Shown here piece by piece: positions 1 through 32,000 of a DNA stretch of 32,000 nucleotides. The notes beneath the pieces were generated by a model, which saw only the letters and a list, made by a program, of their open reading frames with translations, was not told the origin of the DNA and did no database searches. How positions within the stretch are numbered: the first letter of the stretch is position 1; the number at the start of each line of letters is the position of its first letter. Source of the stretch: Vibrio alginolyticus NBRC 15630 = ATCC 17749 (lineage in GTDB: Bacteria > Pseudomonadota > Gammaproteobacteria > Enterobacterales > Vibrionaceae); contig NC_022359.1 in the NCBI RefSeq assembly GCF_000354175.2, positions 300,001 through 332,000 on the forward strand, in the 5' to 3' direction. Both the position numbers and the translations under genes were made by a program.

Positions 1-2
1 CG

Positions 3-1286
3 TACGATTCTGGTGACTGGTTCAACCGTGTATTCTTCGACGGAAGCGACAATAACTGGAACGTTGGTCTACCACGTGAAGACAAAGACGGTGCAAACTG
101 GGAGCTGATCAAAACCATCGTTGGTGACAGCACGGCGAAACCAGATTCAACCGACATCGAGCTGACTAAGCAACAATTCCTAGAGCTACTAAAAATCCGT
201 AGCACAAGCGAACTATTCCGCCTAGATACCGCGCAAGAAGTGATGAACCGTGTGGACTTCCGCAACGTAGGGAAAGACCAAGTGGAAGGCTTGATTGTGA
301 TGTCTATCGACGATGGTACATCAGCGGGTGCCGATTTAGATTCGAACTACGATGCTGTCGTGGCCGTTGTGAACTCAACATCAACTGAGAAATCTTTCAA
401 AGTTGCTGGCGCAACTGGTTTCGAACTGCATGAAGTTCAACAAAACTCTGCGGATGACATCGTCAAAGGTGCAAGCTTCACCAATGAAACGTTCACAGTA
501 CCAGCACTGACAACAGCGGTATTCGTGCAGCCACAAAACGGCGCACAAGGTGCTGGCCTACCAGTAAACACGGATAACAAAGACGTATCGAGCATTCCTC
601 CTTACGGCGAAACCGTTGTTTACGTGAAAGGCACGATGAACGAGTGGTCTGATAGCAGTGATTGGGCGATGACCTTTATTGGCAACGGTATGTACTCTGT
701 AACTGGCGTTCTTGAAGCTGGTGAACACGAGTTCAAATTCGCGGACTCTGGTTGGGCAAATCCAAACATCGGTTGTGATATTGCGAATATAGCTTCTGGT
801 TCACTAGAATTAGGTTCAGAAGGTAACTGTAAGCTGTCTGTTGCTGAAACAGGTAAGTACAACTTCACTCTGAACGCGCTACATGTTCAAGATGAAAGCG
901 TAGAAAAACCGGTCGTGTCAGTGACCAAGTCAGCAGATGCACCAACATTCGGTGAAACAGCACTTTACTTACGTGGCACTATCACTACATGGGATGCTCC
1001 AGCACAAGACTCAACAGCGAAGTTCAGCTATGTTGCAAATGACGTTTATTCGCTAGACATTACCCTAGCGGCGGGCAACTACGAGATGAAAGTTGCGAGC
1101 GCAGACTGGGCAGCAGACACCAACTTCGGTGGTGAAGGCAGTGTTGAGCTTGGTAAAGCGCTGACGATGGAAGCCGGTGGCGGTAGCGCAAACCTAAAAA
1201 TTGCGATTGCAGAAGCAGGAAACTACAACTTCCACTTCAATGCGGCTGACAAGTCGGCGCCAATCGTGACGGTAACGAAAAACTAG
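3..1286 (+). CDS. pulA: Pullulanase (PulA-type GH13 debranching enzyme), C-terminal part; the 5' end lies upstream of the window
   Basis: Frame 3 is open from nt 3 (YDSGDWFNRVFFDGSDNNWNVGLPRED...), so the listed ORF 240..1286 is only the part after an internal Met. The stretch YDSGDWFNRV ... VMNRVDFRNVGKDQVEGLIVMSIDDG ... QGAGLPV matches my recollection of the C-terminus of Klebsiella PulA. Two mutually homologous ~110-aa modules follow (nt 597-929 and 942-1280). Confidence 0.85.
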   Translation, partial: YDSGDWFNRVFFDGSDNNWNVGLPREDKDGANWELIKTIVGDSTAKPDSTDIELTKQQFLELLKIRSTSELFRLDTAQEVMNRVDFRNVGKDQVEGLIVMSIDDGTSAGADLDSNYDAVVAVVNSTSTEKSFKVAGATGFELHEVQQNSADDIVKGASFTNETFTVPALTTAVFVQPQNGAQGAGLPVNTDNKDVSSIPPYGETVVYVKGTMNEWSDSSDWAMTFIGNGMYSVTGVLEAGEHEFKFADSGWANPNIGCDIANIASGSLELGSEGNCKLSVAETGKYNFTLNALHVQDESVEKPVVSVTKSADAPTFGETALYLRGTITTWDAPAQDSTAKFSYVANDVYSLDITLAAGNYEMKVASADWAADTNFGGEGSVELGKALTMEAGGGSANLKIAIAEAGNYNFHFNAADKSAPIVTVTKN

Positions 1287-1312
1287 TTTCATTTAAAAAC
1301 ATCCGTAATGAA

Positions 1313-1345
1313 AAAGGGGAAGCATCACGCTTCCCCTTTGTTTTG
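1313..1345. terminator. Bidirectional rho-independent terminator between convergent pulA and the nuclease gene
   Basis: Stem AAAGGGGAAGC (1313-1323) pairs with GCTTCCCCTTT (1329-1339) around a 5-nt loop. It has an A-run upstream and GTTTTG downstream. Confidence 0.75.
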
Positions 1346-1385
1346 TTGGCGTCACTAAATGGTGGATACCAAAATCAAAAAGGTG

Positions 1386-3002
1386 TTAGTTTCCCCAAAT
1401 CTGTTCAACAAACTCAGGATGATCAATGAATGGATTACGATTGCCCTGAAAATCAAACACTTGTTGATTGCGGTTTCGTTCTTTTTCACTAACGGGATCA
1501 TTTTTGTGCCAACGTTTCAGCATGTTTAACATCCAAGGTTCAAAAACCGTTGAACTTGAACCATCAAGGACAGCATCCGCATTGCTTGAATTGCCTTCCC
1601 AGTTACCTACAACATTTTCATAGCGGGTTGCCATGTAGAAATAAGCACGGGCGAAGTCGCCCTTAAACTCATCAATCGGCTCAAACACCGTACCGGAGTA
1701 GCCCAGACTAGTGCTTGCTTGTCCAAGTTTAGAGCCATTACTAGACACGTAGGTCGCGGTGCCCACTTCACCAAATGGCCAATTACTGCGCTTCGCGTTT
1801 ACATAACCATCAGTTGCAAACAAGTGATGACCGTCTGAGTTCATCGGCTCAACCTTACCGCCAAACCAGCTTTTCGGAAAAGAGTGCTCACGGTTGTAGC
1901 AATCCCCTTCCGTTTTGTATTGGCCACATTGGTCTGTGACTTTGGTAAAGCTTACTGTATCGCTAGCAGATGGCTTTTCAGAATACATATCGAGAATAGA
2001 GCCATCATTTTCGTAATAACGATCAATATCGGCATCTTTTACCAAGGTCCAGACCGCAGAATAGCCTCGGCTGGAGTGATTATTGATAATGTTAAACAAC
2101 GCTGTTTTTAGAGCGTATCCCGTCTTACCAGATGCCGCTTGATAGTAACCATCAACCACTGGTGGGGTCGTGGTTGAGTCACCTAACGTAAAATCGGTGG
2201 TTTCACTTTTCGAGAATTCAGCGCCAGAAGCAAGAGTCTTATCTCCCTCAGTCAGCGTGTACGACCCCGCGCCACTGCCACAACAAATGCCGTCACCATA
2301 CTCGTCTTGAATCGTGAATTGGTAGTTACCGTCAGCTAAGCACATGCTCTTTTCAATGGTGATTGCTGACTCATATCCCTGACCAGAAAACAGTACTTCA
2401 GCTTGGTTGTTTTTTAACGTCCAGCTAGTTTCTGAACCATAATTATCGGTTGTGAGAGTCAAGACCACTTGGTGATCACTACAACTTTCTACAGGAGGTT
2501 GTGTACTCGTCTCAGTCGGTTGAAAATTATCGACGTAGACAACTTCTGAGCCATCAAAACTGGCTTCATCGTAAAAACGCAAACCGACGTTGATGGTCTT
2601 GTTCGAGCTCGCTGTGTAGTTGTGCGCGAGCTCTTGCCACTGGTTTATCTGTTGTGGGTTCGAGTAATTGTGATAACCATCAACCACCAGACGTGCTTTT
2701 ACATTTCCTTCGGTATGATAAACCGAGACAGAAAACGGATAGGTTTTCCCTTGCTCCACATTAATGGTTTGCAAAAAGTCGGTGTTGCTTTGGGTACCTG
2801 TATTCACGACGACCTGGGCAGCCAGGCCGCCCGATTTGATTTGTTCGCTGCTTGGCGACACTGTAATGCCCGCGTCAATCTCTGACCACTGCGTAGGTAC
2901 ATTGCCATTCCACTGTTCAAAGTCACCGTTGATAATTTGGCTATATGCAAACGGAGAGCTAACAGCAGCAAGGAGACAGAGGGAGTTCGTTATGGATTTC
3001 AT
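1386..3002 (-). CDS. Secreted modular nuclease of the endonuclease I family (signal peptide, CBM4/9-like module, Cys-containing YGDG module, C-terminal Endonuclease_1 domain)
   Basis: N-terminal signal peptide MKSITNSLCLLAAVSSPFAYSQ. An NGDFEQW...W start typical of CBM4/9-like modules. A middle module with DEYGDGICCGSGAGSY. The C-terminal half carries endonuclease I-type motifs: NREHSFPKSWFGG, DGHHLFATDGYVNAKRSNWPFGEV, FEPIDEFKGDFARAYFYMATRY, FQGNRNPFIDHPEF. Confidence 0.8.
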   Translation of the reverse strand: MKSITNSLCLLAAVSSPFAYSQIINGDFEQWNGNVPTQWSEIDAGITVSPSSEQIKSGGLAAQVVVNTGTQSNTDFLQTINVEQGKTYPFSVSVYHTEGNVKARLVVDGYHNYSNPQQINQWQELAHNYTASSNKTINVGLRFYDEASFDGSEVVYVDNFQPTETSTQPPVESCSDHQVVLTLTTDNYGSETSWTLKNNQAEVLFSGQGYESAITIEKSMCLADGNYQFTIQDEYGDGICCGSGAGSYTLTEGDKTLASGAEFSKSETTDFTLGDSTTTPPVVDGYYQAASGKTGYALKTALFNIINNHSSRGYSAVWTLVKDADIDRYYENDGSILDMYSEKPSASDTVSFTKVTDQCGQYKTEGDCYNREHSFPKSWFGGKVEPMNSDGHHLFATDGYVNAKRSNWPFGEVGTATYVSSNGSKLGQASTSLGYSGTVFEPIDEFKGDFARAYFYMATRYENVVGNWEGNSSNADAVLDGSSSTVFEPWMLNMLKRWHKNDPVSEKERNRNQQVFDFQGNRNPFIDHPEFVEQIWGN

Positions 3003-3225
3003 TATACTTTTCCATTAGTTATATAAATCCCAAACACGATAAACATATTAGTGGGGCATAAGTAATCCTTCAGTCACATTTTTACGTTGCACAAGTGTTA
3101 ATTTACTTTTTAATGTGCAGCTTATCTCACAAATATTCACCTGCTGAAAACAAACGCCAATACAAAAAGCGAAGCAACTTGTTGGCTACATCATCGTAAA
3201 ACCATTAAGGGAAAAGTAAAACAGA

Positions 3226-3276
3226 CAGAAAAAAGCCAAGTGTGCGCCTATGGGGGTCAGCAACAACACTTGGCTT
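3226..3276 (-). terminator. Rho-independent terminator of the amylase gene
   Basis: 11-bp stem AAGCCAAGTGT (3233-3243) pairs with ACACTTGGCTT (3266-3276). On the minus strand it is followed by TTTTTT (complement of 3227-3232). Confidence 0.7.
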
Positions 3277-3333
3277 GTTTATAAGAAAGCTTGTGGTCAG
3301 CTCAACTGGTGAGCATCAATTCTGGATAATTCC

Positions 3334-4947
3334 TTAAGGTTTTACCGCAAAGAATCGTCCTTGTAGTGGCGACATCAGAATCTGATATTGACCATTGCTC
3401 GGAGTAATTTTTTCATTCGTGAGCAAATCCACCAACTCACCAGTACCAACACTCTCCTGAGTAAGAGTGACGCTTCTAGCGCTCTCTAAGGTATTTAGCG
3501 CAAACAAGACTTTGTCCGAACCAGATTGTTTCAAGTCCACATAACTGCCGTTACTCGCAACTAAATTCGTGCGTGACCCTTGATAAAGTGCAGGATGCGC
3601 ATCGCGCATTGTCATCAGCGATGTCACATAAGATTTGAGATCGGCTTGGTTTGCATCAAGCGTCGCCGTCACGCCTTCAATTTTCGCACTGCTGCGCGCA
3701 ACGTGATCATCGCACAAACCTTGAATGGCACAGGTGCTGTTGTCTTCTTTTGCGGCAAAACCATCCACTTGATCCCCGATTTCATCACCGTAGTACAACG
3801 TGATTGGCCCGGTGTACGCCGCTTGGAAAGCAAACGCGGCTTTATGGCGTAACCAATATTCTGCATCATTCACATCCGCCAAGTTTCCGCGCTGTAACAA
3901 GTCACCAAAGCGCACTAAATCATGGTTGCCGATCATCAAATTCGGCTGCGCATGTGTTGGATATTGGTTGTGTGTGCTGTAGCCGTTGTCTAACCAATCC
4001 ACACCGCGACCACCCACGCCGCTCTCATTCACGGCCAAAGTTTCAACGATGCGATATCGCATAGGGAAGTCAAACGCAGAGCACAATGCTGGATCGCTGT
4101 TCGATCCATACGCCTCATTCGCAATCTCAGACTCCCCTTTCCAAATCTCTGCCACCATGTAACCCAACGGATTCACTTGATCGCCTTTGCTATTGGTGTA
4201 CGTCACACTTTGTGAGGCTTCATCGACGGCTTTACGAAGTTGTGTCCAAGCGTCTGTCGGAACTTGATAGGCTTGATCTAAACGCCAGCCGTCAATCTTG
4301 AGTTCTTTGATCCAATACGTCGCCACCTCTTTGTAGAAATCGAGACTGGCTGGGTAATCCACGGGATTGCTTGAGCCTGAAGGCAACAAGCCGGAAGGCG
4401 AGGGTTTGATCAAACCATTCTTATGGTGGCCAAATACGCCATCAAAAAATACGTACAGACCGCGTTTGTGTGCTTCTTCGACTAAAGTTTTCGCGGTCGC
4501 TAAGTCACCAAATTTGGGGTCGATTTTAAAGTAATCTGTCGCAAAATAGCCGGTGGCGTCCAAACGATCCGCCCAATGATCTTGTCCTGCTATCTCTTCT
4601 GACTCAAAAACTGGCGTCAACCAAATCGCATTCATCCCTAAGTCTTGGATGTAATCGAGTGAATCAATCACTCCTTGCAAATCGCCGTTATGATGGCTGG
4701 TGCCATAACCTGTACCGTGACCAATGCTCGCATCACCATCCACAAAACTCTCTACCATGATTTGATAAGTACGAAGTTGGTTACTTTGCGCCATGACATT
4801 GGCTTGGCAAGCATAACTGGTATCCGGTAGCGGAGTGCTGCTATTAGTGTCGCCACCACCAGAAGAATTACACGCAGATAAAGCACCAATCACACTTAAC
4901 GCAAGCAACGATCGAGACAGGCGATGGTTACGTAGGATATTACGCAT
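3334..4947 (-). CDS. Alpha-amylase family glycoside hydrolase (GH13), predicted lipoprotein
   Basis: Lipobox LSAC after a hydrophobic leader. GH13 conserved regions are readable: NAIWLTPVF, FDGVFGHH, DGWRLDQA, AEIW, IGNHDLVRF. Confidence 0.88.
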   Translation of the reverse strand: MRNILRNHRLSRSLLALSVIGALSACNSSGGGDTNSSTPLPDTSYACQANVMAQSNQLRTYQIMVESFVDGDASIGHGTGYGTSHHNGDLQGVIDSLDYIQDLGMNAIWLTPVFESEEIAGQDHWADRLDATGYFATDYFKIDPKFGDLATAKTLVEEAHKRGLYVFFDGVFGHHKNGLIKPSPSGLLPSGSSNPVDYPASLDFYKEVATYWIKELKIDGWRLDQAYQVPTDAWTQLRKAVDEASQSVTYTNSKGDQVNPLGYMVAEIWKGESEIANEAYGSNSDPALCSAFDFPMRYRIVETLAVNESGVGGRGVDWLDNGYSTHNQYPTHAQPNLMIGNHDLVRFGDLLQRGNLADVNDAEYWLRHKAAFAFQAAYTGPITLYYGDEIGDQVDGFAAKEDNSTCAIQGLCDDHVARSSAKIEGVTATLDANQADLKSYVTSLMTMRDAHPALYQGSRTNLVASNGSYVDLKQSGSDKVLFALNTLESARSVTLTQESVGTGELVDLLTNEKITPSNGQYQILMSPLQGRFFAVKP

Positions 4948-5067
4948 TTTATTCTCCCTAACTTACTCAAATAAACTACGGAAATTTGAGTAATAAAATT
5001 AACCCCGACATGTGTTTCATGCAGGGATTAATAAATAAAAATAGATTTTAAATAATTGAATTGAATA

Positions 5068-5574
5068 TTATTGGCACTTATTTACCATGACATGAACAGG
5101 TTTGCCTTTTCCTTCAAACTGAAGACTCCATACATATTTACCATCTTCTTTAATATCAACCGAAGTATCCGTACCGTAACCACCAAATGTTAATGGTGTT
5201 AATTCACCAACGTTCATTCTATTACCTTTTGCGGTAAATTGTGGGAACCACAACTCGGTCGCATACTGCATTTTGTAGGAGCCTACTTTTTCTTGAACCA
5301 CGGCTTGGTAGAAATTATTCCCTTTGTAGGTGTATTGACGCTGAGGCACGTGTTTCCAATCGGAATCCGCAAAAGTACCCACCACAAATAGTGGTTTAGA
5401 AATAGGTCCTTTCGCTGTGCTGTCTGGGTTGTCACACGCTTTCATGAAAGCAACCACTTCGTCTTGAGACATATTAACAACTGGCTCTGTGGCCGCTTCA
5501 GGTTCTGCCGTCGATTGACAACCTACTAAGGCAACAAGTAGGGCAGCAGCAAGAGAGGTCTTCATCATGTTCAT
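5068..5574 (-). CDS. Small lipoprotein of unknown function made of one starch-binding-like module homologous to the pulA C-terminal modules
   Basis: Start moved from 5619 to the Met at 5574, which follows AAAGGA and gives MNMMKTSLAAALLVALVGCQ with lipobox LVGC. The mature part (LFVVGTF..W....Y.G..FY.....KVGSYKM.....W ... GG.G ... I.EDGKY...L ... P..V.VNK) follows the same residue pattern as pulA modules at 597-929 and 942-1280. Confidence 0.7.
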   Translation of the reverse strand: MNMMKTSLAAALLVALVGCQSTAEPEAATEPVVNMSQDEVVAFMKACDNPDSTAKGPISKPLFVVGTFADSDWKHVPQRQYTYKGNNFYQAVVQEKVGSYKMQYATELWFPQFTAKGNRMNVGELTPLTFGGYGTDTSVDIKEDGKYVWSLQFEGKGKPVHVMVNKCQ

Positions 5575-5854
5575 TTCACGTAATTCCTTTTTAGTATATC
5601 CAAAGCAAAATAAACTCAACGGTTAAAAGAAATATTAATCGTTATTAAAATGGAAATATCAAACGCCAAATAAATATCGTCAGATTGCGAATTTAAATCA
5701 CTTCGAGAAGTTTGTTTATTTCCTAAGTACAAAAAATAAGTTAGGAACTGCCATTAATTATTGATCCAACCTATATAAAAAACAAAGTAATAAAAATAAT
5801 TATGTGAATAAGGTAACTCTATGTAGGGGTATTTTTATTGGTTTATTTTCTATG

Positions 5855-5884
5855 AAAAAGGTCAGCATTTCGCTGACCTTTTTT
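5855..5884 (-). terminator. Rho-independent terminator after malM (symmetrical, could act in both directions)
   Basis: AAAAAGGTCAGC / loop ATTTC / GCTGACCTTTTTT. Confidence 0.8.
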
Positions 5885-5890
5885 ATCTGA

Positions 5891-6700
5891 TTATTTTCTA
5901 TTTACGGCTTTCACAAACACTTGTTGTGCACCTTCGATACCCAGCTCTTTTGCTTCATCAAGCAAAGTGAGCGCTTTCGGAATATCATTCGCTGCGACTG
6001 CTGCTTCAATGGAGCTGTAGTAGTAGCTAGTAAGGTCCGTACCTTGGGGAATGTTATCGTTTTTCGCAACAATCTTAGTATTCACGATATCATTCGCGGA
6101 TACCGAAAAGCGGAACTGACCAAGTGGGCTATGTTTCGCTAGAGGGTCTGCAATATCTGGCGGCTGAGTGTGGCGCGCCATGGCGAAGGCTTTTGCAGGG
6201 TGTAAAACTTGTGTACTTCCTTTTAGATCGGCGGAAGTCGTGTAAACCAACACATGCAGATCGTTACCTGTCATGTCTGGAATCACATTGAGATCAAGTA
6301 CGAATTTATCGTTGTCCAACAGTTTTGCTGGTTCATACTTAAACTTTGAAAAATCTGCTTGGTAAATGGTTTCTCCTGCCGAGTTCATCACTGCGACATT
6401 AGGAGCATAAAATTGAAGTTCTTTACTTACGAACGTCTCTAATTTGATATCGAGACTGCCACGGTTTCCTGGAAGAGCAAACGCTGCAATAGCGCCAGCA
6501 CTGTTACCATCCAACAACATTTGGCTTTTATCAGTCAAAGCGAATTCAGTAACCACAGGCACGTTAAGCGGTACCCATTGAATATCACCCGATTGCGTGA
6601 TCACTTGTTGCTGACCTTTTGGACTCATCTCTACTTGTTCTACAGACGCACAACCAGTAGCCAACATGCCCAGCAGTACGGGAGCAAGCCATTTTTTCAT
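5891..6700 (-). CDS. malM: Maltose operon periplasmic protein MalM
   Basis: Sits immediately downstream of lamB, as in E. coli malK-lamB-malM. It has an N-terminal export signal with the Cys-containing end LATGC. The C-terminal ...IPKALTLLDEAKELG... resembles what I recall of the MalM tail. Confidence 0.78.
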   Translation of the reverse strand: MKKWLAPVLLGMLATGCASVEQVEMSPKGQQQVITQSGDIQWVPLNVPVVTEFALTDKSQMLLDGNSAGAIAAFALPGNRGSLDIKLETFVSKELQFYAPNVAVMNSAGETIYQADFSKFKYEPAKLLDNDKFVLDLNVIPDMTGNDLHVLVYTTSADLKGSTQVLHPAKAFAMARHTQPPDIADPLAKHSPLGQFRFSVSANDIVNTKIVAKNDNIPQGTDLTSYYYSSIEAAVAANDIPKALTLLDEAKELGIEGAQQVFVKAVNRK

Positions 6701-6737
6701 TACTGTCTACCTCGACTCTTTATTGTTTTTTAAATAA

Positions 6738-6764
6738 ATACAGCCAGATAAGTTCTGGCTGTAT
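6738..6764 (-). terminator. Intercistronic stem-loop between lamB and malM (partial terminator or mRNA stabiliser)
   Basis: Perfect 10-bp inverted repeat ATACAGCCAG (6738-6747) / CTGGCTGTAT (6755-6764). On the minus strand it is followed by TTATTTAAAAAA rather than a clean T-run. Confidence 0.45.
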
Positions 6765-6800
6765 CATTCTAGGACAATTTAGGACTTAGTGGTTAGATGA

Positions 6801-8072
6801 TTACCACCAAGCTTCAGCTTGTACACCGAACTGGAACGTATCGTCTGAACGACCGTTGTCAAATGTGTTTGAGTTGTCTTCTTTGTCAGCCGTTAGGTAA
6901 GAAGCGTAAACACGGATTTCAGGACGAGCCCAGAAGCTAGAGCCAGCAGACCATGCTTGAGCAACAGTTAGCTTACCGTATTTGTTTTCTTCGCCGTCGT
7001 TATCGTCGATAGCGTAACCAGCTTCGAAAATAGTTTTGTGGTTGTCATCCCATTTGTACATTGGACGAACAACAACAGACATTGTTTCCCACTTGTCTTG
7101 GCCAGCCCACATGTCTTCACCAACACCGTACACTAACTGGTGACCCATTTCCCAGCTGTCGCCCATGCCGATTACACCCCAGTTGATTAGGCGGTAACCA
7201 GATGCACCGTTGTCAGCTTCTGCGCCGTACCAGCTACCGTCGCCGTAGAATGCCATTGTTTTAGAGTAACCTTCAGTACCGTACTGAAGCACTGTTTTGT
7301 TGAAACCAGCGTCTAGACCTTGAGTCAATTCTGCTGTGAACATTACGCCGTTTTTCGCATCTTTAGTGCCGTTTGGCGCAGCGTCAGTTTCGTTAAGAAT
7401 TGCGTAGTTCAAGCCCATTTCTAGAGAGCCGTTGTCCCATAGAGGAAGACCTGCGTAACGTACGTCTAGAGTGTTTACGTTTGTTGCGCCACCATCGTTG
7501 CCTGGGTCTGCGATATCGCCGCGGTCGTTACGAACCCAAGCGAAAGAAACTTTACCAGGACCAGCTTCGATACCTTCAACACCAGCGCCCGCGCCAGAGA
7601 TGTTCCAGTAGTAGAAGTCAGAGATATGAATGTCGTGACGTTGGTAGTAGCGTTTACCTGCCCAAAGCGTTGCTTCAGGAGCAAAGTTTAGTAGGCCTTT
7701 AGCTTGAACGTTGAACTGACGTAGTGCGAATTGTGCATCGTCTACACATTTCACTTCGCCGTTATCCAAACCACAGTTAGCAGAAGTGCTTTCCCAGTCG
7801 TTTGAACCGTTAGAAGTCATTGCAACCATAGAGTCTACGTAGAACGTTTTGCCGTTGTTGTTGTAAACTTCTTTACCTAGTTGAATCTCGCCGTAGATAT
7901 CGCTTTCATTACCTAGACGACCGATCTTGTTCTTTTCGAATGTTAATTGTTGACCACCGTCAGCGTTCACGCCAACGCCAGCACGCATGTAACCGTGGAA
8001 ATCCACTGCGAATGCAGAACCAGCAGCTAAAGTTGCAGCTACAGCAGCAGCAATTGCACTTACTTTTTTCAT
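6801..8072 (-). CDS. lamB: Maltoporin LamB
   Basis: The signal peptide [22 protein letters not shown] is followed by [12 protein letters not shown], and the C-terminus is FGVQAEAWW; both are hallmark LamB ends. Start set at 8072 (GGAG, 6 nt, ATG) rather than the upstream Met at 8084. Confidence 0.93.
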
Positions 8073-8225
8073 TCTTAACTCCATTAAGGGTATTTATAAT
8101 TCTGTCTTCCCTGCTCACTCTTTTAGGTGAATATAGGCAGTAAAAACACACCTAAAGAAAGAGAGGTAAGATGGGAACGAATCCCCGTTTGTTTCAACAG
8201 TTGTGAGATTACCCGAGGCGTACAA

Positions 8226-8327
8226 GGATGACTTCCTCCGCCCTAAACTAATTTAAGGGGGATGAGAAGGGAGTAGAAAATTTACCGAATGGTGTTTTTT
8301 CGAGTCAGATCACCAATCTAGGGAGGA
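8226..8327. promoter_or_regulatory. Candidate MalT boxes in the lamB / glgX divergent spacer
   Basis: GGATGA at 8226-8231. TCCTCC at 8234-8239, which is GGAGGA on the lamB strand and lies 22 bp upstream of a TAATCT -10-like hexamer (complement of 8206-8211). GGGGGATGAGAAGG at 8257-8270. GGAGGA at 8322-8327. The E. coli MalT box is GGGGA(T/G)GAGG with core GGA(T/G)GA. Confidence 0.5.
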
Positions 8328-8518
8328 ATTAGTAAGTTTGTTCGGTTTTGAGCCGCTACAAAGTGATAGCCATTTCATATTTTTGACTCTAAGCCGTCAC
8401 ATAAAGTAATTAAATTACACGAATATTTTTATATTTAGGGTGGTTGACCTTAGTAAGACAAAGTTTTTAACTTATAGTTTCCTAAAGGTAGCAATAAATA
8501 TTAAATAAAGTATCTCCG

Positions 8519-10510
8519 ATGACACGACTTCTCTCTCGCCCCTACCCCCTGGGCGCAACATTGAATAAAGAAGGCTGTAACTTCTCTATTCATGCTCCGG
8601 GCGTAAAAGACATTCAACTGGCATTGTTTGCAGACGATGGCAGCTACGAGCTTCACGGTTTACCGAATGAATACGCTGGCATACGTCATACTTTTATTCC
8701 AGATATTAAGCCAGGGCAAAAATACGGTTATCTTGTCTCCCACAAGGACGAGCCACTGTTAATTTCTGATCCGTACGCAAAATCAATAGATAAAGCCCTC
8801 CACTATCATCCTCCCTACTCTCCAGCCAAAAGTTTCGATATGCCGAAGTGCGTCGTTATCGAAGATGATTTTGACTGGCAAAACACGGATCACCCGCGTA
8901 TACCCAGAGAAGAGATGGTGTTGTTTGAGACGCACGTCAAAGGGCTTACCCAACGCCACCCTGAGGTTGAGGACAAGCTGAAGGGGCGCTATTTAGGTCT
9001 TGCATCACCTGAAATGCTGGCCTTTTACAAACAGCAAAACATCAACACGCTGCAATTGCTACCTGTCGCAGCATGCATGCATGAGCCTCACCTACTAGAG
9101 ATGGAAAAGGTCAATTATTGGGGATACAACCCTTATCTCTTTATGGTGCCCGATCCGCGCTACGCAGAACAAGACGCCGTTACGGAATTAAAAACAACAA
9201 TTCGCGAATTGCATAAAAACGGCATCGAAGTGATTCTCGACGTGGTTTACAACCACACTGCTGAAGGTGGTGAAGGGCCTACAATTTTCAACCTGAAAGC
9301 CCTCGACTCCTGTTTTTACATCAAACATGGCAACCACTTCGCCAATTACACTGGCTGCGGAAATACAGTGGATCTCACCTACCAACCAGCCTTAAACCTT
9401 GTGATGGATACATTGCGCTACTGGGTTAGCGAATTTAAAGTCGATGGCTTCCGTTTTGACTTGGCTGCAACGTTAGGTCGACAGGGCGATGATTACAACC
9501 CAGAAGCAGCTTTCTTTAAAGCCGTTGCGCAAGACCCAATTTTGCGTGAAACCAAATTGATTGCCGAGCCTTGGGATATTGGTCCAAATGGCTACCAAGT
9601 GGGTAACTTTCCATTTGGTTGGAACGAATGTAATGACAAACTGCGTGATATTTCCCGCAGTTTTTGGCGCGGTGATCAAGGCTATTTAAAAGAGTTTGCC
9701 ACTCGATTAATGGGCTCTCGTGACATTTATAGTGCAGCGAACTGGCCATACAAACTCACCGTAAATTACATCACGTATCACGATGGCTTCACACTGCAAG
9801 ATTTAGTGTCTTACAAGCACAAACATAACGAAGCCAATGGCGAAGAAAATCGCGACGGTCACGGTGACAATCGTTCAGAAAACTACGGTGTTGAAGGCGA
9901 GACGGAAAATCTGATGATTATCGCCACGCGTGAAAAGCAAAAACGCAACCTTATTGCTAGCTTGCTGTTTGCCTTCGGTATCCCACACATTCTCACTGCT
10001 GATGTTCTGTCTCACACCCAAGGCGGTAACAATAATGCCTATTGCCAAGATAACGAAACCAGTTGGCTGAACTGGGAAGAGACAGAACGTAAGCAACATT
10101 TCAAAGCATGGATGTCACAAATGGTCGCCAACCGAAATCAATACATGGTGCCATTTATCCGAGCTTTCAGTGGCGAAAACCGCAATAACAACCGTATTTT
10201 CTGGCGCCGTACAGACGGTCGCTTAATGGAGCACGATGATTGGAACCGTTTAAGCTCTGTCGCACTTCACCTTGGTATCGGTAAAGAAGGGCAAGAGCTG
10301 GTCTACCTCATCAACCAAACTAACGCCACAGCGCGCTTTAAACTCCCCAATGAGCGAAAGCAAGAATGGGGGACGATCTGTGATACAAACGTACGTAACC
10401 TCAACCCAGGACATGCTGAAGGCGAAGTCTTGCTGTCACCCACCTCAATGGTGATTTTGCACTATCAACCAAACCAAAGCACACCAAAAGGTGAGCAAAC
10501 GCATAGCTAA
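8519..10510 (+). CDS. glgX: Glycogen debranching enzyme GlgX (isoamylase-type GH13)
   Basis: The N-terminus PYPLGATLNKEGCNFSIHAP and the motifs EVILDVVYNHTAEG, DGFRFDLA, IAEPWD, YITYHDGFTLQD, GGNNNAYCQDNE are characteristic of GlgX/TreX. Confidence 0.92.
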   Translation: MTRLLSRPYPLGATLNKEGCNFSIHAPGVKDIQLALFADDGSYELHGLPNEYAGIRHTFIPDIKPGQKYGYLVSHKDEPLLISDPYAKSIDKALHYHPPYSPAKSFDMPKCVVIEDDFDWQNTDHPRIPREEMVLFETHVKGLTQRHPEVEDKLKGRYLGLASPEMLAFYKQQNINTLQLLPVAACMHEPHLLEMEKVNYWGYNPYLFMVPDPRYAEQDAVTELKTTIRELHKNGIEVILDVVYNHTAEGGEGPTIFNLKALDSCFYIKHGNHFANYTGCGNTVDLTYQPALNLVMDTLRYWVSEFKVDGFRFDLAATLGRQGDDYNPEAAFFKAVAQDPILRETKLIAEPWDIGPNGYQVGNFPFGWNECNDKLRDISRSFWRGDQGYLKEFATRLMGSRDIYSAANWPYKLTVNYITYHDGFTLQDLVSYKHKHNEANGEENRDGHGDNRSENYGVEGETENLMIIATREKQKRNLIASLLFAFGIPHILTADVLSHTQGGNNNAYCQDNETSWLNWEETERKQHFKAWMSQMVANRNQYMVPFIRAFSGENRNNNRIFWRRTDGRLMEHDDWNRLSSVALHLGIGKEGQELVYLINQTNATARFKLPNERKQEWGTICDTNVRNLNPGHAEGEVLLSPTSMVILHYQPNQSTPKGEQTHS

Positions 10511-10532
10511 GTTATAAACGCTCCAAAAAAGG

Positions 10533-10566
10533 AAAGCCGATGCATCTCAGTGCTTCGGCTTTTTGT
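10533..10566. terminator. Bidirectional terminator between convergent glgX and sdaA
   Basis: AAAGCCGA (10533-10540) pairs with TCGGCTTT (10555-10562). It has an A-run upstream and TTTTGTTGG downstream. Confidence 0.7.
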
Positions 10567-10587
10567 TGGTTAGATTTGCCTAACTCA

Positions 10588-11958
10588 TTATTCGCAAGGC
10601 GGCGCTAGGTGGATCAAAGCCAATCCACCCAGTGACGTCTCGCGGTATTTCTTGTTCATGTCTTTGCCCGTTTGATACATGGTTTCAATCACCTTATCCA
10701 ACGAGATCAAACATTTACTATTACGCTTTAATGCCATGCGAGATGCATTGATCGCTTTCATTGCCCCCATTGCATTACGCTCAATACACGGTACTTGCAC
10801 TAAGCCACCAATTGGGTCACAAGTCATGCCTAGTGAGTGCTCCATGGCAATCTCAGCAGCAATGCAAATTTGTTCATTGCTGCCACCACGTAGCGCGGTC
10901 AAGCCAGCTGCCGCCATAGAAGAAGAAACACCGACTTCGCCCTGACAACCCACTTCGGCACCCGAGATAGACGCATTAGTTTTGTACAAAATGCCAATCG
11001 CACCGGATACAGCAAGGAAGTCTTTAAGCTGTTTAGTATCGAGCTCTTTGATGAAGCGATGGTAGTACATCAATACCGCTGGAATCACACCCGCCGCACC
11101 ATTAGTTGGCGACGTTACGACTTGTCCACCAGCAGCGTTTTCTTCACTCACAGCAAAAGCAAACAGGTTAATCCAATCCATGATTTCCATCGGATCGTTT
11201 TCGATTGCTTCATTTGCTTCAAGCTTCTTCAGCAAGTTAGGCGCACGGCGGGTCACGTTCAAGCCGCCATCCAAGATACCTTCTGTCTCGAAACCACGCT
11301 CCATGCAACGCGTCATCACACGCCAGATCTGTTCTGCACGTTGATTGATGGCTTCCATATCCTGAAACGCTTGTTCGTTTTTCAGAATCATGCCGCCAAG
11401 GCTCATGCCGTTCTTCTCTGCCTGTGCCAACATTTCGTCCGCACTGGAGAATGGAAACTCAACTTCTACGGGTGAAGTCGCGCTGCCATTTTGCAGTTCA
11501 TCCGCCGTTGCGATGAACCCACCACCGATAGAGTAGTAAGTTTCAAACCCAACCTGATTGCCATGCGCATCTAACGCAGTAATCGTCATGCCATTCTCAT
11601 GCAGAGGAAGGTTCTCTTCATGGAACAACATGTCCGTTTTGTAGTTGAATTCGATTTCATGACGGCCATCGACAGACATCATGCCCTCTTCAATCGCCTT
11701 GCGCATCGCTTTGTTCGCAGAAGCGATTTTGATGGTATCTGGTTTGTTACCCAACAGACCCAAAATCGTTGCACGGTCAGTATGGTGACCAATCCCCGTT
11801 AACGAGAGTGAGCCATATAAATCGACTTGAATACGAACTACTTTTGCCAAGTTCGATTCAATCAAACGAGTGAAGTGGTAACCCGCGATCATTGGACCAT
11901 TAGTGTGAGAGCTAGAAGGGCCCACACCAATCTTGTAAATATCAAAGATGGACAGCAT
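10588..11958 (-). CDS. sdaA: L-serine dehydratase (single-chain iron-sulfur type)
   Basis: MLSIFDIYKIGVGPSSSHTNGPM is the canonical SdaA/SdaB N-terminus. Start moved from 11994 to 11958, 11 nt after the upstream stop and preceded by AGGTAGG. Confidence 0.92.
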   Translation of the reverse strand: MLSIFDIYKIGVGPSSSHTNGPMIAGYHFTRLIESNLAKVVRIQVDLYGSLSLTGIGHHTDRATILGLLGNKPDTIKIASANKAMRKAIEEGMMSVDGRHEIEFNYKTDMLFHEENLPLHENGMTITALDAHGNQVGFETYYSIGGGFIATADELQNGSATSPVEVEFPFSSADEMLAQAEKNGMSLGGMILKNEQAFQDMEAINQRAEQIWRVMTRCMERGFETEGILDGGLNVTRRAPNLLKKLEANEAIENDPMEIMDWINLFAFAVSEENAAGGQVVTSPTNGAAGVIPAVLMYYHRFIKELDTKQLKDFLAVSGAIGILYKTNASISGAEVGCQGEVGVSSSMAAAGLTALRGGSNEQICIAAEIAMEHSLGMTCDPIGGLVQVPCIERNAMGAMKAINASRMALKRNSKCLISLDKVIETMYQTGKDMNKKYRETSLGGLALIHLAPPCE

Positions 11959-11969
11959 AAACCTACCTA

Positions 11970-13511
11970 TTACGACAATGCAGCATAAAGCCAATCAGGG
12001 AGAACCATACAAGCAGCGATGGTCGCCACGGCGAACACCAACAGCCCGTAATGGCTTGCGGTTGGCTTTGCAAAAAGATGTTTTTGATTATTGATAAAGA
12101 TTTGTTGCTCGGCAGTCACAGCGCCCCAACGACGGCTCACTAACACACCAAACAAAAGGAAGACAAACGTACCAATTGGCGCGAACCACGGCCAAGCCAC
12201 GTCGAGATACATTGCAGTAAACACCGCAATCACACTCATGATACTGCCAACGATCACGCCTTTCTCATTGGCTTTTGCCCAGAATAAGCCAAGCACGAAT
12301 GAACCCAAACGGATACCAACAAAGATAGAAGTCAGACTAGCGATGGTTTTGAGTACCGATTCATTCGATACCGCCAGAAGAGCTGGCACTACCACCATAG
12401 CCGCAGCGAGCAAACTCATCTTTCTTGCGACTTTTTCGTAGTGCTCATCATCGGCACTCTTGCGAACGAAACGCTTGTAGATATCGAACGTCGCGACGGT
12501 CGCCATTGAGTTGTAGGTCGAATCCAAGGTCGACATTGCGGCCGCTGCCAATGCGGAAATGATCAAACCAACCACAATTGGGTTAGTGTGGTTGAAGACA
12601 AAATCCAAAATCACTTCGTTGCTGTTTTCAAACGATTGATCTTGATAGAAAACACTCAAAAGAACACCGAGTACCGCGAAGAACAAGTACACGAAAAACG
12701 CACCGTAACCACACAACAGCATCGACTTCTGCGCCGTCTTTTCACATCTCGTCGCTAACGTGCGTTGGATGATCAATTGGTTGGTGCCGTACACACTCAA
12801 ATGCAAAAAGCTCACGGCAACCACGCCAGCCCAGAGTGTGGTATCCACGCCCAAATCAAAGTCTAAGTTGATGATATTCAGGTGATCACGAGAAAGGTAA
12901 TCTGCCGCATTAATCTCTGTCATTAGAATGGCAAAGATAGCGATGCTGCCCGCAACCAATACTGCAGATTGCAACATATCGGTCCAGATCACCGTGGAAA
13001 TCCCACCCGCATAGGTATAGCAAGCGGTGAAAATACTAATGTAGATAATAGCTTCAGAAATACTGATAGGCAGAACTTGCACTAAGATCAGCGCCACGGC
13101 ATACAAAATCACACCCGCAGAGATACATTGAACCACAATGAACACGATCGAGTTGATGGTTCTTGCATACACCCCAAAGCGGTGCTCAAGGTATTCATAA
13201 ATCGAAGTCAGACCCAGCTTATAGAAGACAGGCACAAAGAAAATGACAGTGAAAAAAATAACGATGGGATAGTTAAGGTGAATACTCATCGCTTCCATGC
13301 CAGATCTATAAACCCAACCAGGCATCCCTACAAACGTCATCGCACTAATGTAAGTCGCAAGTATCGAAACACCTGCCGTAAACCAGCCAAATTGCTTTCC
13401 ACCCGTGGAAAAGTCGCCACCCTTGTTGTAGCGCTTATTCACTAAATAGCTGATTAATATGGTGATTAACACGTATAACGCAATCACCACAAAACTTGAG
13501 TACGTAACCAT
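11970..13511 (-). CDS. Sodium:solute symporter (SSS) family transporter, co-transcribed with sdaA
   Basis: Polytopic membrane protein with SSS-type blocks (TYISAMTFVGMPGW, GLTSIYEYLEHRFG, GGISTVIWTD). The gap to sdaA is 11 nt. Confidence 0.85.
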   Translation of the reverse strand: MVTYSSFVVIALYVLITILISYLVNKRYNKGGDFSTGGKQFGWFTAGVSILATYISAMTFVGMPGWVYRSGMEAMSIHLNYPIVIFFTVIFFVPVFYKLGLTSIYEYLEHRFGVYARTINSIVFIVVQCISAGVILYAVALILVQVLPISISEAIIYISIFTACYTYAGGISTVIWTDMLQSAVLVAGSIAIFAILMTEINAADYLSRDHLNIINLDFDLGVDTTLWAGVVAVSFLHLSVYGTNQLIIQRTLATRCEKTAQKSMLLCGYGAFFVYLFFAVLGVLLSVFYQDQSFENSNEVILDFVFNHTNPIVVGLIISALAAAAMSTLDSTYNSMATVATFDIYKRFVRKSADDEHYEKVARKMSLLAAAMVVVPALLAVSNESVLKTIASLTSIFVGIRLGSFVLGLFWAKANEKGVIVGSIMSVIAVFTAMYLDVAWPWFAPIGTFVFLLFGVLVSRRWGAVTAEQQIFINNQKHLFAKPTASHYGLLVFAVATIAACMVLPDWLYAALS

Positions 13512-13599
13512 TTCAGGGCTTCCATAATTCTGGGTGCTAATTATTTGTGCTTGGATATTACTTTAAAAAAGCATATCTAAACGATAATCCCGCCATAAC

Positions 13600-13615
13600 T
13601 GTGACTATAATCACC
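13600..13615. promoter_or_regulatory. Candidate CRP site upstream of the SSS-sdaA operon
   Basis: TGTGA-CTATAA-TCACC matches 9 of 10 positions of TGTGA-N6-TCACA. It lies about 90 nt upstream of the SSS start at 13511. Confidence 0.55.
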
Positions 13616-13850
13616 AATATAGACGGTTATATATTCAAAAATGCCAAAAAGACCGATTTAATGAGACTCCCATCACTAAAAACCACTTATTGGGTACGCA
13701 TTCATTTTAAAATTGATATTGATCACGGATCTAATGACCTTAAAAAAACTATGATTCACCACGACACGAAATCGAAGATGATCCCAATAAGATCGTATTC
13801 TTTAAGTTTGAATAGCAACAAATCCTAAGTGAAATAGAGGTTTATCGGTC

Positions 13851-15146
13851 ATGAATGCCAAAAGACACATGAGCGAAGTTCCTATGATTCAAAGGGTAGC
13901 TGCCTATCTAGCGATACTGGTTGGTTACTTTTTCTATTGTTATAACTTTGTAATTATTGACTACGTACGCCCATACATCGTTGAAGCGTATGATGGTATT
14001 AGCCTGTCAGACACTGCCCAGTTCTATACATGGCAGTCGGTTGGTGCACTTATCGGTGCATTGAGCTGTGCTTGGTTCGCAACAAAATTTGGTAAGAAAT
14101 CCACTCTTATTACCATCACAGCCCTAAACGGTGGCGCAACGATCATCAATATGATGTTCACCGACTACACAACATGGGCAGCAATGCGTTTCATCATTGG
14201 TTTGTCACTGGGTGGTTACTTCACCGTGGCAGTAAGCCTAATGATCGGCCTATTTACGCCAACGGTACGTGGTAAGTTGACGGCATTCGCGTCTTCTATG
14301 TTCTCTGTAGCACTGATGGTAATGGGTGCGTATGCAGCATTTATTGCAAGCATTGATGCACCATGGGAAAGCCTAATGCTTGTTGGTGGTATCCCACCAT
14401 TGGCAGCCGCTGTTGTCATGATCTTTGTACTACCTAGCGACAGCAAAGTGATCGCTTACGGTGAAGAAGAGCAAGCAAAAGCAGAAGAATCAGATGCACC
14501 AGCGAAAAAAGGCTCTTGGGGCGAAATGCTAAGCAAGCCTTACCGTAAGATCACTCTAACGTGTCTATTACTGGCTGGCCTTAATTTCTACGGTTTCCAA
14601 TTCTTTGGTGGCTTCGTAACCACTTACCTACGTGATGTACGTATGTTCGACGGTGCAACCATCGGTCTCATCTTCTCTATCTCAGCATTTGGTTCACTGT
14701 TTGGTGCGTGGTTCTGGGGTTGGGTAGCTGACAAATTCGGTCGTAAGGTGAACGCATTTGGCTTCATCCTAGCGGGCATCATGGTTTCAATCTTCTTTGT
14801 TGCACCTGGCGACATGGTGATTGGCGGCCTAAACATGCTGGCTCTACTTGGTCTGATTTACAACTTCGGTCTGTCTTCTTCAGCGGTATGGGGTGGTTAC
14901 TTCTCAGAACTGTTCCCAGCACACCTACGTAGCTACGGCGCGGCGCTATTCCACGGCGGTCGTATCCTCGGTATGTGGGCACCAATGGTACTTATCTTCA
15001 TCCAAGAACGTACCGACCTACAAACCGCAATGTGGGGTTCACCAATCGTATGGATCCTTGCTGGTCTTCTATGGCTATCACTGCCAGAGACACTAAAAGG
15101 CGGCGTGTTCGATAAGAGCAAAAAAGCCGAAGCAGCAAAAGCGTAA
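13851..15146 (+). CDS. MFS transporter, substrate unknown
   Basis: 431 aa with about 12 hydrophobic segments and a charged central loop (EEEQAKAEESDAPAKK). MFS-like loop motifs: GKKSTL after TM2 and DKFGRK after TM8. The alternative internal starts at 13869/13884 are not excluded. Confidence 0.82.
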   Translation: MNAKRHMSEVPMIQRVAAYLAILVGYFFYCYNFVIIDYVRPYIVEAYDGISLSDTAQFYTWQSVGALIGALSCAWFATKFGKKSTLITITALNGGATIINMMFTDYTTWAAMRFIIGLSLGGYFTVAVSLMIGLFTPTVRGKLTAFASSMFSVALMVMGAYAAFIASIDAPWESLMLVGGIPPLAAAVVMIFVLPSDSKVIAYGEEEQAKAEESDAPAKKGSWGEMLSKPYRKITLTCLLLAGLNFYGFQFFGGFVTTYLRDVRMFDGATIGLIFSISAFGSLFGAWFWGWVADKFGRKVNAFGFILAGIMVSIFFVAPGDMVIGGLNMLALLGLIYNFGLSSSAVWGGYFSELFPAHLRSYGAALFHGGRILGMWAPMVLIFIQERTDLQTAMWGSPIVWILAGLLWLSLPETLKGGVFDKSKKAEAAKA

Positions 15147-15247
15147 CTGAATTTCAAAAACTCCGGCTGGCTCCCCGGCCGGATGAAAAAACTTAATTTC
15201 GAGTCCTGTTCCCAAAGCCGACTCGACAGCAAATAAGAGAGTTTATT

Positions 15248-16264
15248 ATGTCTAAATATCAAGAAGCGAAACGCGTTGTACGTGAATACTTCAGCGCAAT
15301 GGAAAACGCAACTCACGAGAACGTGGCAGAAGTACTAAAAGCACACACTTCAGAAGATTACCTATGGCGTGGTGTTTACCCATTCCGTGAGCAACAAGGC
15401 GCTCAAGCAGCGGCTGACGTTTTCTGGGCTCCTTTGATGAAATCAATGACTCGCATGCAGCGTCGTCAAGACATCTTCATCGGTGGTGAGAACGAAGTAA
15501 CATCAGGTGAAATCTGGGTAATGAGCATGGGTCACTTCATGGGTCTATTCGACGCTGAATACCTAGGCATGCGCCCAACTGGCAAAATCATGAACATCCG
15601 TTACGCAGAATTTAACTGTGTTGAAAACGGCAAGATCACTAAGACTGGCCTATTCCTAGACCTTCTAGGTGCAATGGACCAAGCGGGTTGTTACCCACTG
15701 CCACCATCAACAGGTAAGCACTTCGTATACCCTGGTCCTCGTAACCACGATGGTCTACTGTTCGAAGACGCAGCACCAGAAGAAGGCGTAGCAACACTAG
15801 CACTAGTGAACAAGATGGTTGATGACCTATCTGCACTAAACGACAGCGGCGCTATGGGTTGCCCACCAGAAGTTCTTGAGAAGAGCTGGTCTAAAGACAT
15901 GATCTGGTACGGTCCATGTGGTATCGGTGCGTCTTATACAATCCCTCGTTACCAACAGCAGCACCAATTGCCGTTCCGTAACAACCTAAAAGACAAGAAG
16001 TTTAACGGCCACGTATGTCGTTTCGCAGAAGGTAACTTCTCTTGTTTCTTCGGCTGGCCAAACCTATCTAACACGCCTATCGGTGGTTTCCTAGGTATGA
16101 CAGGTGGTGAAGTACGTGCAGACATGCAAGTGGTTGACGTTTACTACCGTGACGGCGACAAGCTATCTGAGAACTGGGTACTGATCGACCTTCCTTACTG
16201 GCTAAAACAGCAAGGTCTAGACGTGTTCGAGCGTACTCAACAGATCCTAAACCCTTCTCTATAA
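15248..16264 (+). CDS. Tandem SnoaL/NTF2-like (ester-cyclase-like) two-domain protein, paralogue 1
   Basis: Good RBS (AAGAGAG, 6 nt, ATG) and no signal peptide. Colinear similarity to ORF 28283..29278: GMRPTGKIMNIRYAEFNCVENGKIT..AMDQAG vs GIPATGKTLYLRYTEMVCVENDQIT..AMNQAG; MIWYGPCGIG vs FMWYGPAGIG; LSENWVLIDL...QQGLDVF vs LKENWVAIDI...QLGYDVF. The G..PTGK...R......I.E.W...D pattern occurs once per half, as in SnoaL-like cyclase folds. Confidence 0.75.
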   Translation: MSKYQEAKRVVREYFSAMENATHENVAEVLKAHTSEDYLWRGVYPFREQQGAQAAADVFWAPLMKSMTRMQRRQDIFIGGENEVTSGEIWVMSMGHFMGLFDAEYLGMRPTGKIMNIRYAEFNCVENGKITKTGLFLDLLGAMDQAGCYPLPPSTGKHFVYPGPRNHDGLLFEDAAPEEGVATLALVNKMVDDLSALNDSGAMGCPPEVLEKSWSKDMIWYGPCGIGASYTIPRYQQQHQLPFRNNLKDKKFNGHVCRFAEGNFSCFFGWPNLSNTPIGGFLGMTGGEVRADMQVVDVYYRDGDKLSENWVLIDLPYWLKQQGLDVFERTQQILNPSL

Positions 16265-16273
16265 GAAGTCCTA

Positions 16274-16363
16274 GGGGCGGATTGTCAACCCGCCTTTATG
16301 TTGCCTGAATCCCCTCTCGGTTCAGGCGACATGCTCCCAACTCGTGCCTCAAGGATGGGGCAC
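16274..16363 (+). other. Three consecutive GC-rich stem-loops in the spacer before the porin gene
   Basis: GGCGG (16276-16280) / CCGCC (16290-16294), followed by TTTATGTT. GCCTGAA (16303-16309) / TTCAGGC (16321-16327). GTGCCT (16344-16349) / GGGCAC (16358-16363). Confidence 0.5.
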
Positions 16364-16438
16364 AACCTCAAGATAGAACCCTTATTCAAAACGGGCATGA
16401 ACGCACGGTGGCTTTCTGCGCCCTGAATAATGAGATTG

Positions 16439-17527
16439 ATGATGAAAAAGTCGACCCTTTCTGCAGTGATTTTAGCAGCGCTTACTTCTAGCTCAGCCTT
16501 TGCTGCACACACTTTTGTTAATGACGCTGGCGACAGCCTAACCATCGATGGCCGTTTCGATCTTCGCTACCAAGACCGTGGCGGTGATGACAACGGCGAA
16601 TGGAACAGCGGCAGCTCACGTTTCGGTTTGAAAGGCCAAATGGGTCTGGATAACGGCTGGACTGGTTTCGGTCACGCGGAATGGGGCTACAACTCTGGCG
16701 CGAACGGCGACAACATTTACGACCGCTTGCTATACGCAGGTGTTGATCACGAAAAATACGGCAAGATTGCTGCGGGTACTAAACAGTGGTCTACCTTCTA
16801 CGACGTAGCATGGTACACCGATTTAGGTCGTGTATTCGGTACTCGTGGCTCAGGTGTTTACAACCTAGCTGACTGGGGTATCGCATCCGGTGCTGGTCGT
16901 GCGGAAAACTCAATTACGTACCGTAATTCAATTAATGAAAAAGTGAGCTACGGCTTTACTTACCAGACCACGCGTGAAGATGTTGCTCTAGCAAGCAATG
17001 CGACAGCCTCACTGAAAAACGGCATGGGTGCTTCGATCACTTACAAACCCGTTGATGGCGTAACACTGGGTGCGGCTTACCATCAAAATGAAGTTGCGGA
17101 TCTAGACGCAAGCGTGGTTGGCGTAGAAAACGGCGACAACATGCGCATCATGCTATTGGGCGCAAACTACAGCAACGGTGGCTTCTACGCAGGTGCGACT
17201 TTCCACGTTGGCGAAAACTGGGAAGCAGTGAGCCAAGGCGGTACGGACGTAATGTTCGATACCCTAGGTGGCGAAATCTACACTTACTACCACTTCGACA
17301 ACGGCTTGCGCCCAACGTTGAACTACAACTACATGGAGGATAGTGGTGACGAGACTCAAGGTTACGAGCGTAACTTGCTGATCCCTGGTCTTGAATACCA
17401 CTTCCAGAAGAACAAATTCCTAGTTTGGACTGAATACCAGTTCGACCTAGGTAAAGATCAGTACGATGGCAGCAAATTCGAAAACCGTGATGATCAATTC
17501 GCGGCAGGTATTCGCTACTACTTCTGA
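16439..17527 (+). CDS. General (OmpF/OmpU-like) trimeric porin
   Basis: Signal peptide MMKKSTLSAVILAALTSSSAFA. Alternating beta-strand pattern rich in G/Y/N/D. The C-terminal ...FAAGIRYYF ends in an aromatic residue, typical of outer-membrane beta-barrels. The start could be 16430, 16439 or 16442. Confidence 0.85.
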   Translation: MMKKSTLSAVILAALTSSSAFAAHTFVNDAGDSLTIDGRFDLRYQDRGGDDNGEWNSGSSRFGLKGQMGLDNGWTGFGHAEWGYNSGANGDNIYDRLLYAGVDHEKYGKIAAGTKQWSTFYDVAWYTDLGRVFGTRGSGVYNLADWGIASGAGRAENSITYRNSINEKVSYGFTYQTTREDVALASNATASLKNGMGASITYKPVDGVTLGAAYHQNEVADLDASVVGVENGDNMRIMLLGANYSNGGFYAGATFHVGENWEAVSQGGTDVMFDTLGGEIYTYYHFDNGLRPTLNYNYMEDSGDETQGYERNLLIPGLEYHFQKNKFLVWTEYQFDLGKDQYDGSKFENRDDQFAAGIRYYF

Positions 17528-17535
17528 TAATACTC

Positions 17536-17580
17536 ATCGCTCACCACCTATACCCAAGTAACCTTAAGGTGGTGAGTGAT
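17536..17580. terminator. Long stem-loop between the convergent porin and hydrolase genes
   Basis: ATCGCTCACCACC (17536-17548) pairs with GGTGGTGAGTGAT (17568-17580), 13 bp with one mismatch and a 19-nt loop. There is no clear T-run. Confidence 0.5.
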
Positions 17581-17596
17581 GAAGTTCTTATCAACA

Positions 17597-18310
17597 CTAA
17601 GCAAAGTTATCTTGAAGCCAAGTAGCCATCACTTCACTAATAATTAAAGGCTGCTCAAGCGTAGATAGATGCCCACACTCAGGGATAACATGAAGTGTGA
17701 CGTTTGGGATGCATCTCTCCATGAGCAGATGATTGTCTAGCGGACAAAGCTTATCTTCTTTACCTGTTATCACCAACGTAGGAGCTTGAATGTCCGCCAA
17801 TAAAGGTCGAGCATCCGGGCGAGTTGCTAACGCTTTAGCATGTGCTTCAAATGCCTCCAAACCTACATTAACCGCCATGCCTTCGATACGCTCAGTTAAC
17901 GCTTTGTCTTGCAAACGGCTTGGATGAATCAGCACAGGCATCAGAGTGTCAGCCGTAATGCGTTCAAACTCACCACTTAACGCACGGCTAACCAGTGCAT
18001 CACGCTTTTGTGTCACCTCTGGCTTTTCATCTGCTGCATTGGTATCCATGAGGATCAAGCCTTTGACTCTGTTTGGCGCTTGACGGTACACCTCAAAGGC
18101 AAGAATCCCACCCATTGATAAGCCACCCAAGACAAACTCCTGCGGTGCGTCTTGCAACACTTTCTGCGCCAGCTGTTCCATTGACGGCAATGAGGCCAGC
18201 GTCGGGCATGAAGGCTCAACCCAACTTGGCAACGCTCGGTTGACTTCCTCAAACAATGTGCCATCACAAAGTAGTCCGGGTAGCCAAACTAACGAGGTGG
18301 GTTGCGTCAT
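17597..18310 (-). CDS. Alpha/beta-fold hydrolase (esterase/lactonase-like)
   Basis: Nucleophile elbow GLSMGG, a late ECGHLSTLEQP His motif, about 238 aa. Start moved to 18310: ATG one nt after the bicupin stop, with GGAG inside the upstream gene end (translational coupling). Confidence 0.82.
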   Translation of the reverse strand: MTQPTSLVWLPGLLCDGTLFEEVNRALPSWVEPSCPTLASLPSMEQLAQKVLQDAPQEFVLGGLSMGGILAFEVYRQAPNRVKGLILMDTNAADEKPEVTQKRDALVSRALSGEFERITADTLMPVLIHPSRLQDKALTERIEGMAVNVGLEAFEAHAKALATRPDARPLLADIQAPTLVITGKEDKLCPLDNHLLMERCIPNVTLHVIPECGHLSTLEQPLIISEVMATWLQDNFA

Positions 18311-18311
18311 T

Positions 18312-19316
18312 TTATTCTCCTGCAAGCGGCTTTGGTTGATCAGACCCAAGAATGCAATACGTCAAACTATTACCCCGCAAGTTCGTCAGTGAATAAGACG
18401 CACCTTCTGGAACATTCAGCACATCACCGCGCGTTAAAACAACATTAGCTTGTTCGCCTTGATGCGTGAGGACCACCTCTGTATCGCCATCAAAGTTGAT
18501 AAGTACTTGTTTTTCTTCTCGGCAGTGTTGAGGAATCGAGCCACCTTCAGAAAGCTCATAAGCCATGATGCTCACTTCATCTTCACTCTTTACTTGGAAG
18601 TCATAACTCGCCAAAGGGTGACCCGTTAAGGCGTATTGTTTCACGTTGCTTCCGCTGAAATCGCCTTTGATTTCACGATAATCTTTTAGCAGAGCGACAA
18701 ATGGCATCATCTCTTCTGCGGTGTAGGTATCGAAGGTCGCGAGCTCTTCTTCGGTAAGCAGCGGCATCAATTCTGATTCTTGTGGCACCGGGTCGCCATT
18801 AATAGTGTCCACGAGTGTGCCATCGGCTTTGAGGTATAAACCATAACCTTGACTGTCTTTAATAACGTTTGGATGCCAAATAACGCCGCCACCTGAATCG
18901 TCGCCGCCAAGTACCGAGAACATAAAGCCGTAATCGCGGCCAACCACTTCAAATCCACGGAAGAGATTGGTTGGAATCGAGATGACGTCACCGTGAGACA
19001 ACACCGCCTCGTGTTCGCCATCGTTCCCCCAATAAAAACGGAACTGACCTTTGAACACCAAGAAAAGCTCGGCGGTACGATGAGAGTGCAACGAATTTTT
19101 GATGCCCGGCGGTTGGCCTGCGGCACCAATATTAAAGCCCGCCGTATCGCGAATATGAACATGCTGACGACTGCTCTCTGCCACCCCAGCACCGATAATG
19201 CAGAAGTTATCTTTCAGATCACTGCCTGGCGTGCGCGCATCAATAAACGCACTCGTACCCGGAATCAGTTCCATGTAGCGGACCAGGTTATTATTCATTT
19301 TAGATTGTAGAGTCAT
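18312..19316 (-). CDS. Bicupin protein with one canonical metal-binding cupin motif
   Basis: GIKNSLHSHRTAELFLVFKG fits cupin motif 1, G-X5-H-X-H-X3-E-X6-G, exactly. A second, degenerate cupin-like half lies near the C-terminus (...GGSIPQHCREEKQVLINFDGD...GDVLNVPEG). RBS AAGGA, 6 nt, ATG. Confidence 0.78.
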   Translation of the reverse strand: MTLQSKMNNNLVRYMELIPGTSAFIDARTPGSDLKDNFCIIGAGVAESSRQHVHIRDTAGFNIGAAGQPPGIKNSLHSHRTAELFLVFKGQFRFYWGNDGEHEAVLSHGDVISIPTNLFRGFEVVGRDYGFMFSVLGGDDSGGGVIWHPNVIKDSQGYGLYLKADGTLVDTINGDPVPQESELMPLLTEEELATFDTYTAEEMMPFVALLKDYREIKGDFSGSNVKQYALTGHPLASYDFQVKSEDEVSIMAYELSEGGSIPQHCREEKQVLINFDGDTEVVLTHQGEQANVVLTRGDVLNVPEGASYSLTNLRGNSLTYCILGSDQPKPLAGE

Positions 19317-19322
19317 TGTAAA

Positions 19323-19349
19323 TCCTTGTTGTCCTTGTTGTCCTTGTTT
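19323..19349 (-). repeat. 9-bp tandem repeat x3 that triplicates the Shine-Dalgarno of the bicupin gene
   Basis: Plus strand TCCTTGTTG TCCTTGTTG TCCTTGTTT. The minus strand reads AAACAAGGA CAACAAGGA CAACAAGGA TTTACA ATG. Confidence 0.9.
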
Positions 19350-19367
19350 GGACCTAGCCTTTGAATT

Positions 19368-19421
19368 GTTAGTTACAAGCCTAAAGTTAGTTACAGACCG
19401 AAAGTGTGTTACAGACCTAAA
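19368..19421 (-). repeat. 18-bp tandem repeat x3 spanning the SDR stop codon and the downstream spacer
   Basis: GTTAGTTACAAGCCTAAA / GTTAGTTACAGACCGAAA / GTGTGTTACAGACCTAAA. On the coding strand each unit reads ..(L/F) G L TAA, giving three in-frame stops 18 nt apart. Confidence 0.9.
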
Positions 19422-20143
19422 GGTCGCCCACCATCAACCGCGATGGTATTGCCTGTCGAGAAGGTCAGAACCTCTGCCGCGGCGTACACGGCTTGAGCAA
19501 CCTCTTCATCATTGGCTAAACGCTTGAGCGGTGTGGATTGTTCTTGTTGGTTACGCCAAGCATCGTCCAAGCCTTTGACAAATTCGGTGTCGACAAGCCC
19601 AGGCGCTACAGCCAAAACGCGAATCTCAGGGGACAATGCGCGAGCTAAAGAACGGGTCATGTTTTCTGCGGCAGATTTACTCGCGCAATAAGCAATGTTG
19701 CTGCCCATCGCAGTCTGTGCCGCGATAGAAGTAATGTTCACCACACAACCATTGGCTTGCTGGAGCAAAGGCTCAAACGCTCGAACCATGGCAAAAGGCG
19801 CACGGACGTTCACTTGGAAAATTTGATCAAATAATTGGTCATCCAAACTTTGCAGATCGGCATGCGCGACGAACTTCGTCATCCCCGCACAATTGACCAA
19901 CAAATCTAGCTTGTCGCTCATCTCACTGACTTGATGTTTAAGCTGCTCAATCGCACTAGAATCTGCCACGTTCAGTTTGAATGCCAAATGCTCGTTACGT
20001 GGTAACGAAGAAAGCACGTCGTCGGCTGCTTTCTGATTACTGTTGTAAGTCAGAATTACGCGATATCCAGATTGAGCTAGCTTGCGACAAATGGCGGCAC
20101 CCAGTCCGCCACTGCCGCCTGTGACTAAGGCAAGTTTCGACAT
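19409..20143 (-). CDS. Short-chain dehydrogenase/reductase (SDR)
   Basis: TGGSGGLG cofactor motif and catalytic YCASK (YxxxK). Start moved from 20212 to 20143: ATG one nt after the upstream stop, protein begins MSKLALVTGGSGGLG. Confidence 0.88.
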   Translation of the reverse strand: MSKLALVTGGSGGLGAAICRKLAQSGYRVILTYNSNQKAADDVLSSLPRNEHLAFKLNVADSSAIEQLKHQVSEMSDKLDLLVNCAGMTKFVAHADLQSLDDQLFDQIFQVNVRAPFAMVRAFEPLLQQANGCVVNITSIAAQTAMGSNIAYCASKSAAENMTRSLARALSPEIRVLAVAPGLVDTEFVKGLDDAWRNQQEQSTPLKRLANDEEVAQAVYAAAEVLTFSTGNTIAVDGGRPLGL

Positions 20144-20144
20144 A

Positions 20145-21437
20145 TTACGCCTCTTCCACTTTGCCTTTGTAACGGCGTACACGAATATCTGCTTGCTCTT
20201 TGTGACCTGCAAAGCCTTCTAGTGCACACAAGCGAGAGCAGTATTCACCCACTTTTAAGGATGCTGCTTCCGTTACTCGCTGGTAAGTACAAGTCTTGAT
20301 GAACTTACCTACCCAAAGACCACCGGTGTATCGCGCCGCTTTCTTCGTTGGCAGTGTATGGTTGGTACCAATACATTTATCGCCGTAAGAAACGTTGGTT
20401 TCACGACCTAGGAACAAGGCACCGTAGTTGGTCATGTTAGCTAGGAAGTATTTAGGATCTTCCGTCATCACTTGAACGTGTTCAGAAGCGATATCGTCTG
20501 CTACTTCCACCATTTCTTCGTAACTATCACATACGATCACCTGTCCGTAATCTGCCCACGCTTTACCCGCAACTTCCGCCGTTGGGAGAATGGTTAACTG
20601 ACGTTCAATCTCTTTGATGGTCTCTTGTGCAAATGTCTCGCTGTTGGTCAACAAGACAGCTGGAGAGTTGTAACCGTGCTCGGCCTGCCCAAGCAAGTCC
20701 GCCGCTGCCAATTCTGGGTCACAGCCTTTCTCATCAGCAATGACTAAGGTTTCCGTTGGGCCTGCAAACAAGTCGATACCGACGCGACCAAACAACTGAC
20801 GTTTTGCCTCTGCTACAAATGCGTTACCCGGCCCTACAATCATATCGACCGGTGCAATAGTCTCCGTCCCCAGAGCCATTGCACCTACCGCCTGAACACC
20901 ACCGAAGCAATAGATTTCATCCGCACCCGCCATTGCCATCGCAGCGACAATCGCCACATTCGGCTGGCCATTAAACGGTGGCGCACAAGCAATAACACGT
21001 TTTACGCCCGCGACTTTCGCCGTCAGTACACTCATGTGAGCGGATGCAACCAATGGGTATTTACCGCCAGGGATGTAACAACCCACGCTGTTGACTGGAA
21101 TATTTTTATGCCCCAGTACCACACCAGGCATGGTTTCTACTTCGACGTCTTTCATTGAGTCACGCTGAATTTGAGCAAAGTTTCGAACTTGTTGCTGAGC
21201 GAACTCGATATCATGACGAGTCGATTCATCAAGCGCATCCACACAGGCTTGGATTTGCTCTTCTGACAGGCGGAATTGCTCCGGCGACCAGTTATCAAAC
21301 TTTTCAGACAACTCACGTACAGCGCTATCACCTTTCGATTCAATATCAGCAAGAATGTTTTCAACAATCTGACGCACTTTTGCGTCGTTTGATGCTGATG
21401 CTTCTTCAGTGATTCCGTTTTTTAAAATGCGTGCCAT
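20145..21437 (-). CDS. Histidinol dehydrogenase-like (HisD family) NAD-dependent alcohol-to-acid dehydrogenase, not in a his operon
   Basis: 430 aa with HisD-type blocks: [48 protein letters not shown]. No other histidine-biosynthesis genes are nearby. RBS AGGAGAA. Confidence 0.85.
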
Positions 21438-21484
21438 TGGGTTTCTCCTTGAACATTGAGGCTGACGAACGGTTATTTTTATGC

Positions 21485-21504
21485 TTTTGGATACGAATGC
21501 AAAA
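21485..21504. promoter_or_regulatory. Operator-like 20-bp palindrome, site A, upstream of the HisD-like operon
   Basis: TTTTGGATACGAATGCAAAA. Its reverse complement is 18/20 identical to site B. It lies 48-67 nt upstream of the start at 21437. Confidence 0.65.
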
Positions 21505-21641
21505 TCAGATTAAACACTTAATTAACATTTGACAAGTTAAGTCAACAAACCAAAAAAACCACCCTTAAGCCTTTGTATTGATTAATTTAAACAAATAAAA
21601 GTAAGTAATAAGGACCTTGATTGAGTTTAATTTTTAATCAA

Positions 21642-21663
21642 AAATGAGTTTTAGATCACATCA
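21642..21663. promoter_or_regulatory. Candidate CRP site in the divergent HisD-like / aldolase spacer
   Basis: AAATGAGTTTTAGATCACATCA matches AAATGTGATCTAGATCACATTT at 17 of 22 positions by my count. The right half-site TCACA is perfect. Confidence 0.5.
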
Positions 21664-21697
21664 TTTTTACTCATCATTTACATTTCACCGTGTTAGT

Positions 21698-21717
21698 TTT
21701 TGCATACCTTTGCAAAG
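21698..21717. promoter_or_regulatory. Operator-like site E in the aldolase leader
   Basis: TTTTGCATACCTTTGCAAAG. The left half is perfect and the right half matches 7/10. It abuts the aldolase RBS. Confidence 0.45.
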
Positions 21718-21726
21718 GAGAGAATT

Positions 21727-22476
21727 ATGAGCAATTTTAAGCAACGTCTGACTAAAGAAACGCTATTAGGTACATTTGTTAAAACCCCTCATCCTCACAT
21801 TATCGAGGTATTGGCACTGGCAGAGTTGCCTTTTGTGGTACTGGATGCAGAGCACGCACCTTTCGATCGTTCCTCGCTTGATCTGTGCATCATGGCGGCC
21901 AGAGCGAATGACCTCGCGTGCGTGGTACGAGTACAAGACAGCGCTCCTTCAACCATTTTGAACGCGCTTGACTGTGGCGCGGCGGGTGTACAAATTCCCC
22001 ATGTTTGTACTGCTGAGCAAGCGACGCAACTGGCGAAAATCTGCCATTACGGAGAAGGTGGCCGAGGGTATGCTGGTTCCAGTCGAGCAGCGCAATACGC
22101 CACTAAGCCCATGGTTGAACACTTAAAAGACAGCCGTGCGAATACGATTGTCATTGCACAAATTGAAGACCCTCAAGGGGTTGAAAATGTTGAAGCGATT
22201 GCCAATGTTGAAGGAATTGATGCGCTCTTCATTGGCCAAGTTGATCTCACTGTCGCTTATGGTGCTGATAGCGTTCATGATGAGAAAGTCGCACAAGCAA
22301 GTATGCGAGTAATCGAAGCGGCCAGAGCCGCCAATAAACCTGTTGGCATGTTTGTCGCGACGGCTCAACAAGCTCGGGAATGGCGTGAACTCGGCGTTAG
22401 CTTCTTTTGTGTTGGCTCTGAACACAAAATGATCATTGATGGCTTCAAGCAAGAGAGAAATGTGATGAATTCTTGA
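21727..22476 (+). CDS. HpcH/HpaI family class II aldolase (4-hydroxy-2-oxoacid to pyruvate plus aldehyde type)
   Basis: MSNFKQRL...G.F.....P...E.LA.....FVVLDAEHAP ... VRV ... LD.GA.GVQIPHV..AEQA ... GGRG follows the HpaI/GarL/YfaU pattern. Start moved to 21727 (AGGAGAG, 5 nt, ATG). Confidence 0.85.
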   Translation: MSNFKQRLTKETLLGTFVKTPHPHIIEVLALAELPFVVLDAEHAPFDRSSLDLCIMAARANDLACVVRVQDSAPSTILNALDCGAAGVQIPHVCTAEQATQLAKICHYGEGGRGYAGSSRAAQYATKPMVEHLKDSRANTIVIAQIEDPQGVENVEAIANVEGIDALFIGQVDLTVAYGADSVHDEKVAQASMRVIEAARAANKPVGMFVATAQQAREWRELGVSFFCVGSEHKMIIDGFKQERNVMNS

Positions 22477-22590
22477 GTTTTCTCTGATATTTACGCCTTA
22501 TCAATGTAATACTCTAGACACAGAAATCCCCTAGCCCATACACTCAGCACGTATGAGAAGGTTCAATGGCCTTAAATAAGGAGTATCACC

Positions 22591-23583
22591 ATTAAAGCGA
22601 AAGTAACTTCGATCGACGTCGCGAAGATGCTCGGCGTCTCTCAATCGACGGTATCTAGAGCATTCAGCCCGACTGCGAGTATTAGCGAGAAGAAACGCAA
22701 AATGGTGATGGATGCCGCAGCTAAGCTCGGATACACACCGAATGCCATCGCCCGAGGTCTGATTTCGAATCGTTCAGGCTTAGTGGCGATTGCGTTAGAT
22801 AGCGAATCAAACCCAATGTACGACATGCAATCTCGTGCTTTGGCTGTCGAAATTCAAAAGCGAGGCGGACAAGTTGTGCTTTGCCCTATCGACAAGGACG
22901 ACCTCGATCTCGCCATTTCACGCGCCATTGAATACCAAGTGGACGGACTCGTTATCGCCACCAGCCGTTTAACCTCACGCGCGTTTGCCCAATGCGAAAA
23001 GTTTGGCGTTCATTTAAGCTTGATTAACCGCTACGCCGAGGGTATTAATGCCAACAGCTCTGGCATTGATAACCGATTGGCGGGCCAACAAGCAGCCGAG
23101 TATTTAACGCAGAAAGGCGCAAAACAATGTGCTTACATCAGTGGTGATGCAGGTTCAATGACCAGTGAAGAGCGCTGGCTTGGCTTCTCTTCAAAACTGC
23201 AAGAGCTCGGCGCTCCATCCCCGACCTTTATTCAAGCCAAATACAGTTTTGAAGCTGGCCTAGATGCGGCGAAAGAAATCTTGTCACATACCAGTAAACC
23301 CGACGCGATTTTCTGTGCAAACGACATCCTCGCCATGGGTGTGATGGATGGTTTACGCCAAGCCGGAGCAAAGATCCCTCAAGACTTCTCAGTGATGGGC
23401 GTGGATAACATTCCGATGTCTGCATGGCCGAGTTATGATTTGACCACCATTGCTCAACCAGTCGACAAAATTGTTAAACGAGCGGTTGAAGACTTGATGA
23501 ATCGAATCAACGGCAACCTGGATGCAACTGGCGAATACCTTTTCGAGCAAGGCACCTTGATCGAACGTAGTAGCACCATTTAA
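22591..23583 (+). CDS. LacI-family transcriptional regulator 1, probable ATT start
   Basis: The HTH ...VTSIDVAKMLGVSQSTVSRAF... needs residues upstream of the first ATG (22627). The only plausible initiator after the in-frame TAA at 22573 is ATT at 22591, 7 nt after AAGGAG. The C-terminal part is a periplasmic-binding-protein-like sugar-binding fold (CANDILAMGV). Confidence 0.8.
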   Translation: MKAKVTSIDVAKMLGVSQSTVSRAFSPTASISEKKRKMVMDAAAKLGYTPNAIARGLISNRSGLVAIALDSESNPMYDMQSRALAVEIQKRGGQVVLCPIDKDDLDLAISRAIEYQVDGLVIATSRLTSRAFAQCEKFGVHLSLINRYAEGINANSSGIDNRLAGQQAAEYLTQKGAKQCAYISGDAGSMTSEERWLGFSSKLQELGAPSPTFIQAKYSFEAGLDAAKEILSHTSKPDAIFCANDILAMGVMDGLRQAGAKIPQDFSVMGVDNIPMSAWPSYDLTTIAQPVDKIVKRAVEDLMNRINGNLDATGEYLFEQGTLIERSSTI

Positions 23584-23613
23584 TAAATCCATTTTTATTC
23601 ATTCTTCATAAAC

Positions 23614-23648
23614 AAAATGCCTTGCTTTCGAGTAAGGCATTTTCTGTG
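23614..23648 (+). terminator. Rho-independent terminator after LacI-1
   Basis: AAAATGCCTT (23614-23623) pairs with AAGGCATTTT (23634-23643), followed by CTG. Confidence 0.75.
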
Positions 23649-23708
23649 ATCGCGATTAAATTTTCACCAATCGTTATTTAATTCCTCATCAATTCATCAA
23701 CCTTGTTA

Positions 23709-23752
23709 TTGACTTGTTACTTTAATGTTTTATTTTGGATTCGTATGCAAAA
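23709..23752 (+). promoter_or_regulatory. TRAP operon promoter with overlapping operator, site B
   Basis: TTGACT (23709-23714), 16-bp spacer, TATTTT (23731-23736). Operator TTTTGGATTCGTATGCAAAA (23733-23752) starts inside the -10. Confidence 0.65.
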
Positions 23753-23850
23753 TGGATATGAATTGCTCAACTAATTTATAAAAACATAAAAAGTTGTGTG
23801 ACTTGCCGACGAATGCCAATGGCAGGCCATACTAGAAACAAGGAAGAACG

Positions 23851-24846
23851 ATGAAGAAAGCAATCCTTACTTCACTTACCGCACTGGGGCTTGCATTTAG
23901 CAGTATGAATACGTTTGCAACCAGTGTTATTCGTCTTGCTCATGACAGTCAAGAAACCTCTCCCGTACACAAAGCAATGCTCTATTTCGAACAAGAAGTG
24001 GAAACTCGCTCAAACGGTGAGATAGAAGTTGAAATCTATCCGGCAAGACAACTAGGCGATGTGCGTGAGACGACTGAACTCGTACAGCAAGGCAACTTAC
24101 AAATGACGTTTGGTGCGTCAGTTTTACTCTCTCCCTACGTCCCAGAGTTTAACGTGCTCGACGTGTTCTACCTTTTTGATAGCGAAGAGCAAGCACACAA
24201 AGCGCTCGACAGTGAGAAGATCGGACAACCATTGTTGAATGCTATGGAATCAAAAGGCTTTCATGGACTTGGCTTTATGGAGGTCGGCTTTCGTAGCGTG
24301 ACCAACAACAAACAGCCAATTGATAGTATTGAGGACCTGAAAGGGCTAAAGATTCGCTCGGCATCTAACCCCACTCAAATAAGCGCGTGGAAATCTATTG
24401 GTACTGCGCCAACACCTCTGTCTTGGGGAGAAATTTTCACCTCGTTACAACAAGGCCTGATTAACGCTCAAGAAAGTGCTATCTACTCTATTTATGCCGA
24501 ACGTTTTTACGAGGCACAAAAGTACCTCTCTTTAACTAACCATATATACACCAACTACGTGTTGTTCATGAACAAATCGTTTTGGGATTCACTGCCGGCC
24601 GCACAACAAGCGCTGATCAGTGAAGTAAGCAAAGAAACCATCGCAAAACAGCGTGAGCTCGCCGCTAAGCAAAACCAAGAAGTAATCAAAGAGCTCGAAG
24701 CAAAAGGCATGACGGTTAACATCGTCCCAGACGAGGTACGCAGCATCATGAAAGAAAAAATGAATGCAGCCGTGTACCAAGATCTGCGTAGCAAGACAGG
24801 TGAAGACTTGTTTGACAACGTGATTGCCGAGATAGAACGCTTATAA
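23851..24846 (+). CDS. TRAP transporter solute-binding protein (DctP type), ligand unknown
   Basis: Signal peptide MKKAILTSLTALGLAFSSMNTFA. About 330 aa with DctP-like blocks. Directly followed by the Q and M subunits. Confidence 0.88.
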   Translation: MKKAILTSLTALGLAFSSMNTFATSVIRLAHDSQETSPVHKAMLYFEQEVETRSNGEIEVEIYPARQLGDVRETTELVQQGNLQMTFGASVLLSPYVPEFNVLDVFYLFDSEEQAHKALDSEKIGQPLLNAMESKGFHGLGFMEVGFRSVTNNKQPIDSIEDLKGLKIRSASNPTQISAWKSIGTAPTPLSWGEIFTSLQQGLINAQESAIYSIYAERFYEAQKYLSLTNHIYTNYVLFMNKSFWDSLPAAQQALISEVSKETIAKQRELAAKQNQEVIKELEAKGMTVNIVPDEVRSIMKEKMNAAVYQDLRSKTGEDLFDNVIAEIERL

Positions 24847-24859
24847 CTCCCACTCTTTT

Positions 24860-24894
24860 GCACGATCTGGCAACAGGTCGTGCTTTCTCGTTTT
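24860..24894 (+). terminator. Intra-operon stem-loop after the binding-protein gene (attenuator or mRNA stabiliser)
   Basis: GCACGATCT (24860-24868) pairs with AGGTCGTGC (24875-24883), with one G-U pair. It is followed by TTTCTCGTTTT. Confidence 0.55.
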
Positions 24895-24904
24895 GGAGGT
24901 GAAC

Positions 24905-25468
24905 ATGAAGTGGTTTCGCTTACTAGACAAATACCTAGAACCTACCCTTATCGTTATCGCGATCTCGACGATGACAACTTTACTGTGCTTGCAAATCACA
25001 CTACGCCTATTTGACGCAACGATCGCGTGGGCTGAAGAGCTGGCTCGTTATTTATTCGTATGGGCGATGTACCTGAGCATCAGCTACTGTATCCGAGATG
25101 ATCGACACATCCGCATTCGTGTGTTCATCGATAAACTTCCGGGCAATTGGACGCAATTCAGTTTGATTGTCTCTGATCTTATCTACCTTGCCTTTAGTGC
25201 CACTGTCGCCTGGTTTGGATTTAAGGTTATAAACCGCAGCCTGCAACTCGGTCAGATTGCACCCGCAATGGAAATTCCTATTGCGTGTTTGTATGCCTCT
25301 GTTTTAGTTTGCGCACTATTAAGCTGCGCGCGCCTAGTGACAAGCATTTATCAACGTGTGAACGCGTGCTCCACCAACAATGAACGAGTTCGCTTTTCTC
25401 GCCAACGCTATCGCCATATCAAAGCAAAGTATCGTACTTCTAACCGACTATTGGAGTTTAACGCATGA
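24905..25468 (+). CDS. TRAP transporter small permease (DctQ type)
   Basis: Four hydrophobic segments. GGAGG, 5 nt, ATG at 24905. Its stop overlaps the M-subunit start (ATGA). Confidence 0.85.
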   Translation: MKWFRLLDKYLEPTLIVIAISTMTTLLCLQITLRLFDATIAWAEELARYLFVWAMYLSISYCIRDDRHIRIRVFIDKLPGNWTQFSLIVSDLIYLAFSATVAWFGFKVINRSLQLGQIAPAMEIPIACLYASVLVCALLSCARLVTSIYQRVNACSTNNERVRFSRQRYRHIKAKYRTSNRLLEFNA

Positions 25469-26745
25469 CGTCTGCACTTTTGTTTGGCAGCTTTGGTCTG
25501 CTTCTGCTCATTGGCGTTCCGGTCGGTATTGCTCTGGCGGCAGCCAGTATGGTCGCGATATTAAGCCTGCCATTCCTTAACATCGAGTTTTTAGTCCAAG
25601 GAATGGTAACAGGGCTCGACTCCTTCCCTCTCCTCGCCGTCGTTCTTTTTACCTTAGCAGGTAACCTTATGAGCCAAGGAGGGATCTCAAAACGATTATT
25701 GCATGTGGCGGAGGTCTTCTTTGGCCACTTTACTGGCGGGCTTGGTATCGTGGCCATTGTGGCGTGTATGTTCTTCGCATCCATCTCTGGTACAGGGTCT
25801 GCCACTGTTGCCGCTATCGGCCTGACGATGATTCCTTCGATGGTGAAGAAAGGCTACGACCGCAGCTTTGCAGGTGCTTTAATCGCGTCCTCCGGCGGAA
25901 TTGGCGTCATTATTCCACCCTCTGTGGTGATGATCGTCTACGCGATCACTGCTGAAGTCTCCGTCACTAAGATGTTCATGGCGGGAATCATTCCTGGCTT
26001 GGTCGTCGGTATGGTATTGATCGGCTATTGTCTAATTGTGTCAAAAATGCGGGGCTACACAGGTAACGAGCGCAAAGCGACCTGGGCAGAGCGTCTTGAT
26101 GCGTTAAAAGAAGCCAGTTGGGCAATGCTACTACCCGTGATCATTCTCGGCGGTATCTATTCTGGTATCTTCACACCTACCGAATCAGCCGCCATTGGTG
26201 TGCTCTATGGCTTATTCTTTGGCATGTTTGTTTATAAAGAGCTCAAACCAGCGCAAGTGGTGAAAATCATTCTAGAGTCGTCACTGTTAGTTGGCGCTGT
26301 GCTCGTCATTGTGGGTGCGTCCGTGACGTTTGGCCGCATATTGACCCTAGAACGTCTGCCGACTGAAATTGCTCAGTTCATTCTATCGATTACCGAAAAC
26401 AAACTTCTGATACTGCTTTGCATCAATGTCCTGTTGTTGCTCGTCGGTACCTTTATGGAAACGCTGGCAGCGATTGTTATTCTCACACCAATTCTGTTAC
26501 CCATTACGTCAGCACTCGGCATGGATCCCGTTCATTTTGGTATCGTGATGATCGTGAACTTGGCCATTGGCTTTGTTACGCCTCCTCTGGGAGCCAACCT
26601 GTTTATGGCAAGTCAGGTAGGCAAAGTACCGATAGAGTCGCTCTCTAAAGCCATCATGGGTTGGATTGGAGCAATGATAGTGGCCTTGATGTTGATTACC
26701 TTCATCCCTGCCATCTCGCTATCATTACCTGCGCTTTTATCCTGA
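25465..26745 (+). CDS. TRAP transporter large permease (DctM type)
   Basis: 426 aa polytopic protein with DctM-like blocks (ISGTGSATVAAIG, FVTPPLGANLF). Confidence 0.9.
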   Translation: MTSALLFGSFGLLLLIGVPVGIALAAASMVAILSLPFLNIEFLVQGMVTGLDSFPLLAVVLFTLAGNLMSQGGISKRLLHVAEVFFGHFTGGLGIVAIVACMFFASISGTGSATVAAIGLTMIPSMVKKGYDRSFAGALIASSGGIGVIIPPSVVMIVYAITAEVSVTKMFMAGIIPGLVVGMVLIGYCLIVSKMRGYTGNERKATWAERLDALKEASWAMLLPVIILGGIYSGIFTPTESAAIGVLYGLFFGMFVYKELKPAQVVKIILESSLLVGAVLVIVGASVTFGRILTLERLPTEIAQFILSITENKLLILLCINVLLLLVGTFMETLAAIVILTPILLPITSALGMDPVHFGIVMIVNLAIGFVTPPLGANLFMASQVGKVPIESLSKAIMGWIGAMIVALMLITFIPAISLSLPALLS

Positions 26746-26778
26746 TCGTTGCACTCATAGAGCGCTTATGACTGTTAT

Positions 26779-26815
26779 AGCCACTAGATAAATACCTTTC
26801 TAGTGGCTTATTCGT
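26779..26815 (+). terminator. Terminator after the TRAP operon
   Basis: AGCCACTAGA (26779-26788) pairs with TCTAGTGGCT (26799-26808), followed by TATTCGTT. Confidence 0.65.
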
Positions 26816-26844
26816 TATCTACTTCCGATTTAATAAAAAAGCCT

Positions 26845-26864
26845 TTAAGCATTCGTATGCAAAA
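26845..26864. promoter_or_regulatory. Orphan operator-like site C
   Basis: TTAAGCATTCGTATGCAAAA is 17/20 identical to site B. No gene start lies within about 390 bp downstream. Confidence 0.5.
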
Positions 26865-27186
26865 GGAGAATTTGAAAGATATAAGGATAATTGACACCAA
26901 AATAGCTGAATATTAGCGATAAAGTCTATTTGGGTGCCTTGATCTGCATGATTATCAGTTTTGGCTTAATCATTTATTTCCATTCAAACAGATCAAAATA
27001 AATTAAGCGATTAAAAAACAATAAGATATTAGGAAATTCATACAAAAAACTTTGACCTCCTTTCTTATTAACACGTCTCGATAAGAGATAGCTTCCATCT
27101 CTCCTGTACTTTTTTAGTTTATTTTCCGCTCAATTGTTAAAAATCTGATCATCAGCACGCTATTTAAACAATCGAAAAACAATCCG

Positions 27187-27230
27187 TTGACAAAATGGCA
27201 ACATGATATATTTTGAATACGTAATCAAAA
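27187..27230 (+). promoter_or_regulatory. Promoter of the NTF2-NTF2-SSS operon with overlapping operator, site D
   Basis: TTGACA (27187-27192), 16-bp spacer, TATTTT (27209-27214). Operator TTTTGAATACGTAATCAAAA (27211-27230). The geometry is identical to site B. Confidence 0.65.
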
Positions 27231-27258
27231 CATAATTATTCAATTACGGAGGTGATTT

Positions 27259-28233
27259 ATGGCCATGGTTGGCTTCGATGAAAAGTGGCGTGATTTTCCC
27301 GACTACATTCTTGGTATCACAAAAGAGATTTGGGAAGACCGAGGTTTAAACACCTTAGAACACTACTACTCTCCCGACATTGTTGTGCGTACTCCACTCT
27401 CTATCGTTCAAGGAAACGAAGGGGTGATCAGTGCAACAATGGCGACACTGGCCGAGTTTCCCGATCGCACGCTATATGGCGAAGACGTCATTTGGTCAGG
27501 CACCCCGGAACAAGGCATGCTTTCTTCTCATCGAATCATCTCTACTGCAACACACAGTGGCAACGGCTTCTATGGGCAAGCTTCGAACCGCAAGCTTCGT
27601 TTCCGTATTATCGCAGATTGCCATGCTATCAATAACCAAATCAATGACGAATGGTTGGTTCGCGATCAAGCCGATATCGCGAAACAACTGGGCATGACGT
27701 CAGAAGAGTTTGCACGCCAACAAATCGAATTTGAAGGTGGCGTGGAATCAAGCCCATTTCCGTTCACTCCTGAAGTCGACATTCCTGGACCTTATTTGGG
27801 CGTAGGCAACGACAACGAATATGGTCAGCGCTACGAAGCAATTCTCAGAAGCCTTATGAATGCCGAGTTCTCTATAGTACCGAAAGAGTACGACCGCGCT
27901 TGCATCGGCGAATACACTGGCGGTCAAACTGCCCTATCACACTCGGAAGTCGATCATTTTTGGATGGCACTTCGTGCGTCTTTCCCAAATGCTCAATTTA
28001 CCGTTCACCATCGTATTGGCCGAGATGACGACATGATGTCACCACGCGCTGCAATTCGATGGTCTTTGCACGGTAAGCATGAGGGATATGGGATGTTTGG
28101 TAAGCCTTCGGGGAAAGAGGTTTACATCATGGGGATCAGCCACGCTGAGTTTGGCCCTTGGGGTCTTCGTCGCGAATTCACTTTGTTTGACGAGACCGCA
28201 ATCTGGAAGCAAATCCTGCTACAGCAAGGCTAA
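27259..28233 (+). CDS. Tandem SnoaL/NTF2-like (ester-cyclase-like) two-domain protein, paralogue 2 (more divergent)
   Basis: RBS GGAGGTGA. Each half carries the W....GL..L...Y.PD / FPD...........SHR..../ G..(S/P).(R/G)K......I....INDEWLVRD type pattern. The second half has FPNAQFTVHH ... GKPSGKEVYIMGISHAEF ... FDETAIWKQI. Confidence 0.72.
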   Translation: MAMVGFDEKWRDFPDYILGITKEIWEDRGLNTLEHYYSPDIVVRTPLSIVQGNEGVISATMATLAEFPDRTLYGEDVIWSGTPEQGMLSSHRIISTATHSGNGFYGQASNRKLRFRIIADCHAINNQINDEWLVRDQADIAKQLGMTSEEFARQQIEFEGGVESSPFPFTPEVDIPGPYLGVGNDNEYGQRYEAILRSLMNAEFSIVPKEYDRACIGEYTGGQTALSHSEVDHFWMALRASFPNAQFTVHHRIGRDDDMMSPRAAIRWSLHGKHEGYGMFGKPSGKEVYIMGISHAEFGPWGLRREFTLFDETAIWKQILLQQG

Positions 28234-28282
28234 CGGCTGATTAAACACTATTCATTCAAATCACAGACAGTAAGGAAGCAAC

Positions 28283-29278
28283 ATGTCACTCAACATCATC
28301 GAACAGTTCTACCAGAACTACTTCAACGCCGCAGATAAAGAGCAAAAACAGGCCGCTCTGCAAGCTTTGAACCCTGACGTAAAATGGTGCGTGGCGCACC
28401 CTGTGAACGATCTCAATGGCCCAGATGCAACCCACGAATCTTTCCTCTCACCACTTGTTAATGCTTTGCCTGATGCCGAACGCCGACCAATGATTGTGAT
28501 GCACGGCGAATACGAAGGCCGTACTTGGTACAACTCTACTGGTTACTTTATCGGTACGTTTGAACAGTCACTGTTTGGCATCCCTGCAACAGGGAAAACA
28601 CTCTACTTACGTTACACCGAAATGGTGTGTGTGGAGAACGACCAAATCACCGAATCATACATGATTCCAGACTTCATCGATGCGATGAATCAAGCGGGAA
28701 GCAACCCTCTTAGAAAAAGCTTAGGCCACGATGGCTTAGTCCCTTCTCCTGCGACGTCAAACGGTATCCAACATTCTGTTGTGTCTCTGAAAGAAAGTGA
28801 GAAGAGCGCCCAATTAGTCGAAGATATGTTGTCTTGCTTGGGTCGTTTTGATGGTCAAGATCTCTTCTCGATGGATTTAGAAAACTACTGGCACAGTGAC
28901 TTTATGTGGTACGGCCCAGCAGGTATTGGCACTACGCGCGGTATCAAAGGTTTCCGTAACCACCATCAAGCACCATTCGTGTTCGCCTTCCCTGATCGAA
29001 GTGTCGATATTGAGGTCAATTTTTTGGCCAAAAATGACTACGTATCCACAGGTGGTTGGCCGCATATGCATGGTACTCATACTGGTCACAGTGGCTGGCT
29101 CGGTCTTGCTCCGACAGGAAAACACATCGAACTTCGCGTTATGGACATTTGGCGACGCGAAGGCGATTTACTGAAGGAAAACTGGGTGGCGATCGACATC
29201 GTTCATATCCTGCTGCAACTTGGATACGACGTATTTGCACAAATGAAAGAACAGTTAGAAGGACCTAATTATGCATGA
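28283..29278 (+). CDS. Tandem SnoaL/NTF2-like two-domain protein, paralogue 3 (closest to paralogue 1)
   Basis: See paralogue 1 for the colinear blocks. RBS AAGGAAG. The stop overlaps the SSS start by 8 nt. Confidence 0.75.
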   Translation: MSLNIIEQFYQNYFNAADKEQKQAALQALNPDVKWCVAHPVNDLNGPDATHESFLSPLVNALPDAERRPMIVMHGEYEGRTWYNSTGYFIGTFEQSLFGIPATGKTLYLRYTEMVCVENDQITESYMIPDFIDAMNQAGSNPLRKSLGHDGLVPSPATSNGIQHSVVSLKESEKSAQLVEDMLSCLGRFDGQDLFSMDLENYWHSDFMWYGPAGIGTTRGIKGFRNHHQAPFVFAFPDRSVDIEVNFLAKNDYVSTGGWPHMHGTHTGHSGWLGLAPTGKHIELRVMDIWRREGDLLKENWVAIDIVHILLQLGYDVFAQMKEQLEGPNYA

Positions 29279-31004
29279 GTTTGGCGCACTTAACTGGAGC
29301 ATCCTTGGCGGATACATTGCCCTAACGTTAGTACTGGGCGCAGTAATTGGTAAGCGAGTCACTTCTGCGAGCCAATTCGCCTTGGGTGACAAAAACATTC
29401 CTTGGTGGGCGATCGGTATTTCAGTCGTTTGTACTTACGTCAGTGCCATGTCGTTTCTTGGTGGGCCGGCTTGGTCATACAAAGAAGGCCTATCGGTAAT
29501 CGCGATTCACCTCAATTACCCGCTCGTGATCTTCTTCATCGTGGCTGTATTCATGCCGTTTTTCTACAATAACGGTTTAACCTCTATATACGAGTATCAA
29601 GAACGACGCTTCGGTAAGGCTTCACGACTGACATTGTCGTTTATCTTCCTTATCAAACAAGCATTGAGCTCGGCAGCGGTACTCTATGCGACAGCAATGA
29701 TTTTAGAGTTCATCACAGGTATCGACGTGATGTACTGCATCATGATCGTCACTGCAATTGCCCTTATCTACACCGTAATGGGCGGTATCGCGGCTGTCAT
29801 TTGGACTGATGTGATTCAAGCTGTGATCTTGTTTATTGGCGCATTCATCATCATCGAAGCCGTATGGAATGGCATGCCTGCCCCGATGACGGAGGTAATG
29901 GCAGAACTCAAAGCGAAAGGAATGACAGATGCCCTACAGACAAGTTTTGACCTAAGCCAAGTAACGACTGTATGGGCTGGCGTTATCGCAATGACGATGT
30001 TCCACACCACCGTGTATGGCGGTAACCAAATGATGGTACAGCGCTGTATGGCCGCGAAAAACATGGGCGATGCGAAAAAGGCAATGTTGATGATGGGCTA
30101 CGTGGCCTTCTTTATTTACTTTGTCTTTATCTTGCTTGGCGTCCTGTTCAACGCTTATTACGACGGTAAAGAGTTTGAAAACGGCAACACCATCATTCTT
30201 CATTATGCGAGTGAATATGGAATGCCAGGCTTGATGGGCATCATTGCCGCTGCGATTCTGGCGGCAAGTATGTCGAGTCTCGATTCCGCATTTAACTCAA
30301 TGGCGACCGTTTCTGTGGCTGACTTTTACAAACGCTTCTACAAGCAAAACGAGTCGGAAGAGCATTACTTAAAGGTATCGCGTTTCTTCACGGTGGCGTG
30401 GGCGATTTTGGTCATCATTCCAGCGATCATGTTTGCCACCAGCACAGGCTCGGTACTGGAAGTGCTGAGTAAGGCAGGCTCTTACTTTGTCGGTGCGAGC
30501 TTCTGTATGTTCGTCCTTGGTTTCTACTCAAAACACATTACGGAAAAAGGCTTGTTAATTGGCGTTGCTGCTAGCTTCTTGGTGATCTGGTATGTAGCCG
30601 TTGCGACCGATATTGCGTGGCCTTGGTATTGCGTGATTGGCGTCCTTGTGAATGCCGTTGTCGCTTACATTGCTAGCCTTCTCCTGACGGGTAAACAAGA
30701 TGAAATGCATCTTTACACAGTGAAAGGCCAGCAAGCGGAATATGCTCGTCTAAATAAACCAATCAAGGAAGATGGTTGGTATGTCGTTCCCGGCAAAATC
30801 GATGCTCCATGTTATGGTTTACTAGTGATGTTTGTATTCTCTCTCGTGATGCTTTGGGGGATCAACGCGTTTACCGACAACGCTCCTATGCTGATTAACT
30901 TTATGCGTGGCTGCTCTATTCTTGTCGCTACCGCTTGCATCGGATACATGGGGTATTCACTCCTCTCCCCGAAACGTAAAGTTGCAGTCAAACAAGCAAA
31001 TTAA
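29271..31004 (+). CDS. Sodium:solute symporter (SSS) family transporter 2, paralogue of 11970..13511
   Basis: Shares long blocks with the sdaA-linked SSS: TYVSAMSFLGGPAW, IHLNYPLVIFF, GLTSIYEYQERRFG, GGIAAVIWTD. It carries a longer C-terminal extension (577 vs 513 aa). Confidence 0.87.
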   Translation: MHEFGALNWSILGGYIALTLVLGAVIGKRVTSASQFALGDKNIPWWAIGISVVCTYVSAMSFLGGPAWSYKEGLSVIAIHLNYPLVIFFIVAVFMPFFYNNGLTSIYEYQERRFGKASRLTLSFIFLIKQALSSAAVLYATAMILEFITGIDVMYCIMIVTAIALIYTVMGGIAAVIWTDVIQAVILFIGAFIIIEAVWNGMPAPMTEVMAELKAKGMTDALQTSFDLSQVTTVWAGVIAMTMFHTTVYGGNQMMVQRCMAAKNMGDAKKAMLMMGYVAFFIYFVFILLGVLFNAYYDGKEFENGNTIILHYASEYGMPGLMGIIAAAILAASMSSLDSAFNSMATVSVADFYKRFYKQNESEEHYLKVSRFFTVAWAILVIIPAIMFATSTGSVLEVLSKAGSYFVGASFCMFVLGFYSKHITEKGLLIGVAASFLVIWYVAVATDIAWPWYCVIGVLVNAVVAYIASLLLTGKQDEMHLYTVKGQQAEYARLNKPIKEDGWYVVPGKIDAPCYGLLVMFVFSLVMLWGINAFTDNAPMLINFMRGCSILVATACIGYMGYSLLSPKRKVAVKQAN

Positions 31005-31013
31005 TCTTCTTTA

Positions 31014-31052
31014 CGTAGATACTGTACGTCCAACAAACGGACAGTATCTACG
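31014..31052 (+). terminator. Strong stem-loop after SSS-2
   Basis: Perfect 12-bp inverted repeat CGTAGATACTGT (31014-31025) / ACAGTATCTACG (31041-31052). No T-run follows. Confidence 0.45.
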
Positions 31053-31083
31053 CACTAGATCTAGTGCTAGCTCAAAGCAAACC

Positions 31084-31110
31084 AAATGGGTTAACCCACA
31101 TTTTGCTTTT
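31084..31110 (+). terminator. Weak terminator-like hairpin with a T-run
   Basis: The palindrome TGGGTTAACCCA (31087-31098) is flanked by AAA and CATTTTGCTTTTT. Confidence 0.4.
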
Positions 31111-31221
31111 TAATACTCCAAAGCCATTATTCTACTTAGGATACCCCGTCAGAACATTTATGAATACGTACCTATTTATGCTAGTCTTATGACCTCAATT
31201 ACTGGCAACTAAGTTTTATTC

Positions 31222-32000
31222 ATGAAATCAATTAAACACGTAGTCACATCAAAAGATGTGGCAAAGATGGCAGGCGTCTCTCAATCTACTGTATCGCGCG
31301 TGTTTGTTCCGGGTAGCTCAGTATCCGAAAAGACCAAGCAAAAAGTCTTTGAAGCGGCTAAAGCCCTTAACTACCGCCCTAACGCCTTTGCACGTAGCCT
31401 GACCACAAACGAATCGAAATTGATAGGTTTGGTGTTTCCTGATGCGGATTACCCTATCCATATGAAAACACTGCAATTAATTTCCAGTGAGTTACAGAAA
31501 AAAGGTTATTCTGCCGTATTGATTCCATGGCAAGTGGATGAAGAAGAGGGCCACTCAATCCCAAATATCTTCCAGTATCGCGTCGATGGTGTCATTGCTG
31601 CTTCCGCAACCTTCAATAAGTCCCTTTATGAAGAATGTGAAGAGTTTAATATCCCAATTGTTCAATACGCACGAGTTGTTGAAGGTACTAGGAGTAGCTA
31701 CGTTATCAGTGACAACTACGAAGCAGGCCAACAAGCTGCGCAACTTCTGCACAAAAGTGGCGTGAAGAACGCGGTTTATTTGACGGGAGAAGTGCCAACC
31801 TTTACGAATGACGAACGTCAAAGCGGCTTCTGCTCTGAATTTGAAGACCTAACCGGCAAGACGCCACGCATCATTGAAGCCAGCTATGACTACGCGAGCT
31901 CACTTGATAAAGTCCGTGCCATACTGGCAGACAAAAATCGGCCTGAAGCGGTGTTCTGTGCAACCGATAACCTTGCGATGGCGGTCATGGATATCGCCCG
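31222..32000 (+). CDS. LacI-family transcriptional regulator 2 (3' end beyond the window)
   Basis: Not in the ORF track because it has no stop inside the window. Frame 1 from ATG 31222 reads MKSIKHVVTSKDVAKMAGVSQSTVSRVFVPGSSVSEKTKQKVFEAAKALNYRPNAFARSL..., open to nt 32000, ending ...AVFCATDNLAMAVMDIA. Confidence 0.88.
   Translation, partial: MKSIKHVVTSKDVAKMAGVSQSTVSRVFVPGSSVSEKTKQKVFEAAKALNYRPNAFARSLTTNESKLIGLVFPDADYPIHMKTLQLISSELQKKGYSAVLIPWQVDEEEGHSIPNIFQYRVDGVIAASATFNKSLYEECEEFNIPIVQYARVVEGTRSSYVISDNYEAGQQAAQLLHKSGVKNAVYLTGEVPTFTNDERQSGFCSEFEDLTGKTPRIIEASYDYASSLDKVRAILADKNRPEAVFCATDNLAMAVMDIA

Follow-up and report, generated by a model that had tools for sequence, protein, structure and literature searches.

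Which compound is degraded by a locus in which a HisD-like dehydrogenase, an HpcH/HpaI aldolase and three double NTF2/SnoaL proteins are encoded among several transporters? The locus lies in a 32,000-nucleotide stretch of Vibrio alginolyticus DNA, which was analysed as a whole and is called the window here. Sequence comparison suggests that the block, of about 21 kb, is probably a catabolic island under repressor control that is shared horizontally and serves to degrade a small polar metabolite from marine, probably algal, sources. A catabolic role, which a preliminary description of this DNA had also proposed, follows from the uptake transporters, the repressors and the terminal pyruvate aldolase. 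Homology and synteny searches for an already characterised orthologous pathway (Pfam, NCBIfam, PDB sequences, full-text literature) gave no match, nor was a paper or curated model naming the pathway found; as suspected earlier, the enzyme set fits no described pathway.

Gene content and extent of the island

Pfam and NCBIfam scans recovered every previously named gene at or near its position (Table 1), among them those for the MFS, porin, TRAP and SSS proteins (Pfam) and, by domain scans, both LacI-type regulators. Enolase, IlvD/Edd and UxuA dehydratases and kinases were indeed absent from all large open reading frames of the window. Two boundaries had to be revised: the porin gene starts at 16430 instead of 16439, and the unit, formerly placed from 13851 onwards, probably begins at 10588 and continues beyond the window end. 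Next to the block lie two genes that the preliminary description lacked, encoding an Fe-S L-serine dehydratase (653 bits against TIGR00720, passing the cut-off) and, adjoining the MFS side, SSS symporter no. 1 (11970-13511). Both genes (10588-13511) probably belong to the island. Homologues of the dehydratase adjoin the cluster in Photobacterium ganghwense (locus L089) and Halieaceae (L004), in the former again paired with SSS no. 1, which shares 39% identity with SSS2-type genes elsewhere.

Table 1. Features of the island and its surroundings, in window positions
Feature	Position	Strand	Evidence or remark
Fe-S L-serine ammonia-lyase (SDH alpha+beta), probable accessory member	10588..11994	-	TIGR00720
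SSS symporter no. 1, probable accessory member	11970..13511	-	PF00474; paralogue of SSS2
MFS transporter, lineage-specific accessory	13851..15146	+	PF07690
Sno1, orthogroup B	15248..16264	+	PF07366 + PF12680
General porin Porin_4, local addition	16430..17527	+	PF13609
Alpha/beta hydrolase, small, Ser-Asp-His, esterase or lactonase type	17597..18310	-	PF00561, PF12697
Bicupin, one metal site	18312..19316	-	Cupin_2, Cupin_1
Classical SDR oxidoreductase	19409..20143	-	adh_short_C2, 173 bits
HisD-family 4-electron alcohol dehydrogenase	20145..21437	-	PF00815, 481 bits
Operator O1 TTGGATACGAATGCAA	21487..21502	.	exact palindrome match, divergent hisD-like/hpcH region
HpcH/HpaI class II pyruvate aldolase	21727..22476	+	PF03328, 114 bits
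LacI-family repressor no. 1	22591..23583	+	LacI HTH + Peripla_BP domains; start at 22591 probable
Promoter-like TTGACT-16-TATTTT	23709..23750	+	abuts operator O2 TTGGATTCGTATGCAA (23735-23750); upstream of dctP
TRAP DctP	23851..24846	+	PF03480
TRAP DctQ	24905..25468	+	PF04290
TRAP DctM	25465..26745	+	PF06808
Operator-like O3 AAGCATTCGTATGCAA	26847..26862	.	two mismatches vs palindrome
Promoter-like TTGACA-16-TATTTT	27187..27228	+	abuts operator O4 TTGAATACGTAATCAA (27213-27228); upstream of sno2
Sno2	27259..28233	+	PF07366
Sno3, anchor orthogroup	28283..29278	+	PF07366, 88 bits
SSS symporter no. 2 (SSS2)	29271..31004	+	PF00474; most conserved transporter of system
LacI-family repressor no. 2	31222..32000	+	window end cuts gene; 335 aa in source genome

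Distribution and common operator

Synteny was counted in 55 full-length loci anchored on Sno3 and in a wider set of 80 loci with flanks of +/-10 kb. The core comprises the HisD-like enzyme, the SDR, the bicupin, an esterase-type alpha/beta hydrolase, the class II pyruvate aldolase, two to six double-NTF2 paralogues, a transporter and a LacI or ROK regulator. It occurs together in Vibrionaceae (with cluster members in V. campbellii, V. owensii and the harveyi group), Alteromonadales, Halieaceae, Endozoicomonas, Rhodobacterales, Stappiaceae and, as a ROK and SusCD locus, Bacteroidota. The same enzymes recur among hundreds of marine bacteria that belong to three major lineages, and the island was found almost exclusively in marine species. 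Among the 55 full-length loci, SSS2 is present in 54, HpcH in 47, LacI in 46, the HisD-like enzyme in 45, the bicupin in 44, the alpha/beta hydrolase in 40, Amidohydro_2 in 28 and Meth_synt_2 in 21. The gene order is rearranged among lineages, but the core stays in one place. Of four alphaproteobacterial loci inspected, three have no aldolase within the cluster, which speaks against the proposed route.

The palindrome TTGNATWCGWATNCAA, allowing up to two mismatches, matched seven times against 0.60 expected, and none of 100 shuffles reached seven, which bears out the common operator reported before. Four of the matches are intergenic (21487, 23735, 26847 and 27213), and the two best sigma-70-like sites (23709 and 27187) are those abutted by operators. 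The O1 position is also occupied in orthologous Vibrionaceae loci; exact matches keep their relative positions in orthologous loci and are found in some Halieaceae, Pseudoalteromonas and Hyphomonas loci as well. Because of this common operator and the synteny over three major lineages, the genes can be regarded as a single functional unit, as the preliminary description had assumed.

Enzymes of the island

As judged from its sequence, the HisD-like enzyme belongs to a third subfamily that is neither HisD nor HpsN. It keeps the catalytic Glu-His pair, the zinc loop, the GDK loop and GQAEHG, and is 74-85% identical across Gammaproteobacteria and 66-67% identical to the proteins of Alphaproteobacteria and Bacteroidota. 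The earlier hint at HpsN holds in that HpsN is the nearest solved structure (8v35, 413 bits), but the HpsN-defining motif GRY[AS]H reads GKYPL and the sulfonate- and zinc-binding His126 of HpsN is Leu, as in HisD. Sulfonate chemistry of the DHPS type is excluded by this difference, and the island is therefore not one for DHPS catabolism.

The bicupin was correctly described as metal-binding for its N-terminal cupin, which keeps the motif H77-x-H79-x3-E83 in the alignment with an invariant Arg (R120) where a fourth His is usual; the C-terminal cupin, however, is degenerate. Its AF2 model (pLDDT 92) gave generic fold matches (MncA, oxalate decarboxylase, YxaG), and its profile found weak cupin matches and no close characterised relative in the PDB. 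Dioxygenase, isomerase and decarboxylase activities cannot be told apart by its sequence. The alpha/beta hydrolase begins 1 nt past the bicupin stop, has its true start at M14 and carries the nucleophile elbow GLSMGG. Its NCBIfam matches are sub-threshold (PcaD, MenH, BioH, HsaD) and its nearest solved structure is a short-chain esterase (4uhc, 95 bits). For the SDR no NCBIfam model passes the cut-off; since SDRs of different lineages share only about 27% identity, they are perhaps non-orthologous. The best sub-threshold NCBIfam matches of the aldolase are GarL and HpaI. In Oceaniovalibus HpcH is replaced by the non-homologous RraA-like (HMG/CHA) aldolase family, and this swap suggests a 4-hydroxy-2-oxoacid whose C4 may be tertiary.

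The double-NTF2 proteins are the most faithful companions of the island. They form six orthogroups, each single-copy per locus. Of 80 loci, 50 carry a single orthologue of Sno1; Sno2 is 59-64% identical to alphaproteobacterial copies; and Sno3 has 217 related stretches in species-representative genomes. The AF2 model of Sno3 (pLDDT 89) shows two NTF2 domains, with Lsd19 and MonB as best fold matches at 11-14% identity. Natural fusions of Sno2-type and Sno3-type units exist (692 and 711 aa), and at least Sno2 and Sno3 probably act together. The otherwise missing dehydratase, isomerase or ring-opening steps, which the preliminary description gave to the NTF2 proteins, may be theirs. The substrates of characterised NTF2 enzymes are carbocyclic ketones, enols or epoxides, and none is known to us that uses a sugar in open-chain or pyranose form.

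Outside Vibrio, many versions also encode a MetE-like zinc methyltransferase and a cog3618-type lactonase. The former (Meth_synt_2) retains the MetE zinc motif HxC...E...C, which argues for methyl removal; the nearest relative of the latter (Amidohydro_2) is the cog3618 L-fucono-1,5-lactonase. The Vibrio version has neither gene, so any step assigned to these two enzymes must be optional or be achieved in another way.

Transporters

The earlier picture of four envelope-crossing systems packed around the enzymes is too broad for the core: within the fetched flanks, the SSS symporter is near-universal in Gammaproteobacteria and TRAP genes were found in 9 of 80 gammaproteobacterial loci, and the porin, like probably the MFS transporter, is local. 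SSS2 adjoins Sno3 in 54 of the 55 full-length loci, and in the window the two reading frames share 8 nt. An orthologous TRAP system in the Oceaniovalibus cluster (DctP 46%, DctM 61% identity) indicates, at the sequence level, an accessory common to Gamma- and Alphaproteobacteria. The MFS transporter, which resembles aromatic-acid, sialate and galactonate symporters of NCBIfam only weakly, adjoins Sno1 in P. ganghwense and was found within the fetched flanks in close relatives only; it is probably a local addition. The porin was missing from the fetched flanks of all other loci, and the versions of P. ganghwense, V. kanaloae and Endozoicomonas lack it. Counts for both genes are lower bounds, since in Vibrio-type layouts they sit beyond the 10-kb flank.

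Proposed route and substrate

The substrate would bear -C(OH)-CH2OH or -C(NH2)-CH2OH, would have a carboxylate when transported in at least one of its forms, and would usually contain an O-methyl, ester or lactone function. It would be taken up by the SSS symporter, to which Vibrionaceae would add the DctPQM TRAP system, the MFS carrier and the porin. The double-NTF2 proteins may then perform acid-base work on a ketone/enol scaffold (hydrolysis, tautomerisation, dehydration or retro-aldol), after which the HisD-like enzyme would convert the hydroxymethyl group to a carboxylate in an NAD-dependent four-electron oxidation. A redox step by the SDR could follow, and the bicupin could use its metal for ring cleavage or for an isomerisation; the alpha/beta hydrolase would cut an ester or lactone, joined in other lineages by the methyltransferase and lactonase, and retro-aldol cleavage of a 4-hydroxy-2-oxoacid by HpcH would give pyruvate and an oxo-acid or aldehyde. 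By analogy, the lower half of the island may work like the O-methylgallate/protocatechuate-4,5 lower pathway, whose logic is closest (esterase, NTF2 tautomerase, hydratase, aldolase); on the syringate/3-O-methylgallate route the methylesterase is a MenH-type alpha/beta hydrolase, the tautomerase is SnoaL-like and the aldolase is a CHA aldolase (PMC12314914). This likeness, at the family level, was absent from the preliminary description.

Our leading guess for the substrate, the mycosporine-like amino acid (MAA)/4-deoxygadusol (gadusol) family, is a rather doubtful one. Vibrio harveyi, whose clade is that of the host, is reported to turn shinorine and porphyra-334 into mycosporine-glycine and 4-deoxygadusol (review, PMC3083659). 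This conversion, the cluster members of V. campbellii, V. owensii and the harveyi group, and the serine dehydratase that lies beside the cluster in three lineages were counted in favour of this guess. If it is true, the end product would be 4-carboxy-4-hydroxy-2-oxoadipate, giving pyruvate and oxaloacetate. Against it were counted the serine dehydratase adjacency in just 7-8 of the 80 loci (+/-10 kb) and the carbohydrate-typical LacI/ROK regulators, CUT1-type ABC, SusCD and YidK-like SSS proteins, which suit a sugar or sugar acid no less than they suit a cyclitol-amino acid conjugate.

A serious rival to the MAA guess, unlikely on balance yet quite possible, is that a sugar, O-methyl sugar, sugar lactone or 2-keto-3-deoxy-ulosonic acid is degraded oxidatively and without phosphorylation; candidates include Kdo, 5-O-methyl-Kdo or Dha of prasinophyte scales and O-methyl/O-acetyl sialic-type acids. 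Here the SDR would make a lactone, the alpha/beta hydrolase or cog3618 lactonase would open it, the HisD-like enzyme would turn the terminal CH2OH into a second carboxylate, the bicupin or an NTF2 protein would stand in for the dehydratase and HpcH would cleave the 2-keto-3-deoxy acid. Besides the regulators, SusC/SusD and the ABC system with its sugar-type binding protein, this route suits the SSS similarity to a YidK-type model, the Amidohydro_2 and GarL resemblances and the nearest solved TRAP binding proteins (4p9k/4pak, 4pdh, 7bbr), whose ligands we take to be small hydroxy or sugar acids; the MetE-like methyltransferase would suit an O-methyl sugar. However, none of the versions examined contains a member of the known sugar-acid dehydratase families, a kinase, a mutarotase or a glycoside hydrolase, the NTF2 enzymes known to us do not use open-chain or pyranose sugars, and a simple ulosonic acid would need the aldolase alone, which leaves the bicupin and two to six NTF2 paralogues unexplained.

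Degradation of a methoxylated aromatic acid (syringate, O-methylgallate, gallate) by a non-orthologous protocatechuate-4,5/gallate lower pathway is improbable. The family parallels extend to DesC/MgaC (MenH-type alpha/beta hydrolase), MgaD (SnoaL-like), LigI/LigJ (Amidohydro_2) and LigK/GalC (RraA-like, in locus L087) (PMC12314914), but a LigAB, DesZ or GalA dioxygenase, a PrpF-type tautomerase and an aromatic-acid regulator are absent from every version. Amidohydro_2 is nearer to the sugar lactonase, with LigI and LigJ giving no PDB sequence match; carbohydrate-type regulators and transporters would be unusual; and benzylic alcohols lack the hydroxyl or amino group beside the alcohol that HisD-family enzymes require (PMC11382572).

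It is very improbable that the sub-operons are unrelated neighbours that lie together on chromosome 2 by chance: porin and MFS are not conserved alongside the rest, the operator search gave no match ahead of the MFS gene and the total count of promoter-like sites is not enriched, but for the core this reading is refuted by the common operator at four intergenic sites, the tight or overlapping gene junctions inside operons and the cohesion of the core in three major lineages despite its rearranged order. Hardly credible, finally, is DHPS or another C3-sulfonate as substrate with the HisD-like protein as HpsN orthologue, since, although HpsN is the nearest structure and 8t9t (isethionate) is among the TRAP binding protein matches, the missing HpsN motif and the absence of SuyAB, Xsc, CuyA, SlcD and a sulfite exporter from the window and all related loci largely refute it.

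Translation start of the first repressor

Read as an ATG open reading frame, LacI no. 1 spans 22627-23583. The in-frame peptide upstream of this ATG completes the HTH, and an RBS (AAGGAG) lies 8 nt ahead of an ATT codon at 22591, which the sequence suggests is probably the non-canonical start; ATT, ATA or ATC is kept at this position in 23 orthologous loci.

Gene content and borders

All large ORFs were scanned with Pfam and NCBIfam, which recovered every gene listed in the preliminary description with small corrections only, and exact-sequence look-ups identified the window genes as AGV19177-AGV19186 of V. alginolyticus chromosome 2. The porin gene stands with a different start (16430 by ORF), and the alpha/beta hydrolase, which carries the nucleophile elbow GLSMGG, truly starts at what had been taken as its 14th codon (see table). 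The earlier observation that the window ORFs include neither a kinase nor dehydratases of the enolase, IlvD/Edd or UxuA type was upheld, and domain scans showed these sugar-acid dehydratases to be missing also from the related loci examined. Positions 1-10510 form an unrelated maltodextrin/glycogen region (pullulanase C-terminus, amylase, MalM, LamB and a GlgX-like enzyme; Pfam/NCBIfam), within which window 1386-3002 encodes a 538-aa protein with an N-terminal CBM_4_9 and an Endonuclease I domain.

Features of the island in the window and, in the last two rows, of related loci only, with occurrence in the 55 loci (of the best 80 fetched) that have full 10-kb flanks
Feature	Position	Loci with the gene	Remark
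SSS1	11970-13511		symporter
Sno1	15248-16264		double-NTF2 protein
Alpha/beta hydrolase	17597-18310	40/55	corrected start
SDR	19409-20143
Bicupin		44/55
HisD-like dehydrogenase		45/55
Intergenic operator	21487		divergent hisD-like/hpcH region
HpcH/HpaI aldolase	21727-22476	47/55
LacI		46/55
Intergenic operator	23735		before dctP
TRAP (DctPQM)	23851-26745	4/55	9/80 of all fetched loci
Intergenic operators	26847 and 27213		both before sno2
Sno2	27259-28233		double-NTF2 protein
Sno3	28283-29278		double-NTF2 protein
SSS2	29271-31004	54/55	symporter
LacI no. 2	from 31222		extends beyond window end
Amidohydro_2		28/55
Meth_synt_2		21/55

A gene for an Fe-S L-serine ammonia-lyase directly adjoins the island in V. 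alginolyticus (10588-13511 together with SSS1), in Photobacterium ganghwense and in Halieaceae. The serine dehydratase is paired with a second SSS symporter (SSS1) in Vibrio and Photobacterium (P. ganghwense locus L089, 15037-17960) and abuts the cluster in Halieaceae (locus L004, 17385-18785). Since the pair is kept in P. ganghwense and the dehydratase in Halieaceae, the left border was put near 10588, and the dehydratase, with SSS1, is probably an accessory module of the island.

The gap between dctM and sno2 (26746-27258) is unusually long (513 nt) and AT-rich, holds the operator-like sites 26847 and 27213 and has no ORF of at least 80 aa; Rfam gave no match there or elsewhere in the window. 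The SDR and bicupin genes are separated by 92 nt (19317-19408) that contain short direct repeats; on the + strand, CCTTGTTGT is present there about three times and (A)GTTAGTTACA twice.

Conservation and synteny

An anchor scan with an alignment of Sno3 homologues, in which one genome per species was searched, found 217 related stretches; the loci of the best 80 were fetched and come from Vibrio, Photobacterium, Colwellia, Thalassotalea, Pseudoalteromonas, Glaciecola, Paraglaciecola, Halieaceae, Microbulbifer, Endozoicomonas and Hyphomonas. The 10-kb flank on either side of Sno3 stops short of the MFS, porin and alpha/beta hydrolase genes in Vibrio-type layouts, so that co-occurrence counts for these three are underestimates; the shortfall was corrected by bicupin-anchored look-ups. 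Bicupin homologues also located the island core in Rhodobacterales and Stappiaceae, where it comes with a TRAP and/or a CUT1-type ABC system, and in a Bacteroidota locus that opens with a ROK regulator and SusC/SusD. The minimal set, in Endozoicomonas, consists of the HisD-like dehydrogenase, SDR, bicupin, hydrolase, aldolase, LacI, SSS and two double-NTF2 genes. P. ganghwense has the whole window set, including the pair of SSS1 and L-serine dehydratase, minus TRAP and porin. As judged from these gene orders, the TRAP system is a genuine accessory, whereas the porin was added locally; the MFS gene was seen in close relatives only. Taken with the shared operators described below, these comparisons show the island to be a widely conserved catabolic unit with predicted co-regulation.

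The DctPQM assignment is based on PF03480, PF04290 and PF06808 in one operon and on TIGR00787 (262 against a cut-off of 175). The TRAP system of the Oceaniovalibus cluster is 61% (DctM) and 46% (DctP) identical to that of the window. Vibrio Sno2 shares 59-64% identity with alphaproteobacterial copies and about 30% with those of Halieaceae and Thalassotalea; for Sno1, Sno3 and SSS2 the closest copies come from other Gammaproteobacteria. In the source genome a resolvase gene (L001, 14094-14738) follows LacI no. 2 just past the window end. Because Sno2 and TRAP are nearest to alphaproteobacterial versions and a resolvase adjoins, the Vibrio island looks mosaic. Two Rhodobacterales versions carry, between the bicupin and the MetE-like gene, a small SAM-type methyltransferase of about 205 aa (L088, 11002-11616; L092, 10951-11571), which is odd for a catabolic cluster; L088 additionally has an amidase and a second HisD-family gene.

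[quoted passage not shown] The NTF2 proteins, bicupin, SDR, alpha/beta hydrolase and aldolase have no curated NCBIfam equivalog above cut-off. The island is of a known kind, a catabolic island under repressor control whose parts come from known superfamilies, with an undescribed pathway and three enzyme groups for which no reaction has been described: a third HisD subfamily, a one-metal bicupin and a double-NTF2 family of six stable orthogroups. Hundreds of marine species have the carbon route in intact form, among them pathogens and symbionts of corals, Gammaproteobacteria associated with sea ice or blooms, roseobacters and flavobacteria; for this reason the compound probably circulates in marine dissolved organic matter as an important currency that has been overlooked. 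The question of the substrate is directly testable, since the host is a culturable, genetically tractable Vibrio, the TRAP binding protein is soluble and the locus has an apparently clean repressor-operator switch.

Operator sites and repressors

A shared operator motif had been proposed for the locus, and a search of the window with the palindrome TTGNATWCGWATNCAA, allowing at most 2 mismatches, bears this out with 7 matches against 0.60 expected, a number reached in 0 of 100 shuffles. The two best sigma-70-like sites of the region are TTGACT-16-TATTTT at 23709 and TTGACA-16-TATTTT at 27187, and an operator begins exactly at the end of each, which, for predicted promoters, is the geometry of a repressor roadblock. 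Exact operator copies occur at identical relative positions in the orthologous Vibrio and Photobacterium loci, and copies are also found in some Halieaceae, Pseudoalteromonas and Hyphomonas loci; the motif search found no convincing copy in the region upstream of the MFS gene.

The repressors belong to the LacI/GalR family, as indicated by an N-terminal HTH, a PBP effector domain and the predicted palindromic operator with central CG at promoter-like sites. The arrangement resembles LacI/GalR control of sugar operons in the combination of HTH and periplasmic-binding-protein fold, in the presence of two paralogous repressors in one locus and in a 16-bp palindrome with central CG over the -10/+1 region of target promoters. 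It differs in that repressor no. 1 apparently begins at a conserved AUU, AUA or AUC. In the window, the apparent start of LacI no. 1 is a non-canonical ATT at 22591, 12 codons ahead of the first ATG; from the preceding stop to 22627 there is no ATG, GTG or TTG. The in-frame peptide I-KAKVTSIDVAK upstream of the ATG completes helix 1 of the HTH (region 22573-22630), and an AAGGAG ribosome-binding site lies 8 nt upstream of the ATT. In 23 orthologous loci the start codon is ATT, ATA or ATC, always after (T)AAGGAG(G), with synonymous changes downstream (comparison of loci L001-L003, L007-L024, L053 and L089-L091). Public gene calls give the shortened ATG form.

The HisD-like dehydrogenase

Enzymes of the HisD family oxidize substrates of the form R-C(OH or NH2)-CH2OH to the acid, and by analogy a substrate of this form is expected for the HisD-like protein of the island. 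It matches PF00815 with 481 bits and keeps the catalytic Glu-His pair, the GDK zinc loop and GQAEHG. Among solved structures, HpsN (8v35; 413 bits, about 50% identity over 411 residues) is its closest relative: the segment ASEHVQV and a further one of 14 residues align with ASEHLEV and FGDKTSGPNHVLPT of 8v35, and equivalents of Glu318-His319 and of the zinc-loop Asp352 of HpsN are present. With HpsN it thus shares the PF00815 fold, the catalytic residues and an expected four-electron oxidation of a vicinal hydroxy or amino alcohol. The subfamilies are distinguished by the motifs G-R-Y-A/S-H in HpsN, of which the final His126 binds zinc or sulfonate, and G-S-A-P-L in HisD (PMC11382572). At the aligned position the island enzyme reads G-K-Y-P-L, so that Leu replaces the sulfonate- or zinc-binding His; since this pattern is neither that of HpsN nor that of HisD, the protein is placed in a third subfamily.

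HisD proper is rejected on account of the GKYPL motif and the location of the gene in a LacI-controlled catabolic operon; of the histidinol dehydrogenase models, the TIGR00069 domain is passed (470 bits) and the full-length equivalog NF010343 missed (259 against 647). DHPS or cysteinolate as substrate is likewise rejected because the HpsN motif fails. Unlike HpsN, the enzyme has no desulfonation gene nearby; the sulfolactate-processing genes SuyAB, Xsc and CuyA were found neither in the window nor in the related loci examined. The HisD-like protein (20145-21437) is by far the most conserved of the island, with identities of 74-85% among gammaproteobacterial copies and 66-67% to those of Alphaproteobacteria and Bacteroidota, while its bicupin, hydrolase and aldolase neighbours are 26-48% identical (compared with loci L004, L006 and L087-L094). 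Such sequence conservation would reflect either unusually strong constraint or a different transfer history.

Double-NTF2 proteins

The AF2 model of Sno3 (about 330 aa, pLDDT 89) shows two NTF2 barrels. Foldseek returned as best folds the double-NTF2 epoxide hydrolases Lsd19/MonB, followed by single-domain SnoaL-type proteins, at 11-20% identity overall; for Lsd19/MonB the values are E = 2e-9, 11-14% identity and a TM-score of 0.3-0.39 over the whole chain. A sequence search of the PDB with Sno3 gave marginal matches. Foldseek searches with the Sno3 and bicupin models found generic NTF2 and bicupin folds only and hence allow no functional transfer. Lsd19/MonBI-MonBII and the SnoaL cyclases share with the island proteins two NTF2-like alpha+beta barrels per chain, or as an obligate pair, and presumably general acid-base catalysis in a cone-shaped pocket. 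In contrast to Lsd19/MonB, the island proteins stand in a catabolic and not a polyketide-biosynthetic or polyether context, and they have conserved residues in both domains (alignments show invariant polar residues in each), multiple stable paralogues and four-domain fusions. PF07366 of the SnoaL-type polyketide cyclases is matched, but the island proteins have two domains instead of a single one of about 140 aa, and no PKS is nearby.

The fetched loci contain six double-NTF2 orthogroups, each single-copy per locus, with four orthogroups present per locus in most non-Vibrio loci. In a library of 1.84 billion representatives a double-NTF2 query found 131 clusters at E <= 1e-30, two of which are natural four-domain fusions of a Sno2-type and then a Sno3-type protein (P0286, 692 aa; P0290, 711 aa). 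This order matches that of the adjacent sno2 and sno3 genes (27259-29278), from which we infer that Sno2 and Sno3 act together; the fusions suggest a hetero-complex or consecutive steps.

Bicupin, hydrolases, methyltransferase and aldolase

The first barrel of the bicupin keeps H77-x-H79-x3-E83, with an invariant Arg in place of the usual fourth His, and the motif of the second barrel is lost. Its AF2 model (pLDDT 92) matched generic bicupins only. A sequence search of the PDB was empty, and a profile search against it gave weak matches only, including quercetinases, 3-hydroxyanthranilate dioxygenase and acireductone dioxygenase; the type of reaction cannot be read from the sequence. The alpha/beta hydrolase is closest to the short-chain carboxylesterase 4uhc, with sub-threshold matches to PcaD, MenH, BioH and HsaD. 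For the Amidohydro_2 protein found in other lineages, the best match is the cog3618 L-fucono-1,5-lactonase (88 bits), and a PDB search with it gave no match to LigI or LigJ at E <= 0.001. In the MetE-like protein the zinc motif H-x-C...E...C is intact, which argues for methyl transfer to a thiol. The aldolase is a member of the HpcH/HpaI family, and in Oceaniovalibus the equivalent place is taken by an RraA-like gene. The RraA-like family includes 4-hydroxy-4-methyl-2-oxoglutarate and 4-carboxy-4-hydroxy-2-oxoadipate aldolases.

Proposed route and relation to known lower pathways

From the chemistry of the enzyme families, uptake would be followed by acid-base processing by the NTF2 proteins, oxidation of a hydroxymethyl group to a carboxylate, a redox reaction by the SDR, ring cleavage or isomerization by the metal-cupin, ester or lactone hydrolysis (in other lineages also demethylation) and finally retro-aldol cleavage to pyruvate. 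Judged by analogy, the closest described logic is that of the syringate/3-O-methylgallate and gallate lower pathway, a protocatechuate 4,5-cleavage branch, for which DesZ/LigAB/GalA, DesC/MgaC, MgaD/LigU/GalD, LigI, LigJ/GalB and LigK/GalC served as comparators. In that pathway the MenH-type alpha/beta hydrolases DesC and MgaC remove the methyl ester from the ring-cleavage product, the SnoaL-like MgaD is a proposed tautomerase, and an amidohydrolase-fold hydratase and the CHA aldolase complete the sequence (PMC12314914). The likeness lies in the chemical order and in several superfamilies. The proposed parallels are O-demethylation as an optional step, ring cleavage by a metal enzyme, an alpha/beta hydrolase (in the island with sub-threshold MenH similarity), a putative tautomerase of NTF2/SnoaL type, a member of Amidohydro_2 and a class II aldolase giving pyruvate and an oxo-acid, RraA-like in one alphaproteobacterial island.

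However, the island has a bicupin in place of a dioxygenase of the LigAB, DesZ or GalA type, and no window ORF contains such an extradiol domain; LigJ/GalB hydratase and LigI lactonase are also missing from the window. Most versions use HpcH instead of an RraA-like aldolase, the NTF2 proteins are double-domain with 2-6 paralogues, a HisD-like dehydrogenase and an SDR are placed upstream, the methyltransferase is MetE-like in contrast to GcvT-type (LigM/DesA) or Rieske (VanAB) enzymes, and regulators and transporters are of carbohydrate type. With its dioxygenase, tautomerase and hydratase families missing, the O-methylgallate lower pathway does not include the island.

Candidate substrates

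The main rival to the MAA substrate considered below is a route for a sugar, sugar-lactone or ulosonic acid, which we regard as doubtful. It better fits the carbohydrate-type regulators and transporters. Candidates for its sugar dehydrogenase, lactonase and 2-keto-3-deoxy-acid aldolase are the SDR, the alpha/beta hydrolase (with the cog3618 lactonase in relatives) and HpcH, none of which passes a curated equivalog cut-off. The route does not account for the many NTF2 paralogues or the bicupin, and the IlvD/Edd, enolase and UxuA dehydratases are absent from window and related loci alike. The known routes for L-ascorbate, apiose, anhydrogalactose, KduI/KduD, inositol and ectoine were discarded because their known signature enzymes are missing from the gene sets, and a biosynthetic polyketide-like cluster because PKS/NRPS genes are absent and uptake transporters and repressors present.

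MAAs and gadusols are the main UV sunscreens of marine life, and their 4-deoxygadusol/gadusol core combines a 2-methoxy-cyclohexane-1,3-dione with a C(OH)(CH2OH) centre. By analogy, this core would occupy every conserved part of the island. That the island is the first known catabolic pathway for MAAs and gadusols is nevertheless an unlikely proposal; if true, it would open up the sink side of the marine sunscreen cycle. NTF2 enzymes such as PhzA/B, ketosteroid isomerase and scytalone dehydratase act on cyclohexenone imines and enols, so the NTF2 proteins could strip amino-acid substituents: the double-NTF2 paralogues would hydrolyse imine/enaminone C-N bonds, the reverse of PhzA/B-type chemistry, and free glycine, serine or threonine. 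Release of serine from MAAs would explain the adjacent serine dehydratase. The HisD-like enzyme would then oxidize the C5 hydroxymethyl of 4-deoxygadusol, and oxygen-dependent cleavage of the 2-methoxy-1,3-diketone or reductone ring would fall to the bicupin; in an alternative order, the ring might first be aromatized to 4-O-methylgallate by an NTF2 dehydratase. Hydroxymethyl oxidation and C2-C3 cleavage would give 4-carboxy-4-hydroxy-2-oxoadipate or its methyl ester, the methyl group would be taken off by the esterase or elsewhere by the MetE-like methyltransferase, and the aldolase would split 4-carboxy-4-hydroxy-2-oxoadipate into pyruvate and oxaloacetate.

Circumstantial support for an MAA substrate comes from the position of the serine dehydratase next to the island in three lineages and from Vibrio harveyi, which according to a review converts shinorine and porphyra-334 to mycosporine-glycine and 4-deoxygadusol (PMC3083659); the harveyi clade carries the island.

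Follow-up and report, generated by a model that had tools for sequence, protein, structure and literature searches.

Two-domain NTF2/SnoaL-like proteins as probable acid/base enzymes of a catabolic island widespread in marine bacteria

The two-domain proteins Sno1, Sno2, and Sno3 of Vibrio alginolyticus are encoded in a catabolic island that is widespread in marine bacteria, beyond Vibrio. We infer that these proteins are probably acid/base enzymes that would work without cofactors, and likewise we infer their chemistry and the step order, in which they would act first on the solutes imported by this presumably LacI-repressed island. Their genes are located in the window (the whole stretch of 32,000 nucleotides analyzed) as follows:

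15248..16264, + strand: Sno1, 338 aa; didomain NTF2/SnoaL protein of the S3 family, orthogroup S3b
27259..28233, + strand: Sno2, 324 aa; didomain NTF2/SnoaL protein of the S2 family
28283..29278, + strand: Sno3, 331 aa; didomain NTF2/SnoaL protein of the S3 family, orthogroup S3a

These positions and lengths agree with those given in an earlier note on this DNA, as does the cytoplasmic look of the three products, none of which carries an N-terminal signal-like segment. A Shine-Dalgarno-like sequence precedes each gene, and 49 nt separate Sno2 from Sno3. In every source checked, the database names of the three proteins are generic only ("ester cyclase" or "NTF2 family"), and the literature searched for the cluster yielded no paper describing it, in line with the lack of a described function that the earlier note had remarked on.

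Each chain corresponds to a fused pseudo-dimer of two NTF2/SnoaL cones. The proposal of two SnoaL-like halves per protein is borne out by the Pfam SnoaL family (PF07366, gathering score of 28.4 bits), which is matched in two stretches by Sno1 (39.1 bits), Sno2 (65.5 bits), and Sno3 (88.0 bits). Moreover, when the profiles of both halves (N and C) are compared, the probability is 94.8% with E = 5e-8 for Sno3 (hhalign) and 68% with E = 5e-5 for Sno2. Also, the AlphaFold2 models of Sno3 (pLDDT 91.2, pTM 0.90) and Sno2 (pLDDT 91.5, pTM 0.90) present two domains of the alpha+beta cone fold, in which three helices pack against a curved sheet, being two H-H-E-E-H-E-E-E-E units in each case, and a Foldseek comparison of both models retrieves NTF2/SnoaL structures with a per-domain TM of 0.7-0.8. 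The matches between halves and the two-cone models indicate that the internal duplication is genuine. Neither a different fold (by Pfam, AlphaFold2, and Foldseek) nor a known housekeeping family was found for these proteins.

From end to end, Sno1 and Sno3 are colinear, with 31% identity (E = 3e-57), close to the one third estimated before by eye, and on the basis of this identity Sno1 would share the NTF2-like cone fold. As had been noticed, Sno2 is more divergent, its matches to Sno1 and Sno3 being marginal (E = 0.017 and 3e-4, respectively). The description of the three proteins as paralogues stands for the common fold and the didomain plan but not for the family: Sno1 and Sno3 belong to the S3 family, whereas Sno2 belongs to a separate one, S2, that shares the fold and plan with them. 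The S3 family comprises three ancient orthogroups, S3a (82 loci), S3b (54 loci), and S3c (43 loci), with Sno1 and Sno3 in different ones; a locus has a single copy of any of them, plus one S2 gene. For the S2 family, >7200 homologues are found, and the identity to Sno2 is still 67-70% in Rhodobacterales.

Conserved polar residues are concentrated in one cone of each chain, and their distribution differs between both families. In S2, 34 invariant residues are located in the N domain versus 7 in the C domain. In Sno3, conserved polar residues are more numerous in the C-terminal domain; H228, R285, D288, E299, N300, and D305 are common to S3a, S3b, and S3c, and the loop at residues 255-270 is orthogroup-specific. 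Judged by conservation, the better-kept polar pocket would be in the C-terminal cone of S3 and in the N-terminal cone of S2. In SnoaL, the catalytic acid/base residues Asp121 and His119 are placed on the last strands. SnoaL itself is not among the PDB matches, and the position of the His was compared via SnoaL-like chains: the conserved His before Trp of the single-domain relatives 8ysb and IdmH aligns with Asn300 in the S3 C-domain and with Glu131 in the S2 N-domain. With Asn300 and Glu131 replacing the His of the relatives, the catalytic residues are not transferable by homology.

The cluster was found in 87 loci of Vibrionaceae, Halieaceae, Colwelliaceae, Pseudoalteromonas, Endozoicomonas, roseobacters, and Thiolinea, with a host range that is alga-, coral-, and sea-ice-associated, and its proteins are present in V. 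harveyi and its clade. Besides one S2 gene and 1-3 S3 genes, it encodes a sodium:solute symporter (SSS), a LacI regulator, a HisD-family dehydrogenase that resembles HpsN, a bicupin, an SDR, an alpha/beta hydrolase, and a pyruvate aldolase, which is HpcH in most lineages and RraA-like in others. The grouping, seen again in these 87 retrieved loci, is far above chance. When the genes at ≤10 kb from the Sno3 orthologue are counted in 84 loci, the neighbors are S2 (76), LacI (61), HpcH (61), bicupin (58), HisD-like (57), alpha/beta hydrolase (49), and SDR (49). In roseobacters and Thiolinea, the cluster keeps the gene set, with importers of the ABC type and with HpcH giving way to an aldolase-family gene that is RraA-like (in Amylibacter and Thiolinea, the RraA-like gene is present and HpcH is absent). 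The roseobacter importer is of the CUT1-type ABC class. In the window, the following neighbors are found:

10588..11994, - strand: Fe-S type L-serine dehydratase (Pfam SDH_alpha, SDH_beta)
17597..18310, - strand: alpha/beta hydrolase, esterase/lactonase-like (Pfam Abhydrolase_1)
18312..19316, - strand: bicupin (Pfam Cupin_2, Cupin_1)
19409..20143, - strand: short-chain dehydrogenase, SDR (Pfam adh_short)
20145..21437, - strand: HisD-family 4-electron alcohol dehydrogenase (PDB: CpHpsN, E = 1e-122)
21700..22476, + strand: HpcH/HpaI-family class II pyruvate aldolase (Pfam HpcH_HpaI)
22627..23583, + strand: LacI-family repressor (Pfam LacI, Peripla_BP_3)

The HisD-family dehydrogenase is nearer to CpHpsN than to HisD (2e-81) in the PDB comparison, with GGKYPL and GDK invariant across 61 cluster sequences, and the likely ATG of the SDR lies 1 nt past its stop (junction TAATATG). 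The bicupin keeps the HxHx3E metal motif in its N-terminal cupin, the C-terminal cupin being degenerate (60 sequences). For the alpha/beta hydrolase, the ATG at 18310 is the likely true start; its closest NCBIfam is 3-oxoadipate enol-lactonase, with a score below the cut-off of that family, and Ser88, Asp199, and His227, conserved in 51 sequences, come in an order that fits a catalytic triad. GarL and RhmA are the nearest families of the HpcH aldolase. Finally, the serine dehydratase adjoins the cluster in four different gene arrangements from different lineages, being probably an accessory member.

This gene context bears on the database names, according to which the NTF2 proteins would be polyketide "ester cyclases" of a biosynthetic pathway. 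The Pfam SnoaL matches above threshold agree with such names, and the best single-domain structural neighbors are polyketide tailoring enzymes (IdmH, ChaU, KstA15, and AclR). However, the identity to cyclases is 11-25%, no PKS, ACP, or tailoring genes were seen in the window or among the conserved neighbors, and the genes found there encode importers, a repressor, hydrolases, and a pyruvate aldolase. The ester cyclase reading is thus contradicted by catabolic neighbors and the lack of PKS/ACP genes, and we consider it extremely improbable.

The transport genes of the window are the following:

11970..13511, - strand: SSS_A, second symporter (40% identical to SSS_B, E = 6e-116)
13851..15146, + strand: MFS transporter, anion:cation symporter-like (Pfam MFS_1)
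16430..17527, + strand: outer-membrane porin (Pfam Porin_4)
23851..26745, + strand: TRAP transporter DctP-DctQ-DctM (Pfam DctP, DctQ, DctM)
29271..31004, + strand: SSS_B, sodium:solute symporter (Pfam SSF)

The earlier claim that each Sno gene adjoins a transporter gene holds for all the adjacencies: 101 nt lie between the end of the MFS gene and Sno1, and the stop of Sno3 overlaps the start of SSS_B by 8 nt (ATGCATGA). Nonetheless, the conserved partner is the SSS, which lies at ≤10 kb from the Sno3 orthologue in 79 of 84 loci, whereas the MFS-Sno1 pair appears in only two other loci. The SSS gene is directly downstream of the Sno3 orthologue in 39 of 87 loci, 31 of them with a stop/start overlap of 1-22 nt, and S3 genes are found on both sides of it. 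SSS_A is oriented divergently from MFS-Sno1 and directly adjoins the gene for the serine dehydratase. The MFS transporter gives weak NCBIfam matches to aromatic-acid and sialate symporters, and the nearest solved relatives of the TRAP binding protein bind small hydroxy-acids (such as pantoate, erythronate, and KDG), the TRAP transporter being rare among the loci (only 8-9 of 84). In 43 loci, a TonB-dependent receptor is encoded; the Alteromonadales and Halieaceae loci carry one.

So tight a coupling of S3 and SSS genes, with S3 on both sides of the symporter, could be understood if the NTF2 proteins were non-catalytic partners that trap the substrate at the symporter in the cytoplasm, or regulate it; according to PMC3924330, the NTF2 fold frequently serves binding. 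Yet one cone of each chain keeps invariant Asp, Glu, His, and Arg residues between orthogroups that are 30% identical, and no SSS gene adjoins S2 and S3c in roseobacters and Thiolinea, where importers are ABC-type or absent from the cluster. A purely accessory role would be, in our opinion, very unlikely.

The description of the locus as a LacI-controlled uptake locus is upheld, as a prediction, by the LacI gene and by a repeated palindrome at promoter-like sites. A search for the LacI-type palindrome TTTGNATNCGNATNCAAA, with a central CG, retrieved five sites in the window versus 0.23 expected, all of them inside the cluster and none elsewhere in the window:

21486..21503, no strand: predicted LacI operator TTTGGATACGAATGCAAA, divergent HisD/HpcH promoter region
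21699..21716, no strand: predicted LacI operator with 2 mismatches, at the TTG listed as start codon of the HpcH ORF
23734..23751, no strand: predicted LacI operator over the -10 of a promoter-like site in front of dctP
26846..26863, no strand: predicted LacI operator with 2 mismatches, distal site upstream of Sno2
27212..27229, no strand: predicted LacI operator over the -10 of the best promoter-like site, upstream of Sno2-Sno3-SSS

That best promoter-like site is TTGACA-16-TATTTT (27187-27214). The predicted operator sequence for the repressor is TTTGGATWCGWATGCAAA, and the palindrome is conserved in the Vibrionaceae loci. Upstream of MFS-Sno1 and of the porin gene, the search retrieved no operator.

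In the sequence of events that we favor, a polar solute would cross a porin or TonB receptor and then an SSS, TRAP, MFS, or ABC importer. Then, the didomain NTF2 enzymes would perform the first acid/base steps, a hydrolysis or isomerization without cofactors, where the diversified multi-copy S3 enzymes would deal with the parts that vary among related substrates, and the S2 enzyme, present once, with an intermediate common to the substrate family. The carbon skeleton would next pass to the metal-cupin, the alpha/beta hydrolase, and the class II pyruvate aldolase, and the SDR and HpsN-like HisD-family dehydrogenase would convert a small anionic diol fragment into a dicarboxylate.

As a specific substrate, we tentatively propose the mycosporine-like amino acids (MAA), sunscreen compounds of algae, a guess based on the recruitment of a serine dehydratase next to the cluster in four arrangements, the alga-, coral-, and sea-ice-associated hosts, and the reported conversion by Vibrio harveyi of shinorine and porphyra-334 to mycosporine-glycine and 4-deoxygadusol (reviewed in PMC3083659), a species that has the cluster proteins, as does its clade. 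If so, the S3 enzymes would strip the variable imine-linked amino acid, S2 would hydrolyze mycosporine-glycine to 4-deoxygadusol, and the remaining enzymes would turn the ring into pyruvate and a C4 acid. Against MAA, the Vibrio clusters are without a MetE-like gene that might handle the methoxy group. A separate observation, which also tells against MAA, is that no sequence feature points to a substrate, LacI and SGLT-like symporters suiting any sugar-like compound.

It is also possible, although doubtful, that the substrate of the island is sugar-like and free of nitrogen (a cyclitol, a sugar that is branched or methylated, a sugar acid, or a lactone), in which case the NTF2 proteins would not hydrolyze C-N bonds but would act as isomerases, epimerases, dehydratases, or retro-aldol ring-openers. 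The LacI-family regulator, the SGLT/YidK-like SSS, and the CUT1-type importer of roseobacters are consistent with such a compound, and so are the enol-lactonase resemblance of the alpha/beta hydrolase, the HpcH aldolases that cleave 2-keto-3-deoxy sugar acids (GarL and RhmA being the nearest), and the ligands bound by the relatives of the TRAP binding protein. Also, an accessory Amidohydro_2 protein is closest to PDB entry 4dlf, which we take to be a COG3618 sugar lactonase, and SnoaL is an aldol cyclase. However, we saw no kinase and no glycoside hydrolase in the conserved neighborhood, nor a classical sugar-acid dehydratase, we know of no sugar pathway with NTF2 enzymes, still less with 2-4 per locus, and the recurrent serine dehydratase is left unexplained.

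Some of the same genes would fit the breakdown of an algal or plant compound (methoxylated aromatic or phenolic) by a route of the meta-cleavage type, kin to gallate and protocatechuate 4,5-cleavage, with the NTF2 proteins as tautomerases, isomerases, or decarboxylases. The RraA-like or HpcH aldolase, Amidohydro_2, the enol-lactonase-like hydrolase, the metal cupin, and a MetE-like protein are families that recall LigI/J/K and methyl-ester steps, the RraA family including CHA/HMG aldolases, and the MFS transporter is weakly similar to aromatic-acid symporters. Nevertheless, LacI control and sugar-type importers are atypical of aromatic catabolism, the HpsN-like diol dehydrogenase would have no obvious role, and genes for ring-hydroxylating oxygenases, CoA ligases, or extradiol (LigB-type) dioxygenases were not seen in the conserved neighborhood, which makes this route unlikely.

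Regarding known systems, the island likewise ends in a class II pyruvate aldolase, as do the aromatic meta-cleavage routes with their HMG/CHA (RraA-like) and HpaI/HpcH aldolases, which are known analogues, but its upstream enzymes differ from those of the protocatechuate and gallate pathways. With the HpsN/HpsO/HpsP module of DHPS catabolism, the island shares a HisD-family 4-electron dehydrogenase beside an SDR, and its HisD-like enzyme keeps the substrate-loop Asp-Lys pair of HpsN, where Lys contacts the anionic group. However, whereas the signature of HpsN (DHPS-3-dehydrogenase) is G-R-Y-A/S-H with the sulfonate-binding His126 (PMC11382572), the island enzyme presents G-K-Y-P-L at this position, invariant in 61 homologues, His126 being missing. 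Also, none of the sulfo-lyase genes SuyAB, Xsc, and CuyA was seen in the cluster.

For the NTF2 proteins, the single-domain SnoaL-like set (SnoaL2/AclR hydroxylases, IdmH, ChaU, KstA15, PhzA/B, and the JCSG "putative polyketide cyclases") shares with the Sno domains the Pfam family, the cone fold, and the C-terminal pattern (E/D)-x-W...D...Q-x-G. However, those proteins are homo-oligomers of ~140 aa from an entirely unlike genomic context, whereas the Sno proteins consist of two diverged, fused cones. Only the polyether epoxide hydrolases Lsd19 (lasalocid) and MonBI-MonBII (monensin) match both halves of the models among solved proteins, being the top Foldseek matches (E = 1e-9 to 6e-10). Two NTF2-like cones are found in one chain in Lsd19 and in the Sno proteins, and in a complex in MonBI-MonBII. 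The identity of the Sno models to these enzymes is 10-14%, and the low whole-chain TM (0.29-0.40) and the rmsd of 15-17 Å indicate that the cones are packed differently. For the Lsd19 type, the identity is 12-14% and the whole-chain TM 0.32-0.40. Moreover, Lsd19 and MonBI-MonBII serve biosynthesis in the polyether clusters of actinomycetes, whereas the Sno genes belong to a catabolic island of marine Proteobacteria.

The three didomain proteins with fused SnoaL/NTF2-fold domains lie in a gene cluster that extends in the window from 10.6 to 31.0 kb and is made up of the following units.

10588-13511, minus strand: Fe-S L-serine dehydratase and sodium:solute symporter SSS_A, contiguous or overlapping genes
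left to right after SSS_A: MFS transporter, Sno1 (15248-16264, 338 aa), then a porin
minus strand: HisD-like protein (20145-21437), SDR, bicupin and alpha/beta hydrolase
HpcH aldolase and LacI regulator
TRAP importer DctPQM, with its binding protein at 23851-24846
Sno2 (27259-28233, 324 aa), Sno3 (28283-29278, 331 aa), then symporter SSS_B

For the SDR (20143) and the hydrolase (18310), translation likely begins 1-2 nt past the preceding stop codons, and SSS_A is a paralogue of SSS_B (40% identical).

Sno1, Sno2 and Sno3 all exceed the Pfam gathering score for SnoaL, with two matched stretches apiece, in agreement with the earlier note, which had read these ORFs as SnoaL/NTF2 didomains. The note had also judged Sno1 and Sno3 to be colinear at about one third identity, for which the alignment gives 31% (E = 3e-57), and Sno2 to be more divergent, and its match to the other two is only marginal. 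The internal duplication is supported by half-domain profile comparisons, where the N- and C-terminal halves match each other with a probability of 94.8% in the S3 family (to which Sno1 and Sno3 belong) and 68% in the S2 family (that of Sno2). Between families the matches are weak, the best being the S3 C-terminal half with the S2 N-terminal half (53%). Moreover, the AlphaFold2 models of Sno3 and Sno2 (pLDDT of 91.2 and 91.5, pTM 0.90) show two alpha+beta cones connected by a linker. The transporter adjacencies hold as well, the MFS gene ending 101 nt before Sno1 and the stop of Sno3 overlapping the start of the SSS gene by 8 nt. NCBIfam gives sub-threshold 'ketosteroid isomerase-related' matches for the three proteins and no specific family for the NTF2 proteins, the bicupin or the transporters; the source names are all generic (ester cyclase, NTF2 family, polyketide cyclase, KSI-like).

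A putative regulatory signal coincides with this cluster. The palindrome TTTGNATNCGNATNCAAA is found five times at ≤2 mismatches, against 0.23 expected, always within the cluster: one site each in the HisD/HpcH divergent region, at the start of HpcH and upstream of dctP, and two sites upstream of Sno2. Two of the sites overlap the -10 of promoter-like sites, exact matches occur also in 12 Vibrionaceae loci, and the predicted LacI operator reads TTTGGATWCGWATGCAAA. No such palindrome is present upstream of MFS-Sno1 or the porin gene at ≤3 mismatches. A second LacI-family regulator gene directly downstream of SSS_B (31222-32000, plus strand, running off the window end) might control these two units. 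Also, the 92 nt that separate the SDR gene from the bicupin gene contain a short tandem repeat, (TCCTTGTTG) x3, at 19317-19345. A maltodextrin/glycogen utilisation region occupies the left third of the window (240-10510), with a pullulanase C-terminal fragment, a secreted endonuclease I with CBM, an alpha-amylase, MalM, the LamB maltoporin and a GlgX-like debranching enzyme, which appears unrelated to the didomain proteins; between amylase and malM, a 183-aa ORF (5068-5619, minus strand) has no Pfam match.

An exact-match look-up of Sno1-3 places them in V. alginolyticus and the Harveyi clade, and their 90%-identity clusters also hold V. harveyi, V. campbellii, V. parahaemolyticus, V. owensii, V. 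coralliilyticus, V. vulnificus and V. anguillarum. When one genome per species was scanned, 80 loci were found to carry a Sno3 relative, in Vibrio, Photobacterium, Halieaceae, Colwellia, Thalassotalea, Pseudoalteromonas, Paraglaciecola, Glaciecola, Microbulbifer, Endozoicomonas and Hyphomonas. The neighbouring families, checked with Pfam, are counted below.

Gene types within 10 kb of a Sno3 orthologue (n = 84 loci)
SSS symporter: 79/84
S2-type NTF2: 76/84
LacI: 61/84
HpcH: 61/84
Bicupin: 58/84
HisD-like: 57/84
Sno1-type NTF2: 54/84
Alpha/beta hydrolase: 49/84
SDR: 49/84
TonB receptor: 43/84
Amidohydro_2: 32/84
Further 287-aa NTF2-like protein: 31/84
MetE-like protein: 25/84
Serine dehydratase: 9/84
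TRAP: 8-9/84

The number of didomain NTF2 genes varies from one to five per locus, being four in 43 of the 87 fetched loci. The S3 genes fall into three orthogroups, each with at most one member per locus, namely S3a (Sno3 type, 82 loci), S3b (Sno1 type, 54 loci) and S3c (43 loci), the last one absent from the window, and the minimal set of one S3 and one S2 gene is that of Endozoicomonas, Thiolinea and Hyphomonas. An SSS gene lies directly downstream of S3a in 39/87 loci, with stop and start overlapping in 31 of the 39, and 49 instances of S3b-SSS adjacency are observed. In Rhodobacterales and Thiolinea, whose S2 relatives are 67-70% identical to Sno2, the cluster comes with a CUT1-type ABC importer, a PNPOx-like protein and a MetE-like protein. 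At E below 1e-30 the S3 profile recovers 242 representatives at 50% identity, and among 90%-identity clusters the S3 family has >1500 matches and S2 >7200.

Some longer S3 relatives (P0288, 692 aa; P0290, 711 aa; P0294, 538 aa) contain two to three profile-matching stretches and appear to be two didomain proteins fused, with up to four NTF2 cones in a chain of about 700 aa. In the cluster itself, the 287-aa protein follows the S2 gene in Alteromonadales (L003, L033 and 29 other loci; for example, L033 15016-15879) and shows a weak SnoaL_2 match confined to its C-terminal half, whereas 15 loci carry a 139-aa single-domain SnoaL-like gene. Thus, the cluster recruits more NTF2-fold proteins than the window shows.

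The conserved residues are unevenly shared between the two cones. Those common to S3a, S3b and S3c are 22 in the C-domain (including H228, R285, D288, E299, N300, W301 and D305) against 10 in the N-domain (including R67, R110, D130 and Q137), and residues 255-270 form a loop that differs by orthogroup. For S2, 34 of the 42 invariant residues are in the N-domain, including E26, Y36, Y37, R70, S90, H91, C121, E131, R135 and D136. Because of this concentration, each chain resembles, as far as sequence conservation tells, a pseudo-heterodimer with one better-conserved pocket; a role of the didomain proteins as non-catalytic partners of the transporters is very unlikely.

By its gene content the cluster looks like an inducible catabolic island, which combines importers and a repressor with hydrolases and a pyruvate aldolase and has no PKS. 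This gene context leads us to reject the polyketide cyclase annotation, and true polyketide cyclases are the least credible reading of all, with almost no chance of being right. From the same catabolic context the didomain NTF2 proteins are read as cofactor-free acid/base enzymes, which probably act first on the imported solutes, the S3 enzymes on variants of the substrate and S2 on a common intermediate.

The best match of the HisD-like protein is the DHPS-3-dehydrogenase CpHpsN (E = 1e-122; 2e-81 for HisD). In the HpsN signature, G-R-Y-A/S-H, the sulfonate is bound by His126 (PMC11382572). However, the window enzyme has G-K-Y-P-L at this site and retains the Asp-Lys pair of the HpsN substrate loop, and both features are invariant in 61 homologues. 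DHPS or sulfonate catabolism, prompted by this dehydrogenase, the SDR and the TRAP transporter, was discarded because the His motif for sulfonate binding is missing and a sulfo-lyase gene was not seen either. The HisD-like enzyme appears instead to represent a third class of specificity within the HisD/HpsN family, whose substrate could be an anionic non-sulfonated vicinal diol, for example in the conversion of 3,4-dihydroxybutanoate to malate.

In the bicupin, the HxHx3E motif is conserved in the first cupin only, and in the alpha/beta hydrolase Ser, Asp and His are conserved in triad order. Clusters from Amylibacter and Thiolinea carry an RraA-like aldolase without HpcH (L086 14350-15042, L087 13909-14628), which looks like a non-orthologous displacement; the RraA-like family includes HMG/CHA aldolases. 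This swap points to a 4-hydroxy-2-oxo-acid intermediate in the pathway. A meta-cleavage-like pathway for methoxylated aromatics is improbable. The nearest PDB entry of the accessory Amidohydro_2 protein is 4dlf, which we take to be a COG3618 sugar lactonase, and pantoate, erythronate or KDG are the ligands of the solved relatives nearest to the TRAP binding protein; a nitrogen-free sugar, cyclitol or lactone pathway is a tentative option of rather low probability. There are four different arrangements in which a serine dehydratase gene is next to the cluster: that of Vibrio, that of seven Halieaceae loci, that of Hyphomonas and that of the MAG locus L081, where it lies inside the cluster. At the edge of the Halieaceae cluster, the gene directly 3' of the serine dehydratase gene encodes a membrane protein of PF03458, 'Gly_transporter' (L001 18779-19402 and seven further loci of Halieaceae type).

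Mycosporine-like amino acids (MAAs) serve as the main UV sunscreens in algae, corals and cyanobacteria. It is conceivable, although doubtful, that the island is the long-missing bacterial pathway for their catabolism. In this case, the variable substituent on the imine (Ser, Thr, Gly or amino alcohols) would be hydrolysed off by the S3a, S3b and S3c enzymes, and hydrolysis of mycosporine-glycine by the single S2 enzyme would yield 4-deoxygadusol; the two reactions would need no cofactor and would be addition-eliminations at the cyclohexenone/imine core. Next, cleavage of the methoxy-enol ring would fall to the metal cupin and removal of the methyl ester to the alpha/beta hydrolase. The aldolase, HpcH or RraA-like, would yield pyruvate and 4-hydroxy-3-oxobutanoate, and the SDR and the HpsN-like dehydrogenase would convert the latter through 3,4-dihydroxybutanoate to malate. 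The MAA proposal employs every core enzyme of the cluster and agrees with the recruited serine dehydratase and with hosts that are associated with algae, corals and sea ice. Another fit is the reported conversion of shinorine and porphyra-334 to mycosporine-glycine and 4-deoxygadusol by V. harveyi, as relayed in a review (PMC3083659). The search of the literature library returned no paper linking mycosporines to NTF2 or SnoaL proteins, nor one on this cluster.

Many of the heterotrophs engaged in processing organic matter from algae are among the hosts (the Vibrio Harveyi, Coralliilyticus and Splendidus groups, Photobacterium, Endozoicomonas, Halieaceae, Colwellia, Pseudoalteromonas and roseobacters), and all S3 and S2 members carry a generic or misleading name ('ester cyclase') despite a tightly conserved, regulated island. 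The substrate, once worked out, would extend what is known of marine carbon and nitrogen cycling by a catabolic route and would give a function to four fused-NTF2 families and to the third HisD/HpsN specificity class. If it were an MAA, the turnover of abundant sunscreens would be explained and enzymes for MAA analysis or remodelling would be supplied.

Finally, a PDB sequence search with Sno1-3 gave only weak single-domain SnoaL-like matches and no didomain structure. By Foldseek against the PDB, the best whole-chain matches are the didomain epoxide hydrolases Lsd19 and MonBI-MonBII, at a TM of only 0.3-0.4 and rmsd of 15-17 Å, whereas the single-domain SnoaL-like proteins IdmH, KstA15, ChaU, AclR, SnoaL2 and PhzA/B reach a per-domain TM of 0.7-0.8. 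The His before Trp conserved in aligned single-domain relatives is Asn in the S3 C-domain and Glu in the S2 N-domain, so the SnoaL catalytic residues are not transferable to the Sno proteins. The NTF2 fold and, with Lsd19, the idea of fused NTF2 cones are already known, whereas the four orthologous families of didomain SnoaL-like proteins, the coupling with a symporter, and the conserved, LacI-regulated island that includes a new HisD/HpsN subclass appear to be undescribed.
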